From: a bacterium
Lineage (GTDB): Bacteria > SAR324 > NAC60-12
Reading direction: 5' to 3'
Assembly (NCBI GenBank): GCA_965205865.1
Contig: CBDBHR010000028.1
Location: forward strand, 563,656-627,655
DNA: 64,000 bases
The position numbers were made by a program, and so were the translations under genes. The notes under the pieces were generated by a model, which saw only the letters and a program-made list of their open reading frames with translations, was not told the origin of the DNA and made no database searches. How positions within the stretch are numbered: the stretch's first letter is position 1; every line of letters starts with the position of its first letter. Positions 1-64,000 of this stretch are shown one piece after another.

Positions 1-205
1 GCATCAAGCAGTGATTCTCTATCTGGTCAACCGTACCGATTGCAACTCCTTTAGAATTGCGGAACATATCGACCCTCTTTATGCAAACGCCTTGCGGAAA
101 GCCGCGGAGTGCGGAGTGGAAATCCAAATCCATCAAACCCGCATTGAAATATCTCAGGACCAAGCTATCATTGAAATTGATAGACCCTTGACAATTAAAA
201 AATAG
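1..205 (+). CDS. sfsA: SfsA-like nuclease, C-terminal fragment (5' end lies outside the window)
   Basis: Translation ...FRIAEHIDPLYANALRKAAECGVEIQ... resembles the conserved SfsA C-terminus (F-PA-HID--YA-LL--A---GVEI); runs off the window edge. Confidence 0.45.
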   Translation, partial: HQAVILYLVNRTDCNSFRIAEHIDPLYANALRKAAECGVEIQIHQTRIEISQDQAIIEIDRPLTIKK

Positions 206-214
206 GTCAAGAGA

Positions 215-415
215 GCCGATCATTAGCCACACATTACTTGGGGGAATATTCAAAACTACAAGAATATAATCGGGCATGGTATGCCCTTCTGCCGGATCAA
301 GCCCCTTGCGTTTACAAAAATTACGCAAGATGGGATCCATCTGTTGGCGTTTGGCTCCATTAAATTGTTTTGCCCGATTTTTCGGAACAAACACAATATG
401 ATACTTGCGTATCCA
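215..415 (-). pseudogene. IS200/IS605-family TnpA (Y1 transposase) remnant, N- and C-terminally truncated
   Basis: Minus-strand translation LSQFEWIRKYHIVFVPKNRAKQFNGAKRQQMDPILRNFCKRKGLDPAEGHTMPDYILVVLNIPP matches the TnpA core (YHIV-VPK-R...IPPK); no start codon; a 26-bp palindrome lies next to it at 425-470. Confidence 0.4.
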
Positions 416-617
416 TTCAAACTGGGATAGTATTTAATACTCTCACATAGAATACTCTATGAGAGCTAACTCCTGAATTAGCAGTCTGTGGGGATTAATA
501 TCAGGCTGATTGGATGATCAATTATGGCAATTTCATTTCATAGGTCAAAAGCGTGTGATCAAAGTGTTACGACAACATTGATACAACTTTTGCCTCTGCA
601 ATATCTATAAAATCAAC

Positions 618-2783
618 ATGTCAAAGATTCATATACCTGTCTGGTTGAAACAAAGACCGATATTTCAAAATGATATATCTGAATTGCGACAAATGTTCTC
701 AGAGACGGACAATCAGCAATTTGGCAATATCACTTCCCAATTCCTGAAGGAATGTTATCGACGGTTGCCAGCCAGGTCCTTTTATAAACTGGTAAGGGTC
801 CTAGGCTTTTATGGAGTCCAATTTAGTGGGAAACTTGCTCCTTATAGTATTCACCTGGAACCTTTGCCCCTTCTTATAAATATTCCCCAACGCTACTGGG
901 AAGAACCATGTCCATCTTTTGATTCCTCTCTTTCCTCTTATTTTCTCTCATTAGGCATTCATCAGCTCAAGCAATTGCATGGTATTCCAAGGGTTAGTCT
1001 CAATCATGCTACCAAATTTTGGGGAAATTTGCATCACAGACAAAAAATTTCTCCTGAAATTGCATCAAGATGGTTTCATGCTTCATTCACCAAAGCTCAT
1101 AAAGATTTTTTTAAGCGCAATACTCAAACAGATGTTTATGCGGCAAAAGAAAATTCAGTAAAAATAATCCTGGAAAATAAGGCAGTCAAACAAGTTTTGT
1201 TGCAACCGATTGACATACTAAACCTGTCAGAACGTTCTGGTAATTGTCTAAAATCCGTTGATATCCACACAATAGGAGAGTTGATTCAAAAAAATGAGAA
1301 GGAATTGCTTAAAATATGGAGCTTTGGAAGAAAATCTCTTCGTGAAATAAATCAAAAGCTATCCGGTTTCGGACTTCATTTAGGTATGAATAATGCCCCT
1401 CCGGATATTATAAAACCAATAATCGGAGTAGATTTAGTTTCAGAAGAAACCCTCTCTAAATTGAACACCTTATTATCTGATATAAAACTTACAGTAAGGA
1501 GTAAGAACGCTTTAGAATTACGTGGTATGAAATACATTTGGGAGCTGATTATCTTAAAGGAATCTGCTTTGAAACAAACAAAAAATATAGGAAGGAAATC
1601 CATTGATGAGTTTAAAAAGATTGTTGCGGATATAGGCTTCCAATTAGGAATGCAATTCACTCCGGATCAAATCGAAACGATTCAAAAATATCAAATAGAT
1701 ACACCGGAATTTTCCGGTAAATGGTTTGTTCATATAGTGCAAGACCCGCTCTTGCTTCATCTGGACTTTCTCAACAAAAACAAGAAAATTATTGTTCACG
1801 AGAGAGTATGGAAACGTGAAAAAAAATACAAATTGATAGATATTGCGCAAAAATTGAATATAAGTCGTGAACGTGCTCGTCAAATTGAAAGCCAAGCTCT
1901 CAAGGAAATCAAACAACAATTTCAAAAAGAATTGAGAGATGCTACGGCTGATATACGGGAGCAAGTTGAGGCATTGGGAGGAATCGCCAATCTGGAGGAT
2001 CTCAAATTTCAAATAGATTTCTCTGTACAGGAACAAATCATCATGGATAGTTTGCTGTCATTGCAGGATGAACCAGTTTATATTGACTGGGAATGCAGAT
2101 TGATTTGCAACAAAGGCAACTCTTGGATTGTCTCTCTGTGTAGTGACATAAAAAAACTGTTGCAAAAAAATATTTCCCAAAGTGTTTTCTTTACTCTGCA
2201 GGAAGTTGAAAATGCTGTTGAACAAATTAGCAGTCAATATAAAATATTCCGAAACAGCCACATTCAGAATTTAGTCCGGCGATTTCTTCATGAAGAAGAA
2301 ATATCTGAAGTTGGAAGATATTTACATTTTGGACGCACAACTAAACGAGATAAATTGGCATTTGCTTTCAAAGAACTATTCCCTCAAGGATTGGAAATTT
2401 ACAAGCAACGAGAATTGCTCTTGAAGAGGATTATAGAATTTGATCCTCAAACTTACCGGAATATGAAAATGCAGAGGATTGAGATCTTATTGACCGCTCA
2501 TTCGGACATCATGCTTTGGGGAAAAAGATTTATGATTCATAAAGAACATCTTTCATTTGATATCGATATTGCTAAACATGTTACTGCCTGGATCAAGCAA
2601 CGATTCGAACAGGGATATTCCCAATTTCGGGTTCATTTACCCTACAATCAATTTAAAACTCAATTACAACAAAATGGCATTCCCAATCCTTATGCGCTTT
2701 ACACCGTTTTGAGAAATATCCAGGATGAACGAATTGGACAAAAAAGATTTCCAACAATTGTTGATTTGGATGCAGACGTCTAA
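618..2783 (+). CDS. Hypothetical 721-aa protein with two RpoA alpha-CTD-like HhH domains and a sigma-70 region-4-like HTH
   Basis: [57 protein letters not shown] and [55 protein letters not shown] match the alpha-CTD motif (LxLSxRSxNCLK...ELLK..N.G.KSL.EI...L...GL.LGM); [26 protein letters not shown] resembles sigma-70 region 4.2; low GC compared with neighbours. Confidence 0.6.
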
Positions 2784-3249
2784 CTGAAAGAATGCGCCTC
2801 AGAAGAACTCGAAAACTATTTTTGAGAAAAATGACACTGTTCCAAATGAAGTTCTAAAAAGAGAATTTCTCACGAAGAAAGGATGGAAAGAATATCATTT
2901 GCAACAAAATTTAAATCGTTCTGAAAAAGCTTCTTTTCAAAAACTACACGCCATCAATGCTTCTCTTGCTTTATAAATCCATCTTGAGCAAGTTGTCTGC
3001 CCGTAACATCAGCTAATTTACACTATCAATTTGTTCACGAAATGCTGCTTCGCTAAATCGGAGAGCAAGCGAATCCCGAGAGATTCCCAAACCGAAATTG
3101 ATAACCGCCGAAACAACCCATTCTCCGTCTAGCAGTATTATTCCAGTTGCTCTGGCCCGAAATTCTTCGTTACCACTGAAACGACCTGTTGTCACCAACA
3201 TGCCAATCGACCCTTTTCGCTCTCCTTTAGAAGCATTTGAGTCATAAGT

Positions 3250-3483
3250 AACCTGAGTTCGACATAAATCTTCAATAATATGAGTATCCTAGTGTATATG
3301 TCATCCTCGCGAAACTTGTCCTCGCGAAAGCGGGGAGCGGGGATCCGGATTTCAGTCTGGCTGTATACCTCCGGATTCCTTCCCTGCGTACGCAGGGATC
3401 TCGCAGGAATGACAAGGTTTCTCTAAGATATGAAGATTCCATAACATATTGAATTTATTAAATTCTTATCTCGAACTCAGGTT
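3250..3483 (+). mobile_element. MITE-A copy 1 (~234-bp non-autonomous element with 15-bp terminal inverted repeats)
   Basis: Termini aacctgagttcgaca ... tctcgaactcaggtt are inverted repeats; the core gtcatcctcgcgaaacttgtcctcgcgaaagcggggagc recurs at 30557, 42581 and (reverse complement) 60124. Confidence 0.6.
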
Positions 3484-4080
3484 AAGTAGTCATCCTCTGG
3501 AGTGTTGGTGCCTGTTCTCAGCAAAATTCACCCTGTGAAGTGTTGGGATTTTGCAAATAGATGGTGTTTTCCGGTGCGTTTCCCCCGGTTTTCAGGGTAA
3601 CAACACTCAAGAGGGAGACTATCAGTTTTTTTGAAGTGACAAAAAAGTTATATTATCCAGTCAGGACAAAATTTCCCAATTCACTTTGCTCTCTCTTGCC
3701 TTACCCGGTGACGAGAGGATCGATCAGCGTCAACAAAGGCAGATTGGATTTTGACATGCCGGAGCAAACGATTGACAAGGAAAAATTGATTGTAGCATTG
3801 AACCGCTTGATTTCGGAAAACCATTGTGTGGAAACTCAATGGAACCACGAACCAGAACTGTAAGCCATTCAAAACTTGGAGGTGGCACCATGTCCGCGCA
3901 ACCGCCAAGAGGGCAAGGAAGAGTTCGTCTGGTCCATGTCAAGGGGTTAGATTTGCAATCCTGCGGATGCGCCTAACTTTCCAGAGCCGGCGAAATCGGC
4001 AAGTTTCTTCTCAGAAAAATAGAAAAGAAAGGGAAACAGAATCGTCGGGTAACAATTGTCTTTGATGAAAGACTGATCCT

Positions 4081-4917
4081 TCAAGAATAGTTTCCGGCTA
4101 TCTCAGCACAGCGCTGCAACAATGGCAAAACAGAGTCCGCCGGTTCGGGCGGTAAAGGGAAAAGCAGGCGATCCACTCCCAGTGCCACGTACTTTTCCAC
4201 TACTTCAGCTTTTGCCGGAATCCCAAATACAGTCACCGGGATTGGTTCCCTGCCTGCTTCTTCGGTCAGTTGCTTTAATTCTAAAATGCGGTCCTTGAGA
4301 TCTTCGCTTCGTCCAATGGGCATCCATTCGTCTCCATAACGCAAAACCCGCTTGAGCGTGTTGGCGCCATTGCCTCCCACAATAATGGGAGGATGTGGTT
4401 TTTGCGCAGGTTTCGGCCAAGACCAGATGGAATCGAAATTGACGAATTCGCCGTGGTATTCTGCTTCGTCCTCGGTCCAAATTGCTTTCATGGCTTCAAT
4501 CCGTTCTCGCAGCACTTTCCAGCGACGGGTTGGGTCGGTGCCATGATTTTCCATCTCCTCGAGGTTCCATCCCCCACCAATTCCAAAGAGCACACGCCCA
4601 TTGGAGAGAAAATCAAGACTGGCGACTTCTTTGGCCAGGACAATGGGATCCCGTTCGATGACCAGACAAATTCCGGTGCCCAGTTTGATGTCTTTGGTGG
4701 CGGCCGCCACAGCTCCAAGTGCGACAAAAGGATCGTGGGTATGTGAGTACTCCCGGGGGAGTTCTGCGCCTCCAGGCCAGGGACTGAGCCGACTCGTCGG
4801 AATATGGGTGTGCTCTGGGAAAAAAATCGATTCAAACCCGTGGGCTTCGGCCGCCTTTCCCAGTTCAACCGGTTGGATGGCATAATCGGTTGGAAACATG
4901 CAAATACCAAACTTCAT
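4081..4917 (-). CDS. LLM-class (luciferase-like) flavin/F420-dependent oxidoreductase
   Basis: MKFGICMFPTDY... with GGW and the LLM fold pattern; RBS aggaga upstream of the ATG at 4917; the longer ORF extension upstream is likely spurious. Confidence 0.65.
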   Translation of the reverse strand: MKFGICMFPTDYAIQPVELGKAAEAHGFESIFFPEHTHIPTSRLSPWPGGAELPREYSHTHDPFVALGAVAAATKDIKLGTGICLVIERDPIVLAKEVASLDFLSNGRVLFGIGGGWNLEEMENHGTDPTRRWKVLRERIEAMKAIWTEDEAEYHGEFVNFDSIWSWPKPAQKPHPPIIVGGNGANTLKRVLRYGDEWMPIGRSEDLKDRILELKQLTEEAGREPIPVTVFGIPAKAEVVEKYVALGVDRLLFPLPPEPADSVLPLLQRCAEIAGNYS

Positions 4918-5226
4918 AAATATCTCCTGTAATGTAACGAAAAATTTGAGAGTCGATTCAACAAAAAGGTTGTTTTCTTGTGACAAAAACAACTGCTTAC
5001 CCCTGTGAAATAGATCACTCTTGCAAGATTCGCAACCTTTTTCTATAGTACTGCAAATAATCATTTCAGAAAGTTCGCGTGGGCGGGATGCTCCCTCTAC
5101 TCATCCAATTATCTGAAAGTCGATAGAAACTTTTATGCATATCTGGTTACCATGCAGGAAAAAATCATTTGCACGATCAGTGGATTGAAATGTACGGGAA
5201 TGAATCGTGATGATTTCATGTCAATA

Positions 5227-5397
5227 AGGAATGAAATTTAAATAAGTTAGAAGTATGGATACGCAAAATTAGGGTACACGTAACAGCAGGCATAAAACAG
5301 TAGAGTTGGGATGCGAAGCGGTGTACATGTCCCCCAATTTTGCTCACACCATTGGAAGAATTACAGGTTATTTAAGGTTTGTTCCTAAACATAAACA
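5227..5397 (+). repeat. Repeat family C copy 1 (~170 bp), immediately upstream of the hydrolase gene
   Basis: Near-identical to the reverse complement of 57246-57405; ends 18 bp before the start codon at 5416. Confidence 0.6.
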
Positions 5398-5415
5398 GAA
5401 AGGAAAGGTTTAGAA

Positions 5416-6138
5416 ATGCCAGTATTCAATCGCGACGATATTCAAATTTATTTTGAAGATAATGGATCCGGATTCCCGATTTTGTTCATTGCCCCTGGAG
5501 GGATGCGCTCCTCCATACCCATGTGGAAAGGGCAAGCCTGGAATCTCATCGAGCAACTCTCATCCAGCTACCGTGTAATTGCAATGGATCAACGCAACGC
5601 GGGTCAATCCAGTGCCCCTATTCGAGCAAGTGATGGCTGGCACGTATACAAGGAAGATCAACTCGCCTTGCTGGATCATCTTGGAGTGGATCGTTTTCAT
5701 ATCGTGGGAATGTGCATCGGTGGCCCATACGGCATGGGGCTCATCCAAGCAGTTCCGCAAAGAGTGGCATCCTTCGTTATTTTTCAGTCCATTGGGCTGT
5801 TCAACAACCGCGATGTATTTTTTGGACTGTTCGACAGTTGGGCGGATGAACTGAAACCCAGCCGTCCTGAAGTATGCGGAGAAATTTGGGCTGCTTTCAA
5901 AAAATCGATGTTTCAAGGTGAATTTCTTTTCAACGTCTCCCGTGAGTTTGTCTCACAGTGCGAAACCCCCATGCTGGTCCTGCAGGGCAACGACCAATTC
6001 CATCCTGCGGAAATATCAAAAGAAATTGTATCCCTGGCGCCGAATGCGACCCTTGTCGAATTTTGGCAAGAACCCAAACATCTACCAGATGCCAAGCAGG
6101 AAGTGGAGCGATTTCTTGCAACATGGAGTAAAGAATAA
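5416..6138 (+). CDS. Alpha/beta-fold hydrolase
   Basis: 240 aa; ILFIAPGGMRSS..., HIVGMCIGG nucleophile-elbow-like motif (G-x-C-x-G). Confidence 0.55.
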   Translation: MPVFNRDDIQIYFEDNGSGFPILFIAPGGMRSSIPMWKGQAWNLIEQLSSSYRVIAMDQRNAGQSSAPIRASDGWHVYKEDQLALLDHLGVDRFHIVGMCIGGPYGMGLIQAVPQRVASFVIFQSIGLFNNRDVFFGLFDSWADELKPSRPEVCGEIWAAFKKSMFQGEFLFNVSREFVSQCETPMLVLQGNDQFHPAEISKEIVSLAPNATLVEFWQEPKHLPDAKQEVERFLATWSKE

Positions 6139-6179
6139 CGGGCAAGGATATCGAGTTTCATGATAGTGTCGTCTGCCAC

Positions 6180-6676
6180 TATCGTCGGCACTAACTCGGT
6201 AAATAGGCTTCGTGGAATTTTTCCTTCACGATCCCTTTCGAAATCCATTCATAAATCTGCTCGCGCGAGTACCCGAGTTGCATCAGCTGCGCGCATCCAT
6301 GCTTGCGTAGCGCAATGAATGCTAAAGGGCGCACCGGCGTCGTTCATCAACTCGATCCAATGCGTGGCTGGTTTTTCAACGATTCATCACACCAATTCTG
6401 AAATTCTCAATCACAACATCGGCAAACTGAATCAACCGCCCGGCACTTTTCAAACCCTCCGATGTCTTCAAATCAAATTGGAGTGTTTTCTTACCCCTGC
6501 TTGAACACTGCGTTGACCGGTCCGTGATTGTCGGGCTTGTTCGGTCGATCGTTTTTTATCATCTCAGCTCCCTGGTCTGCCAACAACATGCCAGTCAATG
6601 GTCCGGCAATATAGCGCCCAAAATCTATAACTCGAATCCCAGCTAGGGGAGTTCGTGCATCCGATGACGTATCCAT
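6180..6676 (-). pseudogene. CoA-transferase family III (CaiB/BaiF) remnant, frameshifted and truncated
   Basis: [43 protein letters not shown] (N-terminal signature) continues in another frame as LQFDLKTSEGLKSAGRLIQFADVVIENFRIGVMNR; total coding capacity is far below the ~400 aa of this family. Confidence 0.5.
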
Positions 6677-6770
6677 TATGAAAGACCTTTCAAAGAATGT
6701 GGAAAATTGAAGGAGTTTGTCTTTCCAAGGAGTCGAAAAGGAAACGTTCGTGCTAGTTTGCTCATTTTGC

Positions 6771-8015
6771 TCAGTAGACTTCGACAGATCGTTGTCTGGC
6801 GGAATAGACAAGAGGCACAACGATTAAAATCATGAAAATAGTGACTATTCCGATGATAGGAACACCTACGAGTCGTTCATTTTTAATCGTGAGCAGAGGC
6901 GTAGCCCAGAGGCCTCCTACTCCCATGGAAAGATTGGCAACGATCATGCTCATCGACATCAACCGTCCTCTCTTGTATATGGGGACTGATTCGGTTAGCA
7001 TCAAATAGAGAATCAAATAGTTGAAACGCGGGCATTCTCATCGAACCGCCTAACATCATGCCTGCCATAAATAATCCTGCCAGAATCGCGGGAAAAGGAA
7101 TATTGGTAAAAAAGAATAAGACAATTCCCATGATCATCGATCCCATAATGACAACATTCGATTCGATTTTGAAAAAAACCTCAACATAAGTCCGGATAGT
7201 TGATTGCCAATCACGCCCCCAATTCCCCCTTGCATATAGCAAAGACCAACCTGGGTTGCACTCATTCCCATATTCATTGTAAGCCAAATCCCCATATTGG
7301 GGATCAAACCAAAAAGTCCTACTAACATAAAGAACTGAGCAAGAAAAAGTTTCCGCGGTACTTTCAAGTTCCACAATTGAAACAGTTCGAGATACTGGAT
7401 AATAATTTTATCCGGTTTGATCCCGGTCTCGGCAGGTCTCATCTTGGTTATACCAAAGATGCAAAAAATCGTAGCAAATGCGACGATATAAAAAGGAGCT
7501 TGCCAGGAGAAATAATCTCCAGTCCAGGCGCCAAAAGGAACGCCAAGAATAGAGGAGGTCGCAAAACCGAGCATGACGGTCGTCATGGCTTTGGTCCGTT
7601 GCTCTCCCTGAAAAAGGTCTCCCGTGAAGGCGAGGATATTGGGCATGATAGGGCCGCCAAAGAGAGCAGAGACAATTCGAAAAGTAAAAATCGTCAAAAC
7701 ATTGTATGAAAGCGCACAACCTAAGGTGGCAAGGCAGAATCCGCAGGAGAGAATGATCAACATCTTTTTTCGACCCCACCGATCTGAAAAAGGGGCTGTC
7801 ACCAATGCGGAAATCGCAGCCACCAAAGGATAGACGGCAATTAAATAACCACTTCTCTCCGGAGCCAGCCCAACGGCTTCAGAAATGCTGGCACCCAGTG
7901 GAACCATCATGAGATGGTCCATAAAAACAAAGAAAAATAATAAAAAAAGTGGAAGAACTTGAAAAAACACGTTGCCGTGTCTGTCAGGATAATCGGGTTG
8001 GGGGGAATTTGTCAT
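6771..8015 (-). pseudogene. MFS transporter pseudogene (two or more frameshifts)
   Basis: Three consecutive minus-strand ORFs (7134-8015, 6883-7374, 6771-7016) together read like one 12-TM MFS protein. Confidence 0.55.
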
Positions 8016-8148
8016 AAAATATCTAAATTAGTTTTTAAAATCTATCTATCCGACTTGCCAATGCATGAAAACAATCCACTTTCCTGCAAATCGTTTTTTC
8101 ACGTCATCACGTCGTATCTCCACAACTTTCCGGACCGCATCGATTTTT

Positions 8149-9405
8149 TCAGTCCAGCAAGCTCGCGAATTCACGACGCAGCAGATCCAGCGATTCCGCA
8201 GTCCCCATACGTTGGATGCGTATTGGGTCGCCAAAAGTAAGCAATTGGCGTTGACGTGTCTTGTGAGGAGTGGCGAGAGCTACAAATACGATACCGGTAT
8301 TTCGGTCGCCGGCACCTTTTTTAATCTTTCCAATGCCAGTCGTTGCCAAACCATAAGTCGCCCCACTGCGTCTGCGAATGGACTGGGCCAGAGCACAGGC
8401 CACTGGAGCGGAAACCGGCCCATGTTCAAATAAGAGATGTTCAGAAACCCCGAATTCATACAAAGAATCATGGGGGCCCAAGACAAGCGACTGGGCAAGC
8501 CAGTCAGACTGGGCATTGAAGGCGCTACAAGTGGCTGTCAAGTGGCCTCCGGTACTGATTTCCAGCAGGGCAATCCGTTCTTGGCGATTTAGCAACTGTC
8601 GCGCGACCACTTCCACGAGGCTTCCTCCAGGCTCTGCCAATCCTTCAGTGGCAAAAATAGAATTTCCAATGCGAGCTGCAACGTCCCGGACAACGGCCTG
8701 CAGTTCGTTATCCGGAAAATCGCCGGGAAAACGCAATTTGACTTGGTTTTCCGGATGCATGGTCCGAAAACTGAGCGTCACCCTAGGGTGGTTGAAGGAA
8801 CCTATCTGTTCCTGCAGGGTGGACTCGCCAATGCCCACGGTACGAAAGGTAATCAGACGGCTGGGCTCGAGTTGGAATCGCTTGTACAGTAAAGGTTCCA
8901 CGCGATGTGGGATCATTTGTTTCATCTCGCGCGGCACTCCCGGTAAAAAGGCCAACCAGGAATGTCCTTGCTCGATTGCAAAACCGGGTGCCGTTCCCCA
9001 GTGGTTGTCCAATCGGATGGCGCCTCGAGGCAAATATGCCTGCTTGCGGTTGACATCGGACATAGGACGATTCACCCGTTTGAAAAAACCGGCAATATGT
9101 TCCAAAGCAATAGTATCCAGTTGCAAGGGGCGATCAAAGGCTTCCGCGACTGCTTGTGCCGTCAAATCATCTTCCGTGGGACCCAAGCCTCCGGTGCAGA
9201 TACAAAGAGAGGATCGCGCTGCAGCGTCGCGGACCAGATCACGAATGTCTCCGAGCCGGTCTCCGACCGCAGTATGGCGCAGGACAGTGAATCCCAGTTC
9301 AGTCAAGCGTTCCGAAATCCAAGCGGCATTCGTATCCACCGTCTGTCCGGTGACCACCTCATCTCCCTGTGACAGTATTTCAGCGCTGTGTGCCGTCGTT
9401 GTCAT
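8149..9405 (-). CDS. cinA: CinA-family protein (MoCF-binding domain plus nicotinamide-nucleotide amidohydrolase PncC domain)
   Basis: EILSQGDEVVTGQTVDTNAAWISERL... in the N-terminus and a PncC-like C-terminus; overlaps the upstream VOC gene, suggesting an operon. Confidence 0.7.
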   Translation of the reverse strand: MTTTAHSAEILSQGDEVVTGQTVDTNAAWISERLTELGFTVLRHTAVGDRLGDIRDLVRDAAARSSLCICTGGLGPTEDDLTAQAVAEAFDRPLQLDTIALEHIAGFFKRVNRPMSDVNRKQAYLPRGAIRLDNHWGTAPGFAIEQGHSWLAFLPGVPREMKQMIPHRVEPLLYKRFQLEPSRLITFRTVGIGESTLQEQIGSFNHPRVTLSFRTMHPENQVKLRFPGDFPDNELQAVVRDVAARIGNSIFATEGLAEPGGSLVEVVARQLLNRQERIALLEISTGGHLTATCSAFNAQSDWLAQSLVLGPHDSLYEFGVSEHLLFEHGPVSAPVACALAQSIRRRSGATYGLATTGIGKIKKGAGDRNTGIVFVALATPHKTRQRQLLTFGDPIRIQRMGTAESLDLLRREFASLLD

Positions 9406-9425
9406 GGTTTCCAATGGCGTTGGCG

Positions 9426-9818
9426 TTAAGCCCAATAATTCAATTCGACCTTGATCCCGTTGGGATCATGCAGGAAAATCTGATACAATCCCGTTCCAGG
9501 TACTTCTCTTTCTTCGAATTCAATAGAATGACGTTTGATACGTTTACGCAGTTTGTTGGGCTCTGTGATATTGAAGGCAATGTGATCGACAGCCCCGGAG
9601 CCTTTCATTTCTTTAGTATCCTTACGTTTCTTCAAGGTTTTGCGGTCCACTCCAATCAAGTGTACGACGGGCACTTTTCCTATATAAAGCCAGTAACCGG
9701 GAAAATTAAAATCGGGGCGCTTCCCGTCTTTCATTCCCAATACATCCACAAAAAAATTACGAGTTTTCTTCAACTCAATAGTACGAATCGAACAATGGTG
9801 AAGTACAGTCAGAGGCAT
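9426..9818 (-). CDS. VOC-family (glyoxalase/bleomycin-resistance fold) protein
   Basis: 130 aa; HHCSIRTIELKKTRNFFVDVLGM...HIAFNI pattern. Confidence 0.5.
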   Translation of the reverse strand: MPLTVLHHCSIRTIELKKTRNFFVDVLGMKDGKRPDFNFPGYWLYIGKVPVVHLIGVDRKTLKKRKDTKEMKGSGAVDHIAFNITEPNKLRKRIKRHSIEFEEREVPGTGLYQIFLHDPNGIKVELNYWA

Positions 9819-9983
9819 AGGATTCCTGTTAGAGTAAGGTGAAAGAAATTTACTTTTTCAAGAAAGTGAAAGATTATAGAGAGCTAGAAGATAACACCAC
9901 TTCCGCATAAATTTCAACTCGAATTATGACAATAGCGCTGACGCATCGATATTAGCTCTTTTATACCTCTTTTCAGCAAGAAA

Positions 9984-11942
9984 ATGCCAAGAATCCGACT
10001 TTCTCGAGAAGAGAAAGAGCAAATGGCTGCTCCCCACCTCATGGCAATTGATAGTAAATTGTTCTGCCAGGGAAATCACCACCAGATTTATCGCAAACTG
10101 GGGGCCCACCCCGTCACATTGGAAGGAGTCTCCGGAACGATGTTTGCCGTTTGGGCTCCCAATGCCAAACAGGTGAGCATCGTTGGTTCCTTCAACCACT
10201 GGCACGGTCGCAATCATCCGATGCAAAAGCATGCGGAGGCTGGTATTTGGGAATTGTTTATTCCGGAGGCGCAGACAGGAGATTTGTACAAATATCAAAT
10301 CAAAGCGCCGGATGATCAAATTATCCTCAAATCCGATCCCTTTGGCTTTGCCATGGAGAAGCGACCTTCCACGGCTTCCATCGTGAGCAACTTGGAAGGA
10401 TTTGCCTGGCATGATCAGGCTTGGCTTAACAAGCGTGAATCCCAAGACATTTTAAAGCAACCGATCAATATATACGAAGTTCACCTCGGTTCCTGGAAGC
10501 GCGTCCCGGAAGAGGGGAATCGGTTTTTGACTTACACGGAAGCGGCAGCAGCACTCATCCCCTACGTCAAAGAAATGGGATACACGCACGTCGAATTGTT
10601 GCCTGTTGCCGAACATCCCTTGGACGAATCTTGGGGATATCAAGTGACGGGTTATTATGCCCCAACGTCACGATTCGGAAAACCTCGGGAATTCATGGCT
10701 TTTGTCGACCAATGCCACCAGCAAGGGATTGGCGTAATTCTGGATTGGGTACCCGGGCACTTCCCCAAAGACGAGCATGGACTGGCACGTTTCGATGGCA
10801 CTTTTCTTTATGAGCACATGGACGATCGCCGGGGTGAGCATAAGGAATGGGGAACCTTAACCTTCAACTATGGTCGCCATGAAGTACGAAATTTTCTCAT
10901 CGCCAATGCCGTTTTTTGGTGTGACATGTACCATATCGATGGTATTCGGGTCGACGCTGTGTCGTCAATGCTTTATCTGGATTACAATCGAGAAGCCGGA
11001 CAATGGCTTCCTAACCGTAATGGAGGTAATGAGCATCTCGAGGCAATTGATTTTTTGCGGCAACTCCATAAAGCCCTTTCTCAACGTTTTCCTGGTATAC
11101 TTTCTATTGCAGAAGAGGACACTGCCTGGCCTGGGGTGAGCCATCCGACATACGCAGGAGGTCTGGGGTTCAATCTCAAATGGAACATGGGATGGATGAA
11201 TGACACGTTGCGATATATGGCGTTGGATCCGATTTATCGTAGGTATGAGCACCACCTCTTCACTTTTTCATTGGTTTATGCGTTTTCCGAAAATTATGTT
11301 CTACCGATTTCACACGACGAAGTTGTACACGGAAAACGTTCCTTGTTGGACAAAATGCCTGGAGATTCTTGGCAAAAACGGGCTCATTTTCGGCTTTATT
11401 TGACTTACCAGATGGCCCACCCCGGGAAGAACCTGCTCTTCATGGGATCGGAATTCGGACAATGGCAGGAATGGAAAGTATCCGAAAGCCTGGATTGGCA
11501 CTTGCTGGAAGCTCCGGAGCATCAACATTTGCAGGAATATTGCAAAACCCTCAACTGGTTTTATCGCACACATCCCGCGCTTTTCAGCAATGACTTCCAC
11601 AGTACGGGATTCCAGTGGATCGATTTACATAACAACGAGCAGAGTATCTTCTCGTTTATGCGTAGAGATGGCGCAGACCCAGCAGAAGCACCTTTGATTT
11701 TTGTTTTCAATTTCACCCCAGTGCCCAGAGATCAATACCTGGTGGGTGCCCCACAAGAGGGACGATACTACAAAATTTTGGACAGCGACAGTGAGCAATT
11801 TGGCGGTTCCGGGTACAATCAACAAAAAAAAATATGGGCTGACTCCACACCGTGGCAGGGGCAATCTTGTCGGATTGCGCTGAAGTTGCCTCCGCTGGGA
11901 GCATTGGTACTACAGTGGTTTCAGAAAGGGCAACATCAATAA
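9984..11942 (+). CDS. glgB: 1,4-alpha-glucan branching enzyme GlgB (GH13)
   Basis: 652 aa; N-terminal CBM48-like region, GH13 catalytic motifs (GIGVILDWVPGHF, DGIRVDAV, EDTAWPG). Confidence 0.85.
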   Translation: MPRIRLSREEKEQMAAPHLMAIDSKLFCQGNHHQIYRKLGAHPVTLEGVSGTMFAVWAPNAKQVSIVGSFNHWHGRNHPMQKHAEAGIWELFIPEAQTGDLYKYQIKAPDDQIILKSDPFGFAMEKRPSTASIVSNLEGFAWHDQAWLNKRESQDILKQPINIYEVHLGSWKRVPEEGNRFLTYTEAAAALIPYVKEMGYTHVELLPVAEHPLDESWGYQVTGYYAPTSRFGKPREFMAFVDQCHQQGIGVILDWVPGHFPKDEHGLARFDGTFLYEHMDDRRGEHKEWGTLTFNYGRHEVRNFLIANAVFWCDMYHIDGIRVDAVSSMLYLDYNREAGQWLPNRNGGNEHLEAIDFLRQLHKALSQRFPGILSIAEEDTAWPGVSHPTYAGGLGFNLKWNMGWMNDTLRYMALDPIYRRYEHHLFTFSLVYAFSENYVLPISHDEVVHGKRSLLDKMPGDSWQKRAHFRLYLTYQMAHPGKNLLFMGSEFGQWQEWKVSESLDWHLLEAPEHQHLQEYCKTLNWFYRTHPALFSNDFHSTGFQWIDLHNNEQSIFSFMRRDGADPAEAPLIFVFNFTPVPRDQYLVGAPQEGRYYKILDSDSEQFGGSGYNQQKKIWADSTPWQGQSCRIALKLPPLGALVLQWFQKGQHQ

Positions 11943-11967
11943 GAATGGCGTCCTCAACGATTTCAGA

Positions 11968-12723
11968 ATGATTGTAAGAATGAGAATCAAATTATTTTTT
12001 TCGCTTGTTATACCAATAATATTCTTCATATTTTTGGCAACGCTGTTTGCTCAGACGCAATCCATTGAAATTCCGTATTATATCGGCAACGCCTTTGATC
12101 AACGATCCAAACAACTGCTTTATGTCGAGGAGTTCCAGGAAATTCCCGATGATCAACAAAATCGTTCTGCTCAGGTCATTTATCAAACCCCGGATGGGAA
12201 AATAATTGCGCAAAAAGACCTTCTATTTCACGAAAATCTTTTGATTCCCGAATACCGCTTGGAAGATTTTCGCGATGGTTATCTGGAAGGAGCCTCCATT
12301 TCCGATGATTCTGTCACAGTATACTGGCGTGAAAACCGCGAAGCGCGTTTGATTAAAAAATCTCTCGTGGTTCCCGAACCGGCTGTTGCAGACATGGGGA
12401 TTCACTATTACGTGCAAAAAAATTGGGAACTCTTAGATCAGGGAGAAACGCTATTCTTCAATGCGATCGTTCCGGCAAAACTGGATTATTTCTCGTTTCA
12501 AATAAAAAAAATCAAAGAGGAGAAAAGGGAGCACCAAGATGTCGTCGTATTTGAAATAGAATTGGAAAACGCGTTTTTACGTCTGTTTGTCACTCCCATT
12601 CTTCTCACTTATCATGCCCATACTCGGCAACTATTGATCTTAGAAGGACTTTCCAATATCAATGACAAATACGGCAAGAGCCTGAGGGTTATCATGATGA
12701 TCGATTACGTGAAGGACGAATGA
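11968..12723 (+). CDS. Hypothetical secreted/membrane-anchored protein
   Basis: 251 aa; hydrophobic N-terminal segment; no recognisable domain. Confidence 0.4.
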   Translation: MIVRMRIKLFFSLVIPIIFFIFLATLFAQTQSIEIPYYIGNAFDQRSKQLLYVEEFQEIPDDQQNRSAQVIYQTPDGKIIAQKDLLFHENLLIPEYRLEDFRDGYLEGASISDDSVTVYWRENREARLIKKSLVVPEPAVADMGIHYYVQKNWELLDQGETLFFNAIVPAKLDYFSFQIKKIKEEKREHQDVVVFEIELENAFLRLFVTPILLTYHAHTRQLLILEGLSNINDKYGKSLRVIMMIDYVKDE

Positions 12724-12739
12724 ATCGTTAGCAACTTCA

Positions 12740-14060
12740 ACTCAAAAAAACTTCTCGTTTTTGCAAAGCAAGTCTGAAATTTCTTTACAGGTCCTCAAAT
12801 CCACGTCTGTATTCCCATCAGAATGGTTACCCATTGGTATGCTTTTTTTGATACCCTGTTATCCACGTCGGTATGACTGTCCTTATTAAACTCACCTTTT
12901 CTTTCGATCCTCCTCTTCTTTTTTTAGTTTGTCCTTCCTACGCATTTCATAAAGAAAGAGACGATAGACTGTAAAAATGAAAAGAAAGAGCAAAACCGGG
13001 AAAATCATATCCCTTTCCTGCCGGACCCAAGTGAAAAGCTCCTCCATATATCTCCTTATTTGCGAGTTGGATGCGAATTTCTTTGGTGAACTCTTCGTAA
13101 ATTTTCCTGGAGTTTTTTATATAATGGAAATTTACCAGTTCGATTATTAATTCATAACTTTCAATCACTCAAAAAATATGACTATACCGGACAACAAAAA
13201 CAGTTTGACTTTCCTTAAGCAAATCATCTATGATCCGGGTTGAATTTAGAATGCCTGTTCAAGGGTTTAATTCTAAATTCTTTTTGTAACGCACTGATTG
13301 TGTTTTTTTTAATCCTTAAATATATAAGGAGTATCCATGTATCTAAAAAAATCAAGTAGTTTGCTCCTGGCTGGTTTGATGGGAACCGGCCTTGCTCTGG
13401 CTCATCCGGAGGGAGATATCAACAAAGATCCCGTCTTTGGAGGTGCCATCATCATGTCCGGCAAATCCAATAGCCAAATCAGTTATGATTGCCAAAATCT
13501 CAACAGGTGAGATCGAAGATGATTACTATCAACAACCCCAGAAAGTTGAAGGTGGCAAAGCAGAAGGAAAAGTGCGTGCCGAAAAATTGAGTGCCAAAGA
13601 ACATTCTGAAATTGCACGTAAAGCAGGAAAACTAAATTAAAATAAAGGGGAAAATATGAAAAAACTGGTAATAATATTCTTGATATTCGGAGTCTTTTCC
13701 ATGAATCTAAAAGCAATGGAACATAACCAATTCCACGGTAAGGTAATTGTATTATTCAAAGAACTGATGCAAATGGTAGAAGATGGCGTTTTTGTGAACA
13801 ATCTCAGTTTTGGGGTTGGACAACCAAAGACATGGCTAAATAGAGTAAAAGAACTCAATAAGCAGAGCACAAATCTTAGTTTTGCAGATAAAATGATAAG
13901 TCTCCCTTATGGTTTGGAAAGTCCATCCCTGATATTACCTTCTGAATTAGAAACATTTGTTAATCTGATTGTATCCAGAGATATAGAAAAATTTGATGAA
14001 TTGGCTGCGAAATTCTGGTTGTTTGTCATCTTGTCAGAAAATCCCGAATTAAAAAAAAGT
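12740..14060. other. AT-rich islet (~1.3 kb) with small signal-peptide ORFs; it replaces the 5' end of the adjacent peptide-binding-protein gene
   Basis: Sharp composition shift; small ORFs at 13337-13510 (signal peptide, 57 aa) and 13656-14066; a KLSAKEHSEIARKAGK motif sits in a shifted frame. Confidence 0.4.
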
Positions 14061-14066
14061 CTTTGA
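13656..14066 (+). CDS. Hypothetical small secreted protein (signal peptide)
   Basis: MKKLVIIFLIFGVFSMNLKA... N-terminus; AT-rich. Confidence 0.35.
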   Translation: MKKLVIIFLIFGVFSMNLKAMEHNQFHGKVIVLFKELMQMVEDGVFVNNLSFGVGQPKTWLNRVKELNKQSTNLSFADKMISLPYGLESPSLILPSELETFVNLIVSRDIEKFDELAAKFWLFVILSENPELKKSL

Positions 14067-15646
14067 TTTTTAACGGGCCGCGGGGTACCGGCGAGGAGAG
14101 CTACCCCAACTTCTGGTTCATCAATATCAGAAAACAGATGGGCCAGCTCTTCGAGTCCTGGGAAATCCATGGAATCAACGGCGTGACCTTTCGCATGCGC
14201 CAAGGGGTTCACTACTGGCGCGAGCAGGATGTCTTTCAGCCCAACCCGAATCTGAAAGAGGTGTACGGCACGGAGATGACCGCGCAGGATATCGTCGACC
14301 GTTGGAATTTGGAAGCCGCGAAGCCCGGCACGGCTGCCTCCGACCGAGACTGGAAATGGACGGTGCGGGCAGACGATCCCTGGTTGATTGATATCGAGTA
14401 TCCGGAACCCGATGCGGCCGAGTGGTTTTTCGTGACCCTGGACCGTGTCAGTTTTTCCCCCCCGGAACTGCATCAGACCGAGGGCGTCGATCCGGCCAAA
14501 TGGCAGGATGGCCTGGGCACAGGTCCCTGGATCCCCATCGATCACGTCAACGGAGTGAGTACCACCTTGAAGAAGAATCCGACCTACTGGGATACGGATC
14601 CCTTCAACGGGAGAAAGGTGCCCTATATGGACAAACTGACGCTGGTTCCCACCGCCGACAACAATGCTACGGCTATTGCCTGACTGCGTACCGGCCAGAT
14701 AGACATCTATGGTTTCTTTGGCCTCCAACCGGAAGACACCCAAGCCCTTGCCAAGTCCAATCCCGAACTCGGACACCGACCGCAAGGCGACTTGTTGCGC
14801 GGCTATAATCCGAATCTTGCCATCGAAGGGACTCCATGGGGGGACCGCCGGGTCCGTCATGCGGCAATGATGGCCGTCAATCGCCAGGAAATGATCGATA
14901 GTGTCTATTTAGGCCTCGGTTATGCGGAAGGTTACCCTGCCCAACGGGGACACGGCGATAAATGGATCAGCGCGGAAAAACTCAGGGCAATGGGACGCCC
15001 GGATCTAGCCAAGCTGTATGAGTACCACCCCGAGGAGTCGAAGCGGTTGCTCGCTGAAGCCGGCTACCCCGATGGTTTTGACACGACCATCATGGCACAT
15101 CCGCAAATCCAGGAAGATGCGGAACTCTTTGCCAGCTATCTCAACGCTGTCGGTATTCGTGCTACCCTTGACGTGATGGAAGCCACTGAAATGTATAATA
15201 CCTCGCAGGGTCCTGAACCCGGTCCCAGGTTCACCGGATTGACCTTCATCGATGCGGGCGCGCCGCAGATTGGCTTTGAGGGGACCATGAATTTCCACCA
15301 TGACCCGAATGCGACCCTGGTCTGGTTCGGCAACCCCATGGCACCAACGGCCAGTGCCGAAACCAGGGAAGAGGCGCAGAAAATTTCGGAAATGTGGGAA
15401 AGGCTCAAGGTCACTGAAAATCCGGATGAGTACGAGAAGCTATATACGGAGCTCTACCTTTACGTGATTGAATCCTCCTGGCATATCGTCTCGGTTACTG
15501 TTGAGCAACATATCTGGTGGCAGCCCTGGGTCAAAGGTTACGATGGGGCCAATGGAGACCTGATCTGGCAGTATAACCTCGCTAAGTACTTTTGGCTCGA
15601 CTGTGAGCTGAAAGAGAGCAGCAGTAACAGGGCCTGTGGTGAGTAA
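14063..15646 (+). pseudogene. Peptide/nickel ABC substrate-binding protein (family 5) paralog, 5'-truncated and with an in-frame TGA
   Basis: Aligns to residues ~250-675 of the intact SBP at 42623-44368; the intact copy reads LAALRSGRHDI where this copy reads AIA*LRTGQIDI (TGA at 14681-14683); the N-terminal ~250 codons are missing at the AT-rich islet junction. Confidence 0.6.
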
Positions 15647-15685
15647 AGCAATAATTTAGTTCTATGTTCTTTGAAATGCGTAGAA

Positions 15686-15737
15686 TCAGGGCGGGGTTGC
15701 GGCCCCGCCGCTTATCATCCTCGCGCAAGCGGGGCTC
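15686..15737. terminator. GC hairpin (cagggcggggttgcggccccgcc) fused to a family-B-like palindromic unit
   Basis: Inverted repeat gggcgggg/ccccgcc followed by atcatcctcgcgcaagcggggctcc. Confidence 0.4.
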
Positions 15738-15795
15738 CATATTTATAATATCTCCTCCACAATCCCCACCAAAGTAGTTGCCGGAAGAATAAGAA

Positions 15796-16758
15796 ATGCA
15801 AGCGTATATCATCAGAAGGCTGTTACTGACCATTCCAACCCTCTTGATTGTGACCCTCATCGTCTTCTTTGTGCTGCGCCTCATTCCCGGTGACGCGGTC
15901 GACATCATCGTCAGTCAGAATTTGGGGGGAACCCGGAGTGGTAAAGAGGATATCAAGACGGCATTGAGGCGGCAACTGGGACTGGATTTGCCCGTTCACC
16001 AGCAGTATCTGAAGTGGATGACAGGGTTAATGCGGGGGGACTTCGGCGCTTTCCTCTGGTCCAGGCAACCCGTTACCGATTTAATCGCGATCGGTTTGCC
16101 GGTATCGCTTGAAGTGGGTGGTTTTGCCCTGATTATTTCTCTGCTGATCGCCTTACCTGTGGCTATCTATTCGGGTATGCGGCCGGACAGCAAGACGGAT
16201 CTGGGTTTTCGCAGTCTCTCCATTTTCTTTATCTGCGTACCCGATTTCTGGGTGGGAACGGTGGTCTTGATTTTTCCTCCCCTCTTGTGGGGTTGGGGGA
16301 CCCGTTTGACGTGGGTTGATTTCGTTGATAAACCGGTGGAACACATCATCATGGTCATCGTTCCGGCCTTTATCTTGGGTATGCTTTTGTCAGGAATCAC
16401 CATGCGATTTGCCCGCAACATGATGCTGGAGGTGCTCAGTCAGGACTATATCAGGACCGCCTGGTCGAAGGGCCTGCGGGAGAGATGGGTCATCATCCGG
16501 CATGTGTTGAAGAATGCGTTCATTCCGGTGATTACCATGATCGGGCTCCTTCTCCCTGTCATGCTGGGGTCAGCAGTGGTGGTCGAGACTATTTTCAGCT
16601 TGCCGGGTCTGGGAAATATGTTGGTGCGATCCATCGAACACCGAGATTACCCGGTCATCTCCGGAGTCAACATGGTCGTGGCCACCTTTGTGCTGTTTTT
16701 AAATATCGTCATCGATATCAGCTACGCCTGGTTTGATCCCCGCATCAGGTACACCTGA
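15796..16758 (+). CDS. ABC peptide transporter permease (DppB/OppB-like)
   Basis: 320 aa; paralog of 44482-45438; multi-TM; EAA-like region. Confidence 0.8.
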   Translation: MQAYIIRRLLLTIPTLLIVTLIVFFVLRLIPGDAVDIIVSQNLGGTRSGKEDIKTALRRQLGLDLPVHQQYLKWMTGLMRGDFGAFLWSRQPVTDLIAIGLPVSLEVGGFALIISLLIALPVAIYSGMRPDSKTDLGFRSLSIFFICVPDFWVGTVVLIFPPLLWGWGTRLTWVDFVDKPVEHIIMVIVPAFILGMLLSGITMRFARNMMLEVLSQDYIRTAWSKGLRERWVIIRHVLKNAFIPVITMIGLLLPVMLGSAVVVETIFSLPGLGNMLVRSIEHRDYPVISGVNMVVATFVLFLNIVIDISYAWFDPRIRYT

Positions 16759-16778
16759 AACCGGAGCAAAGGAGAGCG

Positions 16779-17744
16779 ATGGCTGTTGCAGTGAAGACGC
16801 TGGCACCTGAAACGCAATCTGCTAAGAAAATGGCATGGTTTATTTTCTTCCGCAGGTTGTTCAGAGAGAAGCCGCTAGGGGCTTTTGGCCTGGTCATTGT
16901 CCTGCTCTTCTTCTTCATCGGCATCTTCGCTGATTTTCTCACACCGCATGATTACCTGCAGCATAAACTGCCCAAACGGTTGAAGGGGCCTTCTGCCGAA
17001 TATTTCTTGGGGAACGACCACTTCGGGCGCGATGTGCTCAGCCGTCTGATTGTGGGGGCGCGTATTTCCATGGTCGTCGGGGTGGGAGCAAGTTTCCTCA
17101 CGGTGCTGGTGGCGACGGTTTTCGGGCTCATCTCCGGGTATTGGGGGGGTAAGTTTGACCTCATCCTGCAGCGCTTTGTCGATGCGGTGATGTGCTTCCC
17201 GTGGTTGTTCATCGTCCTGACCGTCATGGGCATCGTCGGGCCGGGGATTGCGCAGGTCACCATCGTTTTGGGAGTTCCCTGGGGCATCAACAACATCCGC
17301 ACAATCCGCAGCGTGGTCTTGAGCGTCAAGCAGAACGCCTATGTCGAAGCGGCCATCGCCACCGGATGCAGCACCCCGAGAATCCTGATCCAACACATCC
17401 TGCCCCAGATCGTGGCCCCTGTGATCATTCTCTTTACCATTACCATGGGAGGCGCCATCCTCGGAGAAGGCGTTGTCAGCTTTTTGGGATTTGGTATCCC
17501 TCCCCCCGAACCCAGTTGGGGCGGCATGCTCAGCTTGGAAGGTCAAAAGTATTTGGAACGGGCCCCGATGCTCGCGCTATGGCCGGGACTCTGCCTGGCC
17601 ATCGTCGTCTTTGGGATCAATATGTTTGGCGATGCCATGCGGGACCTGCTCGATCCCAAGCTGAAACTCGGCATGGGCCGCTTTCACTCTATCAAGAAGA
17701 AAAATCCGGATAGCTCCATTCGTGGGCCACGACCGCGCAGGTAG
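16779..17744 (+). CDS. ABC peptide transporter permease (DppC/OppC-like)
   Basis: 321 aa; paralog of 45642-46613. Confidence 0.8.
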   Translation: MAVAVKTLAPETQSAKKMAWFIFFRRLFREKPLGAFGLVIVLLFFFIGIFADFLTPHDYLQHKLPKRLKGPSAEYFLGNDHFGRDVLSRLIVGARISMVVGVGASFLTVLVATVFGLISGYWGGKFDLILQRFVDAVMCFPWLFIVLTVMGIVGPGIAQVTIVLGVPWGINNIRTIRSVVLSVKQNAYVEAAIATGCSTPRILIQHILPQIVAPVIILFTITMGGAILGEGVVSFLGFGIPPPEPSWGGMLSLEGQKYLERAPMLALWPGLCLAIVVFGINMFGDAMRDLLDPKLKLGMGRFHSIKKKNPDSSIRGPRPRR

Positions 17745-18022
17745 ACTAGTTCCAGTCCGGAATGAGAACGGACAAACGCTTCAACTCGGCGACGACCACC
17801 TGCGCTTGGGAGATAGGGGTGTCGCCGACCTGAAGTATCTGCACTCGACCTCGGGAGACCGGGTACTTCTCAGCCCAAGCACCGCCGGGCAGGGCAAATT
17901 TTTGAGGATCATTTGAGTAAACTACTGAGAGTGAAAGCCAGGGCGATACTCACGGAAGCGCTGGAATTGGAGTCCTCAGTATGAGCATTGATCAATTTTA
18001 TTTGAATCTCAAAACGGCGCAT

Positions 18023-18346
18023 TTAAGCACCGGGTTTATCGCTTTGTTGGGCTTGCCGTTGTCTCAGCCATTTCTGTAGTGAAGATTGATTTTCATTTGA
18101 TGCTCTCCCTGCCAACAATCCTGCAATACTAATATCTTCATCGATATCTTCCCAATGAATACCTTCCCCTTTTCCAATCATCCTCCAATGTTGACGTTCT
18201 TCCTCAGTAGAGTGAAAAAGACGGGGGAACCAGGCTAAGGGGACACTGATACTTCTCCCATCACTTAAATCAACATTGAGTTCATCCGATGTTACCTTCA
18301 CCTCTTCAGCATAAGGGATTTCCATTTTAATGATCAAAGTACTCAT
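18023..18346 (-). CDS. DUF2442 domain protein (putative TA partner)
   Basis: ...VDLSDGRSISVPLAWFPRL...GIHWEDIDEDISIAGLL matches DUF2442. Confidence 0.6.
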   Translation of the reverse strand: MSTLIIKMEIPYAEEVKVTSDELNVDLSDGRSISVPLAWFPRLFHSTEEERQHWRMIGKGEGIHWEDIDEDISIAGLLAGRASNENQSSLQKWLRQRQAQQSDKPGA

Positions 18347-18563
18347 GCCATCTCTCCAATATTTCTATTTGATGCTCTCTAACGATTTTCTGGATACGGA
18401 ATATTTCTCTCCGATTAAAACCGCCACTGTTTTGTAATCTTACTGGTTCAAGCCAAAATTTAGCAGTTTTATCATCTCGTTCAACATGTATATGAAGAGG
18501 TTCGACCTCGTCTCCGGAATAAAAGAAAAATCGATAAGGACCAATTCTTAAAACTGTAGGCAT
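18327..18563 (-). CDS. DUF4160 domain protein (putative TA partner)
   Basis: MPTVLRIGPYRFFFYSGDEVEPLHIHVERDDKTAKFWLEPV is the DUF4160 signature; overlaps the DUF2442 gene. Confidence 0.65.
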   Translation of the reverse strand: MPTVLRIGPYRFFFYSGDEVEPLHIHVERDDKTAKFWLEPVRLQNSGGFNRREIFRIQKIVREHQIEILERWHEYFDH

Positions 18564-18962
18564 ATGATTTTTTTCGGATATTTTGTTGCTTTTCGCAGGC
18601 CCAACGTTAAGGTCACTTTTGCCCACCCGATAGTGACCAGTGTCCTAAAGATGAACTGACAGTCTAGAACAAAATTTGGTGAAAAGCGCAAGGGGGGCGT
18701 CCAGTGAACCGCCTAGTTGGCACTTTTTTCTTGAGTGGTTATCAGTCGAATCCCAATAAACGATAACACATTGACCGCAAAGCAAACAATATAAAATGAT
18801 TGGCAATGGGGAGAGAAAGGGAGAGGAGCAATTGGAAGAAAAAATACCTCAATGGAAAAACACGCTGGAGACGTTGGATTCAGGGGAATCTGAGAAAAGA
18901 CATTTGATCGAGTTGCTCGCAATGACTAATCCTGCTTCTCAAATTAAACGGGACCACTGCCC

Positions 18963-18998
18963 TAAAAACCCCCCCCCAAAAAAAAAAACAAAAAAATA
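18963..18998. repeat. Homopolymeric tract (C7, A11 c A7)
   Basis: aaaaacccccccaaaaaaaaaaacaaaaaaa. Confidence 0.5.
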
Positions 18999-19112
18999 AT
19001 CCAAAGTGCATTTTTAGCTTGATTTCATGATAATTCATACTTTGTGCCATAGGATTGCTGGAGAAAGAGATATACTGTGAACGGATGTTTTCTTCATTTT
19101 TTGTCATCCTGA

Positions 19113-19180
19113 GGGAACCGAAAGATCTTCTTGATTCCCATGAGATTCTTGCTTAGGCAGCCCCCTTAGCTCAGAATGAC
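19113..19180. repeat. Family-B-like palindromic element (gtcatcctgaggg...ctcagaatgac)
   Basis: Termini gtcatcc / gaatgac with internal hairpins. Confidence 0.4.
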
Positions 19181-19340
19181 AGGTCTTTGAAAAGTGAAAT
19201 TTAAACCCGTTCAGAGTATAATGTGAAGAATCTCGATGATCTCTCCCAGCAGTCGAGAAAACACATAAAGGTATACAACCTGCTGAAGCAATTACATCGT
19301 GATGAGCGAGAAATCATCACGCCACGCATGTACAAGGCGT

Positions 19341-20283
19341 TTAATCGAAGGCGGCAACGATTTCCTGCTCGATGCGCTGAATTTCCTCGACTCCGCCGGT
19401 GGGGATATTCCCGAACATGATCTCGTCAACTCCCTCGTCGATCAGCTTTCCGATCCGATCCACCACCTGCTGGCGCGTACCGACCATCGTCCCTTCGCCG
19501 AGGCCCTTGGTAAGACGTTCACCTGCTTCTCTTGCCGCCTGATCATCGCCGACCACTATCGGTATGAGGATTGTACGCCTGATCTCGGCCGGGTCACGCC
19601 CGACGTCCTCACAGTGACGTTTCAGCACCTCCACCTTGTGCCGATAGATCTCAAGCGAAACCCCTTGTCCTGCCCAACCGTCCAAATTGAGCACGTCACC
19701 ATACTTGGCAAGTGTGCGCAGCGTGCGTCGCTCGCCGGTGCCGCCTACCAGAATCGGAATGTGTGGCTGCTGATGACTGCCAGGGGAAAGCTGCAACTGA
19801 TCCGCTCTGTAGTAGCGACCACGGAAATCGATCGGACCTTCCGTGGTGAACAGCGTGCGGATCAGCTTACATGCCTCCTCGAATCGATCCGAGCGTTCAC
19901 GCATGGTGGGAAACGTCCAGCCGAAGGCATAATGCTCTCGCTCGCACCATCCGGCGCCCAGCGACAGCGTGAACCGGCCTTTGGATGCCTGATCGAGCGA
20001 GGTGGCCATCTTCGCCAGCAGTGCCGGATTGCGGTAGGTGTTGCCCAACACCAAATGCCCCAGCCTCAGCTTGCTGGTCATTCCGGCCGCCACCGCAATG
20101 AGGGTGTAGCCTTCGAATGCGGGCAGGTGCTCGGTCTTCCGACTTCCCTTCGGCCCGCCCCATGGTGGTAAAAAGTGGTCTGCGAACCAGAGGCTGTGCC
20201 AAGGACCCGCCTCCATAGTTTCAACCGATCGCGCGATATCGTCCCACTTGGTGTTGTAACAGTTAACTTGAATCCCGAATTTC
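19341..20283 (-). CDS. LLM-class flavin/F420-dependent oxidoreductase
   Basis: MKFGIQVNCYNTKWDD... LLM fold; second paralog in the window. Confidence 0.65.
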
Positions 20284-20539
20284 ATGGTATAAATCTCCTT
20301 CCCATTGCTCCAGTAAGAGTTGGTACAAACAAATATGTGCCGCACGTAATCTGTTTTTCAACCTTGTTGATCACCTCGACTGCATATGATTAAAAATAAT
20401 TCACCAAACTATAGCATCCCTAAATCAGGCGTGTCAAGTATTAAAATTAGATCGTTAAAAAAGCAAAAAATCCGCTTTCTAAAAATTCTGATGTCTCAAA
20501 ATTCAATTCCCTTCTTGACACTTTAAAGGGGACTGGTAC

Positions 20540-20874
20540 TCTGGCGTCGTAAGAGGACAAAGCCCCACCCTTGAGATCTCTCGTCAAGGTTCATCCAGCA
20601 ACCGGACGTCGCTCACTTTTTATTGGTCGACATGCCTGCGAAATCCCGGGGGCTCGACCAGGAATCAGCAGATAAACTGTTTAGTGACTTAACTGCGTTT
20701 GCTTGCCAGCCTCCACGAACGTACTCGCATCAATGGCAGCCGGGAGACCTGATTGTTTGGGACAATCGATGTGCGCTCCACAGAGCGCGCCCCTACGACC
20801 GTAGAGAACGGAGAATATTGCTGCGCACACGCGTTGCGGGAGATCCTGTCACCGAATTTGCTGCCACAGCCTGA
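20540..20874 (+). pseudogene. TauD/TfdA-family dioxygenase, C-terminal fragment with a frameshift
   Basis: LVKVHPATGRRSLF... then, in a shifted frame, ...YSHQWQPGDLIVWDNRCALHRA (the W-x-x-GD-x-x-WDN-R-x-x-H motif). Confidence 0.45.
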
Positions 20875-20897
20875 ATATTCCGGTTTAAAAACCATCT

Positions 20898-22038
20898 TTA
20901 CACAAGAGCTTCATCAAAAACGAGGACACCACGTTTGAAACCGCCCTTGAGTAACTCATCATAGGCTTCGTTGATCTGTTCCAACCGAAAACGTCTGGAA
21001 ATGAGTTCGTCGAGCATGAGCTGACCGGAACGGTAGAGATCAAGAAGTACCGGGAATTGGCGGCGGGGATCAATGGAGCCATACAATGATCCAAAGATTT
21101 TCTTTTCCATTCTGTGCAGGTCCAGACCGGCATAACGCGTGTAGGACCCTTTCGGAGAAACACCAACGATTACCACGGAACCGCCGCGACGAGCAGCCTC
21201 AAAAGCAGCTTCCTGGGTGGCGGACAATCCAATCGCCTCAAAAGCAAAGTCAACGCCTCGGCCTCCGGTTAATTCTTGAATCTGATCCAGGGCGTCATCT
21301 CCGGCAGCAACGGCATGGGTAGCTCCGAATTGACGAGCGATTTCAAATTTCGCTGGATCGTTGTCGACGGCAATAATCGGATATGCGTTACAGAGTCGCG
21401 CACCTTGCAGGATATTTAGACCAACCCCTCCACAACCATATACTGCCACGCTTTCCCCGGGGCGAATGTTAACAGTGTTGAGAGCAGCACCCACTCCGGT
21501 AGTTACTGCGCAACCGACAAGGGCAGCGACTTCCATGGACTGCGCAACCGACAAGGGCAGCGACTTCCATGGAAATGTCTTCGTCGAACGGAACAAGGGC
21601 TTCCTGTGGAGCAATGGCTTTTTCGGCAAAAGTGGATTGGGTGCTGAATTGACGCACGATCTCACCGTTGAGACGCAAGCGTGTGGAACCATCAGGCATG
21701 GTACCGTTGCGCCACGGCCAAAATGTCTCGCAGAGAGTAGGATTGGTGTGCCTGCAATAGAAGCAGGTGCTACATGACGGCGCCCAATTGATAATTACAC
21801 GCTGCCCAGGTTGAACACTGGTGACTCCTGCACCGACTTCCTCGACAATGCCGGCACCTTCATGACCCAAAATAACTGGTAAAGGACGCGACAAATCACC
21901 GGAAACAAAGTGCCAGTCACTGTGGCAAGTACCCGCAGCACCCATGCGCACTCGTACCTCGCCGGGTTCAGGGGGTAACAATTCGACCTCTTCAATTTGG
22001 AAAGGACCTCCAACTTGATGTAAAACTGCAGCTTTCAT
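20898..22038 (-). pseudogene. Zn-dependent alcohol dehydrogenase (MDR family) disrupted by a 34-bp tandem duplication
   Basis: The unit tgcgcaaccgacaagggcagcgacttccatgga occurs at 21507-21539 and again at 21541-21573; MEVAALVGCAV is encoded twice and the frame is broken; N-terminal ORF 21469-22038, C-terminal ORF 20898-21692. Confidence 0.6.
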
Positions 22039-22933
22039 GACATACTCCTTTTTAAGTTGAGATCAGGGGTGGATTGATAGCTCATTTCTATAAAAGAATG
22101 GATAGATTTGCAAGAGAAATACATTCCTTGACATCGTGAAGTCGGTCGTGAAGATTAGCGGTAAAACCTGGTGAGCCTCTGGAAGCATCAGAATTTCAGC
22201 TTAAAACAGGCGACCAGAGGTCAGAAGTACGGGGTAGCGCGTCGCCAGGGAACTCCGCTTGAAACTAGACAGGGAACCGTGGGAATCGGAGGACATGTCG
22301 ATGGCGCGACGGCACCGGAAGCAGTCGCGAGTGAAAGTAGACTGAAACATAGTAAATGATAAACCATGGTCTCCAACTCTGGCGGAGCTGTTGTTGGTAT
22401 TGAGGTTTATGTCTTTGGTGAAGCCGAGAATTTAGAAGTAAGGGCTGCGCAAACTCGTAGAAACGATCGAACAACGCTCTTTTTGTTGTTCGAGCTTTCC
22501 ACAGTTTGCATGGCCGATTTTGGGGAAGGAGTAGGTCACTGTTCTTCTTCGTAATTGAATTCGACTTTGCTCTGCTGAACAATCTCGGCAATGACTGGGC
22601 CTAATTTTCCCTCTACGACTACCCTTTCGAATCGGTTTAGCAGGAATTCGATGTTGATGATTTCTTCGATACAGTTCATGTAACCTTCATGTAAATTATT
22701 TCCACCCCGGAGGATGAAAATGTTATATACCAATAGAGGTTGAAGCGCTCGTTTCTCATGTTAGCGACTCGATCCTGTCACGTAACCTGAGCGTAGCTTT
22801 CATTGGTTCGCACCCCGGAGTGTTTCGTGGTATTATCTACAGAAGGTTTTGACTTCTTGATGATTGGTAATAAAAGAGATGATCTTCGCTGCTTTGCCGT
22901 AATTCTGTTTATCGAGATCGCAGCGATTGACCC

Positions 22934-23800
22934 CTAAACAACAATATCGAAAGGCAAATCGCTTATGTCGCGAAGTCTACTACCTTCGACCATGACTGCC
23001 AGCATCTCTGATTGATCTTTCGCCTTGGGAATGGCTTCACAGACTTGGCGCAACTCATCCAAAGCGAAGTGATATACGCAGTCAATGTCCCCTGTGCCAA
23101 GCGCCAGCGATGCAATTCGCATTGGGAGAGGTTCAGCCGTTACCGCCACGATATGCGGCAAGTTGCCTTTACGATTGCGGATAAGATTGAGCGCCTCTGT
23201 CCGTGAATTTTGAGAACGGTCGCTTCGAATTGTCCACTTGCACGATATACTTGCATGCAATAATGAAAGCGGTTCAGATTGATTCGCAGACAGGAATGGA
23301 GTAAGTGTTGCACTACCGGAGTTGTCCAGGAATACCTGTGTATCGTTGACTTCATCATGAGAGACCGGATAACGAGCGATAACTATATCAGGCGTGACGA
23401 TATACCCATGCCCGAGTGCGATGGATAGGGTTTGATTATCGCTCACTAGCTTAGCGAGGTTTTCCAGATGCTGATACTGCGCGAAGTTGGAAATCCGTGT
23501 CCGTGTCGTCAGGTATTGCCATCTACCGGGACGCAAGTGCTTGATAGCCGAAAATGCTTCTTCAATAAACTCGGTTGTGAACTTTTCAAACAGTGTTCCT
23601 GCGGTCTGTCCGGTAATTTTCGATGTAATCTGCCGGGGAAAACCAAGTACCTCCGCTATTCCGTTTGCAATGAGAACGCTGGATTGACTGCTGCCATCGG
23701 CAAAGTTTGGATAAAGCAAGCTATTCCTCTCGGAGAATCGGACTATTTGCGAGCCAATTTTGGAGTGATAACTTTGCCGTAATTCTGAAAGTGTACTCAT
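22934..23800 (-). CDS. Type II restriction endonuclease, Cfr10I/NgoMIV-like PD-(D/E)xK family
   Basis: 288 aa; D138 (TPD), S186-C-K188 and E202 reproduce the Cfr10I D134/S188/K190/E204 and NgoMIV D140/S185/K187/E201 spacing; lies 18 bp downstream of the methyltransferase. Confidence 0.5.
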   Translation of the reverse strand: MSTLSELRQSYHSKIGSQIVRFSERNSLLYPNFADGSSQSSVLIANGIAEVLGFPRQITSKITGQTAGTLFEKFTTEFIEEAFSAIKHLRPGRWQYLTTRTRISNFAQYQHLENLAKLVSDNQTLSIALGHGYIVTPDIVIARYPVSHDEVNDTQVFLDNSGSATLTPFLSANQSEPLSLLHASISCKWTIRSDRSQNSRTEALNLIRNRKGNLPHIVAVTAEPLPMRIASLALGTGDIDCVYHFALDELRQVCEAIPKAKDQSEMLAVMVEGSRLRDISDLPFDIVV

Positions 23801-23817
23801 GGCGCAATTTATCGGAA

Positions 23818-24690
23818 CTAAACAGCTAAGGTTTGCTGCACGCCGTTATTTATCCGAGTTTCGGATTGTGCCGCATATTCTTCGTTCAACTCAATAAGGA
23901 CGACGTGACGATTTGACTCGATCGCTGCTATGCCAGTAGTTCCCGACCCTGAAAACGGGTCAAGAATCACATCCCCGGGACGGCTACCTAAGATTATGCA
24001 GCGCCGTGCCAATTCTCTTGGGAAAACGGCGGGATGCAGCTTGTCACCAGCATCTGTCCCCAACAGCCAGTAATTCCGGAGATTTGCCCCGGTTTCTTCT
24101 CGCACAGCCTGATTGTTGTAGTAGTATTTTGCACTTTTTGAGAACAGAAAGATTTCCTCTGTGGCGTTTGACGGTCGGTTCTTGACGCTTTCGGGCATAG
24201 GAGCTTTCTTCAGCCAAGTTATCTTTGAGCGCAGCAACCATCCGTCGTCTTGTAATGCAAATGCTACTCGCCAAGGCAGTCCCATCAGGTCACGATCCTT
24301 CAGTCCCCAACAGTCCGGGACTTTGCAGTTACGCCTTTGGATGAGCCTCTTGGTATTGCCCACCTGTGCGTTTGGGCCGTGAGACCCGGTTCCACCGTTG
24401 CGGGCATATCCGTCGCCAACATTCAGCCAGAAAGTGCCATCATCGGAAAGTACTCGACGAACTTCACGAAAGATTTCTACAAGGTTCTGCACATAGTCTT
24501 TGGGAGATTCCTCAGCGCCTATCTGGGCTGAATGCTGATAGTCTCGCAACCCCCAGTACGGTGGTGAGGTAACACAGCACTGAACGGATTGCGATTCAAT
24601 TTGGGGCAATATGCAGCGATTATCACCTACCAGTAAATCAACACCAAAGTGCTGAGGAATCCTTATGGCTGCTTCGCTCTTTTTTGCCAT
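23818..24690 (-). CDS. Beta-class N4/N6 DNA methyltransferase (SPPY motif, probably m4C)
   Basis: CCVTSPPYWGLRDY (motif IV) precedes ILDPFSGSGTTGIAA (motif I), the beta-class order. Confidence 0.8.
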   Translation of the reverse strand: MAKKSEAAIRIPQHFGVDLLVGDNRCILPQIESQSVQCCVTSPPYWGLRDYQHSAQIGAEESPKDYVQNLVEIFREVRRVLSDDGTFWLNVGDGYARNGGTGSHGPNAQVGNTKRLIQRRNCKVPDCWGLKDRDLMGLPWRVAFALQDDGWLLRSKITWLKKAPMPESVKNRPSNATEEIFLFSKSAKYYYNNQAVREETGANLRNYWLLGTDAGDKLHPAVFPRELARRCIILGSRPGDVILDPFSGSGTTGIAAIESNRHVVLIELNEEYAAQSETRINNGVQQTLAV

Positions 24691-24999
24691 GGCAGAGTTT
24701 ACTCCAAGCTAATCACCAAACAGGGTGAACATCACAAAGAAAGGCGGCTGTGTCCAGTATCTTTTCTGTTTTCAGAAGGGCGTTATCTGACCACTCCGCA
24801 CTTCACCTTGCAGTTTGGCATGCGCACAAGATTATTGACAATCCCGGCTACTATATCTATTGGCTTACTTGGTGTCTATTTTGAAGCGGTATATGAACTC
24901 ATCTCCGCCGCGTTCGAGGGACAGACATGCATAGGACAATGAGTCGCAAAACGATACCGCCGGAGAATACCAGCTTCATGGTGTCCTCCATATCAAAAG

Positions 25000-25051
25000 G
25001 AAAATCAAGAAGTTCCCATGACGATAACATTTGAAAATGGGTGTGTAAAGT
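25000..25051. repeat. Conserved ~50-bp intergenic motif, copy 1 (gaaaatcaa..cccatgacgataacatttgaaaatgggtgtgtaaagt)
   Basis: Also at 33879-33929 and, diverged, at 37017-37066; contains the imperfect palindrome catttgaaaatg. Confidence 0.45.
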
Positions 25052-25184
25052 TACTCTGTAAAGCAGACAGTCTCCGAGGGTTGTTATAAAAATGAAGTTT
25101 CACAAAAAAACAATCCTTATTATAGGAGACTGTCATGGAAAAAACGAAAATTATTGAGAGTCAGATTTTTATATTAAATGATAT

Positions 25185-25272
25185 GTCATACCGGACTTGA
25201 TCCGGTATCCAGGGTTCGTGCTAATTTCCCGCTTGCGCGTAAGGCTGGATTCCTGAGCAAGCCAGGAATGAC
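25185..25272. repeat. Family-B palindromic element
   Basis: gtcataccggacttgatccggtatcc ... ggattcctgagcaagccaggaatgac. Confidence 0.45.
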
Positions 25273-25605
25273 ACGTTTATTCAATTCTTGATTTGCATAA
25301 TTTTTATAAATTTATCTGATCTGTCAATAATCAAGGCATGCTGGAAGCAGTGTAAAAATAGGTTAAGAAAGTCTTTTTCCGTGGGGTGGGGTTGGATTCA
25401 GGGTGATGCCAACAACCGATGGCTATTTGCCGCCATGGGATTGGATGTTCATGCGCATCAGTCATAAGCATGGAGACAAAATCTTACTTTCAGGAAAACA
25501 AATTTTTTGCGCTCACTCTATTTTTTCTTGCAATGCGAATAGAATTGTATTAGGAACAATTTTTAAGAACAAATTTTACAGGAAGATAGAGGAGAAATCA
25601 GCAAT

Positions 25606-26510
25606 ATGAACAATGCTACAGAATTTCCATCCGCTTTCAGTGAACCCAAGAGACGTAACATCCTGGTGGATTTCCTGATCAGGCTGGCTACAGAGAAACC
25701 CCTGGGGACCTTTGGTGGGATAATCGTTTTGATCTTTATTTTGGTAGCGATCTTTGCCGACATACTGGCACCTTATCCCCATGTCGAGGTCAACATATTG
25801 GACAGGATGCAAGAGCCCTCCGACCGGTATCTCCTGGGGACTGACCAGTTGGGGCGAGACCTCCTCGGCCGTTTGATTTTCGGGGCGCAAATTTCCTTGA
25901 CCGTCGGTCTGGCGGCGACAGCGCTCAATGTGCTCATTGCTGTCTTGATCGGCAGCATTTCCGGATTCTTTGGAGGAAAAGTGGACCTGGCGGTGCAGCG
26001 CTTCGTCGATGCCTGGATGGCCTTTCCGGGACTGCTTCTCTTGTTAACGATCATGTCCCTCGTGGGGCGGGGTCTCCCCCAGATCATCGTGGTCCTGGGG
26101 GTCACTGGAGTAATCGGAAGCTCGAGAATCGTCCGCAGCGCCGTGATCGGTGTCAAAGAGAATGTCTATTTTCAGGCGGCAGTGGCGATTGGCTGCTCTC
26201 AAGCAAGAATCCTGATCCGCCATGCGCTGCCCAATATTGCCGCCCCGTCATCATCATTTTCACCATTAACATCGGGGCCGTGATAATCAGCGAGGCTGCG
26301 TTGAGCTTCCTTGGATTCGGGTTGCCCGTCAAGGTACCCAGCTGGGGAGGAATGCTCAGCCGGGAAGGGCGTGAGTTCATGGAGATGGCCCCCCGACTGG
26401 CGCTCTGGCCGGGGCTTTGCCTGACGATTGTCGTTTACAGTCTCAACATGTTCGGTGACGCTCTCAGGGACCTGCTTGACCCAAGACTACGGGGTGGGGA
26501 AGGTAGCTAG
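25606..26510 (+). pseudogene. Orphan DppC/OppC-like permease paralog with a 1-bp frameshift
   Basis: ~80 % identical to 45642-46613; frame breaks near 26245 (gccccgtcatcatcatt versus gcgccgatcatcatcatc in the intact copy); no adjacent SBP or DppB. Confidence 0.65.
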
Positions 26511-28347
26511 ACCCTAGCCGAAAAGGGTTTCGAAAATAATAAATGTAACCAATTTGATTCTATTTGATTCTCTATTTGATTCAATATGACGAGAAAACGA
26601 TTTTTTTGTTTTTTATTCGCCCACAGCACAGTTTTTATAGGGAAAAAATCTTTTTTGGACATACTTTCCTCGCTCCTGCTCATATTTCACACTCCCCCAT
26701 TGAATATTCAGGCCGCTTGTTTGAGTTGTCTTTTTTTCAACTCAATCATTTTGCAAAAATTATAGGTTAATGCTTTTTCCAGCAACTCTGCCCGAACGTT
26801 TTCAATCCCTCTGCGCATAACTTGTCCGAAATGGAAACGATGCTTAAGATGAAACATCAACGACTCTGCAGCAGATCTTCCATTTCGTGATTCCAAATAG
26901 ATTTCACTTTCCCATTCTTCAATCGGGGTCATCTTTTTTCCCTTTGCCCCACTAATACTAAAAACCTTAACGCCTTTGCCCATCCACTTTTCTCTGATCG
27001 CCTGATTGGCATATCCATCATCAAGGCTCACTTCAGAGGGAATGGTGATGGTGCATCGCAAATGTTCAACAAGGGCAGGGTCGAGTTGCCCTGAATCAGC
27101 AGCATTGCCCTCCGGAGTAATTAACACGGAAATAAAACCATTTCCGCTCCTTCCTAATTGAGGCTTATATCCGATAAGCGCTTCTCGATCTCCCTTTTGA
27201 ATATAAGCCGAGCTCTGATCGGAAAGACTCAATACTTTCTCAGTAGAAGGAACCTTCTTTTCTTCAAAAACTCTTTGATGACAGTAGATGATTACCCGTT
27301 GCAAATTAGAAATATCTTCATTCATCATTTCAATGAGGCGAATCAAACGCGTTTTCCGAGAAGGGGGGAGAAGAGCTTTTTGGGCACGGATATCCACCTT
27401 TGCCATTTCTTTTAAAAATTTCCCATGAGCGCTTTGAGCTTTCTTCAATAGGGTTTTGTAATGTTTTTTTCGCTTCGTTTTACTGTCCTTTTTACCTGTC
27501 TCAAAAGCCATCATCTTAGAGAGCTTATTCATCTCCTTGATGAGGAAATCAAAATTTCTTTCACTGATCTCAGCGATTCCAAATGTATCAAGGGAACGCC
27601 CTCGATGGTAGCTTCGCTCCACGAGACGAGTCAATATCGACGAATCAGTAGGCCAAGCTGTATTTCCTTTTACAGAGGTGCTATCCAGTTTTAAAATATC
27701 AAAATCGTCCAACTCTTCATCGAGAACCATTCGAATTTGAGCATCGAAAATAAACTGTCTGCTCTCGTTGCTGACAGCATTGACATTATCAAGGATTGTA
27801 CTCGCTCCCGGCATTTTCAATCCACGGTTGAGCAGAAGCAGATGCAGTGTGATTGACTCTGAAAGAAATATTTGGGCCGTTTGGGATTTGATACTTCCTA
27901 AATATCCCCGAATCATCATAAAAAGGTAGACTAAAAAAGCCGACATCCGAGGACACCCTATTTCCAGCCTCAGTTCTTCCGGCTTCAATTCCTCATCTTC
28001 TACGGGAAGATGAGGAAGCCATGGATTCCGGGCTTCCTGCCATCGTTTATCCTCTAAACGCTCTTTCTTTTTATTTCTTGCGTATTTCTCCAAATCCTGT
28101 TCAATTTTGTCCAATATCTCCGGCTCTCGCTCAGACAATTGATCAAGTTCTGATAAGAAATTTTCAAATTCTGTATCAGGAGCGCTTAAAAAAAGATGTT
28201 TTTCTGCTCGAATGAATGGTTTCATTTTGGGTGCCATAATTCTTAATATTGAAGTTATTCACAGTTATTTCAATGAATTATGGCACTTTCTAACCTCAAG
28301 TTTAAAGATATAATTCTAAAAAATACCTTTTCGGCTAGGATCTAGCT
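26504..28347. mobile_element. IS element (~1.84 kb) with 23-bp terminal inverted repeats
   Basis: tagctagaccctagccgaaaagg (26504-26526) versus the reverse complement of ccttttcggctaggatctagcta (28325-28347), one mismatch; encloses the transposase gene. Confidence 0.6.
26708..28237 (-). CDS. DDE transposase (IS4/IS1634-like superfamily; family uncertain)
   Basis: 509 aa; LDSTSVKGNTAWPTDSSIL is a DDE_Tnp_1-type motif. Confidence 0.55.
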   Translation of the reverse strand: MAPKMKPFIRAEKHLFLSAPDTEFENFLSELDQLSEREPEILDKIEQDLEKYARNKKKERLEDKRWQEARNPWLPHLPVEDEELKPEELRLEIGCPRMSAFLVYLFMMIRGYLGSIKSQTAQIFLSESITLHLLLLNRGLKMPGASTILDNVNAVSNESRQFIFDAQIRMVLDEELDDFDILKLDSTSVKGNTAWPTDSSILTRLVERSYHRGRSLDTFGIAEISERNFDFLIKEMNKLSKMMAFETGKKDSKTKRKKHYKTLLKKAQSAHGKFLKEMAKVDIRAQKALLPPSRKTRLIRLIEMMNEDISNLQRVIIYCHQRVFEEKKVPSTEKVLSLSDQSSAYIQKGDREALIGYKPQLGRSGNGFISVLITPEGNAADSGQLDPALVEHLRCTITIPSEVSLDDGYANQAIREKWMGKGVKVFSISGAKGKKMTPIEEWESEIYLESRNGRSAAESLMFHLKHRFHFGQVMRRGIENVRAELLEKALTYNFCKMIELKKRQLKQAA

Positions 28348-28437
28348 ACGGTATAGCGAAAGTGAAACGCAAATGAGGTCTCCTGGACCGGCTCATTTCC
28401 CCTTTCAACTGGTAAGCGGGTAAAACGGGATATTTGA

Positions 28438-29658
28438 ATGCAAGGAAATTCCTCGATTCGTTCAGGAGCGAGTGCTCCGCTATTAATAGTTGGCGCTGGT
28501 TGCCTGGTAATGCTGATTTCGATGGGCGTACGAGCGGGGTTTGGTCTGTTCCTGCAGCCTGTTTCCACGGACTTGGGATGGGGTCGAGAAATTTTTGCTC
28601 TCTCACTGGCCCTGCAGAATTTGTTGTGGGGAGTATCCCAGCCTTTCGTGGGCGCAATAGCAGACAAATATGGTTCGGGTCGTACGGTCGCCACGGGTGG
28701 TCTGATCTATGTGATAGGAGTCTATTTGATGTCGGGAGTGGAATCTCCCATCGTTCTTCATTTAGGGAATATGTTGGTGGGATTCGGACTTTCGGGAACA
28801 GCGCTTGCGGTGGTTCTTGGAGTCATGGTACGGGCGGTTTCTGTTGAAAAACGATCCCTCGTCCTGGGAATTGGCACGGCAGCAAGCAGTTTGGGACAGT
28901 TCACCATGATCCCTCTGGGGCAGTTTTTTATATCCACGTATGGCTGGTCGACTGCTTTGTTGCTGATCAGCATTTGCTGCATGATCATAGCGCCTTGTGC
29001 CGTTGCGTTAACGGGTCGCAGCAGTTCAGACGTATCAGAAAGCGTGGTGGAATTGAATCTCCGACAAGCGCTTACGGAAGCATTCGGACACCGAGGTTAT
29101 TTGTTGCTCGTCAGTGGTTTTTTTGTTTGCGGATTTCATGTTGCTTTCGTCGCCACCCATCTGCCGTCGTATATTGTGGATGAGGGATTCCCAGCAAATT
29201 TGGGAGCCTGGGCTCTTGCTGTGATAGGCCTTTTCAACATAATCGGGTGCTTTACTTCCGGGATATTGGGAGGACGTTATAGTAAGAAGTATTGTCTGAG
29301 TTTTCTATATCTTTCACGGGCATTTGTTTTTGCTATCTTTTTGCTCACTCCGGTGTCTGCGACCAGTATTCTTGTATTTTCCGCAGCGCTGGGACTGCTA
29401 TGGCTCTCCACAGTCCCACTGACCTCCGGCCTCGTGCTTCAAATCTTCGGCCCGAAATACTTGGCCACGCTTTTTGGCGTCGCCTTCTTCAGTCACCAGA
29501 TTGGCGGTTTCCTGGGCGCGTGGCTTGGGGGATATCTGTACGACAGAATCGGTTCTTATGAGGTTGTCTGGTGGATTGCCGTGGCCTTGGGAGTGGCGTC
29601 CGCAATCGTCCATTGGCCTATCAACGAGCAAACCCTGCGTCGTCCAATGCCTGCATGA
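28438..29658 (+). CDS. MFS transporter (OFA-like)
   Basis: 406 aa; about 12 TM segments; typical MFS N-terminal motifs. Confidence 0.7.
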   Translation: MQGNSSIRSGASAPLLIVGAGCLVMLISMGVRAGFGLFLQPVSTDLGWGREIFALSLALQNLLWGVSQPFVGAIADKYGSGRTVATGGLIYVIGVYLMSGVESPIVLHLGNMLVGFGLSGTALAVVLGVMVRAVSVEKRSLVLGIGTAASSLGQFTMIPLGQFFISTYGWSTALLLISICCMIIAPCAVALTGRSSSDVSESVVELNLRQALTEAFGHRGYLLLVSGFFVCGFHVAFVATHLPSYIVDEGFPANLGAWALAVIGLFNIIGCFTSGILGGRYSKKYCLSFLYLSRAFVFAIFLLTPVSATSILVFSAALGLLWLSTVPLTSGLVLQIFGPKYLATLFGVAFFSHQIGGFLGAWLGGYLYDRIGSYEVVWWIAVALGVASAIVHWPINEQTLRRPMPA

Positions 29659-29730
29659 TTTCCTTTATTTTTTTGGAAGCTGAAAAAATAAGGAAAAGGT
29701 GGTTCCATCCGAAAGCGAACCGGAAAATTC

Positions 29731-30031
29731 TGCGAATTCCTCTAATGCTTTTCATGCGACGGGATTCCAATGAAGACATATCCGGCGCCCCAAATTGTTT
29801 TAATGAAGGTGGGCTGTTTGAGATCATCGCGCAGTTTTTGGCGCAAACGGCTCATGACGATATCCACGGTGCGGTTGAAATAATCGGCTTCGATCCCTTT
29901 CAATTCATCCAAAATTTGATCACGGTCGAGAACTCTACCCGGATTTCGCGCCAGATAAGTCTAAGCAGTGAATTCGGTAGTGGTGATGACATCTTTGAGT
30001 TTCGAAGTGAAATGCTTGTCATACGACAATT
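29731..30031 (-). pseudogene. OmpR-family response regulator, C-terminal winged-helix fragment with an in-frame TAG
   Basis: ...HFTSKLKDVITTTEFTA*TYLARNPGRVLDRDQILDELKGIEADYFNRTVDIVMSRLRQKL...IWGAGYVF; TAG at 29961-29963; no receiver domain. Confidence 0.5.
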
Positions 30032-30460
30032 TTAATGTTTTTCCAGATAAGGCTTGAGTCGATGAGCTTTCCATACTTTTCCCACGGTTGTCTTGCCTAC
30101 GCCAACTGCCTTGGCCATCGATCGCGTGCTCCAATGGGTACGGTCCTGAGGCTTCTCTTCAATGGTTTTCTTCACAATCTCCTCGATTTTTTCAGGCCCA
30201 TAGAGGCGTCTCCTGCCGGGCCGTGGATCATCATTGAGACCTATTATTCCTTTTTCAACAAAGCGCCGTCGCCACTTTCCAACGGCATTACCGCTGGTTC
30301 CAATCGTTTTGGCAATCTCTTGATTCTTAAGGCCATCAACTGCCAACAGGATGATGCGCGCACGAAGAGTGTCTCGCATCGCTCCGGTATGACGGCGTGC
30401 GGTTTTGCTCAATTCATCCCGTTCTTCCCGGGTCAGTTTTATACTTGGCGCTTTTCTCAT
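30032..30460 (-). CDS. IS630-family transposase N-terminal HTH (OrfA) remnant; no DDE domain follows
   Basis: RARIILLAVDGLKNQEIAKTIGTSGNAVGKWRRRFVEKGIIGLNDDPRPGRR...THWSTRSMAKAVGV matches the IS630 N-terminus; the downstream sequence encodes the response-regulator fragment instead of a DDE domain. Confidence 0.55.
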   Translation of the reverse strand: MRKAPSIKLTREERDELSKTARRHTGAMRDTLRARIILLAVDGLKNQEIAKTIGTSGNAVGKWRRRFVEKGIIGLNDDPRPGRRRLYGPEKIEEIVKKTIEEKPQDRTHWSTRSMAKAVGVGKTTVGKVWKAHRLKPYLEKH

Positions 30461-30556
30461 GCTGTCTCCATATATGCAAAAAAAAGGACAACTCGTAGTA
30501 TAGCAAACCAAGGAATTATTTACATATTAATAAAAGAGCGACACAATAGTGAATAT

Positions 30557-30643
30557 GTCATCCTCGCGAAACTTGTCCCCGCGAAAGCGGGGAGCGGGGA
30601 TCCGGATTTCAGTCTGGCTGCATATCTCCGGATTCCTGCTTTC
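30557..30643 (+). repeat. MITE-A copy 2, left part (split by the IS insertion)
   Basis: gtcatcctcgcgaaacttgtccccgcgaaagcggggagcggggatccggatttcagtctggctgcatatctccggattcctgc. Confidence 0.55.
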
Positions 30644-32380
30644 CAGGCTGTTGCAGATTTTATTTGCTTTTTCCAGGTGGATTTTGCTACACTTTTCATA
30701 GTCTAGTATCTGGTTTGAGTCCACTTTTCATATAACCATAGTAAAAATGGATTTCTATTATGGGTTTTCTGAGTAATGATCGTTCCACCCTCCAATTATC
30801 CACCACCGATTTGAACCACTTGATCCCGGATAACGATAAATGCCGTTTTGTGGTAGATTTCGTTTCCCGCTTGGATTTATCCTCGCTTTATGGCTCCTAC
30901 AAATCGCAAGGGGGGGATGCCTATGATCCGGCGATTCTGTTAGCGACCTGGTTTTATGCCTACAGTGAAGGCATTGAGAGTAGTCGTGTTTTGGAGAAAC
31001 TTTGTAAACGCGATCTTTGTTATATCTATGTTTCAGCGCATCTGACCCCCGACCACTGTGCCTTGAGCCGGTTCCGTCGTCGTCATTTGCAACGCCTGCC
31101 CTTCTATTTTGAGCAATTGATTCAAATGGCCATTGATCAGCAGGTCTCCGGTTTCGCTGAAATAAACCTTGACGGTTCGAAGCTGAAAACCTCTGCCAGT
31201 AAGAAACGCTCGAAAAATGCAGAACAATTAGAACGTCTTTTAGAAAAAACGCGTCAATCGATCGCCTCCCCTCTAAATTGCGAGTCTGAAGATCATCAAG
31301 GCGATGAAGAAGACTTAGCCGCCCTTCGTGGCGAAAAAGCCCGTCTTGAGCAATTCGAAGCAACGATTCTCCAATCTCAGCAAGATCTTCAAGCGCGTCA
31401 GCAAACCCTCAAACCCGAACATCGGGATGGCCATAAGATCAATCTGACCGATGCCGACGCACGCATGATGCCCTCGATTAACACACCCGGTTATAATGTG
31501 CAGGCAGCCGTCGATCGTGCCACTCATCTGATTGTGGCCGCTGAGGTGGTCTGCGAAGCCAACGATACCCAACAATTTGCGCCGATGCATCAACAGGCAG
31601 AAACCCACCTTCCCGAAGATCGGCAACGTCGTTATAATATGGATGCCGGTTATCATAGTTTTGAGCAACTCAACTATATCGAGCAGCATCAGATTGATGC
31701 CGTCATTGCCGACCCGCAACCGCAAAATAGAGCCAACCCTCTCCAGCCGACCCCCCTGGAAGAATTACTGCAAAACGATCGAAAGCTCGAACGTTCTGAT
31801 TTTTTCTTCGATGCAAAAAATGATGTCTATCAGTGTCCCAATGGGCAACAGCTCTCCTTTCAGCGTAACTTCAAGCGGGGCCAGGCCCAAGGGAGCACCT
31901 ATCAGGCCCCATCCTGTGAAGATTGTCCCCTCGCTCAGCGGTGTCTGCCCCCGAAGAATCGCTCGCGACTCAAACAGATCCATCGCCAAGAGCGCGAGCC
32001 CTACGCCGAAGCCATGCGCAATAAATTGCAAACCCCAGAAGCCAAACAACGACTCAAAACGCGCATGAGTACCGTCGAACCGGTCTTCGGCAACTTGAAG
32101 GCCAATCTCGGTTTTACCTCATTTCGATTTCGAGGGCAGAGACAAGTCAAAGGCGAATTTATGCTCATGGCCATTGCTCACAACCTCAATATTCTCTATC
32201 GCCTCCTTGAGGTGATTCGATTGATTCGCTTTCTCTACGCTTCATACGCAAAGGTTTATATGATTCTAACAATTTTAAAGATCAAAAACCATTTCATCAT
32301 TATGATGAGAATTGGGATCATACCCCGTTCTCACTGATTGTATGACCCGTTATGCAGGCAAAAAAATCTGCAACAGCCTG
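30644..32380 (+). mobile_element. IS1182-family IS (1737 bp) inserted into MITE-A, with an 18-bp TIR and a TTTC target-site duplication
   Basis: TIR caggctgttgcagatttt (30644-30661) versus the reverse complement of aaaatctgcaacagcctg (32363-32380); tttc at 30640-30643 and 32381-32384. Confidence 0.65.
30760..32337 (+). CDS. IS1182/IS5-superfamily DDE transposase
   Basis: 525 aa; N-terminal DUF772-like segment (DPAILLATWFYAYSEGIESSRVLE) and a C-terminal DDE region. Confidence 0.7.
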   Translation: MGFLSNDRSTLQLSTTDLNHLIPDNDKCRFVVDFVSRLDLSSLYGSYKSQGGDAYDPAILLATWFYAYSEGIESSRVLEKLCKRDLCYIYVSAHLTPDHCALSRFRRRHLQRLPFYFEQLIQMAIDQQVSGFAEINLDGSKLKTSASKKRSKNAEQLERLLEKTRQSIASPLNCESEDHQGDEEDLAALRGEKARLEQFEATILQSQQDLQARQQTLKPEHRDGHKINLTDADARMMPSINTPGYNVQAAVDRATHLIVAAEVVCEANDTQQFAPMHQQAETHLPEDRQRRYNMDAGYHSFEQLNYIEQHQIDAVIADPQPQNRANPLQPTPLEELLQNDRKLERSDFFFDAKNDVYQCPNGQQLSFQRNFKRGQAQGSTYQAPSCEDCPLAQRCLPPKNRSRLKQIHRQEREPYAEAMRNKLQTPEAKQRLKTRMSTVEPVFGNLKANLGFTSFRFRGQRQVKGEFMLMAIAHNLNILYRLLEVIRLIRFLYASYAKVYMILTILKIKNHFIIMMRIGIIPRSH

Positions 32381-32384
32381 TTTC

Positions 32385-32465
32385 GTAGGAATGACAAGGT
32401 TTCTCTAAGATATGAATATTTCATAACATATTGAATTTATTAAATTCTTATCTCGAACTCAGGTT
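32385..32465 (+). repeat. MITE-A copy 2, right part with the terminal inverted repeat
   Basis: gtaggaatgacaaggtttctctaagatatgaatatttcataacatattgaatttattaaattcttatctcgaactcaggtt. Confidence 0.55.
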
Positions 32466-32709
32466 AATTGAAGTGCGAACTGTGGGATTGAATACTGGAG
32501 GCGCTACGACCAGGACGATGGGGCGTTTGGCATCCAGGATGGAGAGATGCGACGCTTTGTCGTCTCTGCCTACGACCCGGCGCATTGGAAAAGACAGGGG
32601 AAAGAGATATTTGAGGTCGGGGAATGGCCCTTTTTATTGCGCAAATCCAAACATTCATAAAACCATATATGCCATCATCGCCTGCAACAACTGTCAGTTG
32701 GCTTCTTGG

Positions 32710-33063
32710 TTACGGGCTACGGCGAATCCTTACCCTACCTGATGAAATGACACTGAAAGCATTCAGCAGTTCGTCGTCTTGATGGGCAAACACAGCCGAT
32801 ACAATTCTTGCTTTGGTCCGTGGAGACAACCCCGCCAGGCGTAAGAGTACAACACCAGCGTGTATTCGTCCCAAGCGGAAAACGAGCTCACCAAAGTCCT
32901 TATCCGCCGTGATCAGCAATGCGCTATTTTGGTTCGCCCTACTTAATACGGTATCATCATCAATGCTCGGACTTAACTCCGCAATGTATAACACAGTATG
33001 ACTATCCTGCCGCAGGCGATCAACGATGGGTTTATCAACACTTTCATCAACGAGCAAATTCAT
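32710..33063 (-). CDS. DUF5615 (PIN-like, Mut7-C-related) putative toxin
   Basis: MNLLVDESVDKPIVDRLRQDSHTV...ALLITADKDFGELV. Confidence 0.6.
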   Translation of the reverse strand: MNLLVDESVDKPIVDRLRQDSHTVLYIAELSPSIDDDTVLSRANQNSALLITADKDFGELVFRLGRIHAGVVLLRLAGLSPRTKARIVSAVFAHQDDELLNAFSVISSGRVRIRRSP

Positions 33064-33296
33064 GTAGTTTGCTCGACAATTGGATAAATAACATCAGCAC
33101 GCAGGGTCTGAGCCGCAAAATTCAAGGCAGCCAGAACACATTCCCTGGTCAAACGGGGATGAGCCTCAAGGAGTTGATCAATCGTTTCACCTGCGGCGAG
33201 TTTTTCTAAAATTAATTCAACAGGAATGCGTGTTCCTGCGATGACGGGCTTCCCCATCATCACTGAAGGATCCGATTGAATGAGTTTGGTATCCAT
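33060..33296 (-). CDS. DUF433 putative antitoxin
   Basis: SDPSVMMGKPVIAGTRIPVELILEKLAAGETIDQLLEAHPRLTRECVLAALNFAA; 4-bp overlap with the DUF5615 gene. Confidence 0.6.
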   Translation of the reverse strand: MDTKLIQSDPSVMMGKPVIAGTRIPVELILEKLAAGETIDQLLEAHPRLTRECVLAALNFAAQTLRADVIYPIVEQTT

Positions 33297-33438
33297 GTCT
33301 CTTACCTCAATTTCCGCTCTAAAGATTATAGCTGCAAAGTCGTTCTATTTCATAAACAAATTGGCTTAAATGAAATTCCTATGGGAGATTTCTATCTGCA
33401 CGATTTGTGGACTGATATAATTGGATTATCGGTTAATA

Positions 33439-33702
33439 TCAGGTTGACTTTCTTCCTCTTCCCTGAGCTATTGGACCAGGATTTGCTTCTTTGATCGCTT
33501 CCAGGGAATTCTCGGGTTTCTTTTCCCCATACGCATTTTCTAATGCCCGTTGTGAAAAGCGCAGCTGCTCGTCTTGCTCGTCATCACGAGACTGCTTTGG
33601 GAGGACGAAGACAAGCAACCGGGTATCTGGTTCTAGTTGACATGGCTCGTCCAGGTAAATCTGCTCTCCATCAAAGTGTGCCCGCATTGTTCGAGGATTC
33701 AT
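33439..33702 (-). CDS. Small protein with a DUF104/AF2212-like N-terminus (antitoxin-like) and an acidic tail
   Basis: MRAHFDGEQIYLDEPCQLEPDTRLLVFVL resembles the swapped-hairpin antitoxin pattern; weak. Confidence 0.3.
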   Translation of the reverse strand: MNPRTMRAHFDGEQIYLDEPCQLEPDTRLLVFVLPKQSRDDEQDEQLRFSQRALENAYGEKKPENSLEAIKEANPGPIAQGRGRKST

Positions 33703-33878
33703 ACACTCTTTCTAGATCAATATCGTCGCCCAACGGCTTCGGCTTCATGCAAGTTTTCCCTTCATTCCCAAGACTTCAGAATATGTCTATCAGGTATAAA
33801 AGTTCTTAAACCTTCCTTTTTATGGAGTAGAGTAGGCATAAGAAAAAGCCTGACTCTGCAACGATCTGATCCTCAAAT

Positions 33879-33929
33879 TCACCGCATAAGAAAATCAAAA
33901 TTACCCATGACGATAACATTTGAAAATGG
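33879..33929. repeat. Conserved ~50-bp intergenic motif, copy 2
   Basis: gaaaatcaaaattacccatgacgataacatttgaaaatgggtgcgtaaagt. Confidence 0.45.
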
Positions 33930-34291
33930 GTGCGTAAAGTGAAACCCAACGCCTCAACTACGAGTCGCCCAATAAATGGTTCGCATGAGGTGTAATTCCT
34001 CGTAACTGATTTTCTGGTTAAACGCATCAAAAACCGGGCGTAGAAAGTCAGGTCCGAGCGAGTCGAAGGTCTCCAAGAAGGGGTCAGGCCATTAATTAAA
34101 TGAAAAGGGAGCAAAAAAACTAGACTCGTTCCTAATCAATTAATCATAGGTCTGACCCTTTTTCGAATGCGTATGTTGCGCCGCGTACTCCCCGCCGGTC
34201 CCGGATGTCACAGAAAGTGTCTACCTTTGCGTCCTGTAGTGCCCGGAAGAAACCAGTTTCATCAAACCCGTATACGCCGATGGTGACAATT

Positions 34292-34848
34292 TTAGGGTTC
34301 ATCTTCACTCCGAGGGTATCGCTTGCGCGAGCGGAACGTCGGTTCACCAAACAGAGAGAGTTGACCGCCAGTCAGCCGGTCGATGATTTCAGCTTGGGAG
34401 CGGAGGGCATCATTTTCGTCAATGTGAATGACAGGTATCTCTCCATCCGTCAAGGTCACACCGATCAGCTTGCTCCGGTGGCACTCCTCCGGTTTTCCCT
34501 CACTACACATAAGGGCGACCCGCCGATGTTGAGAAAAAGCGGTGTGGATACGGTGAATCCCATCCGCGTAAAAGTGCGTTGCTTTGACCTTTACGTAATC
34601 CACGACTCCGTTCACGTAACAATTTTCATCACCAGGCTGCCCGCCGAGCGTATCGCCCATGAACAAATAGCGAATGCCGTGTCTCTGTAGTTCGTCCGCT
34701 AGTTCCTCTTTGGAAAACTCCGGCTTATACCGCGAATAAGGTGCCGAACGCACATCGACAAGATACGCAATATCATATCGCTGTAGCGCCTTTACAAACT
34801 GTTCAATGGAACGGCTTCCGTAACCGATGGTGTAAATCGGAATGGTCA
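34292..34848 (-). CDS. DUF488 family protein (a second partial DUF488 N-terminal copy overlaps at 34144-34350)
   Basis: [50 protein letters not shown]; the downstream [35 protein letters not shown] repeats this pattern. Confidence 0.45.
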
Positions 34849-35254
34849 TATCGTGAAATACCTTTTGGTGGCAGAAACCGTTAGGGCGGGGGAACCCCGC
34901 CTTCAATGATTAAATAATCGGAGATAACTGGTACATCCAAGATTTACCCTATTTTCTCTGCGATTTCGTTGACGGGTTGAAATGGCCTCTTTACATCTGA
35001 AGGTGGAATAGGAATAACCGCATCAATGTACGGTATTCAGACCTCTACTTACCCGATTATCTCTTGATGGGTTGACATATTGCGCAAGTTATGAAGCAAT
35101 TTCACCTGAAGTTAAAAGAATGGACTGATACAAGTGGCCTGGCGGGCTCATTCAAACGCTGCGCCAAGTTCCGCGCAACCAGTACTTGACGGTGACCGAA
35201 CCCACTCAGCGATAGCGCCTTGGTCACTGCTGTCCGCTGCATTTTCTTGTCTTC

Positions 35255-36530
35255 TCAGAAGAAGACAAAGGACCGGACCACGACATTCTTCCGGCAGGGA
35301 GCGTCTTCGGGCGCAGCTGGGTCGATACAGGCAGAGTGAAAAGACCAACGAGACACGGAACCGTCGGTGACAGAGTCGTAGCACTTGAGCATCGAAACTT
35401 CAGTGGGCTTTTGCTCGGGAAACCAGTACCACTCGTGGTCGGGGCGGTAGGTAAAGCGGGTGGTCTCGCCGACACGATCGTCGTAGATGCGGTAGTTGGT
35501 GATGTAAGGCTGGTCAGCGAATGAGGGCCAGGCACAGAGTACGAAGGGGTTCTGACGCACCGTCCGCATCGGCTTGGCGAGGTTGATCGACATGAAGCGC
35601 CGTGACATCTTCGCCTTGGCCTGCTCCTCCGTGTTGTGCTGCTCGCGCCCGAAGTTCCGCAGGTTTTTCGTGAGCAACTCGCGGCAGCGCATACGACCGC
35701 TGTTGTCGTTCAGGTCGTTGTGCACAATATTGGCATAGTTTGCATTCACCCCCGGGTTTTTGTTGTCCTGGTCCTCCATGCGGTCGCCCTCGTAATCCTG
35801 GTCAAACACGTCGTGGTTGTACACGAGCGCATCCGTCGCGTCCGGGAAAAAATCCAGGAGGAGTTTCTCCATCTCCGAATAGAACACGCTTTCCACCTCC
35901 ACCGCGTCGTAGAAGTTCTCGCACTTGGACTCGCAGTGACCCAGCGCGAGGCCAAGCTTGTCCATACACTCGGGGCTGTTGGGCGAGAGACCTGGATAGT
36001 ACTCCTCCATTCGCCGCGCGTCGCGTAACACCTGTGGAAAATAGAGGCATCTCCGATTGATCTCCTGCTCTTCCTTACGCAACGCAGTTGCCTCGGCCTT
36101 GCGGGCCGGGTCCCGCCAAAGCGCGTTGGAAGAGACGATGGAGAAAGACGGCCGCTCGTAGACGGTGTAACGTAGTGGAAGCGCAACACCACCTTCAGGG
36201 GCTTTGATGTTGTTCGCCCGAATATAGTCCAGACACTCTGAGTGGGTACGAAACCCGAATCCCCACTTAGTCTCGATGGGACCAGGGGGAGCGTTGTCGA
36301 GCATATCGATAACCTCCGGCCCCTCCCCCTCTAAAATCTGGCGGAGCGCCGCTTCCGTGGCCTCAGCAGTTCCTGCATCCCCATCCCGATCGAACGACAT
36401 GTAAGACAACCCCCCGTTCTCAGCGATGGGTGGTGGCTGCCCTTCCGTAAGTTGAAGGGGAGGTATATAGACCGACGAAGCTGTCTCCACTGCATCCTGA
36501 TACGCGATATTATTTTTAAACTTGTCCATA
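35255..36530 (-). CDS. CmcJ/NvfI/AsaB-like oxygenase-family protein with a long N-terminal extension, in a GC-rich islet
   Basis: C-terminal half: VHNDLND..., INLAKPMRTVRQNPFVLCAWPSF, RFTYRPDHEWYWFPEQKPTEVSMLKCYDSVTDGSVSRWSFHSACIDP, RKNVVVRSFVFF match family hallmarks (HxD..., WRP...PLA-CD, RYR--H-WYY---DEVLL-K-YDS, RESIEVR-LVF). Confidence 0.5.
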
Positions 36531-36689
36531 GTGTATCCTCCGGTTAAATTCACCCCATCTTAGCTCACGGGGCTTGTAATTCTCAAGGCTCATTTTTATT
36601 AATGAAAATGATAAGATAAATGATGCTAAGAGAAATAAAGAACCAACTCATCCTGACCCGAAAAAGGTCAAAAATCAAGACATGCGCGT

Positions 36690-36763
36690 ATTCCGCTCAC
36701 TTCGATCACTGGTTCCGGCCACTTCGATTACTGATTCCGCTAGACTTCGATCACCCCTCATGT
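36690..36763. repeat. Three tandem ~22-bp direct repeats (iteron-like)
   Basis: attccgctcacttcgatcactg / gttccggccacttcgattactg / attccgctagacttcgatcacc. Confidence 0.4.
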
Positions 36764-36897
36764 CGGCTTTCGGGACCACGAATAGTAGGCTGGTTAGAAA
36801 TTTTTTCATTTTCCTTTTGACAGATGCTTTCTTAGTAGTTCATGAGTCGTAAGTTCTCGTAACTCATTGATATTATTGAGTCCGTGATAAACACTTT

Positions 36898-36976
36898 GTC
36901 ATTCTCGCGAAAGCGGGAATCCAGCTTATTTTCAAGGGCTTACGCAGACTGGATCCCGGATCAAGTCCGGGATGAC
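36898..36976. repeat. Family-B palindromic element
   Basis: gtcattctcgcgaaagcgggaatcc ... ggatcccggatcaagtccgggatgac. Confidence 0.45.
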
Positions 36977-37016
36977 ATAAGAACTCACCACTGACGAGTT
37001 AGTAGGGATAATCAAA

Positions 37017-37066
37017 AATATTGCTACAGTCAATATCATTTGAAAATAAGTGTGTAAAGAGAAATT
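37017..37066. repeat. Conserved ~50-bp intergenic motif, copy 3 (diverged)
   Basis: aatcaaaaatattgctacagtcaatatcatttgaaaataagtgtgtaaag. Confidence 0.35.
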
Positions 37067-37303
37067 TACGAGAGAATTTTTTTAGCAAGTTTCTTAGAGG
37101 GGTGGATAGCCTGTTGAATGTTTTAGCGTTTTTGCTCTGTACCGGTTTAAAACGAGCTGATTTCAGAAGCCACCTCTCTTTGCCGGGTCCGGATCCCCGG
37201 CATCCCTTTTCGATAGGTTGACAAATATCTTCAATGTGGGATACACTGTAAATTATTTTCATTCCACTAACAAAAATAAATGTGAATTATCGAGGAGATT
37301 ATC

Positions 37304-38239
37304 ATGGAACAACCAAAATTTGAAAGCACCGTCAATCCCCGTAAATCAACTGCCCTGTTTGCTAAATGGGGTGTGCTTGCAGTAGTAGTACTTGTTGTCT
37401 TGTACACCATCATCTTAGGCATTTATACAATCGAAGAAGGCCATGTAGGCATCGTCAAACGTTGGGGGAAAGCGGTCTCCGCCGTCGAACCTGGTTTGAA
37501 TTTCAAAATGCCATACATGGAAACCGTCGAAGAGATCGAAATTCGCGCTCGCAAGAATGAAGAAGTGTTGGCCGCTTCTACTTCCGAGACGATGCCGATC
37601 ACGGCCACAGTCTCGATCAACTGGGCCGTCATTAAAGAACAGGCCTTGGACATGTATGTGAATTATGGCGGGTTGTCTCAGTTTGAGAGCCGTATCCTCG
37701 ACCCCCGACTGCGCTCGGCAACGAAAGAAGCGATCGCCAAACATCCGGCCGATAGGATCATTCAGCAACGAGAAGTGATTATCGGCGATATCCAAACATC
37801 TCTGAACAAGACCATGCATGGGTTTCCAGTCGAACTGGATTCGGTACAGCTGGAAAATTTGAAACTACCGGAAAATTATTTGCAGGCCATTGGAGAGAAG
37901 CAGCGAGAAAAAGAACTGGCCAAAGCCGAAGAACACCGCTTGACCAAACAGCAACACACGGCGCAACAGGCTGTCAATACGGCCAATGCGGACCGAGATT
38001 CTCAGAGAGCCAGAGCCGATGGAATGGCTTATGAGATCAATACGATAGCCGAAGCGGAAGCCACGGCCATCAAATTGAGAGGCGCGGCGGAAGCGGAAGC
38101 CATTGAAAAGAAAGCCCAAGCCATTGCCACCAATCTTACCTTGGTGGAATATACCCGAGCTTTGAACTGGGATGGAAAATTGCCCGTCACGGTGATGGGC
38201 GAAGGGACCAACATCCTCTGGGGCATGGGAACTCAGTGA
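37304..38239 (+). CDS. SPFH/band-7 (prohibitin/HflC-like) membrane protein
   Basis: N-terminal TM segment, then EGHVGIVKRWGK...LNFKMPYMETVEEIEIR and a coiled-coil C-terminus. Confidence 0.7.
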   Translation: MEQPKFESTVNPRKSTALFAKWGVLAVVVLVVLYTIILGIYTIEEGHVGIVKRWGKAVSAVEPGLNFKMPYMETVEEIEIRARKNEEVLAASTSETMPITATVSINWAVIKEQALDMYVNYGGLSQFESRILDPRLRSATKEAIAKHPADRIIQQREVIIGDIQTSLNKTMHGFPVELDSVQLENLKLPENYLQAIGEKQREKELAKAEEHRLTKQQHTAQQAVNTANADRDSQRARADGMAYEINTIAEAEATAIKLRGAAEAEAIEKKAQAIATNLTLVEYTRALNWDGKLPVTVMGEGTNILWGMGTQ

Positions 38240-38304
38240 CAATCTTAAAATTCCGAAAATTCTGAAAAACTCAATCTGTCATTATCCGTCCACATATAAA
38301 TCTC

Positions 38305-39507
38305 ATGAAGACCTCTGATATTTTTGAATTGGAGTGCCATGTGATGCATTATGACTGGGGGAAAAAAGGGAAATCTTCCTTGGTTGCCCGTTTGTTGAGG
38401 GAACGTACGATTGATCCTGCAATGCCTTATGCCGAGTTGTGGATGGGAGCGCATGCCAATGCTCCCTCTCGTGTCAAAATTGGAGACGGTATCCTGCTCT
38501 CGCAGGTATTGCGTACCAAACCGGAGCTCCTTGGTGAATATACCAGACGACGGTGGGGGGTTTTGCCTTTTCTATTCAAAGTGCTTTCCATTGCTCAACC
38601 TCTCTCTATTCAAATGCACCCTGACAAAGATTGGGCCGAATCTCTACATCGACTCGACCCGGCTCATTACCCGGATGCCAACCACAAACCGGAAATTGCC
38701 TTGGCTCTTTCCGGATTTAAAATGCTATATGGTTTTAAAAACAAAACCACGCTCCTCGAGACTTGGCAGCAGTACCCTTGCCTTGCGGAATTTTTAAAAG
38801 AGGTCAATCCAACCTTGCTTGATTCCGGTCGCGCTCTTTCCATTGATCCGCAGAAAATGCTACCTGTCTTACTGCAGCTTCCAAAAGAGAAAGGTCTGGC
38901 ATTGCTGAAAGCACTTCATAACAATATCATGCAAAAAAAAGATCGCAGCGAAATGGATTATTCCTTCCTTGATTTGTATCCCCATTATCCAAGCGACCTG
39001 GGATTGTTGTTTCTTTATTTGATGCAAAAAGTCGAAGTTGCCCCTCATTCCTCTGTTTTTTTGCAGGCCAATCAGTTGCATTCCTATTTGAGCGGAGATT
39101 TGGTGGAATGCATGGCCGATTCAGACAATGTGATCCGGGCGGGCATTACCAACAAGTTCAAAGATGTCGAACGAATGTTGTCTCGAATCTCCTACCAAGA
39201 TCGACCGCCCCCCTTGCACGCCGGGATACCTGTTTCTGACCGCATTCGGCGCTATCCGTCAGCAGCGGAAGAGTTTGAGTTGCAAACCATCCAATTGCCA
39301 GAAGGTCATTCGATCCTTCAGGAAGAAACAGACAGTCCAGCCATTTTACTGATCTTGTCGGGAAAAGGTCTGCTGAGCAGGGAAGGGATTGGTTTTGGCC
39401 TGGAATCGGGTCGGGTTCTATTTACAGGTGCTCAACTATCATATACCTTGTGCGCCAGTGAAGCCTTGCAGGCTGTCAGGGCTTCCGTGCCGCTGCCAGG
39501 AAACTGA
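38305..39507 (+). CDS. manA: Mannose-6-phosphate isomerase, class I
   Basis: YAELWMGAHANAPSRV...LPFLFKVLSIAQPLSIQMHPDK matches PMI type I motifs. Confidence 0.6.
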   Translation: MKTSDIFELECHVMHYDWGKKGKSSLVARLLRERTIDPAMPYAELWMGAHANAPSRVKIGDGILLSQVLRTKPELLGEYTRRRWGVLPFLFKVLSIAQPLSIQMHPDKDWAESLHRLDPAHYPDANHKPEIALALSGFKMLYGFKNKTTLLETWQQYPCLAEFLKEVNPTLLDSGRALSIDPQKMLPVLLQLPKEKGLALLKALHNNIMQKKDRSEMDYSFLDLYPHYPSDLGLLFLYLMQKVEVAPHSSVFLQANQLHSYLSGDLVECMADSDNVIRAGITNKFKDVERMLSRISYQDRPPPLHAGIPVSDRIRRYPSAAEEFELQTIQLPEGHSILQEETDSPAILLILSGKGLLSREGIGFGLESGRVLFTGAQLSYTLCASEALQAVRASVPLPGN

Positions 39508-39531
39508 TTCCCTTTCTTAGCCGGAGGAGAT

Positions 39532-40689
39532 TCAACGTCGTTTTTTCGCGTACAATCGTTTGACGTGAAAAAGCACCCGCTCGATCAAGTAATCTACTTC
39601 CTTTTGCCGAGTATTCCAACCCATACTCACTCGCAGGCATGCTTTTGCTTTTTGCTTATCCAAACCCATGGCCAACAAGACCGGACTGGCTTCGATCGCG
39701 CCCGAAGAACAGGCGGATCCCGTCGAAACTGCAATCTGGTCCAAGTCCAGAGAAATCAGAAGACTTTCGGCACTGAGGCCGCTCCAGCCAAAATTCAGGG
39801 TGTTGGGCAAACAAGGGGCTCGAGCTCCATTGAGAAAAAAACCATCGGTGCCTTCAAATGCACGAATCATTTGCTCCTTAAAAGCCGTCAAGCGTTGGGC
39901 GATCGACTCTTGATGGGCCAGGACCCATGCGAGAGCTTCCGCAAAACCGTAGGCCAGCATGACGTTTTCCGTGCCAGCCCTCCTCACACGCTCTTGTTTG
40001 CCACCTGCTATCAATCCAATCAGCAGTGTTTCTTGTTTGACGTAAAGCAGCCCGATTCCCCGGGGGCCACCAAATTTATGGGCGGTTGCAGTCGCATAAT
40101 GGATTCCCCATTCCTTCCAGTTCATCGGAATTTTACCCAACCCTTGTACGCAGTCCACGTGGAACGGAATTTGACACTCCCGAGCCATGGCAGTCAAGGT
40201 GTCAATGGGCTGAATCACACCCGTTTCATTGTTGGCAGCCATGATCGAAATCAAGCGGGTTTGCGGGCGGATAGCCGGGGTCAGGGTTTCTGGAATAACC
40301 CGACCTTCGCCATCAACCGGAAGATAGCTCACCTCAATATGTGGCATCTTTTCCAGAATCCGGCAGGTTTCCAAAATGGAGGGATGTTCGATGCGGGAAG
40401 TGATGAGATGGACGGGTTCAACTGTCAGTAAAAACTGACGCAAAACCGTATTGTTGCTTTCACTGCCACCGCTGGTAAAAATCAATTCTTCGGATTCGAC
40501 TCCCAACAGGCTTGCCAGGCGGGCGCGTGAGGACTCGAGGAGGTCTTTCGCCACTCTGCCAGTCTGGTGGGGGCTGGATGGATTACCAAATTGATTCTGA
40601 GCGATTCGAGCCATTTTTTCCGCAAGATCCGGAAGCAAAACTGCAGTCGCATTGTAATCAAAATATGTTGGTTTTTCAGAAGAAAACAT
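39532..40689 (-). CDS. Cysteine desulfurase (aminotransferase class V, NifS/IscS-like)
   Basis: 385 aa; SGGSESNN, ...TATAHKFGGPRGIGLLYVK (PLP-lysine region), C-terminal SSGSACSSG active-site loop. Confidence 0.7.
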   Translation of the reverse strand: MFSSEKPTYFDYNATAVLLPDLAEKMARIAQNQFGNPSSPHQTGRVAKDLLESSRARLASLLGVESEELIFTSGGSESNNTVLRQFLLTVEPVHLITSRIEHPSILETCRILEKMPHIEVSYLPVDGEGRVIPETLTPAIRPQTRLISIMAANNETGVIQPIDTLTAMARECQIPFHVDCVQGLGKIPMNWKEWGIHYATATAHKFGGPRGIGLLYVKQETLLIGLIAGGKQERVRRAGTENVMLAYGFAEALAWVLAHQESIAQRLTAFKEQMIRAFEGTDGFFLNGARAPCLPNTLNFGWSGLSAESLLISLDLDQIAVSTGSACSSGAIEASPVLLAMGLDKQKAKACLRVSMGWNTRQKEVDYLIERVLFHVKRLYAKKRR

Positions 40690-40698
40690 CGCTCACTC

Positions 40699-41145
40699 TC
40701 ACTGCTTGTCAGCATCGAAAATGACATGCTCTTGCCAATCTTGCGCATCCAAATCTTGCTCGGAAACAACTTTGCCCCTCACCGAAATCCCCGCCTTATG
40801 TACGGTATCCGGGGTTCCGGAAACCAAAGGGTGCCACCACTTCAATTCCCGGCCCGTAGCAAGCAAGCGATACGCGCAGGTGGCAGGCATCCACTCGAAT
40901 TGCCGGATGTTCTCCGCATCCAAAATCGCGCAATTGGGCACCAATTGCATACGATTGGGATAGGACTTGCAACGGCATTGTTCCAAATCAAGCAGACGAC
41001 AGGCAATATCGGTATAATAGACATTTCCCATTTGCGCGTCCGAGAATTTATGGACGCAACAACGACCACAACCGTCACACAGAGACTCCCATTCTTCCCT
41101 GTCCATTGCGGCCAGGGATTTGGTTTTCCAAAAAGGTTCACTCAT
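40699..41145 (-). CDS. ycgN: YcgN/UPF0260-family cysteine-cluster protein
   Basis: MSEPFWKTKSLAAMDREEWESLCDGCGRCC...CRCKSYPNR...VPNC...TCAYRL. Confidence 0.65.
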   Translation of the reverse strand: MSEPFWKTKSLAAMDREEWESLCDGCGRCCVHKFSDAQMGNVYYTDIACRLLDLEQCRCKSYPNRMQLVPNCAILDAENIRQFEWMPATCAYRLLATGRELKWWHPLVSGTPDTVHKAGISVRGKVVSEQDLDAQDWQEHVIFDADKQ

Positions 41146-41407
41146 AGAGCCATTATGACGATGTTGAAATAGATTGATTCAGTAGCTGTCCCGGAAGAAT
41201 CACCCTTTCCTTGTGGTGAGGAGTGAAGGGAGGGGCGATTTGCCAGGACGCCCGCCCCTGTCCCTGCCATCGACATAGGGATCTGAATCAGAAGATATTC
41301 AGTACAAATATCAGATTGTTGTTCAATTCACAATTCCCGCATCAGAGCCTGGTAAGAGTGCCATTTCTTTTACTTGCTAAGATATCAACGTAGTAGGTTT
41401 TCATGAT

Positions 41408-41445
41408 GGCGATTCCTGGATTCCTGGTCTTCGCCAGGAATGACA
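41408..41445. repeat. Family-B palindromic element (half unit)
   Basis: ggcgattcctggattcctggtcttcgccaggaatgac. Confidence 0.35.
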
Positions 41446-42580
41446 CACTTGTGGGGAAGCGTATTCATGGAAACTGCTGATTACAAAAAATATACGCGTA
41501 ACATTACCTGGTTAATATGAGATTCCTTTCAATACGCGAAAAAAAGCTTGATAAATATATATTGCACCTATTGTACCTTAGGATTGTTTGGGGAAGAGTA
41601 AATGAGTTGCAGTGAAAAGAATTTCGCTTCCCCGGGAATCTTTTTTCCCTCATCCTTGCGGACGTGTCCTATCAAGAGCTGGCTATCGGTTCCTTCAAAA
41701 GAAATTTGGTGAAGCCGCGGAATCTTATCAAGCCATTCTAGCAACTCTCTCTGTTGATGAACTCGAAACACTAGGAGAAAGACTCATCACTCAATCGACT
41801 TTAGAAGACATTTTTCAAGGGTTTCCCTGGAGTGGCTCTCCACCAAAGCTTTCTTAAATGATCTGTAACAACAAAATAAAATGGATCTCGCAATGAGAAA
41901 AAGAAAGTATTTGACTTCTGGATCTCGCTGTAATATGAAAGATCTTCATTAGAATTTATAAGAATACAGAATTAATGAATCACCGTATTAAAAAAAGCAA
42001 TGACCATCATTTGCAGAACGAATATATTATTATTCCAAGGACGGAAAAACAATTGAGGGAGTCTCCATTTTTATATAAAAAATCTTGATAAAAGGTTAAA
42101 ATGAGAGTAGTATACCGACACCCAACTCCTAGTTCCCAGCACCCAGTTCCCAGTCCTAAATTCTACCCCTTTATGTCATCTCGACAGGGCCGTCGGTGCG
42201 CCGAAGCGACGCCCAGTCCGAAGGGGAGAGATCCTTAAGATTCCTCGTTTCAAATTCCAAATTCCAACCCACCTTCCAAATTCCAGGAAAGAAAGGGCAA
42301 GGGGAAATTTGGAACATCAATCAAGTCAACCGAAAATAAATTGTTATTCCTTCAACTTTCTTATAAGGAGAACCCTATGTATTTTAAGAAATTTGTCGCC
42401 TCCGTCATGGGGCTGACCGTGGCAGACGCTGTGTCTGCCACGAAAATCCGATTCGCCCCAAGGCTGGTGAATCGTTCTCAACACCCTCAATTTAAAGAGG
42501 TTCTTATGAGTATGATAAATAAACTTTTTGCCTCCCTCGTGGGGCGGAACCCGGCAGGCTTCGGGTCTGCTGTACAAAAG

Positions 42581-42626
42581 CTTGTCCTCGCAAACTTGTC
42601 CCCGCGAAAGCGGGGAGCGGGGATGC
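42581..42626. repeat. MITE-A core fragment immediately upstream of the SBP start codon
   Basis: cttgtcctcgcaaacttgtccccgcgaaagcggggagcggggatgc; overlaps the spurious 5' extension of the long ORF. Confidence 0.4.
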
Positions 42627-44368
42627 AATCCTTATTGCTCATCCTCACCCTGATGGTGGCCACATTTTGGGTCAGTTCGGCCGTGGCAGCTGATAAAAAG
42701 ATGGTCAAAGACCCCACCACCGGCAAGATGGTACAAGCACCTGAGTATGGCGGGACATTGACCTACGCCGAGCGGATCGAGCCTCCGGGGACTGACCCCT
42801 ACTCCCAGGGCCACGGACCAAGGGCCGTCGATGCCGTTTCAGAGAAGCTGGCCATCGCGAACTGGGGAATAGACAGGGATGAATTTGGCTTCAACACCAG
42901 GTACGTCCCGCTATCTGCCATGAAACCGAATCTGGCGGAAAGCTGGGAAACGCCTGACCCCACCACGATCGTTATCAACATCCGCAAGGGCGTTCGCTGG
43001 CATAATAAGGCACCAATGAACGGTCGGGAACTGACCGCCCAGGATGTCGAATATAACTTTCATCGTATTACGGGTCTGGGCAGCGGCTTCACCGAACATA
43101 GCCCCTTCGACCCGATGAATGCCGCGTCATGGGAATCGATTACGGCCACCGACGATTCCACGGTTGTTTTCAAGCTAAAGGCGCCTCGCAGCGATGGGCT
43201 GGAGACGATCGTCGCCCACTGGTTTCATTTCATTATGCCCCCCGAGGTCATCGAGCAACATGGCAACGTACAAGATTGGAGGAACCTGGTTGGCACCGGG
43301 CCCTATATGCTGACGGACTGGGTCAAGGGCAGCTCTCTGACCTATACCAGGAATCCGGACTACTGGGGCACCGACGAAAAATACCCAGAGAACCGCTTGC
43401 CCTATATCGACGAGTTACGGCGGGTGATTATGCCCGAACAAGCAACATGGCTGGCGGCACTGCGCTCGGGTAGGCATGATATCACAGGTTTATTCGGCGA
43501 CACTCAATTGGGGGATGTCAACCAGGTAGCGAGCCTCCAACGGAGCAACCCCGAGATCACGTTGTACCCGTGGTACTTTCGCTCGGAGACCTCTGTTACC
43601 TTCAACCTGCGCAACCAGTCGCTCTTCAACGACATCCGCGTGCGCAAAGCCATGCAGATGGCCATTGACCTGGAGACCATCAACAAGACTTACTATAAGG
43701 GTTTTGCCAAGTGGCAACCCCAGGGGATTGTCGGGGATAGTCTGAAGGGGTTTTATGTCCCCTTTGAAGAGTGGCCCGAAGCGGTCAAGCAAGGCTATCG
43801 GTATGACCCGGAAGGGGCGAAGCAGCTTCTGGCTGAAGCGGGCTATCCCAATGGCTTCAAGACCGCCCTTCACCACTTGCTGCGATTTGATGTCGGCTAT
43901 CAGGAAATCGCCGTTGAATACTGGGCACAGGTTGGCGTTGACGTGGAGATTCAGACACATGACAATACTCCGCTTTTAGCGCTTAAACGGGAAGGCAACT
44001 ATGAGGGGATGGTTTCTGCGGTTCTCGGCGTCGACCAGGGGCCCATGCCCATGATGGACTGGATTGCCTCGGGATTTGAAGGTGTGGCCTACCACGGCGG
44101 ACACCAGGACCCGGTGATGGACGCCAAATCGGAAGCCGCCAAAACCGCTGCCACCCCTGAGGAGCAGCAGAGGCTGATTAGAGAGGCAGATATGTACTTG
44201 ATAGAGCAGCAGTGGTTCCTATGGGGTCCCAAAGTTCCATTGTTTAATGCATCCCAGCCATGGATCAAAGGTTACAACGGTGAAGTCGAAATGGGACTGG
44301 CTCGCGCAGCGGCTATCTTCGCCCGCATTTGGATTGACCAGGATCTGAAGAAAGAAATGGGGCATTAG
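42623..44368 (+). CDS. Peptide/nickel ABC transporter substrate-binding protein (family 5), intact
   Basis: Signal peptide MQSLLLILTLMVATFWVSSAVAADKK; SBP_bac_5 pattern; paralog of the pseudogene at 14063-15646. Confidence 0.8.
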   Translation: MQSLLLILTLMVATFWVSSAVAADKKMVKDPTTGKMVQAPEYGGTLTYAERIEPPGTDPYSQGHGPRAVDAVSEKLAIANWGIDRDEFGFNTRYVPLSAMKPNLAESWETPDPTTIVINIRKGVRWHNKAPMNGRELTAQDVEYNFHRITGLGSGFTEHSPFDPMNAASWESITATDDSTVVFKLKAPRSDGLETIVAHWFHFIMPPEVIEQHGNVQDWRNLVGTGPYMLTDWVKGSSLTYTRNPDYWGTDEKYPENRLPYIDELRRVIMPEQATWLAALRSGRHDITGLFGDTQLGDVNQVASLQRSNPEITLYPWYFRSETSVTFNLRNQSLFNDIRVRKAMQMAIDLETINKTYYKGFAKWQPQGIVGDSLKGFYVPFEEWPEAVKQGYRYDPEGAKQLLAEAGYPNGFKTALHHLLRFDVGYQEIAVEYWAQVGVDVEIQTHDNTPLLALKREGNYEGMVSAVLGVDQGPMPMMDWIASGFEGVAYHGGHQDPVMDAKSEAAKTAATPEEQQRLIREADMYLIEQQWFLWGPKVPLFNASQPWIKGYNGEVEMGLARAAAIFARIWIDQDLKKEMGH

Positions 44369-44382
44369 TGCTTGATGGACAA

Positions 44383-44466
44383 GTCCCCCTTTGAAAAAGG
44401 GGGATTTAGGGGGATTTTAAGACTTCATACTCAAATCCCCCCTGGCCCCCCTTTGGTAAAGGGGGG
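44383..44466 (+). terminator. Two C/G-run hairpins between the SBP and permease genes (terminator/attenuator-like)
   Basis: gtccccctttgaaaaagggggat and cccccctttggtaaagggggg. Confidence 0.4.
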
Positions 44467-44481
44467 AAAGAGGAGTATCAT

Positions 44482-45438
44482 ATGAGAGCCTATCTCATCA
44501 GGCGCTTATTGCTGGTCATCCCCACTCTGTTTCTCTTGAGCATCATCGTCTTTCTCTCGGTGCGCTTCATCCCCGGCGACGTCATAGACGCCATGTTGGG
44601 TGAGCTGCATTCTTATGGGGTCGATATAGACCGTGAAACGCTTGAGCGCCGGCTGGGATTAGACGTGCCTACCTGGGTGCAGTATGGACGCTGGATCGGC
44701 GAGATTTTCCGGCACGGCAGCCTGGGCCAATCCCTGTGGCGCCATTGGACGGTAGAGGAGGAGATATTCTCCAGATTGCCGGTCACCATCGAGCTTGGCC
44801 TGCTGGCCATCGTCATCGGGCTCGTGATCGCGCTGCCGGTGGGTATCTACTCGGCGATACGCCAGGATACGCTCGCCGACTACGCGGGGCGCTCCCTGGC
44901 CATCATCGGCTTGGCCACGCCGAACTTCTGGCTGGCCATCATGGTGATGATCTACCCAACCATCTGGTGGGGCTGGACCCCACCGCTGGAATACATCCCT
45001 TTCAGCGAAGACCCGTTGGGGAATCTCTGGGGGTTCTTCATCCCCAGCCTGATTCTGGGGACGGCCTCGGCGGCTGCCACCATGCGCATGATGCGTACCA
45101 TGATGCTGGAGGTGCTGCGGCAGGATTATATCCGCACCGCCTGGTCCAAGGGGCTCCGGGAGCGGGTCGTGATTATCCGGCACACCCTCAAAAATGCCCT
45201 CATCCCGGTGGTGACCCTGATTGGCCTGCAATTGCCGATCCTGGTGGGGGGCGCGGTGATCATGGAGAACATCTTTGCCCTGCCGGGACTCGGCCGTCTC
45301 ATGCTGGATGCCCTGCAAAGCCGTGACTACCCGGTGGTCCAGGGAACCAACCTGTTTTTCGCCACCGGGGTGGTGCTGCTCAATCTCCTCATCGACCTGA
45401 TTTATCCCTATTTGGACCCGAGGGTGAGGTATGAATAG
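44482..45438 (+). CDS. ABC peptide transporter permease (DppB/OppB-like)
   Basis: 318 aa; paralog of 15796-16758. Confidence 0.8.
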   Translation: MRAYLIRRLLLVIPTLFLLSIIVFLSVRFIPGDVIDAMLGELHSYGVDIDRETLERRLGLDVPTWVQYGRWIGEIFRHGSLGQSLWRHWTVEEEIFSRLPVTIELGLLAIVIGLVIALPVGIYSAIRQDTLADYAGRSLAIIGLATPNFWLAIMVMIYPTIWWGWTPPLEYIPFSEDPLGNLWGFFIPSLILGTASAAATMRMMRTMMLEVLRQDYIRTAWSKGLRERVVIIRHTLKNALIPVVTLIGLQLPILVGGAVIMENIFALPGLGRLMLDALQSRDYPVVQGTNLFFATGVVLLNLLIDLIYPYLDPRVRYE

Positions 45439-45486
45439 TCGTTATGCTCCTGGTAAATATAGGTTTGAGATTCGTCTGTCAGAAGA

Positions 45487-45619
45487 AGTCCCGGAGGGAC
45501 GAAAGGAAGTAGCTCGCCAGATCGAAGAAGTGTCGTCCCTCTGGGACTAGCTGAGGAGGAGGGGGGTTCCTTTCCCAGCAATGAATCGCTGGGCTATTCC
45601 CTTTCGTCCCTCCGGGACT
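45487..45619. repeat. Nested inverted-repeat structure (~133 bp) in the permease B-C intergenic region
   Basis: agtcccggagggacgaaagg ... cctttcgtccctccgggact, a perfect 20-bp inverted repeat, plus an inner hairpin cccagcaatgaatcgctggg. Confidence 0.4.
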
Positions 45620-45641
45620 GTATTATAGAAAAATCGAGAAC

Positions 45642-46613
45642 ATGAACAACACTCATGAAACACCATTAACAATCAGCGAGCCCAAGCGACGGGGCCGGTT
45701 TGCGGATTTCTTCATCAGGCTGTGGCAGGAGAAGCCCCTGGGTACTGCCTGCGGGATTCTCATCTTGATCTTGATTGTCGTCGCTCTCTTTTCCGAGGGT
45801 CTGGCGCCTTATCCCTATCGGGAAATACACCTGGCCGACATCATGCAAACCCCATCCGCCCAGTATCTCCTGGGGACCGACCACCTGGGGCGAGACTTGT
45901 TGAGCCGCCTTCTCTACGGGGCTCGTATTTCGATAATGGTCGGTTTGGCCGCGACGGCACTCAATGTGATCGTCGCTGTCCTGATTGGCGGCACTTCCGG
46001 ATTCCTTGGGGGGAAAGTGGACCTGGCTGCGCAACGTTTTGTCGATGCCTGGATGGCTTTCCCGGGACTGCTGCTCTTGTTAACTATCATGTCCATCGTG
46101 GGACAAGGGCTCCTTCAGATCATCGTGGTGCTGGGGATCGCCGGAGGTATCGGCGGTTCCCGAGTCATCCGCAGCGCCGTGATTGGTGTCAAAGAGAATG
46201 ACTATTTTCTGGCCGCCCGGGCCGTAGGCACTTCCACGACCAAAATCCTCTTACGGCATGTGCTGCCCAATATTATGGCGCCGATCATCATCATCTTCTC
46301 GATCAACATTGGCGGGGTCATCATTGCCGAAGCCTCGTTGAGCTTCCTCGGATTCGGGCTGCCCGTCAAGGTTCCCAGCTGGGGAGGGATGCTCAGCCGG
46401 GAAGGACGCCAGTACATGGAGCAGGCGCCCCGGCTGGCACTCTGGCCAGGGCTTTGTCTGACGATTGTCGTCTACTCCCTCAACATGTTCGGCGACGCCA
46501 TGCGGGACCTGCTCGATCCCCGGCTGCGGGGCGGGCAGGGCAGTTACGGCGCCGCGAAGATGAAACGTAAAAGAGGATTCCTGGCCAGGTTTATTTCTCC
46601 TTTCAATCATTAG
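45642..46613 (+). CDS. ABC peptide transporter permease (DppC/OppC-like)
   Basis: 323 aa; the intact reference for the pseudogene at 25606-26510. Confidence 0.8.
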   Translation: MNNTHETPLTISEPKRRGRFADFFIRLWQEKPLGTACGILILILIVVALFSEGLAPYPYREIHLADIMQTPSAQYLLGTDHLGRDLLSRLLYGARISIMVGLAATALNVIVAVLIGGTSGFLGGKVDLAAQRFVDAWMAFPGLLLLLTIMSIVGQGLLQIIVVLGIAGGIGGSRVIRSAVIGVKENDYFLAARAVGTSTTKILLRHVLPNIMAPIIIIFSINIGGVIIAEASLSFLGFGLPVKVPSWGGMLSREGRQYMEQAPRLALWPGLCLTIVVYSLNMFGDAMRDLLDPRLRGGQGSYGAAKMKRKRGFLARFISPFNH

Positions 46614-46681
46614 AAACCACCGCCAGCGGAAGAATTTCCAAGAGGCTGCCGTAATCGTTGCTATTGAAGGTCGATTTTCCA

Positions 46682-47464
46682 TTAGCTCCGGGGAGACTTT
46701 GCTTCCGCGGCGGCTTGTAATTCTTCAGAGACGTCGCGTGCTTGCGTAGGACGGAGGCGAATCTCCTCGACCACGGTCCTTGCGGGCATGGTGGCGCAGA
46801 GGTAAATCGCCTGCGCAATGTCTTCCGGCATCATCATCGTCGAACGGGCTTCCGCATCCGGAGGCAGCGGCCGATTGTTCAGGATAGGCGTATCGACTTC
46901 GGCCGGGATGATGGTACATGCGCGGATTCCCCTGGCATTCAATTCGACGTTGGTATGATACATCAGGTTGTGAGACGCTGCTTTGGCTGAACTATATGCC
47001 GCTCCTCCCAACAGACCCGGACGTATCGAAGCATAAGAAGAAACTGTAATCACCACTCCGCCTCCTTGTTCGATCATGGGGTTCACGCACGCTTGCGTCA
47101 AACGGTAGACGCCTTCGACATTGACTTTGTAGACACTCTGCCACTCGACTTCACGGAGGTATCGAATGGAACGCGCTTTAGATCCATGTCCGGCATTGTT
47201 GACCAGGATGTCGACGCGGCCAAACTCGGCAACAGTCCAGTCTCCCAATTCGGCGGCGGCATTCCCGTCTTCCAGATCGGTTGCTCGCGCCACGGCATGA
47301 CCACCTGCCTGCTTCACTTGGGTGGCCACCTCCTCCAGCGGTCGCAAACGTCGCCCGGCCAAGACAACTATGGCTCCTTCCCTTGCAAAGATGATGGCGG
47401 TTTCCTTACCAATTCCTGTCCCACCACCCGTAACGATGGCAACTTTTCCTTCCAGTGTTTTCAT
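46682..47464 (-). CDS. SDR-family oxidoreductase
   Basis: GKVAIVTGGGTGIGK... Rossmann motif; YxxxK. Confidence 0.75.
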   Translation of the reverse strand: MKTLEGKVAIVTGGGTGIGKETAIIFAREGAIVVLAGRRLRPLEEVATQVKQAGGHAVARATDLEDGNAAAELGDWTVAEFGRVDILVNNAGHGSKARSIRYLREVEWQSVYKVNVEGVYRLTQACVNPMIEQGGGVVITVSSYASIRPGLLGGAAYSSAKAASHNLMYHTNVELNARGIRACTIIPAEVDTPILNNRPLPPDAEARSTMMMPEDIAQAIYLCATMPARTVVEEIRLRPTQARDVSEELQAAAEAKSPRS

Positions 47465-47542
47465 TTGCGATCCTCCTATAACAATACTTCTAACAGTTTT
47501 AGAAACGGAAAAAACTAATTGAGGCTTTCTCAGTGTTTCTAA

Positions 47543-47617
47543 TGTCATTCCTGGCTTGACCAGGAATCCAGAGTATTTGCTGATGAACTTCTGGATGCCT
47601 GATCAAGTCAGGCATGA
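47543..47617. repeat. Family-B palindromic element
   Basis: gtcattcctggcttgaccaggaatcc ... gatgcctgatcaagtcaggcatgac. Confidence 0.45.
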
Positions 47618-48198
47618 CGCAGTCATCGGGATTGCTTGAATTATTTCAAACTGAGAAACTGACTCAGAGGTGTAAATAATTCAGATACTTTTTCTAAGTA
47701 TTTGAAATGATTTATTTTCAGTTTATTAAGAATTAAAAAAAATGTCAGAACCATTGCTATAAAAAATACGGATAATTTGGTAAAAGGCTGAAGAAAAAAG
47801 ATATGTCATCTCGAACTTGTTGCGGGATACAAGAAGCAGTTAGCGAGGCATTCCCCTGAATTCCCGATAGAGTCGACCTTGACAAAAATAAAAATATCAC
47901 GGGTTACTATTTGATAACAGATCCTTGGGGATTGTGGAAATCAACCATTTGAGATAAAATCAAAACGTATTGTCAAAGTAAAACAAGAATCATGAATGAC
48001 AAGCACTGCCATTCTTTTTCCGTGCCAAAATGAAAATTGTTCAAGTTTTTCAAAAAGTCCGAATTAAAGCCGGTCGAGATCTACATGGGGATGCTCATAA
48101 CGCTCTTTGGTGAACGGGAAACCGTTGGAGAGCAAGCACAGGGTTTTAAGACGCAGCCGGTCTGACACCAGAAAAAAAGAAAAGCGACGAATACTGCC

Positions 48199-49077
48199 AT
48201 GCTGTTACGATCTCTACTTTTTGTCCCTGCAACCAATGAAAAATTGCTGGAGAGCGCGCTTCGGCGTAAGGCTGACGCGATCCAGCTCGATTTGGAAGAT
48301 GCCATTCCGCAGAGCGAAAAAGAGGCGGCTCGCCAAGCGGCGGCCCGGGCAATCGGGAAAATACGGGGGCGTTGTCCTTATGTCGTGGTACGCATCAATG
48401 CGCCGCTGCGATTGGCGTTGCCGGACCTTGAAACGATAATGGGTCCCGGCCTGGATGCCATTACGATCCCAAAAGTTCCCCACGCGCACTTTCTACGACT
48501 TTTGGATGAAACAATTGGAGAATTGGAAGCGGAACGTGGTCTGCCGCCGGGGGGCGTGCGTTTGATCGCCACGATTGAAAACGCGGAAGGGTTGATTCAC
48601 GTCAATGAAATTGCAACCGCAACTCCTCGTCTATTGGCACTGATAGTCGGCACCGAAGATCTTTCCGCCTCATTGGGGACGCAACCTCTTCCCGATGCCA
48701 TGTATGTCCCGCATATCCTGGCCTTGGTTGCCGCCCGCCAGGCTGGTATCATTCCATTGGGATACCTGGGGTCCATTGCCGTTTATAACGACAAGGAAAC
48801 CTATCGGGAATGGGTCGGTCGCGCCGCCCTGCTTGGTTTTGAAGGAGCTTTCTGCATCCATCCCAATCAAGTCGAGATCTGTAACGAGGTCTTCCAACCC
48901 TCTGCAGACGAGATTGCCAAAGCCCGCCGATTGGTCGACGCCTACGAAAAACACCTCGCTTCCGGTGTGGGTGTCTTTGTCGATGAGGGCCAAATGGTAG
49001 ATAATCCCGTGATCAAACGCGCCCGCGCCGTCCTTGACAAAGCGGACGCGATTCAGGGACGATCCCTGAACCCATGA
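48199..49077 (+). CDS. HpcH/HpaI aldolase / CitE-like CoA-ester lyase family protein
   Basis: RSLLFVPATNEKLLESALRRKADAIQLDLEDAIP... matches the CitE/HpcH pattern. Confidence 0.65.
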   Translation: MLLRSLLFVPATNEKLLESALRRKADAIQLDLEDAIPQSEKEAARQAAARAIGKIRGRCPYVVVRINAPLRLALPDLETIMGPGLDAITIPKVPHAHFLRLLDETIGELEAERGLPPGGVRLIATIENAEGLIHVNEIATATPRLLALIVGTEDLSASLGTQPLPDAMYVPHILALVAARQAGIIPLGYLGSIAVYNDKETYREWVGRAALLGFEGAFCIHPNQVEICNEVFQPSADEIAKARRLVDAYEKHLASGVGVFVDEGQMVDNPVIKRARAVLDKADAIQGRSLNP

Positions 49078-49114
49078 GTCTCTTCAATATCTTGAAACTG
49101 CCGGTTGCCAAAAC

Positions 49115-50749
49115 TCACTTAGAGACATTTTTTTCGACTTTGGAAATGGCCTCCACCAGGGCAGGTCGACCTTCTCGATTGGCGGCTTCTGCCCGCTTGA
49201 ACGCAGGAGCCAGACCACCCGGCGTGGCCACCCGCTCGCTATGGACTCCCAACCCTTCTGCGATTTTAGAATAATTGCCCCCCAATTCGTTGCTCCTGTA
49301 GCGTTTGGTAGCCTCTGGCAAATGGTGATCATAATTGGTCATCACCGAGTTGTTGAGCACCACAGTCAGGATGGGAATTTCGGAGCGCACGGCGGTTTCG
49401 AGATCCAAGCCCGACATGCCGAATGCGGCATCTCCCATGATGTTGATCACCTGCTTCTCAGGAGCCGCCAATTTGGCGCCGATTGACAGGCCCAGTCCAT
49501 AACCCAACTGGGTGGATTTACCCCAACCAATGTAGCCACGGGGAGAAACGGGTTTCCACATAGGCAGCAACTGATCGCGAGGATAACCGGAATCATGTGT
49601 GATGATGGTGTTGGCCGGGTCAAAGGAATTTGCCAGTTCTCGAAACACGCGGTAAGGGTTGATGGGGATTTCGTCGGAGGCATGGCGGGATTCCCACTCC
49701 GCATCAAATTCATCACGAACGGAAGCAACACGATTTGCGACACCCTGGCCATCTCCGCGCACCCTCGGACCATCCTGTCGCTGATATTCTTCGATCATTT
49801 GCTGAAGCGCCAGGCGAATTTCTCCGACCGCGCCAAACTCGACTTCGTAATCTTTACCGATATCTTCCGCACAGTTGCTCACCTGAGCAAGAACAATACC
49901 TTCAGGCATTGGGGTCGTGAAGGTGTTCCGGGTGAAACTGGTTCCGACTCCCATGCTGAAATCCGTAGATTCCAGAAAGCGTCGCACCATCAAAGTACGC
50001 GACAGTCCTCCTGTTCCCAAAGCCAGAGGATGATTTTCCGGAAAAGCGCTTTTGCCGGCCAAGGTGGTCATGACAGGCAGTTGAGCCAACTCTGCAAAGG
50101 CGACCAATTCGGCCGTTGCTTGCGAATACAGCACCCCTTGCCCGGCAACGATGACGGGAGAGGAAGCTTTCAACAAGGCCGTTATCAGTTCCCGCACATC
50201 TTCCTTGGAGGCGAGGGATTCTCGACGTCGAACAATTTTGTATTCCTCGACATTTCCCGGATAATCCAATCCCATCACGTCCCCGGGCATCTCTAACATC
50301 ACTGGTCCGGGGTGACCTTGTTTCATCTGTATTAATGCGCGTCGTAACATGTGCGGAATGTCTTCAACCTTGTTGATCTGGGCAGCCCATTTGGTAACGT
50401 ATTGAAAATTTCGACGGGCCTCGAAAGTCGGAGACACTCCCTGTCGAGACAAAGGCTCTCCTCCCGCCAAAATCAGCATAGGGACCGAGTCGGCATATGC
50501 TTGGGCCACGCCGGCGAAGCAATTCTCCGCCCCCGGCCCTTGCTGCATACTAAACACCCCAAACCTGCGTCCATTCGAAATACGACTGAAACCGTCCGCG
50601 ATATTGACTCCGCTGCGTTCCTGACGACAAATGATGGGCCTAATACCAATGTGGGCGCAGGCTTCGATGAGAGGTTGGGCAGGAAAGGCGGAGAGGAACT
50701 CCACTCCTTCGATCTGCAATATTCTTGCTAATGCTTCATATCCATTCAT
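49115..50749 (-). CDS. Thiamine-pyrophosphate-dependent enzyme (acetolactate-synthase-like large-subunit family)
   Basis: MNGYEALARILQIEGVEFLSAFP... N-terminal Pyr domain; GDAAFGMSGLDLETAV... C-terminal PP-binding motif (GDG/A-x24-N). Confidence 0.7.
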   Translation of the reverse strand: MNGYEALARILQIEGVEFLSAFPAQPLIEACAHIGIRPIICRQERSGVNIADGFSRISNGRRFGVFSMQQGPGAENCFAGVAQAYADSVPMLILAGGEPLSRQGVSPTFEARRNFQYVTKWAAQINKVEDIPHMLRRALIQMKQGHPGPVMLEMPGDVMGLDYPGNVEEYKIVRRRESLASKEDVRELITALLKASSPVIVAGQGVLYSQATAELVAFAELAQLPVMTTLAGKSAFPENHPLALGTGGLSRTLMVRRFLESTDFSMGVGTSFTRNTFTTPMPEGIVLAQVSNCAEDIGKDYEVEFGAVGEIRLALQQMIEEYQRQDGPRVRGDGQGVANRVASVRDEFDAEWESRHASDEIPINPYRVFRELANSFDPANTIITHDSGYPRDQLLPMWKPVSPRGYIGWGKSTQLGYGLGLSIGAKLAAPEKQVINIMGDAAFGMSGLDLETAVRSEIPILTVVLNNSVMTNYDHHLPEATKRYRSNELGGNYSKIAEGLGVHSERVATPGGLAPAFKRAEAANREGRPALVEAISKVEKNVSK

Positions 50750-50774
50750 AGTTGATACCTCATTGCTTATCGAT

Positions 50775-51623
50775 TCAGTAAAGAATTTGTTGATTGGAAA
50801 GGCTTCCGCCACCGACTCGATCTTCAATGCTGGCCCCACGGTACTCCTTGATTTCCAGAGCGCTGAAGGCGTTGATGATCATGTATTGCGTGGGTAGGTC
50901 CTCCCAGCGAGCCCTATGGAATTTTATGGTGCCATCTCCTCGATACAAAGATTGTGGAGGCGTTGGATTTGTCGATGCCGGAGATAACACCGCATAAGCA
51001 ACATCTTCCTTGCCCCATTCCCCAGTCCGGGGCATGTATTTATAATGGATTTGTCCTCTCAGTGTTCCGTCGACTGGAGGCCGAGCGGGTGTAGGAAGGT
51101 CCGCGGCGTTTACCTCTTTCATGTTGTTAAGCTTGATATCGAGAAAACGGAACCCCATCCAACTGGCAGCGCAATGGATTTCTCCGTTGTAAACGACGGG
51201 TTCCGGCAATTCACAATAGATTTTGGAAAAACCCAGTTGTTCGCGGCCTGTGAGGATTGGATCGGTCAGGTTTTCCCAAAGCACCGTCAAAAAAGGGCCA
51301 CTGGCGCGGTCTTTTTTGCCTTGGTAGACCACCGGAAAAGTGACGCCAAGAAGATTATAGCCACGCCCTGCCAGCCAATCGATCTCCTTCATGTAGGTTT
51401 CACTGACCGTCACCACCGGTTCTCCCGACAATTCGAATCCTGGTGGTAAAAAATCTTTCAATTGCTCCGCATTGGTAAGAAAACTGACTGAGACGCTTTT
51501 AGACTTGCGTTGGTCCTGTTCAAAAGCAAACTTCTTGCCACCCGGACCTTGCCTTGGTCCGGACATGGGACCGAAATGGGTCGGCATCATGTACATCAAT
51601 TCCTGATTCAAGGGATATGTCAT
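50775..51623 (-). CDS. Acetoacetate-decarboxylase (ADC) family protein
   Basis: 282 aa; ILTGREQLGFSKIYCEL resembles the ADC-family GRE-x-GFPK region; weak call. Confidence 0.45.
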   Translation of the reverse strand: MTYPLNQELMYMMPTHFGPMSGPRQGPGGKKFAFEQDQRKSKSVSVSFLTNAEQLKDFLPPGFELSGEPVVTVSETYMKEIDWLAGRGYNLLGVTFPVVYQGKKDRASGPFLTVLWENLTDPILTGREQLGFSKIYCELPEPVVYNGEIHCAASWMGFRFLDIKLNNMKEVNAADLPTPARPPVDGTLRGQIHYKYMPRTGEWGKEDVAYAVLSPASTNPTPPQSLYRGDGTIKFHRARWEDLPTQYMIINAFSALEIKEYRGASIEDRVGGGSLSNQQILY

Positions 51624-51635
51624 TTTTTTTCTCCT

Positions 51636-52517
51636 TCATTTGGTTTGTTTTTTTGGGTATTTGCCCATGATAAAATTATGGCCGAGAAGCGGCTGGGCTG
51701 CAAAAAGCCCACCGTCGACGGGTAAGACTACGCCCGAGATCCAACCTGCCTCGTCACTGGCCAGAAAAACGGCAGCCCAGGCGACATCCCAGGGAGTGCC
51801 CTCGGTTCCCAACGGGACGACTTGCCGTCGTCGCTCCCGAAGATCGGAAGGCAGGTGGCTTGTAAATGCGGAGTGCAGATGACCCGGAGCGATGCAATTG
51901 GCTCGAATGCCATCCCGTCCATGCCACGCTGCGGTTGTTTGGGTTAAAATATGGAGAGCTCCTTTGGAAACCGAGTAAGGTACTCCGTAGTGGTCGGCAG
52001 CGGCAATGGCATCGCAAGACGAGAAATTGACAATCGATCCTCCTCCTGAGGCGATCATGGCAGGAATAGCATGCTTACTTGCCAGCATGGCACTTTTCAG
52101 ATTTAGATCCATGGCCCATTCCAATTCGTTTTCATCAAATTCCGCAACACCGGACCCTTTACTTTTCTCACTCGAGATTCGACTTTGTCCACCAAAGCCA
52201 AGATTGTTGACCAGTACGTGCAAGCCGCCAAAGCGTTCGACCGCCTCACTCACCATTGCGCGACAATCTTCATTTTTAGTACCATCTCCGGTGAAAATCG
52301 ATGCTTCGCCGCCAATCTCTTCTCTAATGGTTTCTACGGTTCGTGCCGCATTTTCAGCCGTCAAGTCGGCCACCACGACTCTGGCGCCTTCCTTGGCCAG
52401 ACAAATCGCCGTGGCTCTGCCGGTACCTGACTCACCCTCGTAGCCACCACCTCCGGTGACGATAGCAACTTTGCCCCGCAGTCTGGGTTCTCGTTTTCCG
52501 TATGATTCAAAATTCAT
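51636..52517 (-). CDS. SDR-family oxidoreductase
   Basis: GKVAIVTGGGGYEGESGTGRA...; YxxxK. Confidence 0.75.
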   Translation of the reverse strand: MNFESYGKREPRLRGKVAIVTGGGGYEGESGTGRATAICLAKEGARVVVADLTAENAARTVETIREEIGGEASIFTGDGTKNEDCRAMVSEAVERFGGLHVLVNNLGFGGQSRISSEKSKGSGVAEFDENELEWAMDLNLKSAMLASKHAIPAMIASGGGSIVNFSSCDAIAAADHYGVPYSVSKGALHILTQTTAAWHGRDGIRANCIAPGHLHSAFTSHLPSDLRERRRQVVPLGTEGTPWDVAWAAVFLASDEAGWISGVVLPVDGGLFAAQPLLGHNFIMGKYPKKQTK

Positions 52518-52559
52518 AGTATGGCTCTCCGGTATATTAAGCGGGGATGCGCAGGCGTC

Positions 52560-53438
52560 TCAATCCATTAAGACGCCGCCGTCGATCGTAATGGATAACC
52601 CGGTCAGAAAGTCGGATTCGGAGGAAACCAAATAAGCGGCAGTTTGTGCCACGTCCCGAGGAGTGCCAATCCGTCTCAGTGGTGTGCCGGATAAGGTTCT
52701 TTTTTTGATTTCTTCCAAATGGTCTGCCGTAGAAACGCCATCAGGCGCGGTAGCTTCCGCAATATCAGTGTATCGCTCAGTTAGTATCATGCCCGGGCAG
52801 AGCGCGTGGACTTGAATGCCATGGGGTCCGAGTTCCTTGGCCAGGGATTGAGTCAACCCCCGTATGGCAAATTTCGATGCGCAGTAGGCTCCAAAGTTTG
52901 CGGCGCCAAACTTACCCGAAAGGGAGGACATATTGAGAATCTTGCCTCCCCGACCCTGTTTTATCATCACTCGAGCCACGGTTTTGCAGCACAGAAAAGT
53001 GCCTTTCGCGTTCACTCGCTGCACTCGGTCCCATTCTTCCTCTTTTAATTCTACCAAAGGAACTCGATCCTCACCTGCTGCCGTGCCGGCGTTGTTGACC
53101 AGGATATCGATCTGTCCGAAGCTCCGCAAAGTTTGGCGGACTATTTCCTCGACGTCACCTGCCTGGGAAACATCGCCCAGGATCGCCAAAGCTTTCCCCC
53201 CCAATTCTTCAATTTCACGCACCACATCCGGCAACCCGGCCCAACTTGTCGAGTTTTTGGGGTTAGCCATATAATCAGTGACGACCACATCGGCTCCTTC
53301 CCGAGCCAATCGAGTGGCAATGGCTCGTCCAATACCTTGTTCGCCACCCGCTCCAGTCACCAAGGCCACTTTTCCTGCAAAATTGTATGTCATTTTGGAA
53401 TCCAAAGTTTTCAAAAACTCGAATTCTATCAATTTCAT
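52560..53438 (-). CDS. SDR-family oxidoreductase (start may be at 53393)
   Basis: AGKVALVTGAGGEQGIGRAIA...; YCASK. Confidence 0.75.
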   Translation of the reverse strand: MKLIEFEFLKTLDSKMTYNFAGKVALVTGAGGEQGIGRAIATRLAREGADVVVTDYMANPKNSTSWAGLPDVVREIEELGGKALAILGDVSQAGDVEEIVRQTLRSFGQIDILVNNAGTAAGEDRVPLVELKEEEWDRVQRVNAKGTFLCCKTVARVMIKQGRGGKILNMSSLSGKFGAANFGAYCASKFAIRGLTQSLAKELGPHGIQVHALCPGMILTERYTDIAEATAPDGVSTADHLEEIKKRTLSGTPLRRIGTPRDVAQTAAYLVSSESDFLTGLSITIDGGVLMD

Positions 53439-53622
53439 TTGGGAATTACAAGCATAAAGTTTTCTGACCGTTGATCACTTTTATGTAAAATGGAAAATTT
53501 TATTTTTGGTTTGAAAGAACCTGAGTTTTATTTTGGACAATATTTGATAATAAACCTGTGGTTAATCACAGCCGTAAACAATTAATTTGGCCGCTCCTTC
53601 CCTTAAGAAATTTACCAAAGAA

Positions 53623-53900
53623 TCAAAATATTCTCTCGTCAATTTCTCGTTACGCACCAAACTTTCAAATTTGATGCTCAACTTCCCAGAAAACTCACTC
53701 AATTGATAAAAGAAACCGGTCATGGTGCCATGCATACGCTTGAACTTCCCAAAAGGAATAAAACGACTGACACTGAAATTCTTAAATACGTGAATGATCA
53801 AGACTGCGTCCTCGTCACAAAAGATCAGGATTTTGTCAATTCCTTCCTTGTCTCTCGCCATCCTGATAAGTCATTACCACCGGCAGAGCCGGTGGCTTGA
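53623..53900 (+). pseudogene. DUF5615 PIN-like toxin remnant (no start codon; 3' end encoded by IR-L)
   Basis: ...TFKFDAQLPRKLTQLIKETGHGAMHT...TDTEILKYVNDQDCVLVTKDQDF matches DUF5615 from N- to C-terminus, but the expected ATG is replaced (ACT TTC) and there is an upstream in-frame stop at 53620; the last codons (PAEPVA*) lie inside the inverted repeat. Confidence 0.4.
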
Positions 53901-54434
53901 AAAGGCCCCCAGGATGGGGGCAAAACGTGCTCGTATTCGTAAAACGTGCTCGTGAACGTGAACGAAAGGGGTTATGCTAGATCATGAAAAATTAGATGTT
54001 TACCAATGTTCCATCGAATTTTTAGCATTGAGTGTCCAAATCATTGAGACATTGCTCAGAGGAAACTCTGCCTTAGTTGATCAACTGAAGCGTGCCTCAT
54101 GGTCGATTCCTCTCAATATTGCCGAGGGGTGTGGCAAAACGTCTCTTTCCGACAAGCATCGATTCTACGCGATTGCTCGAGGATCCTCTATGGAATGTGG
54201 CGCGATTCTCGATGTTCTGAAAGTTTTGAAGATCGTTCAGTCTCCATTATTCGATAAAGGAAAACAGTTACTACATCGCATTGTCGCTATGTTAACAAAA
54301 ATGTGTCAACGATCTCACTAATCGTTCACGAGCACGAGCACGGCTCACGGACACGTATACGTTACTCATGTCTGACCGGCAAAGCCTATTAGGTTCGCAC
54401 CAGCAGAGCTGGTGGTTTAATGAATTCAATTACT
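53866..54434 (+). repeat. IR-L: ~569-bp arm of a large inverted duplication, carrying a four-helix-bundle gene inside its own 21-bp stem
   Basis: ~97 % identical to the reverse complement of 59533-60092; internal stem cgtgctcgtgaacgtgaacga (53945-53965) pairs with tcgttcacgagcacgagcacgg (54323-54343) around the ORF. Confidence 0.7.
53974..54321 (+). CDS. Four-helix-bundle protein (23S rRNA intervening-sequence protein / Avd family, PF05635/TIGR02436-like)
   Basis: 115 aa; ...SIPLNIAEGCGKTS... contains the family NIAEG motif; a second copy differing at 6 residues is at 59642-59989. Confidence 0.65.
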   Translation: MLDHEKLDVYQCSIEFLALSVQIIETLLRGNSALVDQLKRASWSIPLNIAEGCGKTSLSDKHRFYAIARGSSMECGAILDVLKVLKIVQSPLFDKGKQLLHRIVAMLTKMCQRSH

Positions 54435-54941
54435 GCTTGTTTCGACAGGAAATATCAAAAATCGGGAGTTAGAAAAGATATTTTCAACAAAGCCGGATCA
54501 AATCATCCGTTTATTTCAAGAATATCATTTCGTTGAATTGAGCAAAGAGTTTCTTCTCATTCATGAGTAAGCCACCTTCACAAGTACACACACGCAACAT
54601 TGTATTACAACATGTCATCTCGACGCCTGGAGAGATCTAAAGATTCCTCGCCTTTGGTTCGGAGTGATACAACAACGGATGTGCTACAATGTCATGTATT
54701 AGTAAAGCCAAAAGCTATTTCGCGTCAGCGACTCGCTATTGTCTAAAAGGAAATTTGTAATATTTTAGCGCGCTTCTCAATAATACTTGACATTGACTGC
54801 AGGGATAGCGGATAGTGCGACAGTTTTTTGTTCCTCAGTCGGAGAGCGAAGGTTACCAAAACCGTGGTGAGCGCCTCGAGGTGGCGCCTGTTCATGCTGC
54901 TCCCAAACCTGCAATATCGTATAGGAAGGATCGAGTTTAAA

Positions 54942-56018
54942 ATGCTTGAACGATTTAAGGTTCCAGAAGAGATTGCCGTCCGCGTCAATCATAATGACAT
55001 GCGAATGACGGTTGGAGCAATCTTTCAAAAGATGGAGATGCCGGAAGCCGATGCTCGACTGGCGGCTGATGTCCTCATGTATGCGGATATCCGCGGAATC
55101 GAGACCCATGGGGTCTCCAACATGATGCCTGTTTATATCAAAATGTTTCGCGACGGAAAGATCAATCCGACTCCCAACCCTCGGATCATCGCCGAAGCGC
55201 CTGCCGTGGCGACGCTTGATTCGGACCGGGGATTCGGCTTGGTGGTCGGCCCACAAGCCATGGATATGGCCATTGAACGCGCAAAAAAATATGGGATAGG
55301 CGCCATTACTCTAACCAACGGCGCTCATTTTGGGGCAGCCGCTTATCACGCCGCAATGGCTCTGAAACACGACATGATTGGAATGGCAATGACCACAGGC
55401 TGGTTGGCTCTGGTTCCCACTCATGGCGCCAGACCGATGGTGGGCTTGAATCCCTTGGCAGTTGCCGTACCGGCGCAACAAGAACCCCCTTTCCTCTTTG
55501 ACGCCACCATGAGTTCTGTTGCCGGGAACAAGATTGGTCTGGCAAAAAGGCTCGGCGTGGATGCTTTGCCGGGTTGGATTGCGGAGAAAGACGGCAGCCC
55601 GATTATGGAGGAAGGACCCATTCCCTCGGAATGGATGTTGCTTCCGCTCGGCGGCACCCGCGAGATAGGATCTCATAAAGGCTACTCGCTGGCGATGATG
55701 ATCGAAATACTATGTGGCGTCTTGGGAGGCGATGGCGCCGGTCCCTTCAGACGTCAGGATCCGTCGCACCACTTTCTGGCCTACAACGTCAGTGCATTTG
55801 GCGATGTCGAAGCCTTCAAGCAGGAGATGGACATCTACCTCCGCAGTCTGCAAGAAACGCCTGCGGCACCCGGTGAAGATCGCGTGGTGTATGCAGGATT
55901 GCAGGCGCGCGAAGAAGAGATTTCGCGAATGGAGAAAGGTATTCCGTATCACCCCGATGTCATCGAATGGTTCCACGGAATCACCAGCGAACTGGACTTA
56001 CCGGACCGCTTCCGCTGA
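54942..56018 (+). CDS. Ldh_2-family (malate/L-lactate/sulfolactate-type) NAD(P)H-dependent dehydrogenase
   Basis: MLERFKVPEEIAVRV...ADVLMYADIRGIETHGVSN...GSHKGYSLAMMIEILCGVLGG matches Ldh_2 hallmarks; RBS aggaagga upstream of the ATG at 54942. Confidence 0.7.
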   Translation: MLERFKVPEEIAVRVNHNDMRMTVGAIFQKMEMPEADARLAADVLMYADIRGIETHGVSNMMPVYIKMFRDGKINPTPNPRIIAEAPAVATLDSDRGFGLVVGPQAMDMAIERAKKYGIGAITLTNGAHFGAAAYHAAMALKHDMIGMAMTTGWLALVPTHGARPMVGLNPLAVAVPAQQEPPFLFDATMSSVAGNKIGLAKRLGVDALPGWIAEKDGSPIMEEGPIPSEWMLLPLGGTREIGSHKGYSLAMMIEILCGVLGGDGAGPFRRQDPSHHFLAYNVSAFGDVEAFKQEMDIYLRSLQETPAAPGEDRVVYAGLQAREEEISRMEKGIPYHPDVIEWFHGITSELDLPDRFR

Positions 56019-56102
56019 GAATTTAATCAATCTTTCGGCCATCTCTTTGCCACCAGGAACGCTGAATTTTGATGGTGATGGCAGTCATGCTTCTTATTCC
56101 GG

Positions 56103-57107
56103 CTACCAGGCATAGGCTTCGGGAGCTTCTCCCCCCGGTCCGGGCCAGATTTCATCCAGTTTGTCCAGCGTCTCACGATCCAGCGTGACCTCGGTCGCGC
56201 GTACCGAACTTTCCAACTGCGCTAATGTACGAGGGCCAATGATCACCGAGGTCACTGCCGGGTTGTGAAGGAGCCAGGCTTGAGCTACTACGGCAGGCGT
56301 CTCTCCCAATTGCTTGCAAAGGGATTCATACCGTTCGAGTTGGTTTCGATGTTCAGCCACGAATATTTCATAACCTTTATCGTGACCCCTGCGTCCACTC
56401 TTCGGAGGTTTTTGCAAGATTCCGCCGAGACGCCCGCCATGCACGGGACCCCAAGGAATCAAGCCGAGTCCATAATACCGGCAAGCAGGGATCACTTCCA
56501 ACTCTGCGGTACGGGTACAAAGGTTGTATCTCGTCTGCTCGCTAACCAGTCCCATCATGTTTCGCCGCGATGCTTCCTGACAAGCGGTGGCAATGTCCCA
56601 GCCTGCAAAGTTGGAGGAACCAACGTAGTTGACCTTACCTTGCTTCACGAGACTGTCGAAAGCCTGCCAGGTCTCTTCCCAGGGACATTCCCGGTCGATA
56701 TGATGCATTTGATAAAGATCTATAATGTCCGTTTGCAACCGACGCAATGAGCCTTCTATTTGTCGGCGGATCTTGACGGCTCCATAACAATTCGATTGTC
56801 GATTCGGTTCTGCTCTCATGCCCTCCTTCAAGAACGCGGAGTAGACCTTGGTCGTCATCACAACCGCGTCCCTGCGACCATCGCCCTGAGCGAACCAACG
56901 TCCCACGAGTTCTTCGACAAGACCATATCCCCACTGGTATCCATAAGCGTCGGCGGTATCGAAGAAATTGATACCGAGCTCCAATGCTCGATCCATGATG
57001 GCGAAACTATCTTTTTCATCGGTCACCGTTCCTAAATTCACAGTGCCGAGGCACAGGTTGCTCACCAAGGTGCCATGTCTACCCAATCGCCTGTGTTCCA
57101 CTGCCAT
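56103..57107 (-). CDS. Aldo/keto reductase
   Basis: RRLGRHGTLVSNLCLGTVNLG...INFFDTADAYG; typical AKR N-terminus and length. Confidence 0.75.
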   Translation of the reverse strand: MAVEHRRLGRHGTLVSNLCLGTVNLGTVTDEKDSFAIMDRALELGINFFDTADAYGYQWGYGLVEELVGRWFAQGDGRRDAVVMTTKVYSAFLKEGMRAEPNRQSNCYGAVKIRRQIEGSLRRLQTDIIDLYQMHHIDRECPWEETWQAFDSLVKQGKVNYVGSSNFAGWDIATACQEASRRNMMGLVSEQTRYNLCTRTAELEVIPACRYYGLGLIPWGPVHGGRLGGILQKPPKSGRRGHDKGYEIFVAEHRNQLERYESLCKQLGETPAVVAQAWLLHNPAVTSVIIGPRTLAQLESSVRATEVTLDRETLDKLDEIWPGPGGEAPEAYAW

Positions 57108-57245
57108 GATTTTCTCCTCGTCTCAGTTTTTCATACCAGGTACCTGCTACCTGTTTCAAATTTGCGTACTCGTAATTCAATTGGCGCAACCTTCCCCCCG
57201 CTCACGTTTCCGGTGATACAACCCCTTTTACTCACTCGACAATTC

Positions 57246-57405
57246 TAAGGAACAAACCTTGAATAACCTGTAATTCTTCCAATGGCGTGAGCAAAATTGG
57301 GGGACATGTACAGCGGCATCCCAACTCTACTGTTTTATGCCTGCTGTTACCTGTACCCTAATTTTGCGTATCCATACTTCTAACTTATTTAAATTTCATT
57401 CCTAA
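57246..57405 (-). repeat. Repeat family C copy 2, ~140 bp upstream of the AKR start
   Basis: Reverse complement is near-identical to 5227-5397. Confidence 0.6.
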
Positions 57406-57676
57406 GATCTCGTAAGTCATTGAAAAATTAAGTCTGTGTTGCGCACTTTGTCATTCCCGCGAAGCATGTCCCCCTGAAAGAGAGGAACGAGAATATGAAA
57501 AGAGGCAAGGGGGATTTCCCAAAACGTTATCCTATCAAACGTCTCAAGGGATAACCAGCATAAATATTGATCTAATTGACTCGGCAACAGAAATGGATAA
57601 ATTTTAAGGGCACCTTTCATTTTCCAGTTTACAGTTCCCTAAGTTGAGCGATTCGTAATAAAAAAAGCTCCCAACC

Positions 57677-59156
57677 TTGGGAAAAATGTGTTATATTTCA
57701 GTGGTTAAAATAAAAAAATTCACAAAATCTAACACAACCCAACAGGTAGAGAGCTTTATGGAAAAAAATATAACAGTTCAGGATAAAAAGAAACAGATAA
57801 TTGATGCCATTCAGCCAACCGATGAACACTTGACAAGTCGTGCCGGATTGGCCTTGTTTGCCCAGTATCTGCAAAGCATTCGGCTGATGCCGATCATCGA
57901 AAGGTTGTTTGGTTCGATGCGTAAAAATAAAAAAGGAATTGCTGTCTCTGATTTTTTTGCGCAGATCCTCTGTTTTTTCATGGACGGCAGCAGCCGTCAT
58001 CTCAGTTGGTTCGATCACCTCAAAAGGGGCGAGGGTTATGCCGCCTTGCTGTCATGCAGTGAGCAAGACCTTGCCTCCTCGCATGCCGTGAAAAGATTTT
58101 TTGGAAAGTTCTCTTTTGTACGAGTCTACCTGTTTCGTCATCTGCTGCAGATACTGTTTATCTGGAGACTGAAGAAGACTTGTCCAACGGTGATTGTGTT
58201 GGGTCTGGATTCGATGGTACTTGATAATGATGATGCCCTGAAACGCCATGGTGTCCAGCCGACTTACAAGATGGTCAAAGGATTTCATCCCCTGCAGATG
58301 AATTGGGGTCGTTATATGGTTGACGCAGTTTTTCGCGGAGGTAGCAAACATTCGAATCACGGGAAAACTGTTCAGAATATGCTGGTTCATATCGTGAAAA
58401 GGATTCGCCGCCAATACCGAGATGATGTACCAATCATGGTGCGCATGGACACCGGTTTTTTTGACGAAAAAATCTTTGAAACCTGTGAACGACTGAACAT
58501 CGGTTAGCTGAAGCGGAGGAAAGTCCTATGCCAATGTGAGGAATGCTGCGGAAGAAGCCACTGACTGGCAGACCTTCACTTCATCGGGCAAGAAGGAGAT
58601 CTGGCAGTACACCGAGTTTAAGAGCCAGCAGGGGACATGGAAGAAGGCTCGTCGCACGATCTACAGCCGCTTGATTGAACACGATAGCCAACTCTCTTTG
58701 CCGGGTTTGGATCATGATGGCGTGATCATTACGAACCTTGGTATGGGAGAGGCCATTGATGGCCAACTCAGCCAAGCCGCTGAAGAAAAGCGCATCGATG
58801 CTCATAGCATCCTTGGCTCGTACCACGGACGGGGAAAGGATGAACTGGCCAACCGGGCGCTGAAAAACTTTGGTCATCAACAACTTCCCTTCAAGGACTT
58901 CATTTCCAATACCGCATGGTACTATCTGATGCTGCTTGGCAATAACCTCTTCGAATCCTTCAAAGAAGATGTCAGCAAGCCAGTGATTGCGGTAACGATG
59001 TATGCTGATACCTTCCGGCGCCAGTTTCTTGATACGGCAGGCAAACTGCTTCGTCATGCCGGAAAACTGATCTTGAAAATACCAAAAAAGACCTTTGAGC
59101 GCTTGCAATTGGACCAACTATTTGCCACCTGCCAGCACGCATTGGCGCCAATCTGA
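57677..59156 (+). pseudogene. IS1380-family transposase split by a frameshift (ORFs 57677-58507 and 58536-59156)
   Basis: N-terminal HLTSRAGLALFAQYLQSI... and the C-terminal DDE part are in different frames; IS1380 transposases are normally a single ORF; IS termini not identified. Confidence 0.6.
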
Positions 59157-59398
59157 TCAACGGGTTTCGCTTCAATTAAAAAACAAAAACATTAAAGTTT
59201 AAGGGGATAAGTGCGTCCAAAACATGAGAAATGAAGACCTTCCACATCTGAAAACAGCATTTTGATGCTCATTCTCACTCAAACATCCATGGATTTGATG
59301 ATCAAAATCTGATTTCAGAATGATTGCCTTTCTCAGGCAAAAAAATCATCTTGAAAATCTGATCCTTTTTTAGAATCGCTCAATTTGGGAGTTCCTCT

Positions 59399-59466
59399 GT
59401 CATCCTCGCGAAGGCGGGGATCCATCTTCGTGACTACCACTGGATTCCTGCCTGCGCAGGAATGAC
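59399..59466. repeat. Family-B palindromic element
   Basis: gtcatcctcgcgaaggcggggatcc ... ggattcctgcctgcgcaggaatgac. Confidence 0.45.
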
Positions 59467-59532
59467 AACAAAGGCGGCAAACTGTAAACTACTTTTTTCT
59501 ATTTTTGAAGGGTCCCATTTTAAGCAATATTA

Positions 59533-60092
59533 ATTGAATTCATTAAACCACCAGCTCTGCTGGTGCGAACCTAATAGGCTTTGCCGGTCAGGCATGAGTA
59601 ACGTATACGTGTCCGTGAGCCGTGCTCGTGCTCGTGAACGATTAGTGAGATCGTTGACACATTTTTGTTAACATAGCGACAATGCGATGTAGCAACTGTT
59701 TTCCTTTATCGAATATTGGAGACTGAATGATCTTCAAAACTTTCAGAACATCGAGAATCGCACCACATTCCATAGAGGATCCTCGAGCAATCGCGTAGAA
59801 TCGCTGCTTGTCGGAAAGAGACGTTTTGCCACACCCCTCGGCAATATTGAGAGGAATCAACCATGAGGCGCGCTTCAGTTGATCAACTAAGGCAGAGTTT
59901 TCTCTGGGCAATGTCTCAATGATTTGGACACTCAATGCTAAAAATTCGATGGAACATTGGTAAACATCTAATTTTTCATGATCTAGCATAACCTCTTTCG
60001 TTCACGTTCACGAGCACGTTTTACGAATACGAGCACGTTTTGCCCCCATCCTGGGGGCCTTTTCAAGCCACCGGCACTGCCGCTGGTGATGA
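59533..60092 (-). repeat. IR-R: ~560-bp arm of the large inverted duplication
   Basis: Reverse complement matches 53866-54434 with a few mismatches. Confidence 0.7.
59642..59989 (-). CDS. Four-helix-bundle protein (23S rRNA IVS protein / Avd family), second copy
   Basis: 115 aa; 109/115 identical to the 53974-54321 product. Confidence 0.65.
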   Translation of the reverse strand: MLDHEKLDVYQCSIEFLALSVQIIETLPRENSALVDQLKRASWLIPLNIAEGCGKTSLSDKQRFYAIARGSSMECGAILDVLKVLKIIQSPIFDKGKQLLHRIVAMLTKMCQRSH

Positions 60093-60123
60093 CTTCCTAT
60101 TCTTTCAAAATCATCCTGTGAAC

Positions 60124-60226
60124 GTCATCGCTCCCTGCTCCCCGCTTTCGCGAGGACAAGTTTCGCGAGGATGACATATAAACTAGGATACTCAAATTAT
60201 TGAAGATTTATGTCGAACTCGGGTTA
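60124..60226 (-). repeat. MITE-A partial copy (TIR-proximal ~100 bp), truncated at the IR-R junction
   Basis: Reverse complement aacccgagttcgacataaatcttcaataatttgagtatcctagtttatatgtcatcctcgcgaaacttgtcctcgcgaaagcggggagc matches the left end of copy 1 (3250-3345). Confidence 0.5.
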
Positions 60227-60417
60227 AATTAGTTGGAGAGAGGTTATCTTTCAAACTCCTTTTACCCTCCACCTCCAGGGCCTGCCCCTCGCATATTCCC
60301 GCGCTCCCGTCCGTCCGAATAACGAAGCGGAAGGAGCAGATATACGAAGAACACTCGAGACTGCAGGAGTGATTCAGGTCGATGAAGCCCGTCTTTGAAA
60401 AATATTCTTTAAAATTC

Positions 60418-61197
60418 CTACCAACAAGTGAATCCGCCATCGACAACCAGCACGCCGCCTGTCATTAAACTGGAAGCTTCACTTCCCAGAAACAGGACTG
60501 CCGAGGCGATTTCGTGGGATTCGCCGATGCGATTCTGAGGAGTCGCTTCTTTCATTTTTGCCAGGATTTCCGGCCTTTCCAAGCCTTTCTTCGTCATATC
60601 CGTCGCAATATAAGTGGGGGCAACCGCATTGACCCGCACGCCCCGGCTGGCCCATTCGACGGCCAGGCATTTAGTCAGTTGGTGAACGGCAGCTTTGCTG
60701 GCATTGTAGGCGGCTTGGGAGAACCCATTGTTGACAACGATGCCGGACATGGAACCCAGATTTACAATACTGCCCCGCTCTTGCGCAAGCATGATATTTC
60801 CAAAAGCCCGGCAACACCAAAATACGCTGTTGAGATTGATGTCGATCGTTTTATTCCAACTCTCATCCTGCAGGGCTTCACCTCTTATGCCGTTCCCCCC
60901 AATGCCTTGACTGTTGACCACAATATCCACCTTTTGATGCGTTTGTTGGATGGTAGCTGCCAGGGAATCGACCTGCCGGGTGCTGGTCAGATCCACAATA
61001 TGCGCCGTCGCCTCCACTTTTCTTTCCTCACGCAATCGTTGGGCGGAGGCTTCGACTTCCGGTAAGATGTCGCTCAATACCAGAGCGGCGCCACATTCTG
61101 CAAACGCTTCTGCGCAGGCATAACCGATTCCGCGGGCGCCACCATTGATGACCACGACTTTGCCAGTGAGTCTATACTTTTCCAAATACATAAGCAT
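60418..61197 (-). CDS. SDR-family oxidoreductase
   Basis: GKVVVINGGARGIGYA...; YNASK. Confidence 0.75.
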   Translation of the reverse strand: MLMYLEKYRLTGKVVVINGGARGIGYACAEAFAECGAALVLSDILPEVEASAQRLREERKVEATAHIVDLTSTRQVDSLAATIQQTHQKVDIVVNSQGIGGNGIRGEALQDESWNKTIDINLNSVFWCCRAFGNIMLAQERGSIVNLGSMSGIVVNNGFSQAAYNASKAAVHQLTKCLAVEWASRGVRVNAVAPTYIATDMTKKGLERPEILAKMKEATPQNRIGESHEIASAVLFLGSEASSLMTGGVLVVDGGFTCW

Positions 61198-61426
61198 TCC
61201 TTATTTGTTAATTGGTTGGCTTTGATTTTCTATTTCAGTCCTTCCTGGTTCGAGAAAGATTCCAGGAAAATACCAGACAATGCATTTACCGGATCCCGAA
61301 TCGAGCTCAGAATCGAGCTCAGGATGACAAACTATTGAAATCATTAATTATTCTAAAAACAACAACAAATATCACATCCTTCGGAATAATCGACGTGGAG
61401 TGATTCGATTCCAATTGATTGGAGAC

Positions 61427-62230
61427 TCAGATCTTTGCGGCAACTCCACCATCGACGTTGATGATCTCGGCAGTGAGGAAGCGTGATTCTTCGGATACCA
61501 GGAACAAGAAAAGATTGGCGACGTCCTCAGGGTAGCCGGGACCCGGAATAATCTGCGCCATGTTGAACATCTTTTCGAAAACATGATGCCCGCCATCGGG
61601 ATCGTTGATGGTTCCCCGAGTCGCGCCGGGCGTCATGATTTGACCGGGACGTACGCAATTGACCCGGATGTTATGTTTACCCCCAACCCCGGCCATGTAA
61701 CGGGTGAGCGCATCGACTCCCGCTTTTGCCGCGTAGTAAGCCGGTGCGGCAGTACCGAATTCCTCGCGCATCCAGGGGCTGAAACCCCGCTGAGCGGCGA
61801 GTGACGACATGTTCACCACGGCACCGCCACCTGCTGCCACGAGGTGTGGCCAAACAGCGCGTGAAACATAGAACGTGCCGTTCAGATTGATATCGATAAC
61901 ATAGTTCCAATCTTCGTCGGACGTGTTGGGGAAGTCGCCCGCAGCCCCTCCACCGGCATTGTTGATCAATATGTCTATGGCGCCGTAAGCTTTGGCCGCT
62001 TCCGCCGCCGCCGAATCGACTGAGACGACGTTGCTCACGTCACAGGCGATGAAAGTGGCCTCTCCACCTTCCTCGCTAACGGCTTTTTCAACTCTCGCCC
62101 CTTCCTCTTCCCGCCTGGCCATAATCACGACTTTGGCCCCTTCCCTGGCAAAAAGATGGACCGTCGCTTCACCAATCCCGCTGTTGCCTCCCGTGACAAT
62201 CGCGACCTTGTTTTTCAATCGTTGTGTCAT
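61427..62230 (-). CDS. SDR-family oxidoreductase
   Basis: NKVAIVTGGNSGIGEA...; YYAAK. Confidence 0.75.
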   Translation of the reverse strand: MTQRLKNKVAIVTGGNSGIGEATVHLFAREGAKVVIMARREEEGARVEKAVSEEGGEATFIACDVSNVVSVDSAAAEAAKAYGAIDILINNAGGGAAGDFPNTSDEDWNYVIDINLNGTFYVSRAVWPHLVAAGGGAVVNMSSLAAQRGFSPWMREEFGTAAPAYYAAKAGVDALTRYMAGVGGKHNIRVNCVRPGQIMTPGATRGTINDPDGGHHVFEKMFNMAQIIPGPGYPEDVANLFLFLVSEESRFLTAEIINVDGGVAAKI

Positions 62231-62449
62231 CTTCTTTCTCCAATCTTGCTGTTTGTCATTGTACCGTTATAAAAATTTTTGATTTTATCCATCCCGTTCA
62301 CTTCTCGTCCACCTTTCTCGAGAGGCAAGCAGGTGAGACTATTTGTATAAATTCTTTGCAAGCACCTGTCAACAAGAATTTGGGGATCTTCGCAGGTTCC
62401 TGCAATTCGAAGCAACAATTTCCCCAAGACTCTAGTGTCGATAGTATAA

Positions 62450-63304
62450 TCAATAAAAGGCGGCCATGACAGGTTTATGGTCCGAACCCGAGGCTTCCTC
62501 CATCACTCGCATTTCCTGCAAAGCATTGGCAAATCCATCACTTGCAAAAATGTAATCCACCCTTTTTGGACTTTTAGCAAAAAAAGTCAAACCCGCTTTC
62601 TCACCATGATGCAGCGTCCACAGGTCCACAAAGCGATTGATAAAGCCTTGGTTGGTTTCTGCTGTCCCAATCATTGATTCATATTCAGCGCTGTCGGGAG
62701 TCATGTTGAAATCTCCGAGTAACAGGGTATCCTCGGGAATTTCTTGGGTTGCATCGCAAAGTTCCCAGTGATCATCTTGCGGGCCTGTCACCGAACCTCC
62801 CTGGCTCCTGCCGGTCCGCATAATTTTTTTCAATGCCTCGACCTGCTGCAATCGCTCCTTGTCGGATGCGTGGTTGAGATGGGTGCAGAGCAGCCTGATT
62901 CGCTTTTCCGGCGTATCGATGACCGCGTCTATCGCAATGCGTTGCAAACTGAGCCGGTCCTTTAAATGCTGCTTCGGCAACATATGTACACGGGCTTGCT
63001 CTATGGGCCAACGCGAAATGATTAAATTGCCGAATTGTCTTCTGCGATTTTGTATTTTGTTGTCTTGAAGAAGAATACTGGCATCGACATCGAGCGCTGG
63101 TCCAAAAAGATGAAACGATCTTCGAATAATTCGCTCAAGCGTTTTTACCTGATCCTCCATTCCCGTACGTTTCCACCATCTGTCAATTTCCTGCAAGCCG
63201 ATAATATCGCAATGTCGGACTTCCCGCAATACGATCGACACTGGTTTCTCCGTCCAAACCCGTACAATATTGCGTGTTGTAGTTACGATGCTTAATTTCA
63301 TTTT
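62450..63304 (-). CDS. Endonuclease/exonuclease/phosphatase (EEP) family protein
   Basis: ...IIGLQEI..., GDFNMTPDS, SDHKPVMAAF are EEP catalytic motifs. Confidence 0.55.
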   Translation of the reverse strand, partial: KMKLSIVTTTRNIVRVWTEKPVSIVLREVRHCDIIGLQEIDRWWKRTGMEDQVKTLERIIRRSFHLFGPALDVDASILLQDNKIQNRRRQFGNLIISRWPIEQARVHMLPKQHLKDRLSLQRIAIDAVIDTPEKRIRLLCTHLNHASDKERLQQVEALKKIMRTGRSQGGSVTGPQDDHWELCDATQEIPEDTLLLGDFNMTPDSAEYESMIGTAETNQGFINRFVDLWTLHHGEKAGLTFFAKSPKRVDYIFASDGFANALQEMRVMEEASGSDHKPVMAAFY

Positions 63305-63684
63305 AATTCCCTTTGGCAATGTGGTTCACACCCACCCACTGTCAAATACGAATGATCGATTTTGACTGCGCGACTTTAAATTTTATTCCTCGATGCTCTT
63401 GATTTTCCAAGGCAAACCGCAGTCTGCTCGAAACAGACTTTTTTCTCATAAAACGCTGGAGTAGTTAAATCAGTTCGATAATTTCCAGTCAATGGAAACA
63501 ACTGCCATTATTGCACGAGAGGAGACAATGGAGAAACAGGAATCTTGTCCAAAAAAGGTAATGGATCTCCTCTTTTTCCATAAAAAATTGCGAGCGCGAT
63601 AATTTGAGTGAGATTCTTGTGTCGGGCTGTTAAAAAGAAGCGAGTTGGAATACGATTTCGAAAGTATCATTGAAGGGAAACAAG

Positions 63685-64000
63685 CATGAATCAAATACGT
63701 ATTGAATGGGCTACCGAGGATGACGCGCAGTTGGTCATGTCACTCATCAAGGATCTCGCGGCTTACGAAAAGTTGTCGCACGACGTCATTGCGACTGAAG
63801 CTGACCTCAGACGCGCGTTGTTTAGCGAACCACCTGCCGTTGAGGCGTTGATTGCCCGAGTCGAAGACGAAGCTGTTGGTTTCGCCTTATTTTTTCACAA
63901 TTTTTCCACATTCCAGGGGCGGCGAGGCCTCTATCTCGAGGATCTGTTCGTCAAGCCAGAATCACGCGGGAAAAGGATACGGACGTCAACTGCTCATAAA
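63685..64000 (+). CDS. GNAT-family N-acetyltransferase (partial at the window end; possible 1-bp frameshift near 63965)
   Basis: MNQIRIEWATEDDAQLV...GFALFFHNFSTFQGRRGLYLEDLFVKPESRGK; the expected GKGYGRQLL motif appears in the +1 frame after the gggaaaagg run. Confidence 0.55.

Follow-up and report, generated by a model that had tools for sequence, protein, structure and literature searches.

A short repeat upstream of a hydrolase gene and an aldo/keto reductase gene is very probably a MITE

The Correia elements (CREE/NEMIS) of Neisseria are repeats of about 100–155 bp with long terminal inverted repeats (TIRs), which form a hairpin over their whole length and are often found just upstream of genes. 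They duplicate a 2-bp TA target and carry documented promoters as well as an IHF site, and we know of no cognate transposase identified for them. Within the IS5 family, the IS1031, ISL2 and IS427 groups (ISfinder) fit a duplication of 2–3 bp at TWA or TNA targets. Canonical Harbinger elements, which are relatives of the IS5 family, have 3-bp target-site duplications (TSDs) (PMC12730594). In more general terms, a prokaryotic MITE is defined as an element of less than 500 bp with TIRs and flanking direct repeats that is AT-rich, lies in intergenic DNA and forms a stable stem-loop (PMC10969869).

Here we describe a repeat that is present in two copies in the 64,000-nt stretch of DNA that was analyzed (the window), at 5228–5385 on the plus strand (copy 1) and at 57249–57402 on the minus strand (copy 2), the two being inverted relative to each other. 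The repeat is very probably a MITE, i.e., a non-autonomous DNA transposon of 154–158 bp that encodes nothing. The element is a previously undescribed family of a well-known kind and as such is ordinary mobile DNA. The two copies are alike at 150 of 154 aligned bases (97%), with one 4-nt indel in addition, and have a 51-nt identical block in common, for which the number of matches expected in shuffled sequence is 0. An earlier note on this DNA had described a pair of near-identical inverted copies, which the alignment and the identical stretch bear out, and had given their length as about 170 bp, in place of which we measure cores of 158 bp for copy 1 and 154 bp for copy 2. Copy 1 had been extended to 5397, but its similarity to copy 2 ceases at 5388, and the gap from its end to the hydrolase ATG (5416) is 30 nt (27 nt if the TSD is counted) rather than 18 bp. 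The distance from copy 2 to the reductase ATG (57107), put previously at about 140 bp, is measured at 141 nt. The right end of both window copies points to the downstream gene, so the observation that both lie 5' of a gene in the same relative orientation holds for this pair.

The left TIR of copy 1 occupies 5228–5246 on the plus strand (19 nt, GGAATGAAATTTAAATAAG) and does not vary among the four full copies that we recovered, and the right TIR occupies 5367–5385 on the same strand (19 nt, with the reverse complement GGAACAAACCTTAAATAAC). The two 19-nt TIRs are imperfect, being complementary at 15 of 19 positions, and an inverted-repeat search places the arms at 5227–5245 and 5368–5386 with 79% complementarity; across the four full copies the TIRs are unvarying save for one base in copy 2. 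An inner inverted repeat (5263–5343, plus strand) with 20-nt arms at 5263–5282 and 5324–5343 (85% complementarity) forms the central stem of a whole-length foldback, and it is because of the TIRs and this inner repeat together that the element folds from end to end as one long hairpin. The sense strand folds at −41.8 kcal/mol in copy 1 (z = −3.4) and at −45.6 kcal/mol in copy 2 (z = −3.3), and the antisense strand is more stable than the sense (z = −5.3). Good folding on both strands is the behavior of a DNA palindrome and does not point to an RNA specifically. The longest ORF in the element is 43 aa, and a query with the concatenated six-frame translation, which would also catch spurious ORFs called in other copies, returned no match among 5.8 billion protein sequences. 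The GC content of the element is 39–41%, compared to about 38–57% across 2-kb bins of the window.

The TSDs at the four full copies are TAA, TTA, TTA and TAA, which is to say 3 bp of the form TWA in 4 of 4 cases. At copy 1 the TAA at 5225–5227 recurs at 5386–5388, and the hydrolase site in the window reads CATGTCAA-TAA-[element]-TAA-ACATAAACAG. At copy 2, in the minus-strand reading, TTA is found at the left end (57403–57405) and again at the right end (57246–57248). A 2-bp TA duplication of the IS630 type was also considered and was rejected, as the ends of the element would then have to vary between copies.

The strongest evidence for the MITE reading is the existence of precise empty sites in related strains. 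The hydrolase site is empty in three assemblies (L001, L063 and L064), the first of which is a 210-kb contig reached by an exact look-up of the hydrolase protein (L027 denotes the same contig). In L001 the site reads CATGTCAACAAATATAAACAG, with the element absent and two SNPs, and in L063 and L064 it reads CATGTCAATAAAC (CATGTCAA-TAA-AC), with a clean single TAA. The reductase site is empty in six assemblies (L027 and L065–L069) and holds a single TTA; in L065, L068 and L069 it reads GATC-TTA-GAATTG, which matches the window exactly once the element and one TTA are taken out. Direct comparison with the window gives about 96–99% identity for L001 and L027 (about 98–99% for the strain of L001), and the proteins encoded downstream in the empty-site strains are identical or nearly so (clusters of at least 90%). 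Precise empty sites with a single TAA or TTA mean that both window copies are insertions that duplicated a 3-bp target, and these insertions are polymorphic among closely related strains. We infer that both are recent gains of this strain's lineage and not losses elsewhere. Among short-read contigs of another sample, one stops inside the element (L002) and one stops 29 nt away (L003), as is expected since multi-copy repeats interrupt short-read assembly.

The lineage was sampled beyond the window by way of transposase proteins present in multiple copies and of clusters of orthologues, and this sampling added two full copies, both on related metagenome contigs. In all, about 0.4 Mb of lineage DNA yielded four full copies, those of the window included, and one copy interrupted by an IS. 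Copy 3 (L049:21219–21376, with 98% identity and a TTA duplication) has landed precisely on the stop codon (TAA) of a fragmentary permease gene, and its left end is 80 nt from the start of the next gene. Copy 4 (L065:1773–1927, with 95% identity and a TAA duplication) lies in a divergent intergenic region, with its left end 190 nt from the start of an antitoxin gene and its right end 672 nt from the start of a binding-protein gene; L027 keeps the left flank of this locus but differs in its downstream DNA and gives no clean empty site for copy 4. The fifth copy, in OZ242383.1 (L009), is broken 42 nt in by an IS of the IS256 family and comes from a genome with only about 70–80% identity in shared genes. 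A scan of genome and metagenome contigs with the left TIR 19-mer gave chance matches, with the exception of L009 and two Microcoleus loci.

With these additional copies it is also possible to revisit the sense orientation that the window pair had seemed to fix. The end nearest the closest gene start is the right end in two copies (those of the window) and the left end in two (L049 and L065), which is the random orientation that the earlier note itself had named as speaking against a shared regulatory element. The common orientation of the window pair is a half-the-time outcome for two draws. The position upstream of two genes appears to reflect a preference for AT-rich intergenic targets and not a function.

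In terms of mechanism, the 19-nt TIRs would be recognized by a DDE transposase acting in trans, which would excise or copy the element and place it in T-A/T-A trinucleotides of AT-rich DNA between genes, where repair of the staggered cut would leave 3 bp duplicated. The 3-bp TWA target points to a transposase of the IS5/PIF-Harbinger type; the IS5 family and PIF/Harbinger elements, with Tourist-like MITEs, have a short TWA/TNA target of which 2–3 bp are duplicated, as in the element described here. In the ORF1 search, degenerate copies of the IS5 family (DUF4096 plus DDE_Tnp_1_2) turned up commonly in the lineage. One of the IS5-family elements is internally deleted (L059:4906–5311) and has a left end, AGAACCTGTTTGAAATAAGTT (L059/L058), that matches the left end of the MITE at 14 of 21 positions, AAATAAGTT included, while its own bilateral TIR differs. 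The outer TIR bases of this IS5-family element are AGAACCTGTTTGAAA, whereas those of the MITE are GGAATGAAATTTAAA, and its flanks look like TA with no clean 3-bp repeat. Judged by these ends, it would be at best a relative and not the parent.

No autonomous IS whose TIRs match those of the element turned up in the window, in about 0.4 Mb of related contigs or in the plasmid collection, in which blastn returned nothing significant, and a relaxed TIR pattern gave only unpaired chance matches in viral contigs. As the parent IS was not found, the element is not typed as a type I or type II MITE. The IS256, IS1182, IS1380 and ISNCY-like elements that are present have ends that differ from those of the MITE. 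We also considered as parent the IS256-family IS that stands beside the 42-nt match in L009, and rejected it on the alignment of three copies of this IS, in which the IS starts after the MITE sequence; it is therefore a later insertion into a MITE copy.

The window also contains several other repeats and ISs. Elements of about 236 bp with 39-nt TIRs make up a second MITE-like family, found at 3249–3485 and also at 30547–30637, 32383–32467, 60132–60226 and 42585–42624. The halves at 30.5–32.5 kb flank an IS1182-family transposase gene (30760–32337), and either an IS1182-family IS inserted into a copy of the 236-bp family or the short element derives from the IS. An IS1380-family IS at 57638–59390, about 235 nt from copy 2, has a frameshifted transposase (ORFs 57677–58507 and 58536–59156), and an intact 465-aa copy is present at another site in the sister strain (L001:3427–5178), where window positions 395–399 are duplicated. 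The reductase gene, copy 2 and the IS1380 element are bracketed by the arms of a 595-nt inverted repeat (53868–54462 and 59501–60095, 95% complementary), each of which carries a gene for a 115-aa 23S-rRNA-IVP (four-helix-bundle) protein, and the sister strain shows extra tandem copies. About 90 nt at 17895–17981 are a relic of the N-terminus of an IS256-family transposase; a nearly full IS like this relic is found in L023 in a similar neighborhood, with oligopeptide permease genes followed by DUF2442/DUF4160 genes. An ISNCY-like IS at 26503–28349 has 24-nt TIRs (GTAGCTAGACCCTAGCCGAAAAGG) and a 509-aa transposase that matches the ISNCY model below the cut-off, with an identical protein on at least three other contigs. 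Finally, a 34-nt unit is repeated in tandem without a mismatch at 21505–21572, within minus-strand ORFs.

The insertions could conceivably have a secondary effect on the expression of the neighboring genes, for example the hydrolase gene, where copy 1 separates a weak promoter-like site from the ribosome-binding site. In a further reading the MITE has been co-opted as well, and copy 1 would form part of the transcript as a hairpin leader of 158 nt, altering the stability or translation of the hydrolase mRNA as Correia elements have been shown to do in Neisseria. Copy 1 is indeed placed between a weak promoter-like site (5185–5214, about 11 nt upstream of the copy) and the hydrolase ATG, its hairpin is strong, and MITEs that carry promoters or IHF sites or undergo RNase processing are on record (PMC10969869). 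We nevertheless consider such a co-option unlikely, given that a pattern search found no sigma-70-like promoter or intrinsic terminator inside copy 1 or copy 2, that promoter-like matches near the copies are as frequent in shuffled sequence, and that the insertions are strain-specific and show no sign of selection for them. In addition, two other strains have a 200-nt insertion, unrelated to the MITE and with inverted ends that are imperfect, upstream of this hydrolase gene and 3 nt from the copy 1 target (L061:9771–9970 and L062:9771–9970), which suggests a site that tolerates insertions, not one where a function was selected. No other copies of this 200-nt insertion were found in the sampled DNA.

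The two Microcoleus loci returned by the 19-mer scan bear on a wider version of this idea. They belong to a 98-bp MITE in a Microcoleus sp. MAG (L006:4287–4384 and L012:462–559), the left terminus of which is the same as that of the window element over 21 nt (GGAATGAAATTTAAATAAGTT). The terminus recurs in inverted form at the opposite end of this MITE, and its TSDs are TAA and TTA (TWA in 2 of 2), as in the window element, whereas its length (98 bp vs. 158 bp), its unrelated interior and its cyanobacterial host set it apart. Since the 21-nt terminus and the target are common to both, the transposase specificity is present in at least two phyla, and the terminus provides a handle for finding the transposase responsible. 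A more far-reaching proposal is that the shared terminus and target mark an undescribed, horizontally transferred IS group whose MITEs are still active in the lineage, and that the hydrolase copy in turn serves as a strain-specific hairpin leader altering expression; taken as a whole, we regard this combination as decidedly improbable.

The repeat had originally been proposed as a shared leader, a riboswitch or a small RNA, or else as something transposed, and it is the last of these that stands. It is very hard to sustain that the hydrolase and the aldo/keto reductase have in common a conserved RNA, either a cis-regulatory one (leader or riboswitch) or the product of an sRNA gene, even though both window copies turn the same end to the gene that they precede and the fold is more stable than that of shuffled sequences. 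The same genes are without the element upstream in three (hydrolase) and six (reductase) sister-strain assemblies, which means that neither gene has it as a conserved component of its control region. The TIRs and target-site duplications, the antisense strand that folds better still, as a DNA palindrome would, and the opposite end that copies 3 and 4 present to the closest gene start all argue against an RNA. The differences of copy 2 from copy 1 do include a C-to-G change and a G-to-C change that pair in the minimum-energy fold of copy 2 itself, and this pair of changes is a single event adjoining an indel. RNAalifold predicts 50 consensus pairs over the four full copies, of which none shows a compensatory change, with minimal power in copies that are 95–98% identical. 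The Rfam check that had been suggested was run with Rfam 15 and matched no RNA family to the element: nothing reached the gathering thresholds, and at E ≤ 10 there was only a chance match to a snoRNA (E-value 6.6). The sole Rfam match in the window is the Acido-Lenti-1 RNA motif (RF01687, 47.7 bits, full length) at 45574–45619, between two peptide-permease genes.

There is next to no likelihood that the repeat is a REP/BIME-type palindrome dispersed through a RAYT (Y1) transposase, or that it owes its spread to recombination in place of DDE transposition, be it cut-and-paste or copy-and-paste. Although the element is palindromic, a Y1_Tnp fragment is present in the lineage (L058) and a short hairpin like the inner stem stands alone at L047:21301–21354, REPs are 20–40 nt long and lack a target duplication, whereas this element has 158 bp, defined TIRs, a 3-bp duplication at every full copy and single-copy empty sites at the window loci. 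The lone hairpin in L047 (54 nt, GGTTGAAAATCAGGGGACACGTAAC...GTACATGTCCCCCAATTTTCAACC) resembles the inner stem of the MITE and may be a related short palindromic repeat.

Under the MITE reading, annotation should list the repeat among the mobile elements, and there is no call to follow it up as a candidate riboswitch or sRNA. It represents insertion polymorphism between strains 96–99% identical in an IS-laden uncultured lineage, which is useful in strain typing and explains the breaks of short-read assemblies at these sites.

Relative to described systems, the element resembles the Correia elements in size, long TIRs, hairpin and gene-upstream position (see also PMC10969869), and differs from them in having no sequence similarity, in having no detectable promoter-like site inside where Correia elements carry promoters, and in its target, which is 3 bp (TAA/TTA) in place of the 2-bp TA of Correia elements. 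The comparison with the prokaryotic MITEs reviewed in PMC10969869 (Chunjie of Geobacter, QMITE1/2 of Coxiella and MITEAba12) is closer, although the sequence is unrelated to any named MITE family that was checked and the 3-bp TWA duplication differs from those quoted there, such as the 7–9 bp of QMITE2. Apart from the parent IS, every structural criterion of that description has its counterpart in the element, which like those MITEs is non-coding and less than 500 bp long, has TIRs and a flanking target duplication, and is AT-rich, intergenic and capable of forming a stable stem-loop. As with other prokaryotic MITEs, it exists in multiple near-identical copies and shows insertion polymorphism between strains.

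Follow-up and report, generated by a model that had tools for sequence, protein, structure and literature searches.

Does the high density of damaged genes in this stretch of a SAR324-like bacterium (the window, 64,000 nucleotides in all) reflect ongoing genome erosion, as a sequence-only reading proposed, or is it a local or technical effect? The lesions were checked in over ten sister contigs, taken from other assemblies and sharing 97–99.6% identity with the window; comparison loci carry L numbers. Intact alleles could be compared directly for the SBP, ADH, MFS and GNAT genes described below, and DppC was compared with its paralogues.

Gene remnants and their alleles in sister strains

Nearly all of the lesions listed in that reading are present. 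The window contains ~13 gene remnants versus ~44 intact genes, and ~23% of its gene-like features are remnants; in free-living bacteria the pseudogene fraction is a few per cent. By sequence, intact coding DNA makes up 63% of the window and recognizable remnants 14%; the L099 locus of a SAR324 relative is ~84% coding (summed gene calls). The pseudogenes match known families with Pfam E-values of 1e-11 to 1e-36 (CoA_transf_3, MFS_1, SBP_bac_5, TauD, ADH_N/ADH_zinc_N, BPD_transp_1, Trans_reg_C and DUF5615), and relative to intact homologues they show partial HMM coverage or split frames. The affected and doubtful genes are:

6194–6676, minus: remnant of a family III CoA-transferase gene, with ~100 N-terminal codons (frameshifted) and ~50 C-terminal codons; ~480 bp left of ~1.2 kb
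6771–7910, minus (within the earlier listed 6771–8015): MFS transporter pseudogene with +5 bp, +16 bp and a stop at 7134; Pfam MFS_1 HMM 1–272/347 only
9984–11942, plus: GlgB, ORF intact, lacking residues ~16–105 (N-terminal domain) through an in-frame deletion (tblastn versus relatives)
13337–15646, plus: family-5 solute-binding protein (SBP; SBP_bac_5) pseudogene with insertion and nonsense mutation
20575–20874, plus: TauD/TfdA dioxygenase C-terminal fragment, HMM 196–266/267
20898–22038, minus: Zn-dependent alcohol dehydrogenase (ADH) pseudogene, interrupted at 21505–21572 by a perfect 34-bp tandem duplication
25606–26510, plus: orphan DppC-type permease pseudogene without partner genes nearby; 1-bp deletion near 26247
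29745–29960, minus: OmpR-type response-regulator remnant, DNA-binding domain only (Trans_reg_C 15–77/77 at 29772–29960)
41612–41857, plus: possible DUF4351 fragment, weak and tentative (HMM 14–55/59, 23.8 bits, just under the Pfam cut-off)
53607–53897, plus: DUF5615 (PIN-like toxin) remnant, HMM 3–69/110 at 53664–53867
62450–63319, minus: EEP-family gene, open ORF with two short out-of-frame stretches produced by four homopolymer indels
63686–64000, plus: GNAT acetyltransferase, doubtful +1 lesion (extra G at ~63970)

Several lesions are common to the window and sister assemblies. The CoA-transferase stub, which retains HMM positions 1–39/366 plus two further pieces in other frames, also occurs in L081 and in the short-read scaffold L083, and the TauD fragment is present in L085–L087. 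The DppC frameshift recurs in the short-read scaffold L084 and in L085 and L087, while L086 and L088 carry larger deletions in this gene. The SBP insertion and nonsense mutation are likewise shared. For the SBP, the in-frame TGA that had been noted is confirmed at 14681–14683, but the proposed loss of 250 N-terminal codons is not: codons 1–42 lie at 13337–13462, followed by a 606-bp low-GC foreign insert (13463–14068) that replaces codons 43–73, and codons 74–598 follow downstream. The intact 598-aa allele in L086 has GGA (Gly278) at the TGA position. The L081 copy carries both window lesions plus an extra IS, and that of L085 has a 2-kb deletion. Programmed recoding by read-through or frameshifting was rejected, as the intact allele encodes GGA at the TGA site and the frameshifts are strain-specific.

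Two lesions are confined to the window, with intact alleles in sister strains. In L085 and L086 the 34-bp ADH unit is single copy within an intact 368-aa gene; L087 has a 10-bp tandem duplication of independent origin, ~45 bp from the window's duplication site. Measured against the intact 372-aa MFS allele of L081, the window's copy carries two insertions, one of 5 bp that duplicates ATTCG (~7156–7160) and one of 16 bp (~7005–7020). They total 21 bp, so the reading frame is restored downstream; the stop falls between the two insertions. SBP, ADH and DppC are thus each damaged differently in different strains and, because close strains carry different breaks, the decay is recent and ongoing.

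The remaining remnants include two that had also been read as fragments, and correctly so. The interval that holds the response-regulator remnant (29771–29982) has no alignment in L086 or L087, and the window encodes an intact DUF433/DUF5615 pair at 32710–33299 (minus strand) in addition to the DUF5615 remnant. Relatives of GlgB are ~742 aa; the tblastn alignment is limited to residues 110–740, the true N-terminus is nevertheless retained in the first ~14 residues, and L085 has an additional 1.4-kb internal deletion.

Insertion sequences and MITEs

The window also contains intact and degenerate mobile elements:

236–406, minus: degenerate IS200-type (Y1_Tnp) transposase fragment (Pfam six-frame scan, HMM 6–62/121, 35 bits)
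3249–3486, no strand assigned: MITE A, ~237 bp; terminal inverted repeats of 13 bp, AACCTGAGTTCGA
5225–5386, no strand assigned: MITE B, 162 bp, inserted here but not in L081
26510–28342, minus: IS5/IS4-like element, intact 509-aa transposase, TIRs and CTAG-type flanks, specific to the window's strain
30032–30511, minus: IS630-type transposase remnant, HTH domains only, without the DDE domain; L091 has an intact 367-aa version with DDE_3
30644–32376, plus: IS1182-like element, intact 525-aa transposase, TIR CTGTTGCAGATTTT, inside a MITE A copy and window-specific
57637–59389, plus: IS with TIRs and a DDE_Tnp_1_4 transposase pseudogene split into 276 + 206 aa

Further copies or fragments of MITE A lie at 30547–30643 and 32377–32467 (on either side of the IS1182-like element), 60132–60226 and 42585–42624. 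MITE B has a second copy at 57248–57403 and was also found in L091, L092, L100 and L105. The IS5/IS4-like element is missing at the matching site in L084–L088 and the IS1182-like element in L085–L087; the DDE_Tnp_1_4 site is empty in L089 and L090, and intact 465-aa copies of that element occur in L082 and L091 and in L100–L104. At a position matching window ~395–399, L082 contains a different IS. Presence thus varies between strains for three IS copies and one MITE, and tandem and nested IS copies were observed. An identical IS1182-like transposase is encoded on 26 contigs. Recorded sequence variants of the three IS families number 109 (the IS5/IS4-like cluster), 52 and 296; many are truncated, and the counts pool several samples and are not per genome. 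The pattern is one of IS expansion, with few families and many identical as well as many degraded copies. The transposase pseudogenes and the IS and MITE load described earlier are both borne out.

Selection and competing explanations

The 24 intact genes have a pN/pS of 0.15. Values are 0.7–1.2 for the TauD fragment (small counts, non-independent comparisons) and ~0.8 for the orphan DppC (pooled counts, again small and from non-independent comparisons); these older remnants evolve neutrally. The recently hit SBP, ADH and MFS genes still show 0.15–0.3, as expected because their lesions are recent. Small indels occur at 2.6 per kb in intergenic DNA, 0.66 in pseudogenes and 0.25 in intact CDS, a roughly tenfold depletion of intact CDS relative to intergenic DNA.

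The best explanation, which we consider probable, is that accessory genes in this window have been inactivated recently, and are still being inactivated, in a SAR324-like bacterium living in deep-sea sponges. The targets are transport and catabolic genes, many with nearby paralogues. Four kinds of mutation would be at work, with damage arising from the movement of MITEs and of IS elements (at least three active families), from short tandem duplications (5, 10 and 34 bp) by replication slippage, from point nonsense and single-base frameshift mutations, and from deletions and illegitimate insertions of 0.1–2 kb. Weak selection on the hit genes would allow loss-of-function alleles to coexist with intact alleles among strains, and older remnants, which drift neutrally, would gradually be deleted, with adjacent genes under purifying selection.

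Errors of sequencing or assembly, whether in the consensus, through the mixing of strains into chimeras or through mis-polishing of long-read contigs, probably account for part of the right-hand end of the window but are an improbable source of the lesions as a whole. Within 860 bp (63109–63970) there are eight window-specific 1–2 bp homopolymer indels, including the GNAT +1 and four in the EEP gene, a cluster typical of consensus error, so assembly reliability is uneven. The GNAT gene is intact (161 aa) in three sister strains (L089–L091); its extra G is indeed in the sequence, as had been noted, but because it falls inside this cluster the frameshift is probably a local consensus error, and the out-of-frame stretches of the EEP gene probably belong to the same low-quality consensus. 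Coverage of the sister contigs is low (5–25x, per contig names), and one of them, ctg484916, contains two copies of the locus inverted relative to each other, suggesting artefacts in the assemblies. Against this, independent assemblies, short-read scaffolds among them, share the CoA-transferase stub, SBP insertion and TGA, TauD fragment and DppC frameshift. The events in MFS and ADH span 5–34 bp, unlike homopolymer slips, and the IS elements are bounded by proper TIRs with flanking repeats; the depletion of indels in intact CDS and the neutral substitution pattern of old remnants point the same way. The earlier judgment that the lesions are unlikely to be purely sequencing error is thus supported for most of them, since they recur in independent long- and short-read assemblies or are multi-base with intact sister alleles; the support is firm for the shared lesions and more provisional for the window-only MFS and ADH lesions, and the judgment probably fails for GNAT. 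Less probable still is that the interruptions are functional, with the TGA read through or the tandem duplications acting as reversible off-switches of contingency genes. Perfect tandem duplications are revertible in principle, two arose independently within ~45 bp in ADH, and the MFS insertions together restore frame; however, the SBP TGA replaces an ordinary Gly codon in a gene that also carries a 606-bp insertion, the MFS stop lies between both insertions, the repeat units share neither length nor sequence and form no tract of the kind usual in phase variation, and the remaining lesions are irreversible deletions.

A more serious alternative, plausible although we favor it less, is that the first ~34 kb form a flexible genomic island in which horizontally acquired accessory genes, IS and MITEs accumulate and turn over, while the core genome is ordinary and the lineage as such is not eroding. 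Of the 14 remnant pieces tallied, which represent 13 genes, 10 fall in this segment, where intact coding density is 57% versus 70% in the right half. GC swings from 38% to 57% along the window, the best relatives of its Dpp operon are Spirochaetia MAGs at only 66% identity, and strains differ greatly in structure here. In addition, the flanking housekeeping genes in L082 are intact, L102 is a dense, normal neighborhood with only a tandem IS, and the genome is large. As in flexible islands of free-living bacteria, there are strain-specific insertions and deletions, patchy GC, IS, MITEs and accessory functions; however, such islands usually hold intact cargo, whereas about one-quarter of the sequence at 6–31 kb is recognizable gene debris. 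The right half, though largely intact and dense, also contains some remnants and IS, the IS families are very large, and gene fragments (PhoX, ICL, beta-lactamase, AKR, SDR, permease and SBP) occur at five other IS-bearing sites, apparently in the same organism (same GC, IS set and MITE). All of these additional loci are centered on IS copies and are therefore a biased sample for pseudogene frequency. An island of this kind overlaps with, and is compatible with, the preferred explanation of recent and continuing inactivation.

The organism and related systems

The species is associated with sponges, as judged from matches to sponge data: sequence 97–98% identical and encoding an identical 267-aa protein is found in IMG 3300042672, a deep-sea Geodia/sponge metatranscriptome, a match that fits a host-associated lifestyle. 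Contigs carrying identical IS are 0.86–1.38 Mb. Because contigs exceed 1 Mb, those of one sample sum to at least 2.4 Mb and GC is 48%, the genome is not reduced and shows no AT drift; reduction and AT bias are expected only at later stages of erosion. The proposal of ongoing genome erosion is partly supported, by the strain-variable decay and IS activity, and is weakened by the unreduced genome.

IS-driven genome degradation in recently host-restricted bacteria is familiar from Sodalis-type insect symbionts, Shigella and Mycobacterium leprae. It has also been described in the luminous symbionts of ceratioid anglerfishes (PMC6020299) and in Serratia symbiotica (PMC3056288). The window resembles such genomes in its many IS copies, some degraded, its pseudogenes formed by frameshift, nonsense, truncation and IS insertion, its low coding density, the prevalence of transport and catabolic genes among those hit, and its host association. 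It differs in that the genome is not reduced (contigs above 1 Mb) and has normal GC, in that decay is polymorphic among co-existing strains rather than fixed, and in that the host is deduced from sequence matches.

Sponge-symbiont genomes are rich in transposases, restriction-modification and toxin-antitoxin systems. The organism shares with them a sponge origin, an abundance of transposases, ABC-type uptake genes and dehydrogenases, an NgoMIV-type R-M pair and several TA pairs. IS and pseudogenes have been reported in the sponge-associated Leptothoe (PMC8225149) and Microbulbifer spongiae (PMC12388028). Reports on sponge symbionts mostly tally gene families in short-read bins, whereas here single lesions are resolved across sister strains; our literature search found no description of strain-resolved gene decay in a SAR324-type sponge bacterium.

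This is a real but ordinary case, a familiar pattern in host-associated bacteria that involves no new mechanism. Most of the genes in decay are redundant paralogues for transport and catabolism, and they lie in a segment whose structure is hypervariable; high turnover of accessory genes explains the window as well as reductive erosion does. We infer that the underlying cause is relaxed selection tied to the sponge-associated lifestyle and to functional redundancy, and the same pattern of decay may extend across the genome.

Gene remnants in the window

The sequence-only reading had proposed an unusual density of decaying genes here, suggestive of genome erosion. Pfam searches of the ORFs, together with a six-frame scan of stretches without a confident gene, confirmed almost every lesion on its list. 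The remnants and interrupted genes are as follows.

236-406: IS200-type transposase fragment (six-frame/Pfam scan)
6194-6676 (-): CoA-transferase III stub; profile positions 1-39, a further piece out of frame with these, and the last ~50 residues
MFS transporter: frame lost beyond profile position 272 of 347
13337-15643: family-5 solute-binding protein (SBP), interrupted and split between two ORFs
TauD fragment: profile positions 196-266 of 267 only
21505-21572: perfect tandem repeat (34-bp duplication) in a Zn-dependent alcohol dehydrogenase (ADH), leaving ADH_N and ADH_zinc_N in separate ORFs
25606-26510 (+): orphan DppC permease in two frames; one base missing near 26247 when compared with its two paralogues
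29772-29960 (-): OmpR-type response-regulator fragment, DNA-binding domain only
DUF5615 remnant: profile positions 3-69 of 110
Transposase pseudogenes: DDE_Tnp_1_4 broken into 276 and 206 aa; IS630-type ORF with HTH domains only

A possible DUF4351 fragment matched under the cut-off. The tally is about 13 remnants versus about 44 intact genes, occupying 14% and 63% of the window, respectively; for a SAR324 relative, summed gene calls over a 21.5-kb locus amount to about 84% coding. GlgB (9984-11942, +) was left out of the count because its ORF is intact, although its N-terminal domain has been removed by an in-frame deletion: the native first ~14 residues are followed by residue ~110 of the ~742-aa proteins of SAR324 relatives. 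The ORF at 34205-34690 (+) was rejected as a gene, as the opposite strand encodes an intact, overlapping DUF488 protein.

The SBP gene was compared with the intact 598-aa allele of L086, a contig from a close relative (sister contig). Codons 1-42 occur at 13337-13462 and codons 74-598 at 14069-15643 in the same frame, with 606 bp of low-GC sequence (13463-14068) in place of 93 bp. Thus the 250 N-terminal codons thought to be missing are not lost, but the reported in-frame TGA (14681-14683) is present, replacing GGA at Gly278. Recoding of this TGA was rejected, since the intact allele has GGA there. The insert, found among the fetched loci only in sister contig L081, is 38% GC and contains an ORF for a 136-aa protein that starts with a hydrophobic segment and matches no Pfam family.

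This gene belongs to one of two Dpp/Opp-type operons (13337-17744 and 42341-46613), each with an SBP and two permeases but no ATPase genes nearby. A tblastn search with the ATPases of a Spirochaetia operon detected no ABC ATPase in the window, whereas that related operon and a SAR324 relative each have two. We did not take missing ATPase genes alone as proof that the permeases are dead. Between strains, DppB1 and DppC1 (15796-17744) show a pS of 0.08-0.18, as opposed to 0.01-0.03 in adjacent genes, a possible sign of recombination with a more divergent lineage.

The window also encodes an NgoMIV-type restriction enzyme and methylase (22934-24690, -), 99-100% identical at the protein level in the sister strains that fully cover them; their synonymous differences are almost nil, compared with 1-18% in neighbouring genes. 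A 721-aa protein (618-2783, +), intact and 99% conserved in L081, unusually combines a sigma-70 region-4 domain with two RNA-polymerase alpha C-terminal domains. There are two small gene pairs, DUF2442/DUF4160 (18023-18626, -) and DUF433/DUF5615 (32710-33299, -); L086 and L087 have a split DUF4160.

Close relatives and the authenticity of the lesions

At least 10 sister contigs from other assemblies are 97-99.6% identical to the window at the nucleotide level, covering 2-16252 (L081, L082), about 9.4-39.9 kb (L084-L088) and the right end, 47.3-64 kb (L089-L094 and L098). Most other window genes are intact, with 96-100% protein identity across strains. L089 and L092 are one 92.6-kb contig (ena:ERZ26167216:ctg484916) bearing the locus twice, inverted and with slightly different content; either a fold-back artefact of assembly or a join of two strains could explain this. 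An essentially identical GlgB entry sits on a 210-kb contig, and the next-best matches (67-75% identity) carry the name 'SAR324 cluster bacterium'. Two short matches, L095 and L096, from the deep-sea Geodia/sponge metatranscriptome IMG 3300042672 are 97-98% identical to 60453-62317 and encode a 267-aa protein identical to that of the window. Judged by these matches, the window organism would be a sponge-associated, SAR324-like bacterium. A DppB search of genome contigs returned only distant relatives (≤66%), used as the model for an intact operon, and no genome of the window's species was among the matches. Within one sample (ERZ25072854), the contigs involved total 2.4 Mb or more, and there is no genome reduction.

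Most of the lesions are not sequencing errors, in line with the sequence-only reading: they either recur in independent assemblies or are multi-base changes with intact alleles elsewhere. The CoA-transferase stub is common to L081 and the short-read scaffold L083, the SBP insertion and TGA to the window and L081, the TauD fragment to L085-L087, and the DppC frameshift to the short-read scaffold L084 as well as L085 and L087. Found only in the window are the MFS lesions (a 5-bp ATTCG duplication and a 16-bp insertion, within 7005-7160; the L081 allele is intact at 372 aa) and the 34-bp ADH duplication (L085 and L086 have intact 368-aa genes). Intergenic sequence has 2.6 small indels per kb between the window and its sisters, remnants have 0.66 and intact coding sequence has 0.25, the gradient expected from selection on real mutations and not from random error. 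Nei-Gojobori pN/pS, from small counts and strain comparisons that are not independent, is 0.15 over 24 intact genes, 0.7-1.2 for the TauD fragment and about 0.8 for the orphan DppC (pooled counts), while the recently hit SBP, ADH and MFS genes are still at 0.15-0.3.

The right-hand end is different. The homopolymer frameshift reported in a GNAT gene does correspond to an extra G at about 63970, but the gene is intact (161 aa) in three sister strains, and in the 860 bp from 63109 to 63970 the window alone has eight indels of 1-2 bp, nearly all of them in homopolymers, as against just five small indels of its own over the remaining sequence compared. Four of the eight put the adjacent EEP gene (62450-63319, -) out of frame over two short intervals. 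Because the cluster has the look of badly polished consensus, we treat the GNAT lesion as doubtful. In EEP, the indels compensate in two pairs, so that the ORF is open with its N-terminal TYN motif region scrambled.

Decay is ongoing, as had been suggested, and the same genes are broken differently from strain to strain. The SBP, intact in L086, has the insertion and TGA in the window, these plus an IS in L081, and a 2-kb deletion in L085. The ADH, intact in L085 and L086, carries in L087 an independent 10-bp tandem duplication ~45 bp from the site of the window's. The orphan DppC has further deletions in L086 and L088, GlgB in L085 has a 1.4-kb internal deletion, and 29771-29982, which holds the regulator remnant, has no alignment in L086 or L087.

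Mobile elements and loci beyond the window

Three IS in the window have terminal inverted repeats and flanking repeats. Those at 26510-28342 and 30644-32376 are missing from all sister contigs covering these sites, the site of the third (57637-59389) is empty in L089 and L090, and sister contigs bear IS at places empty in the window. MITE B (5225-5386) has no counterpart in L081. The terminal inverted repeats of MITE A are 13 bp long, and an IS1182-like element (30644-32376) interrupts one copy of this MITE (30547-32467). In the fetched loci L101, L102 and L105, the element was compared at other sites: its flanks of ~14-20 bp are the same there, and it forms tandem pairs in L101 and L102, which suggests a preference for a repeat-type target. 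The identical transposase occurs on 26 contigs, the longest being 1.38 Mb, and the three transposase clusters number 109, 52 and 296 sequence variants, of which many are truncated.

Inverted-repeat arms of 565 bp at 53868-54432 and 59531-60095 are 97.5% identical and flank Ldh_2, an aldo-keto reductase and an IS; each arm has a gene for a '23S rRNA intervening sequence protein' (four-helix bundle). Both arms are present in L090 and absent in L089 and L091.

We also compared five 21.6-kb contexts of the IS1182-like element and one further IS-bearing contig, a set centred on IS and hence biased. These loci most likely belong to the window's species, given their shared GC content (0.48-0.51), IS set and MITE B. 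They contain tandem and nested IS copies, an SBP interrupted by an IS, SDR and permease tails, and fragments of PhoX (134-205 of 515), isocitrate lyase (198-311 of 526), a beta-lactamase (12-94 of 329) and an aldo-keto reductase (2-142 of 291). Aside from its IS, L102 is dense and normal.

Gene inactivation and its possible meaning

What fits best is that accessory genes under weak selection are genuinely being inactivated at present. On this reading, the genes hit serve uptake and small-molecule catabolism and include a regulator and a toxin, and the damage comes from active IS and MITEs, from slippage duplications and from point mutations and deletions, in a probably sponge-associated bacterium with a large, paralogue-rich genome. 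A flexible-island 'junkyard' is also compatible with the debris. Artefact accounts at most for the right-hand end of the window, and recoding or switch-like explanations are not supported. The idea proposed from sequence alone is matched in kind by this inactivation, but neither lineage-wide reductive erosion nor a bottleneck is established. A more specific possibility, which we hold tentatively and at somewhat less than even chances, is that a large-genome, sponge-associated SAR324-type bacterium is at the very start of symbiosis-linked decay, with intact and independently broken SBP, ADH, DppC, GlgB and MFS alleles coexisting in one natural population while several IS families transpose.

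Early genome decay is known mostly from insect endosymbionts and pathogens, in which lesions are already fixed, and sponge symbionts have mostly been studied as short-read bins, which conceal pseudogenes and IS. With long-read contigs from multiple samples, a gene can here be seen intact in one strain and variously broken in others, which makes the order and rate of gene loss measurable and reveals the functions that are going, mainly nutrient uptake and small-molecule catabolism. Homopolymer errors such as those at 63.1-64.0 kb need to be separated from real lesions, and automated MAG annotation without pseudogene calling will over-count functional transporters and enzymes.

IS expansion and pseudogene build-up are well known in host-associated bacteria (PMC6020299, PMC3056288). 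Our literature search on SAR324 pseudogenes and sponges found no direct precedent for a SAR324-type sponge bacterium; what this case adds is intact and broken alleles still side by side. If the symbiosis-linked reading is correct, this population would offer a natural system for rates of pseudogene birth and death, and for which functions go first, in an animal symbiont that is extracellular and probably passed on horizontally.

Follow-up and report, generated by a model that had tools for sequence, protein, structure and literature searches.

The window (the whole stretch of DNA analysed, 64,000 nucleotides) contains at 53974-54321, on the plus strand, an ORF that encodes a four-helix-bundle protein of 115 amino acids with the motif LNIAEGCGK. 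The ORF is enclosed by an inverted repeat with a perfect core of 14 nt at 53945-53958 and 54323-54336, which extends to 42 nt with 76% complementarity at 53924-53965 and 54322-54363. The upstream arm is composed of CGTNNN hexamers and the downstream arm of complementary NNNACG hexamers, both described here on the plus strand. The ATG lies 8 nt past the end of the upstream arm, and the stop codon directly abuts the downstream arm. Upstream of the ORF and included in the upstream arm, a direct repeat of 19 nt (AAAACGTGCTCGT...) had been claimed from inspection of the letters, and it is indeed present in two tandem occurrences, at 53922-53940 and 53941-53959. The minimum-energy structure has the upstream arm paired with the downstream arm. 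Folding of the unit gave a z-score of -5.25 as RNA and of -6.19 as DNA, none of the shuffled sequences folding as well, and the arm-arm duplex gave a z-score of -9.9 in comparison with shuffled arms. The structure thus exceeds chance, and the stem-loop with an ORF in its loop, with which the sequence-only reading had begun, is real.

The protein matched the profile PF05635 with an E-value of 3.8e-22 and 79 bits (cutoff 33.8; 81.5 bits for the protein of the second copy described below) and TIGR02436 with an E-value of 3.2e-21 and 75.6 bits (cutoff 24), both above cutoffs, so its early assignment to the 23S-IVP four-helix-bundle family stands. The AlphaFold model of the monomer shows four helices with a pLDDT of 93.1. 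The best Foldseek matches were the S23p proteins 2GSC and 2RLD (TM 0.88 each), and 2GSC (XCC0516) was also found by phmmer at an E-value of 8.5e-10. The Avd proteins of diversity-generating retroelements (DGRs) were matched with TM values of 0.77-0.80 at 8-9% identity.

The existence of a second copy of the module, likewise noticed at the outset, was borne out: it is located at 59536-60094, inverted relative to the first and about 5 kb away, in intergenic repeat DNA. The repeat search gave 95% complementarity for the pair. The identity of the two copies spans AAGTCAT (53868) to CAATTA (54432) and then stops, the 595-nt arm returned by the repeat finder extending about 30 nt past the actual boundary on the right. 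Alignment of at least 57 copies, comparison of empty and filled sites and restoration of an interrupted gene, all described below, set copy 1 at 53869-54427, i.e. 559 nt with the top strand on the minus strand of the window. A small mobile module had been one of the initial suggestions; the mobility is upheld, but the stem is not the boundary of what moves, the unit being these 559 nt with ends of IS200 type. Copy 2 has the same length and its top strand is the plus strand of the window.

The left end (LE) of copy 1 occupies 54366-54427 on the minus strand and aligns with the LE of the tnpA-bearing elements L091, L104 and L113. It consists of 13 nt, a hairpin CACCAGC-TCT-GCTGGTG (54398-54414) and then CGAACCTAATAGGCTTTGCCGGTCAGACATGA. 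The right end (RE), at 53869-53921 on the same strand, aligns with the RE of L091, L113, L151 and L153 and contains two hairpins. The hairpin GCCCCC-ATCCT-GGGGGC (53905-53921) is the counterpart of a terminator-like hairpin located after tnpA in the relatives, and the second one, CCACCGGC-TCT-GCCGGTGG (53877-53895), is followed by 8 nt ending in TGACT. The three hairpins were predicted in the folds. The top strand therefore reads TAATT, 13 nt, LE hairpin and so on to the hairpin CCACCGGC-TCT-GCCGGTGG and 8 nt ending in TGACT, the hairpins being subterminal, at 13 nt from the left terminus and 8 nt from the right one. The pentamer lies immediately 5' of the left end, outside the element, at 54428-54432 (AATTA on the plus strand, 5'-TAATT-3' on the top strand). 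Between the two ends, at 53922-54365, lies a cassette of 444 nt made of arm, Shine-Dalgarno sequence, ORF and arm, which approximates the interval flagged at first; it reads on the plus strand, antisense to the IS200 top strand. In copy 2 the LE is at 59536-59597, the RE, with two changes in its hairpin, at 60042-60094, the arms at 59600-59641 and 59998-60039, the ORF at 59642-59989 on the minus strand, and the target pentamer TAATT at 59531-59535 on the plus strand. Genome-wide REP hairpins were considered and rejected, the hairpin motif being confined to these elements in the window and in the loci of the metagenome-assembled genome (MAG) treated below. One other match to the motif lies inside a gene (L039:126), by chance.

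Copy 1 splits a gene for a DUF5615 protein (PIN-like toxin), whose joined halves match PF18480 with an E-value of 2e-16. The 5' part, with a start that is also decayed, is at 53667-53868 and the 3' part, with the stop codon, at 54428-54570, both on the plus strand, and the first 5 nt of the 3' part are the target pentamer. The first fragment ends with ...VSRHPDK at 53868-53870, and the frame continues as LLLVSTGNIKN...LLIHE* after 54430. Excision of exactly 53869-54427 yields RHPDKLLLVSTGNIKN and restores the conserved motif K-LLLVSTGN, which aligns without gaps to P-x-K-LLLVSTGNI of eight full-length DUF5615 homologues of 117 amino acids. Alternative in-frame deletions lose the invariant K plus an L, or replace L by S. 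Since only the deletion of 53869-54427 restores the K-L pair, the AATTA at 54428-54432 is host sequence. The location in this gene, together with the empty Rfam result for 53700-54600, also agrees with the earlier statement that the ORF lies outside any rRNA gene, and by the same evidence the suggestion of an rRNA intervening sequence (IVS) relic had to be given up.

When one genome per species was scanned, the single chromosome returned was that of a MAG, OZ242383.1 (4.26 Mb). More than 50 of its loci encode a protein 83-85% identical to that of the window, and at least 57 distinct insertions were counted within the approximately 11% of the chromosome examined. Identity to a reference copy over 567 nt is 97-100% for these insertions, and they share about 85% with the window copies; tandem, nested and internally deleted ORF-less forms are among them, and about 50 scattered copies have no neighbour in common. 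Further copies with the same ends are found in L201 and L202. At 90% identity, the protein cluster of the MAG lineage has 200 members and that of the window lineage 40. All copies begin with AGTCATCACCACCGGCAGAGCCGGTGG and finish with ...GCTGGTGGTTTAATGAGATT, followed by AATTA. In the MAG copies (n = 57) the ends are sharp and the flanks unrelated, with neither terminal inverted repeats nor target duplication. AATTA adjoins 51 of 58 MAG copies, the background being 0.0008 per position, and TAATT also flanks both window copies and that in L202. In the MAG 48 of 49 insertion sites have no long ORF across the junction, a count that says nothing on read-through. As regards the lagging-strand bias of IS200/IS605 elements, the MAG copies are reversed 35 times and forward 17 times, and the flat GC skew gives no direction of replication. 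Comparison of the element with plasmid and phage collections gave no match.

The parse of the target was obtained from a host repeat of the MAG that occurs in both forms. The empty form reads ...TTGATTTTATA AATTA AATTTCAAC... (L007, L026, L038, L025), and the filled form ...TTGATTTTATA [AGTCA...GAGATT] AATTA AATTTCAAC... (L016, L032, L045). Since the empty repeats keep AATTA, the pentamer pre-exists the insertion. One empty variant without AATTA (L058) leaves the parse ambiguous if taken alone, and the ambiguity is settled by the DUF5615 restoration. The opposite assignment, with AGTCA as the target and AATTA as the cleavage site at the far end, is ruled out by the empty sites and the DUF5615 alignment; AGTCA (TGACT on the top strand) is, as judged from these alignments, the right terminus of the element itself. 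In L009 one element directly adjoins another, and AATTA occurs once, behind the second, an arrangement expected if a new copy used the target kept by the resident one. At the identical TAATT of the same host repeat, locus L018 of the MAG carries a different, tnpA-bearing IS200. The element has proliferated recently, and it inserted 3' of TAATT without target duplication.

Relatives that carry a transposase gene were found in metagenome contigs scanned with the LE motif TTAAACCACCRGCTCTGCYGGTG. At least 120 contigs matched, and 80 loci were read. In about 20 of the 80, mostly those with enough downstream DNA, an IS200-type tnpA follows on the same strand, its start lying 105-150 nt downstream. 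The TnpA proteins have about 140 amino acids and the elements are about 600 nt long; the three proteins scanned (from L091, L104 and the MAG locus L006) matched PF01797 with E-values of 1e-36 to 1e-39. The LE of these relatives, with TAATT in front of it, aligns with that of the 559-nt element over about 62 nt, nearly base for base, and the RE over about 53 nt, the GC hairpin after tnpA included. The homology ends at 54365/54366 and at 53921/53922, i.e. at the two limits of the cassette, and the 444-nt interval hence occupies the place of tnpA, in antisense. TAATT is located at most 16 nt upstream of the LE in 61 of 79 metagenome loci. In other derivatives of the backbone the interior is unrelated DNA or a tnpA with an internal deletion, and ORF-less forms were seen in L152, L145, L159 and L026:4868-5077. 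The four-helix-bundle ORF was absent from all 80 metagenome loci with this LE.

The 559-nt element itself encodes no Y1 (HUH) transposase, its sole ORF being the one that matches PF05635. Neither the window nor the approximately 11% of OZ242383.1 examined yielded a tnpA with matching ends, and none of the best 120 of at least 7,938 relatives in a TnpA profile search was on the relevant chromosomes. The tnpA genes that tblastn did find, three in MAG loci and, in the window, one that has decayed, are all associated with other hairpins. Lacking a transposase gene, the element must, we infer, be moved in trans by a Y1 TnpA; it is filed as a non-autonomous derivative and not as an insertion sequence proper. 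Both window copies are very probably a 559-nt non-autonomous element of the IS200 group (IS200/IS605), presumably served by TnpA in trans and loaded with a four-helix-bundle cassette.

Members of the IS200/IS605 family have neither terminal inverted repeats nor target duplications, possess subterminal hairpins and insert 3' of a tetra- or pentanucleotide that is retained (PMC5027513). The element follows these rules for the lack of inverted repeats and duplication, the hairpins and the retained target as IS608 and ISDra2 do, and at both LE and RE it is homologous to the tnpA-bearing IS200 of about 600 nt. It differs from them in the absence of tnpA, in whose stead it holds the antisense cassette. 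The target differs as well, being TAATT here, whereas IS608 uses TTAC and ISDra2 TTGAT. No convincing pattern of pairing between guide and cleavage sites in the style of IS608 was recognised by eye. With the PATE- or MITE-like non-autonomous members of IS200/IS605 the element shares ends of an autonomous family, the lack of transposase and a high copy number, and with the tnpB-only and iscB-only elements, which are mobilised in trans, it shares the keeping of a selected gene other than a transposase. Unlike in these non-autonomous elements, however, the gene is a PF05635 gene with its own stem and not TnpB, IscB or Arc. The genes known on IS200/IS605 elements are tnpB, iscB, arc and group I introns, a list to which the PF05635 gene adds a new kind of cargo. 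In the literature searched, no listed paper mentioned "four helix bundle protein" together with IS200, IS605 or TnpA.

By analogy with those systems, a Y1 (HUH) TnpA acting in trans would excise the top strand as a single-strand circle ("peel and paste"), which would then be inserted into single-stranded DNA 3' of TAATT. Under such a scheme the circle junction would be ...GGTGGTAATGACT joined to GAATTCATTAAAC..., that is ...ATGACT|GAATTC..., and the donor would be restored as ...GATA|AATTA... on excision. The cassette most likely folds into the long stem, whose loop would hold both the ORF and its ribosome-binding site. The stem may be a substrate of RNase III type, by analogy with 23S rRNA intervening sequences, in which case cleavage could release or stabilise the ORF RNA from host read-through transcripts. 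A sigma-70 promoter scan returned nothing usable for the ORF. In single-stranded DNA, pairing of the arms could conceivably draw the ends of the element together. Stem processing of RNase III type that releases the ORF RNA has been documented for the IVS of Coxiella (PMC4990558).

The ORF-bearing 23S IVSs of Coxiella, Leptospira, Brucella and Xanthomonas (S23p) offer a close likeness to the cassette, sharing with it the protein family and the location of the ORF in the loop of an inverted-repeat stem. The IVS of Coxiella has 428-444 nt, compared with 444 nt here, and upstream tandem heptamers, compared with hexamers here (PMC4990558). The 559-nt element differs from such IVSs in its IS200-type ends, its defined target, its demonstrably multi-copy state and its location outside rRNA: IVSs are positioned in the 23S rRNA gene at helix 25 or 45, and neither window copy is. 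Whence rRNA IVSs originate and whether they are mobile has been an open question since about 1990 (PMC4990558), and the earlier idea, cited in that work, takes IVSs for remnants of transposition or for mobile elements whose ORF serves mobility. This idea gains a concrete and testable vehicle, since the IVS-type stem-ORF-stem design is now placed in a well-understood one, with a defined target, defined ends and a selected protein, which shows recent bursts of 50 to 200 copies. It can now be tested whether a Y1 TnpA moves the cassette and what the protein does for the element.

The comparison of the two lineages bears on the protein. For the window lineage against the MAG lineage, dS amounts to 0.9 and dN to 0.095, a dN/dS of 0.10, which argues that the protein is maintained by selection. 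Identity between the lineages is 91-95% for the ends and the downstream arm, 85% for the upstream arm and 81% for the ORF. The ORF is broken in 16 of 54 full-length MAG copies, and between the ORFs of copy 1 and copy 2 there are 6 non-synonymous changes as well as 3 synonymous ones, from which it follows that a single copy can do without the protein. By these substitution patterns the protein is kept by selection across the life of the element lineage, and the combination of broken copies with selection at the level of the lineage is what is usually seen when a multi-copy element encodes a product that acts in trans.

A rival explanation takes the protein for a transposon accessory instead of a passive passenger: it might be a regulator, a chaperone of single-stranded DNA or RNA or a retention factor, comparable to Arc or TnpB in IS605, and might bind the hexamer arrays in oligomeric form. 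Purifying selection within a selfish multi-copy lineage speaks for this role, as does the presence of the cassette in two IS200 backbones, of CACCAGC type here and of CCGCC type in the lineage of L054 and L203-L206. The triplet repeated every 6 nt in the arms resembles the arrays used by ring-shaped RNA-binding proteins, of which TRAP is an example. The closest solved relative, 2GSC, is described as a homopentameric toroid (PMC4990558), and Avd shares the fold and belongs to the solved ribonucleoprotein of a DGR reverse transcriptase (8UB7). However, the tnpA-bearing relatives manage without the protein, and the ORF was missing from the 80 metagenome loci read. The accessory role is on balance possible though rather unlikely. 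A broader version holds that IVS-protein cassettes are a hitherto unrecognised accessory module of IS200-type single-strand DNA transposons, that ORF-bearing rRNA IVSs descend from such insertions into rrn operons and that the oligomer binds the CGT/ACG arrays around its gene and so acts on RNA or single-stranded DNA of the element. IS608 reportedly inserts often into rrn genes (PMC5027513); we nevertheless consider the broader version quite unlikely. If true, this accessory-module reading would supply both a function for the S23p family and an origin for rRNA intervening sequences. Solved structures (2GSC, 2RLD) exist for the large S23p/23S-IVS four-helix-bundle family, and to our knowledge no function is known for it outside the DGR relative Avd.

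The distribution of the stem-ORF-stem cassette was also considered apart from its vehicle. Conservation of the flanking inverted repeat, which the original interpretation needed, was seen in the further copies as well as among distant homologues. Hexamer arms flank homologues in Planctomycetota, Desulfobacterota, Nitrospinota and Myxococcota, with duplex z-scores of -5 to -10.5; these arm-bearing homologues (54-69% identity) come from Lacipirellulaceae, Desulfobacterales, Nitrospinota, Polyangiales, Kofleriaceae and Bradymonadales. Their arms use different hexamers, yet the two sides stay complementary. More distant homologues (Lentisphaerae, Verrucomicrobia, archaea) are without such arms. 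Most arm-bearing homologues are not surrounded by IS200-type ends, and therefore the cassette exists independently of the IS200 vehicle. The exception is a lineage at 68% identity (L054, L062, L203-L206), in which the LE of the second IS200 type, that with the CCGCC hairpin, follows the cassette.

It could be proposed that the cassette itself is the mobile unit, moving by its own mechanism, perhaps dependent on the four-helix-bundle protein, and that the IS200 ends are incidental, the result of a single landing in an IS200-derived miniature element. The arm-ORF-arm design, present in four phyla mostly without IS200-type ends and also inside 23S rRNA genes (PMC4990558), is consistent with this proposal, and Ralph and McClelland (1993), as reported in PMC4990558, suggested that the IVS ORF serves mobility. 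Nevertheless, the at least 57 MAG copies, both window copies, L201 and L202 end at the IS200 ends next to TAATT and never at the arms, no solo cassettes were seen in these genomes, and the deletion derivatives retain the IS200 ends and lose the ORF. Independent movement of the cassette as the explanation for these copies is accordingly very improbable.

A relic of a DGR, with the ORF as its Avd gene, had been suggested too. The Avd-like fold is what would recommend it, but the match to the S23p proteins 2GSC and 2RLD is better both in structure and in sequence, the Pfam scan of the neighbours of both copies (TPP enzyme, ADC, SDRs, Ldh_2, aldo-keto reductase, DDE transposase, EEP protein) finds no reverse transcriptase, and the window-wide repeat search gives no pair of template and variable repeats near either copy, which leaves this suggestion practically no chance. 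A fragment of an IVS-bearing 23S rRNA gene, or an immobile segmental inverted duplication, has a negligible probability: the design and length resemble the IVS of Coxiella as noted, but no Rfam family, rRNA included, lies at 53700-54600, copy 1 precisely interrupts a protein-coding gene, and dozens of copies are located at unrelated sites. The absence of reverse transcriptase and of rRNA thus rules out both a DGR relic and an rRNA IVS.

The interpretation of both window copies as a non-autonomous IS200-group element has a consequence for annotation, in that genes called "four helix bundle protein" with these flanks should be called transposon insertions. In the window one such element has inactivated a nuclease gene of toxin-antitoxin type, the DUF5615 gene. 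Truncated products of the same interrupted gene were found in other samples (P0002, P0016).

Among the insertions on chromosome OZ242383.1, several copies of the four-helix-bundle (4HB) element carry ends or junctions that depart from the common form. At L009:1470-1530 two adjacent elements are fused via a chimeric hairpin, CACCAGCAGAG|CCGGTGG, in which the hairpin of one end supplies the left half and that of the other end the right half; this arrangement points to recombination, or to an aberrant transfer of strands, at these hairpins. Two further copies, at L002:2893 and L005:1426, start with AATTATCACC and not with AGTCATCACC; read on the top strand, their right terminus is not TGACT but TAATT, as in the target. 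TAATT and TGACT alike match the pattern T-R-A-Y-T. Tandem copies are linked by one identical junction, ...GAGATTAATTA-A-AGTCATC..., which occurs three times, once in L004 (3435-3475) and twice in L058 (310-350 and 2870-2910). Either such dimers transpose as a whole, or insertion favours a TAATT that lies one base off the right end.

On a Desulfobacterales contig (L050:2600-3500) each side of the 4HB ORF bears units composed of a downstream-type arm, a spacer and an upstream-type arm. These units are local hairpins that use the hexamers of the arms, and they look as though cassettes were lined up in tandem. The homologues from Lentisphaerae, Verrucomicrobia and Binatia (L065-L070) lack the complementary downstream arm and have in common a different conserved motif, GTACACGTTCACAGCGGAGCGGTACACGT, located 60-100 nt upstream of the ORF.

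An IS200-type transposase gene, tnpA, occurs in the window as a remnant, and also on OZ242383.1. Similarity to IS200 TnpA revealed a decayed remnant on the minus strand of the window (230-480), in which residues 7-70 retain 42% identity and the HUH motif is gone; upstream of it lie TAATT and a hairpin, CTCTCATAGAG…CTATGTGAGAG, unlike that of the 4HB element. On OZ242383.1 a tnpA-bearing IS200 with a hairpin of the CCGCC type (L018:60-700) sits in a host repeat at the identical TAATT where several 4HB elements have inserted, and its tnpA has an in-frame TAG at the position of a tryptophan (W) in its relatives (…GRHF-stop-ARGYF…).

A repeat search of the window detected a MITE-like family (…TCGAACTCAGGTTAA…, GTCATCCTCGCGAAAC…GCGGGGAGCGGGGA) with at least three occurrences, at 3249-3485, 30547-30637, 32383-32467 and 60132-60226, and one of its copies directly adjoins copy 2 of the 4HB element. 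Since the TCGAACTCAGGTTAA motif also stands beside 4HB elements in OZ242383.1 (L004, L024), repeat families seem to be common to the window organism and OZ242383.1, and the two are probably related. The same search, together with a Pfam scan, located between copies 1 and 2 an insertion sequence (57248-59160) whose DDE_Tnp_1_4 transposase is broken into two ORFs (57677-58507 and 58536-59156); its 156-nt flank (57248-57403) is repeated inverted at 5227-5386. Diverged direct repeats, at 17422-17683, 26248-26509 and 46285-46546, and at 25592-25891 and 45628-45927, are 64-81% identical at intervals of about 9 and 20 kb and are probably paralogous genes.

The DUF5615 gene split by copy 1 has also lost its start (53655-53720), reading FKFDAQLP in the window versus MKFLIDAQLP in an intact relative (P0002), so the gene has been decaying since the insertion.
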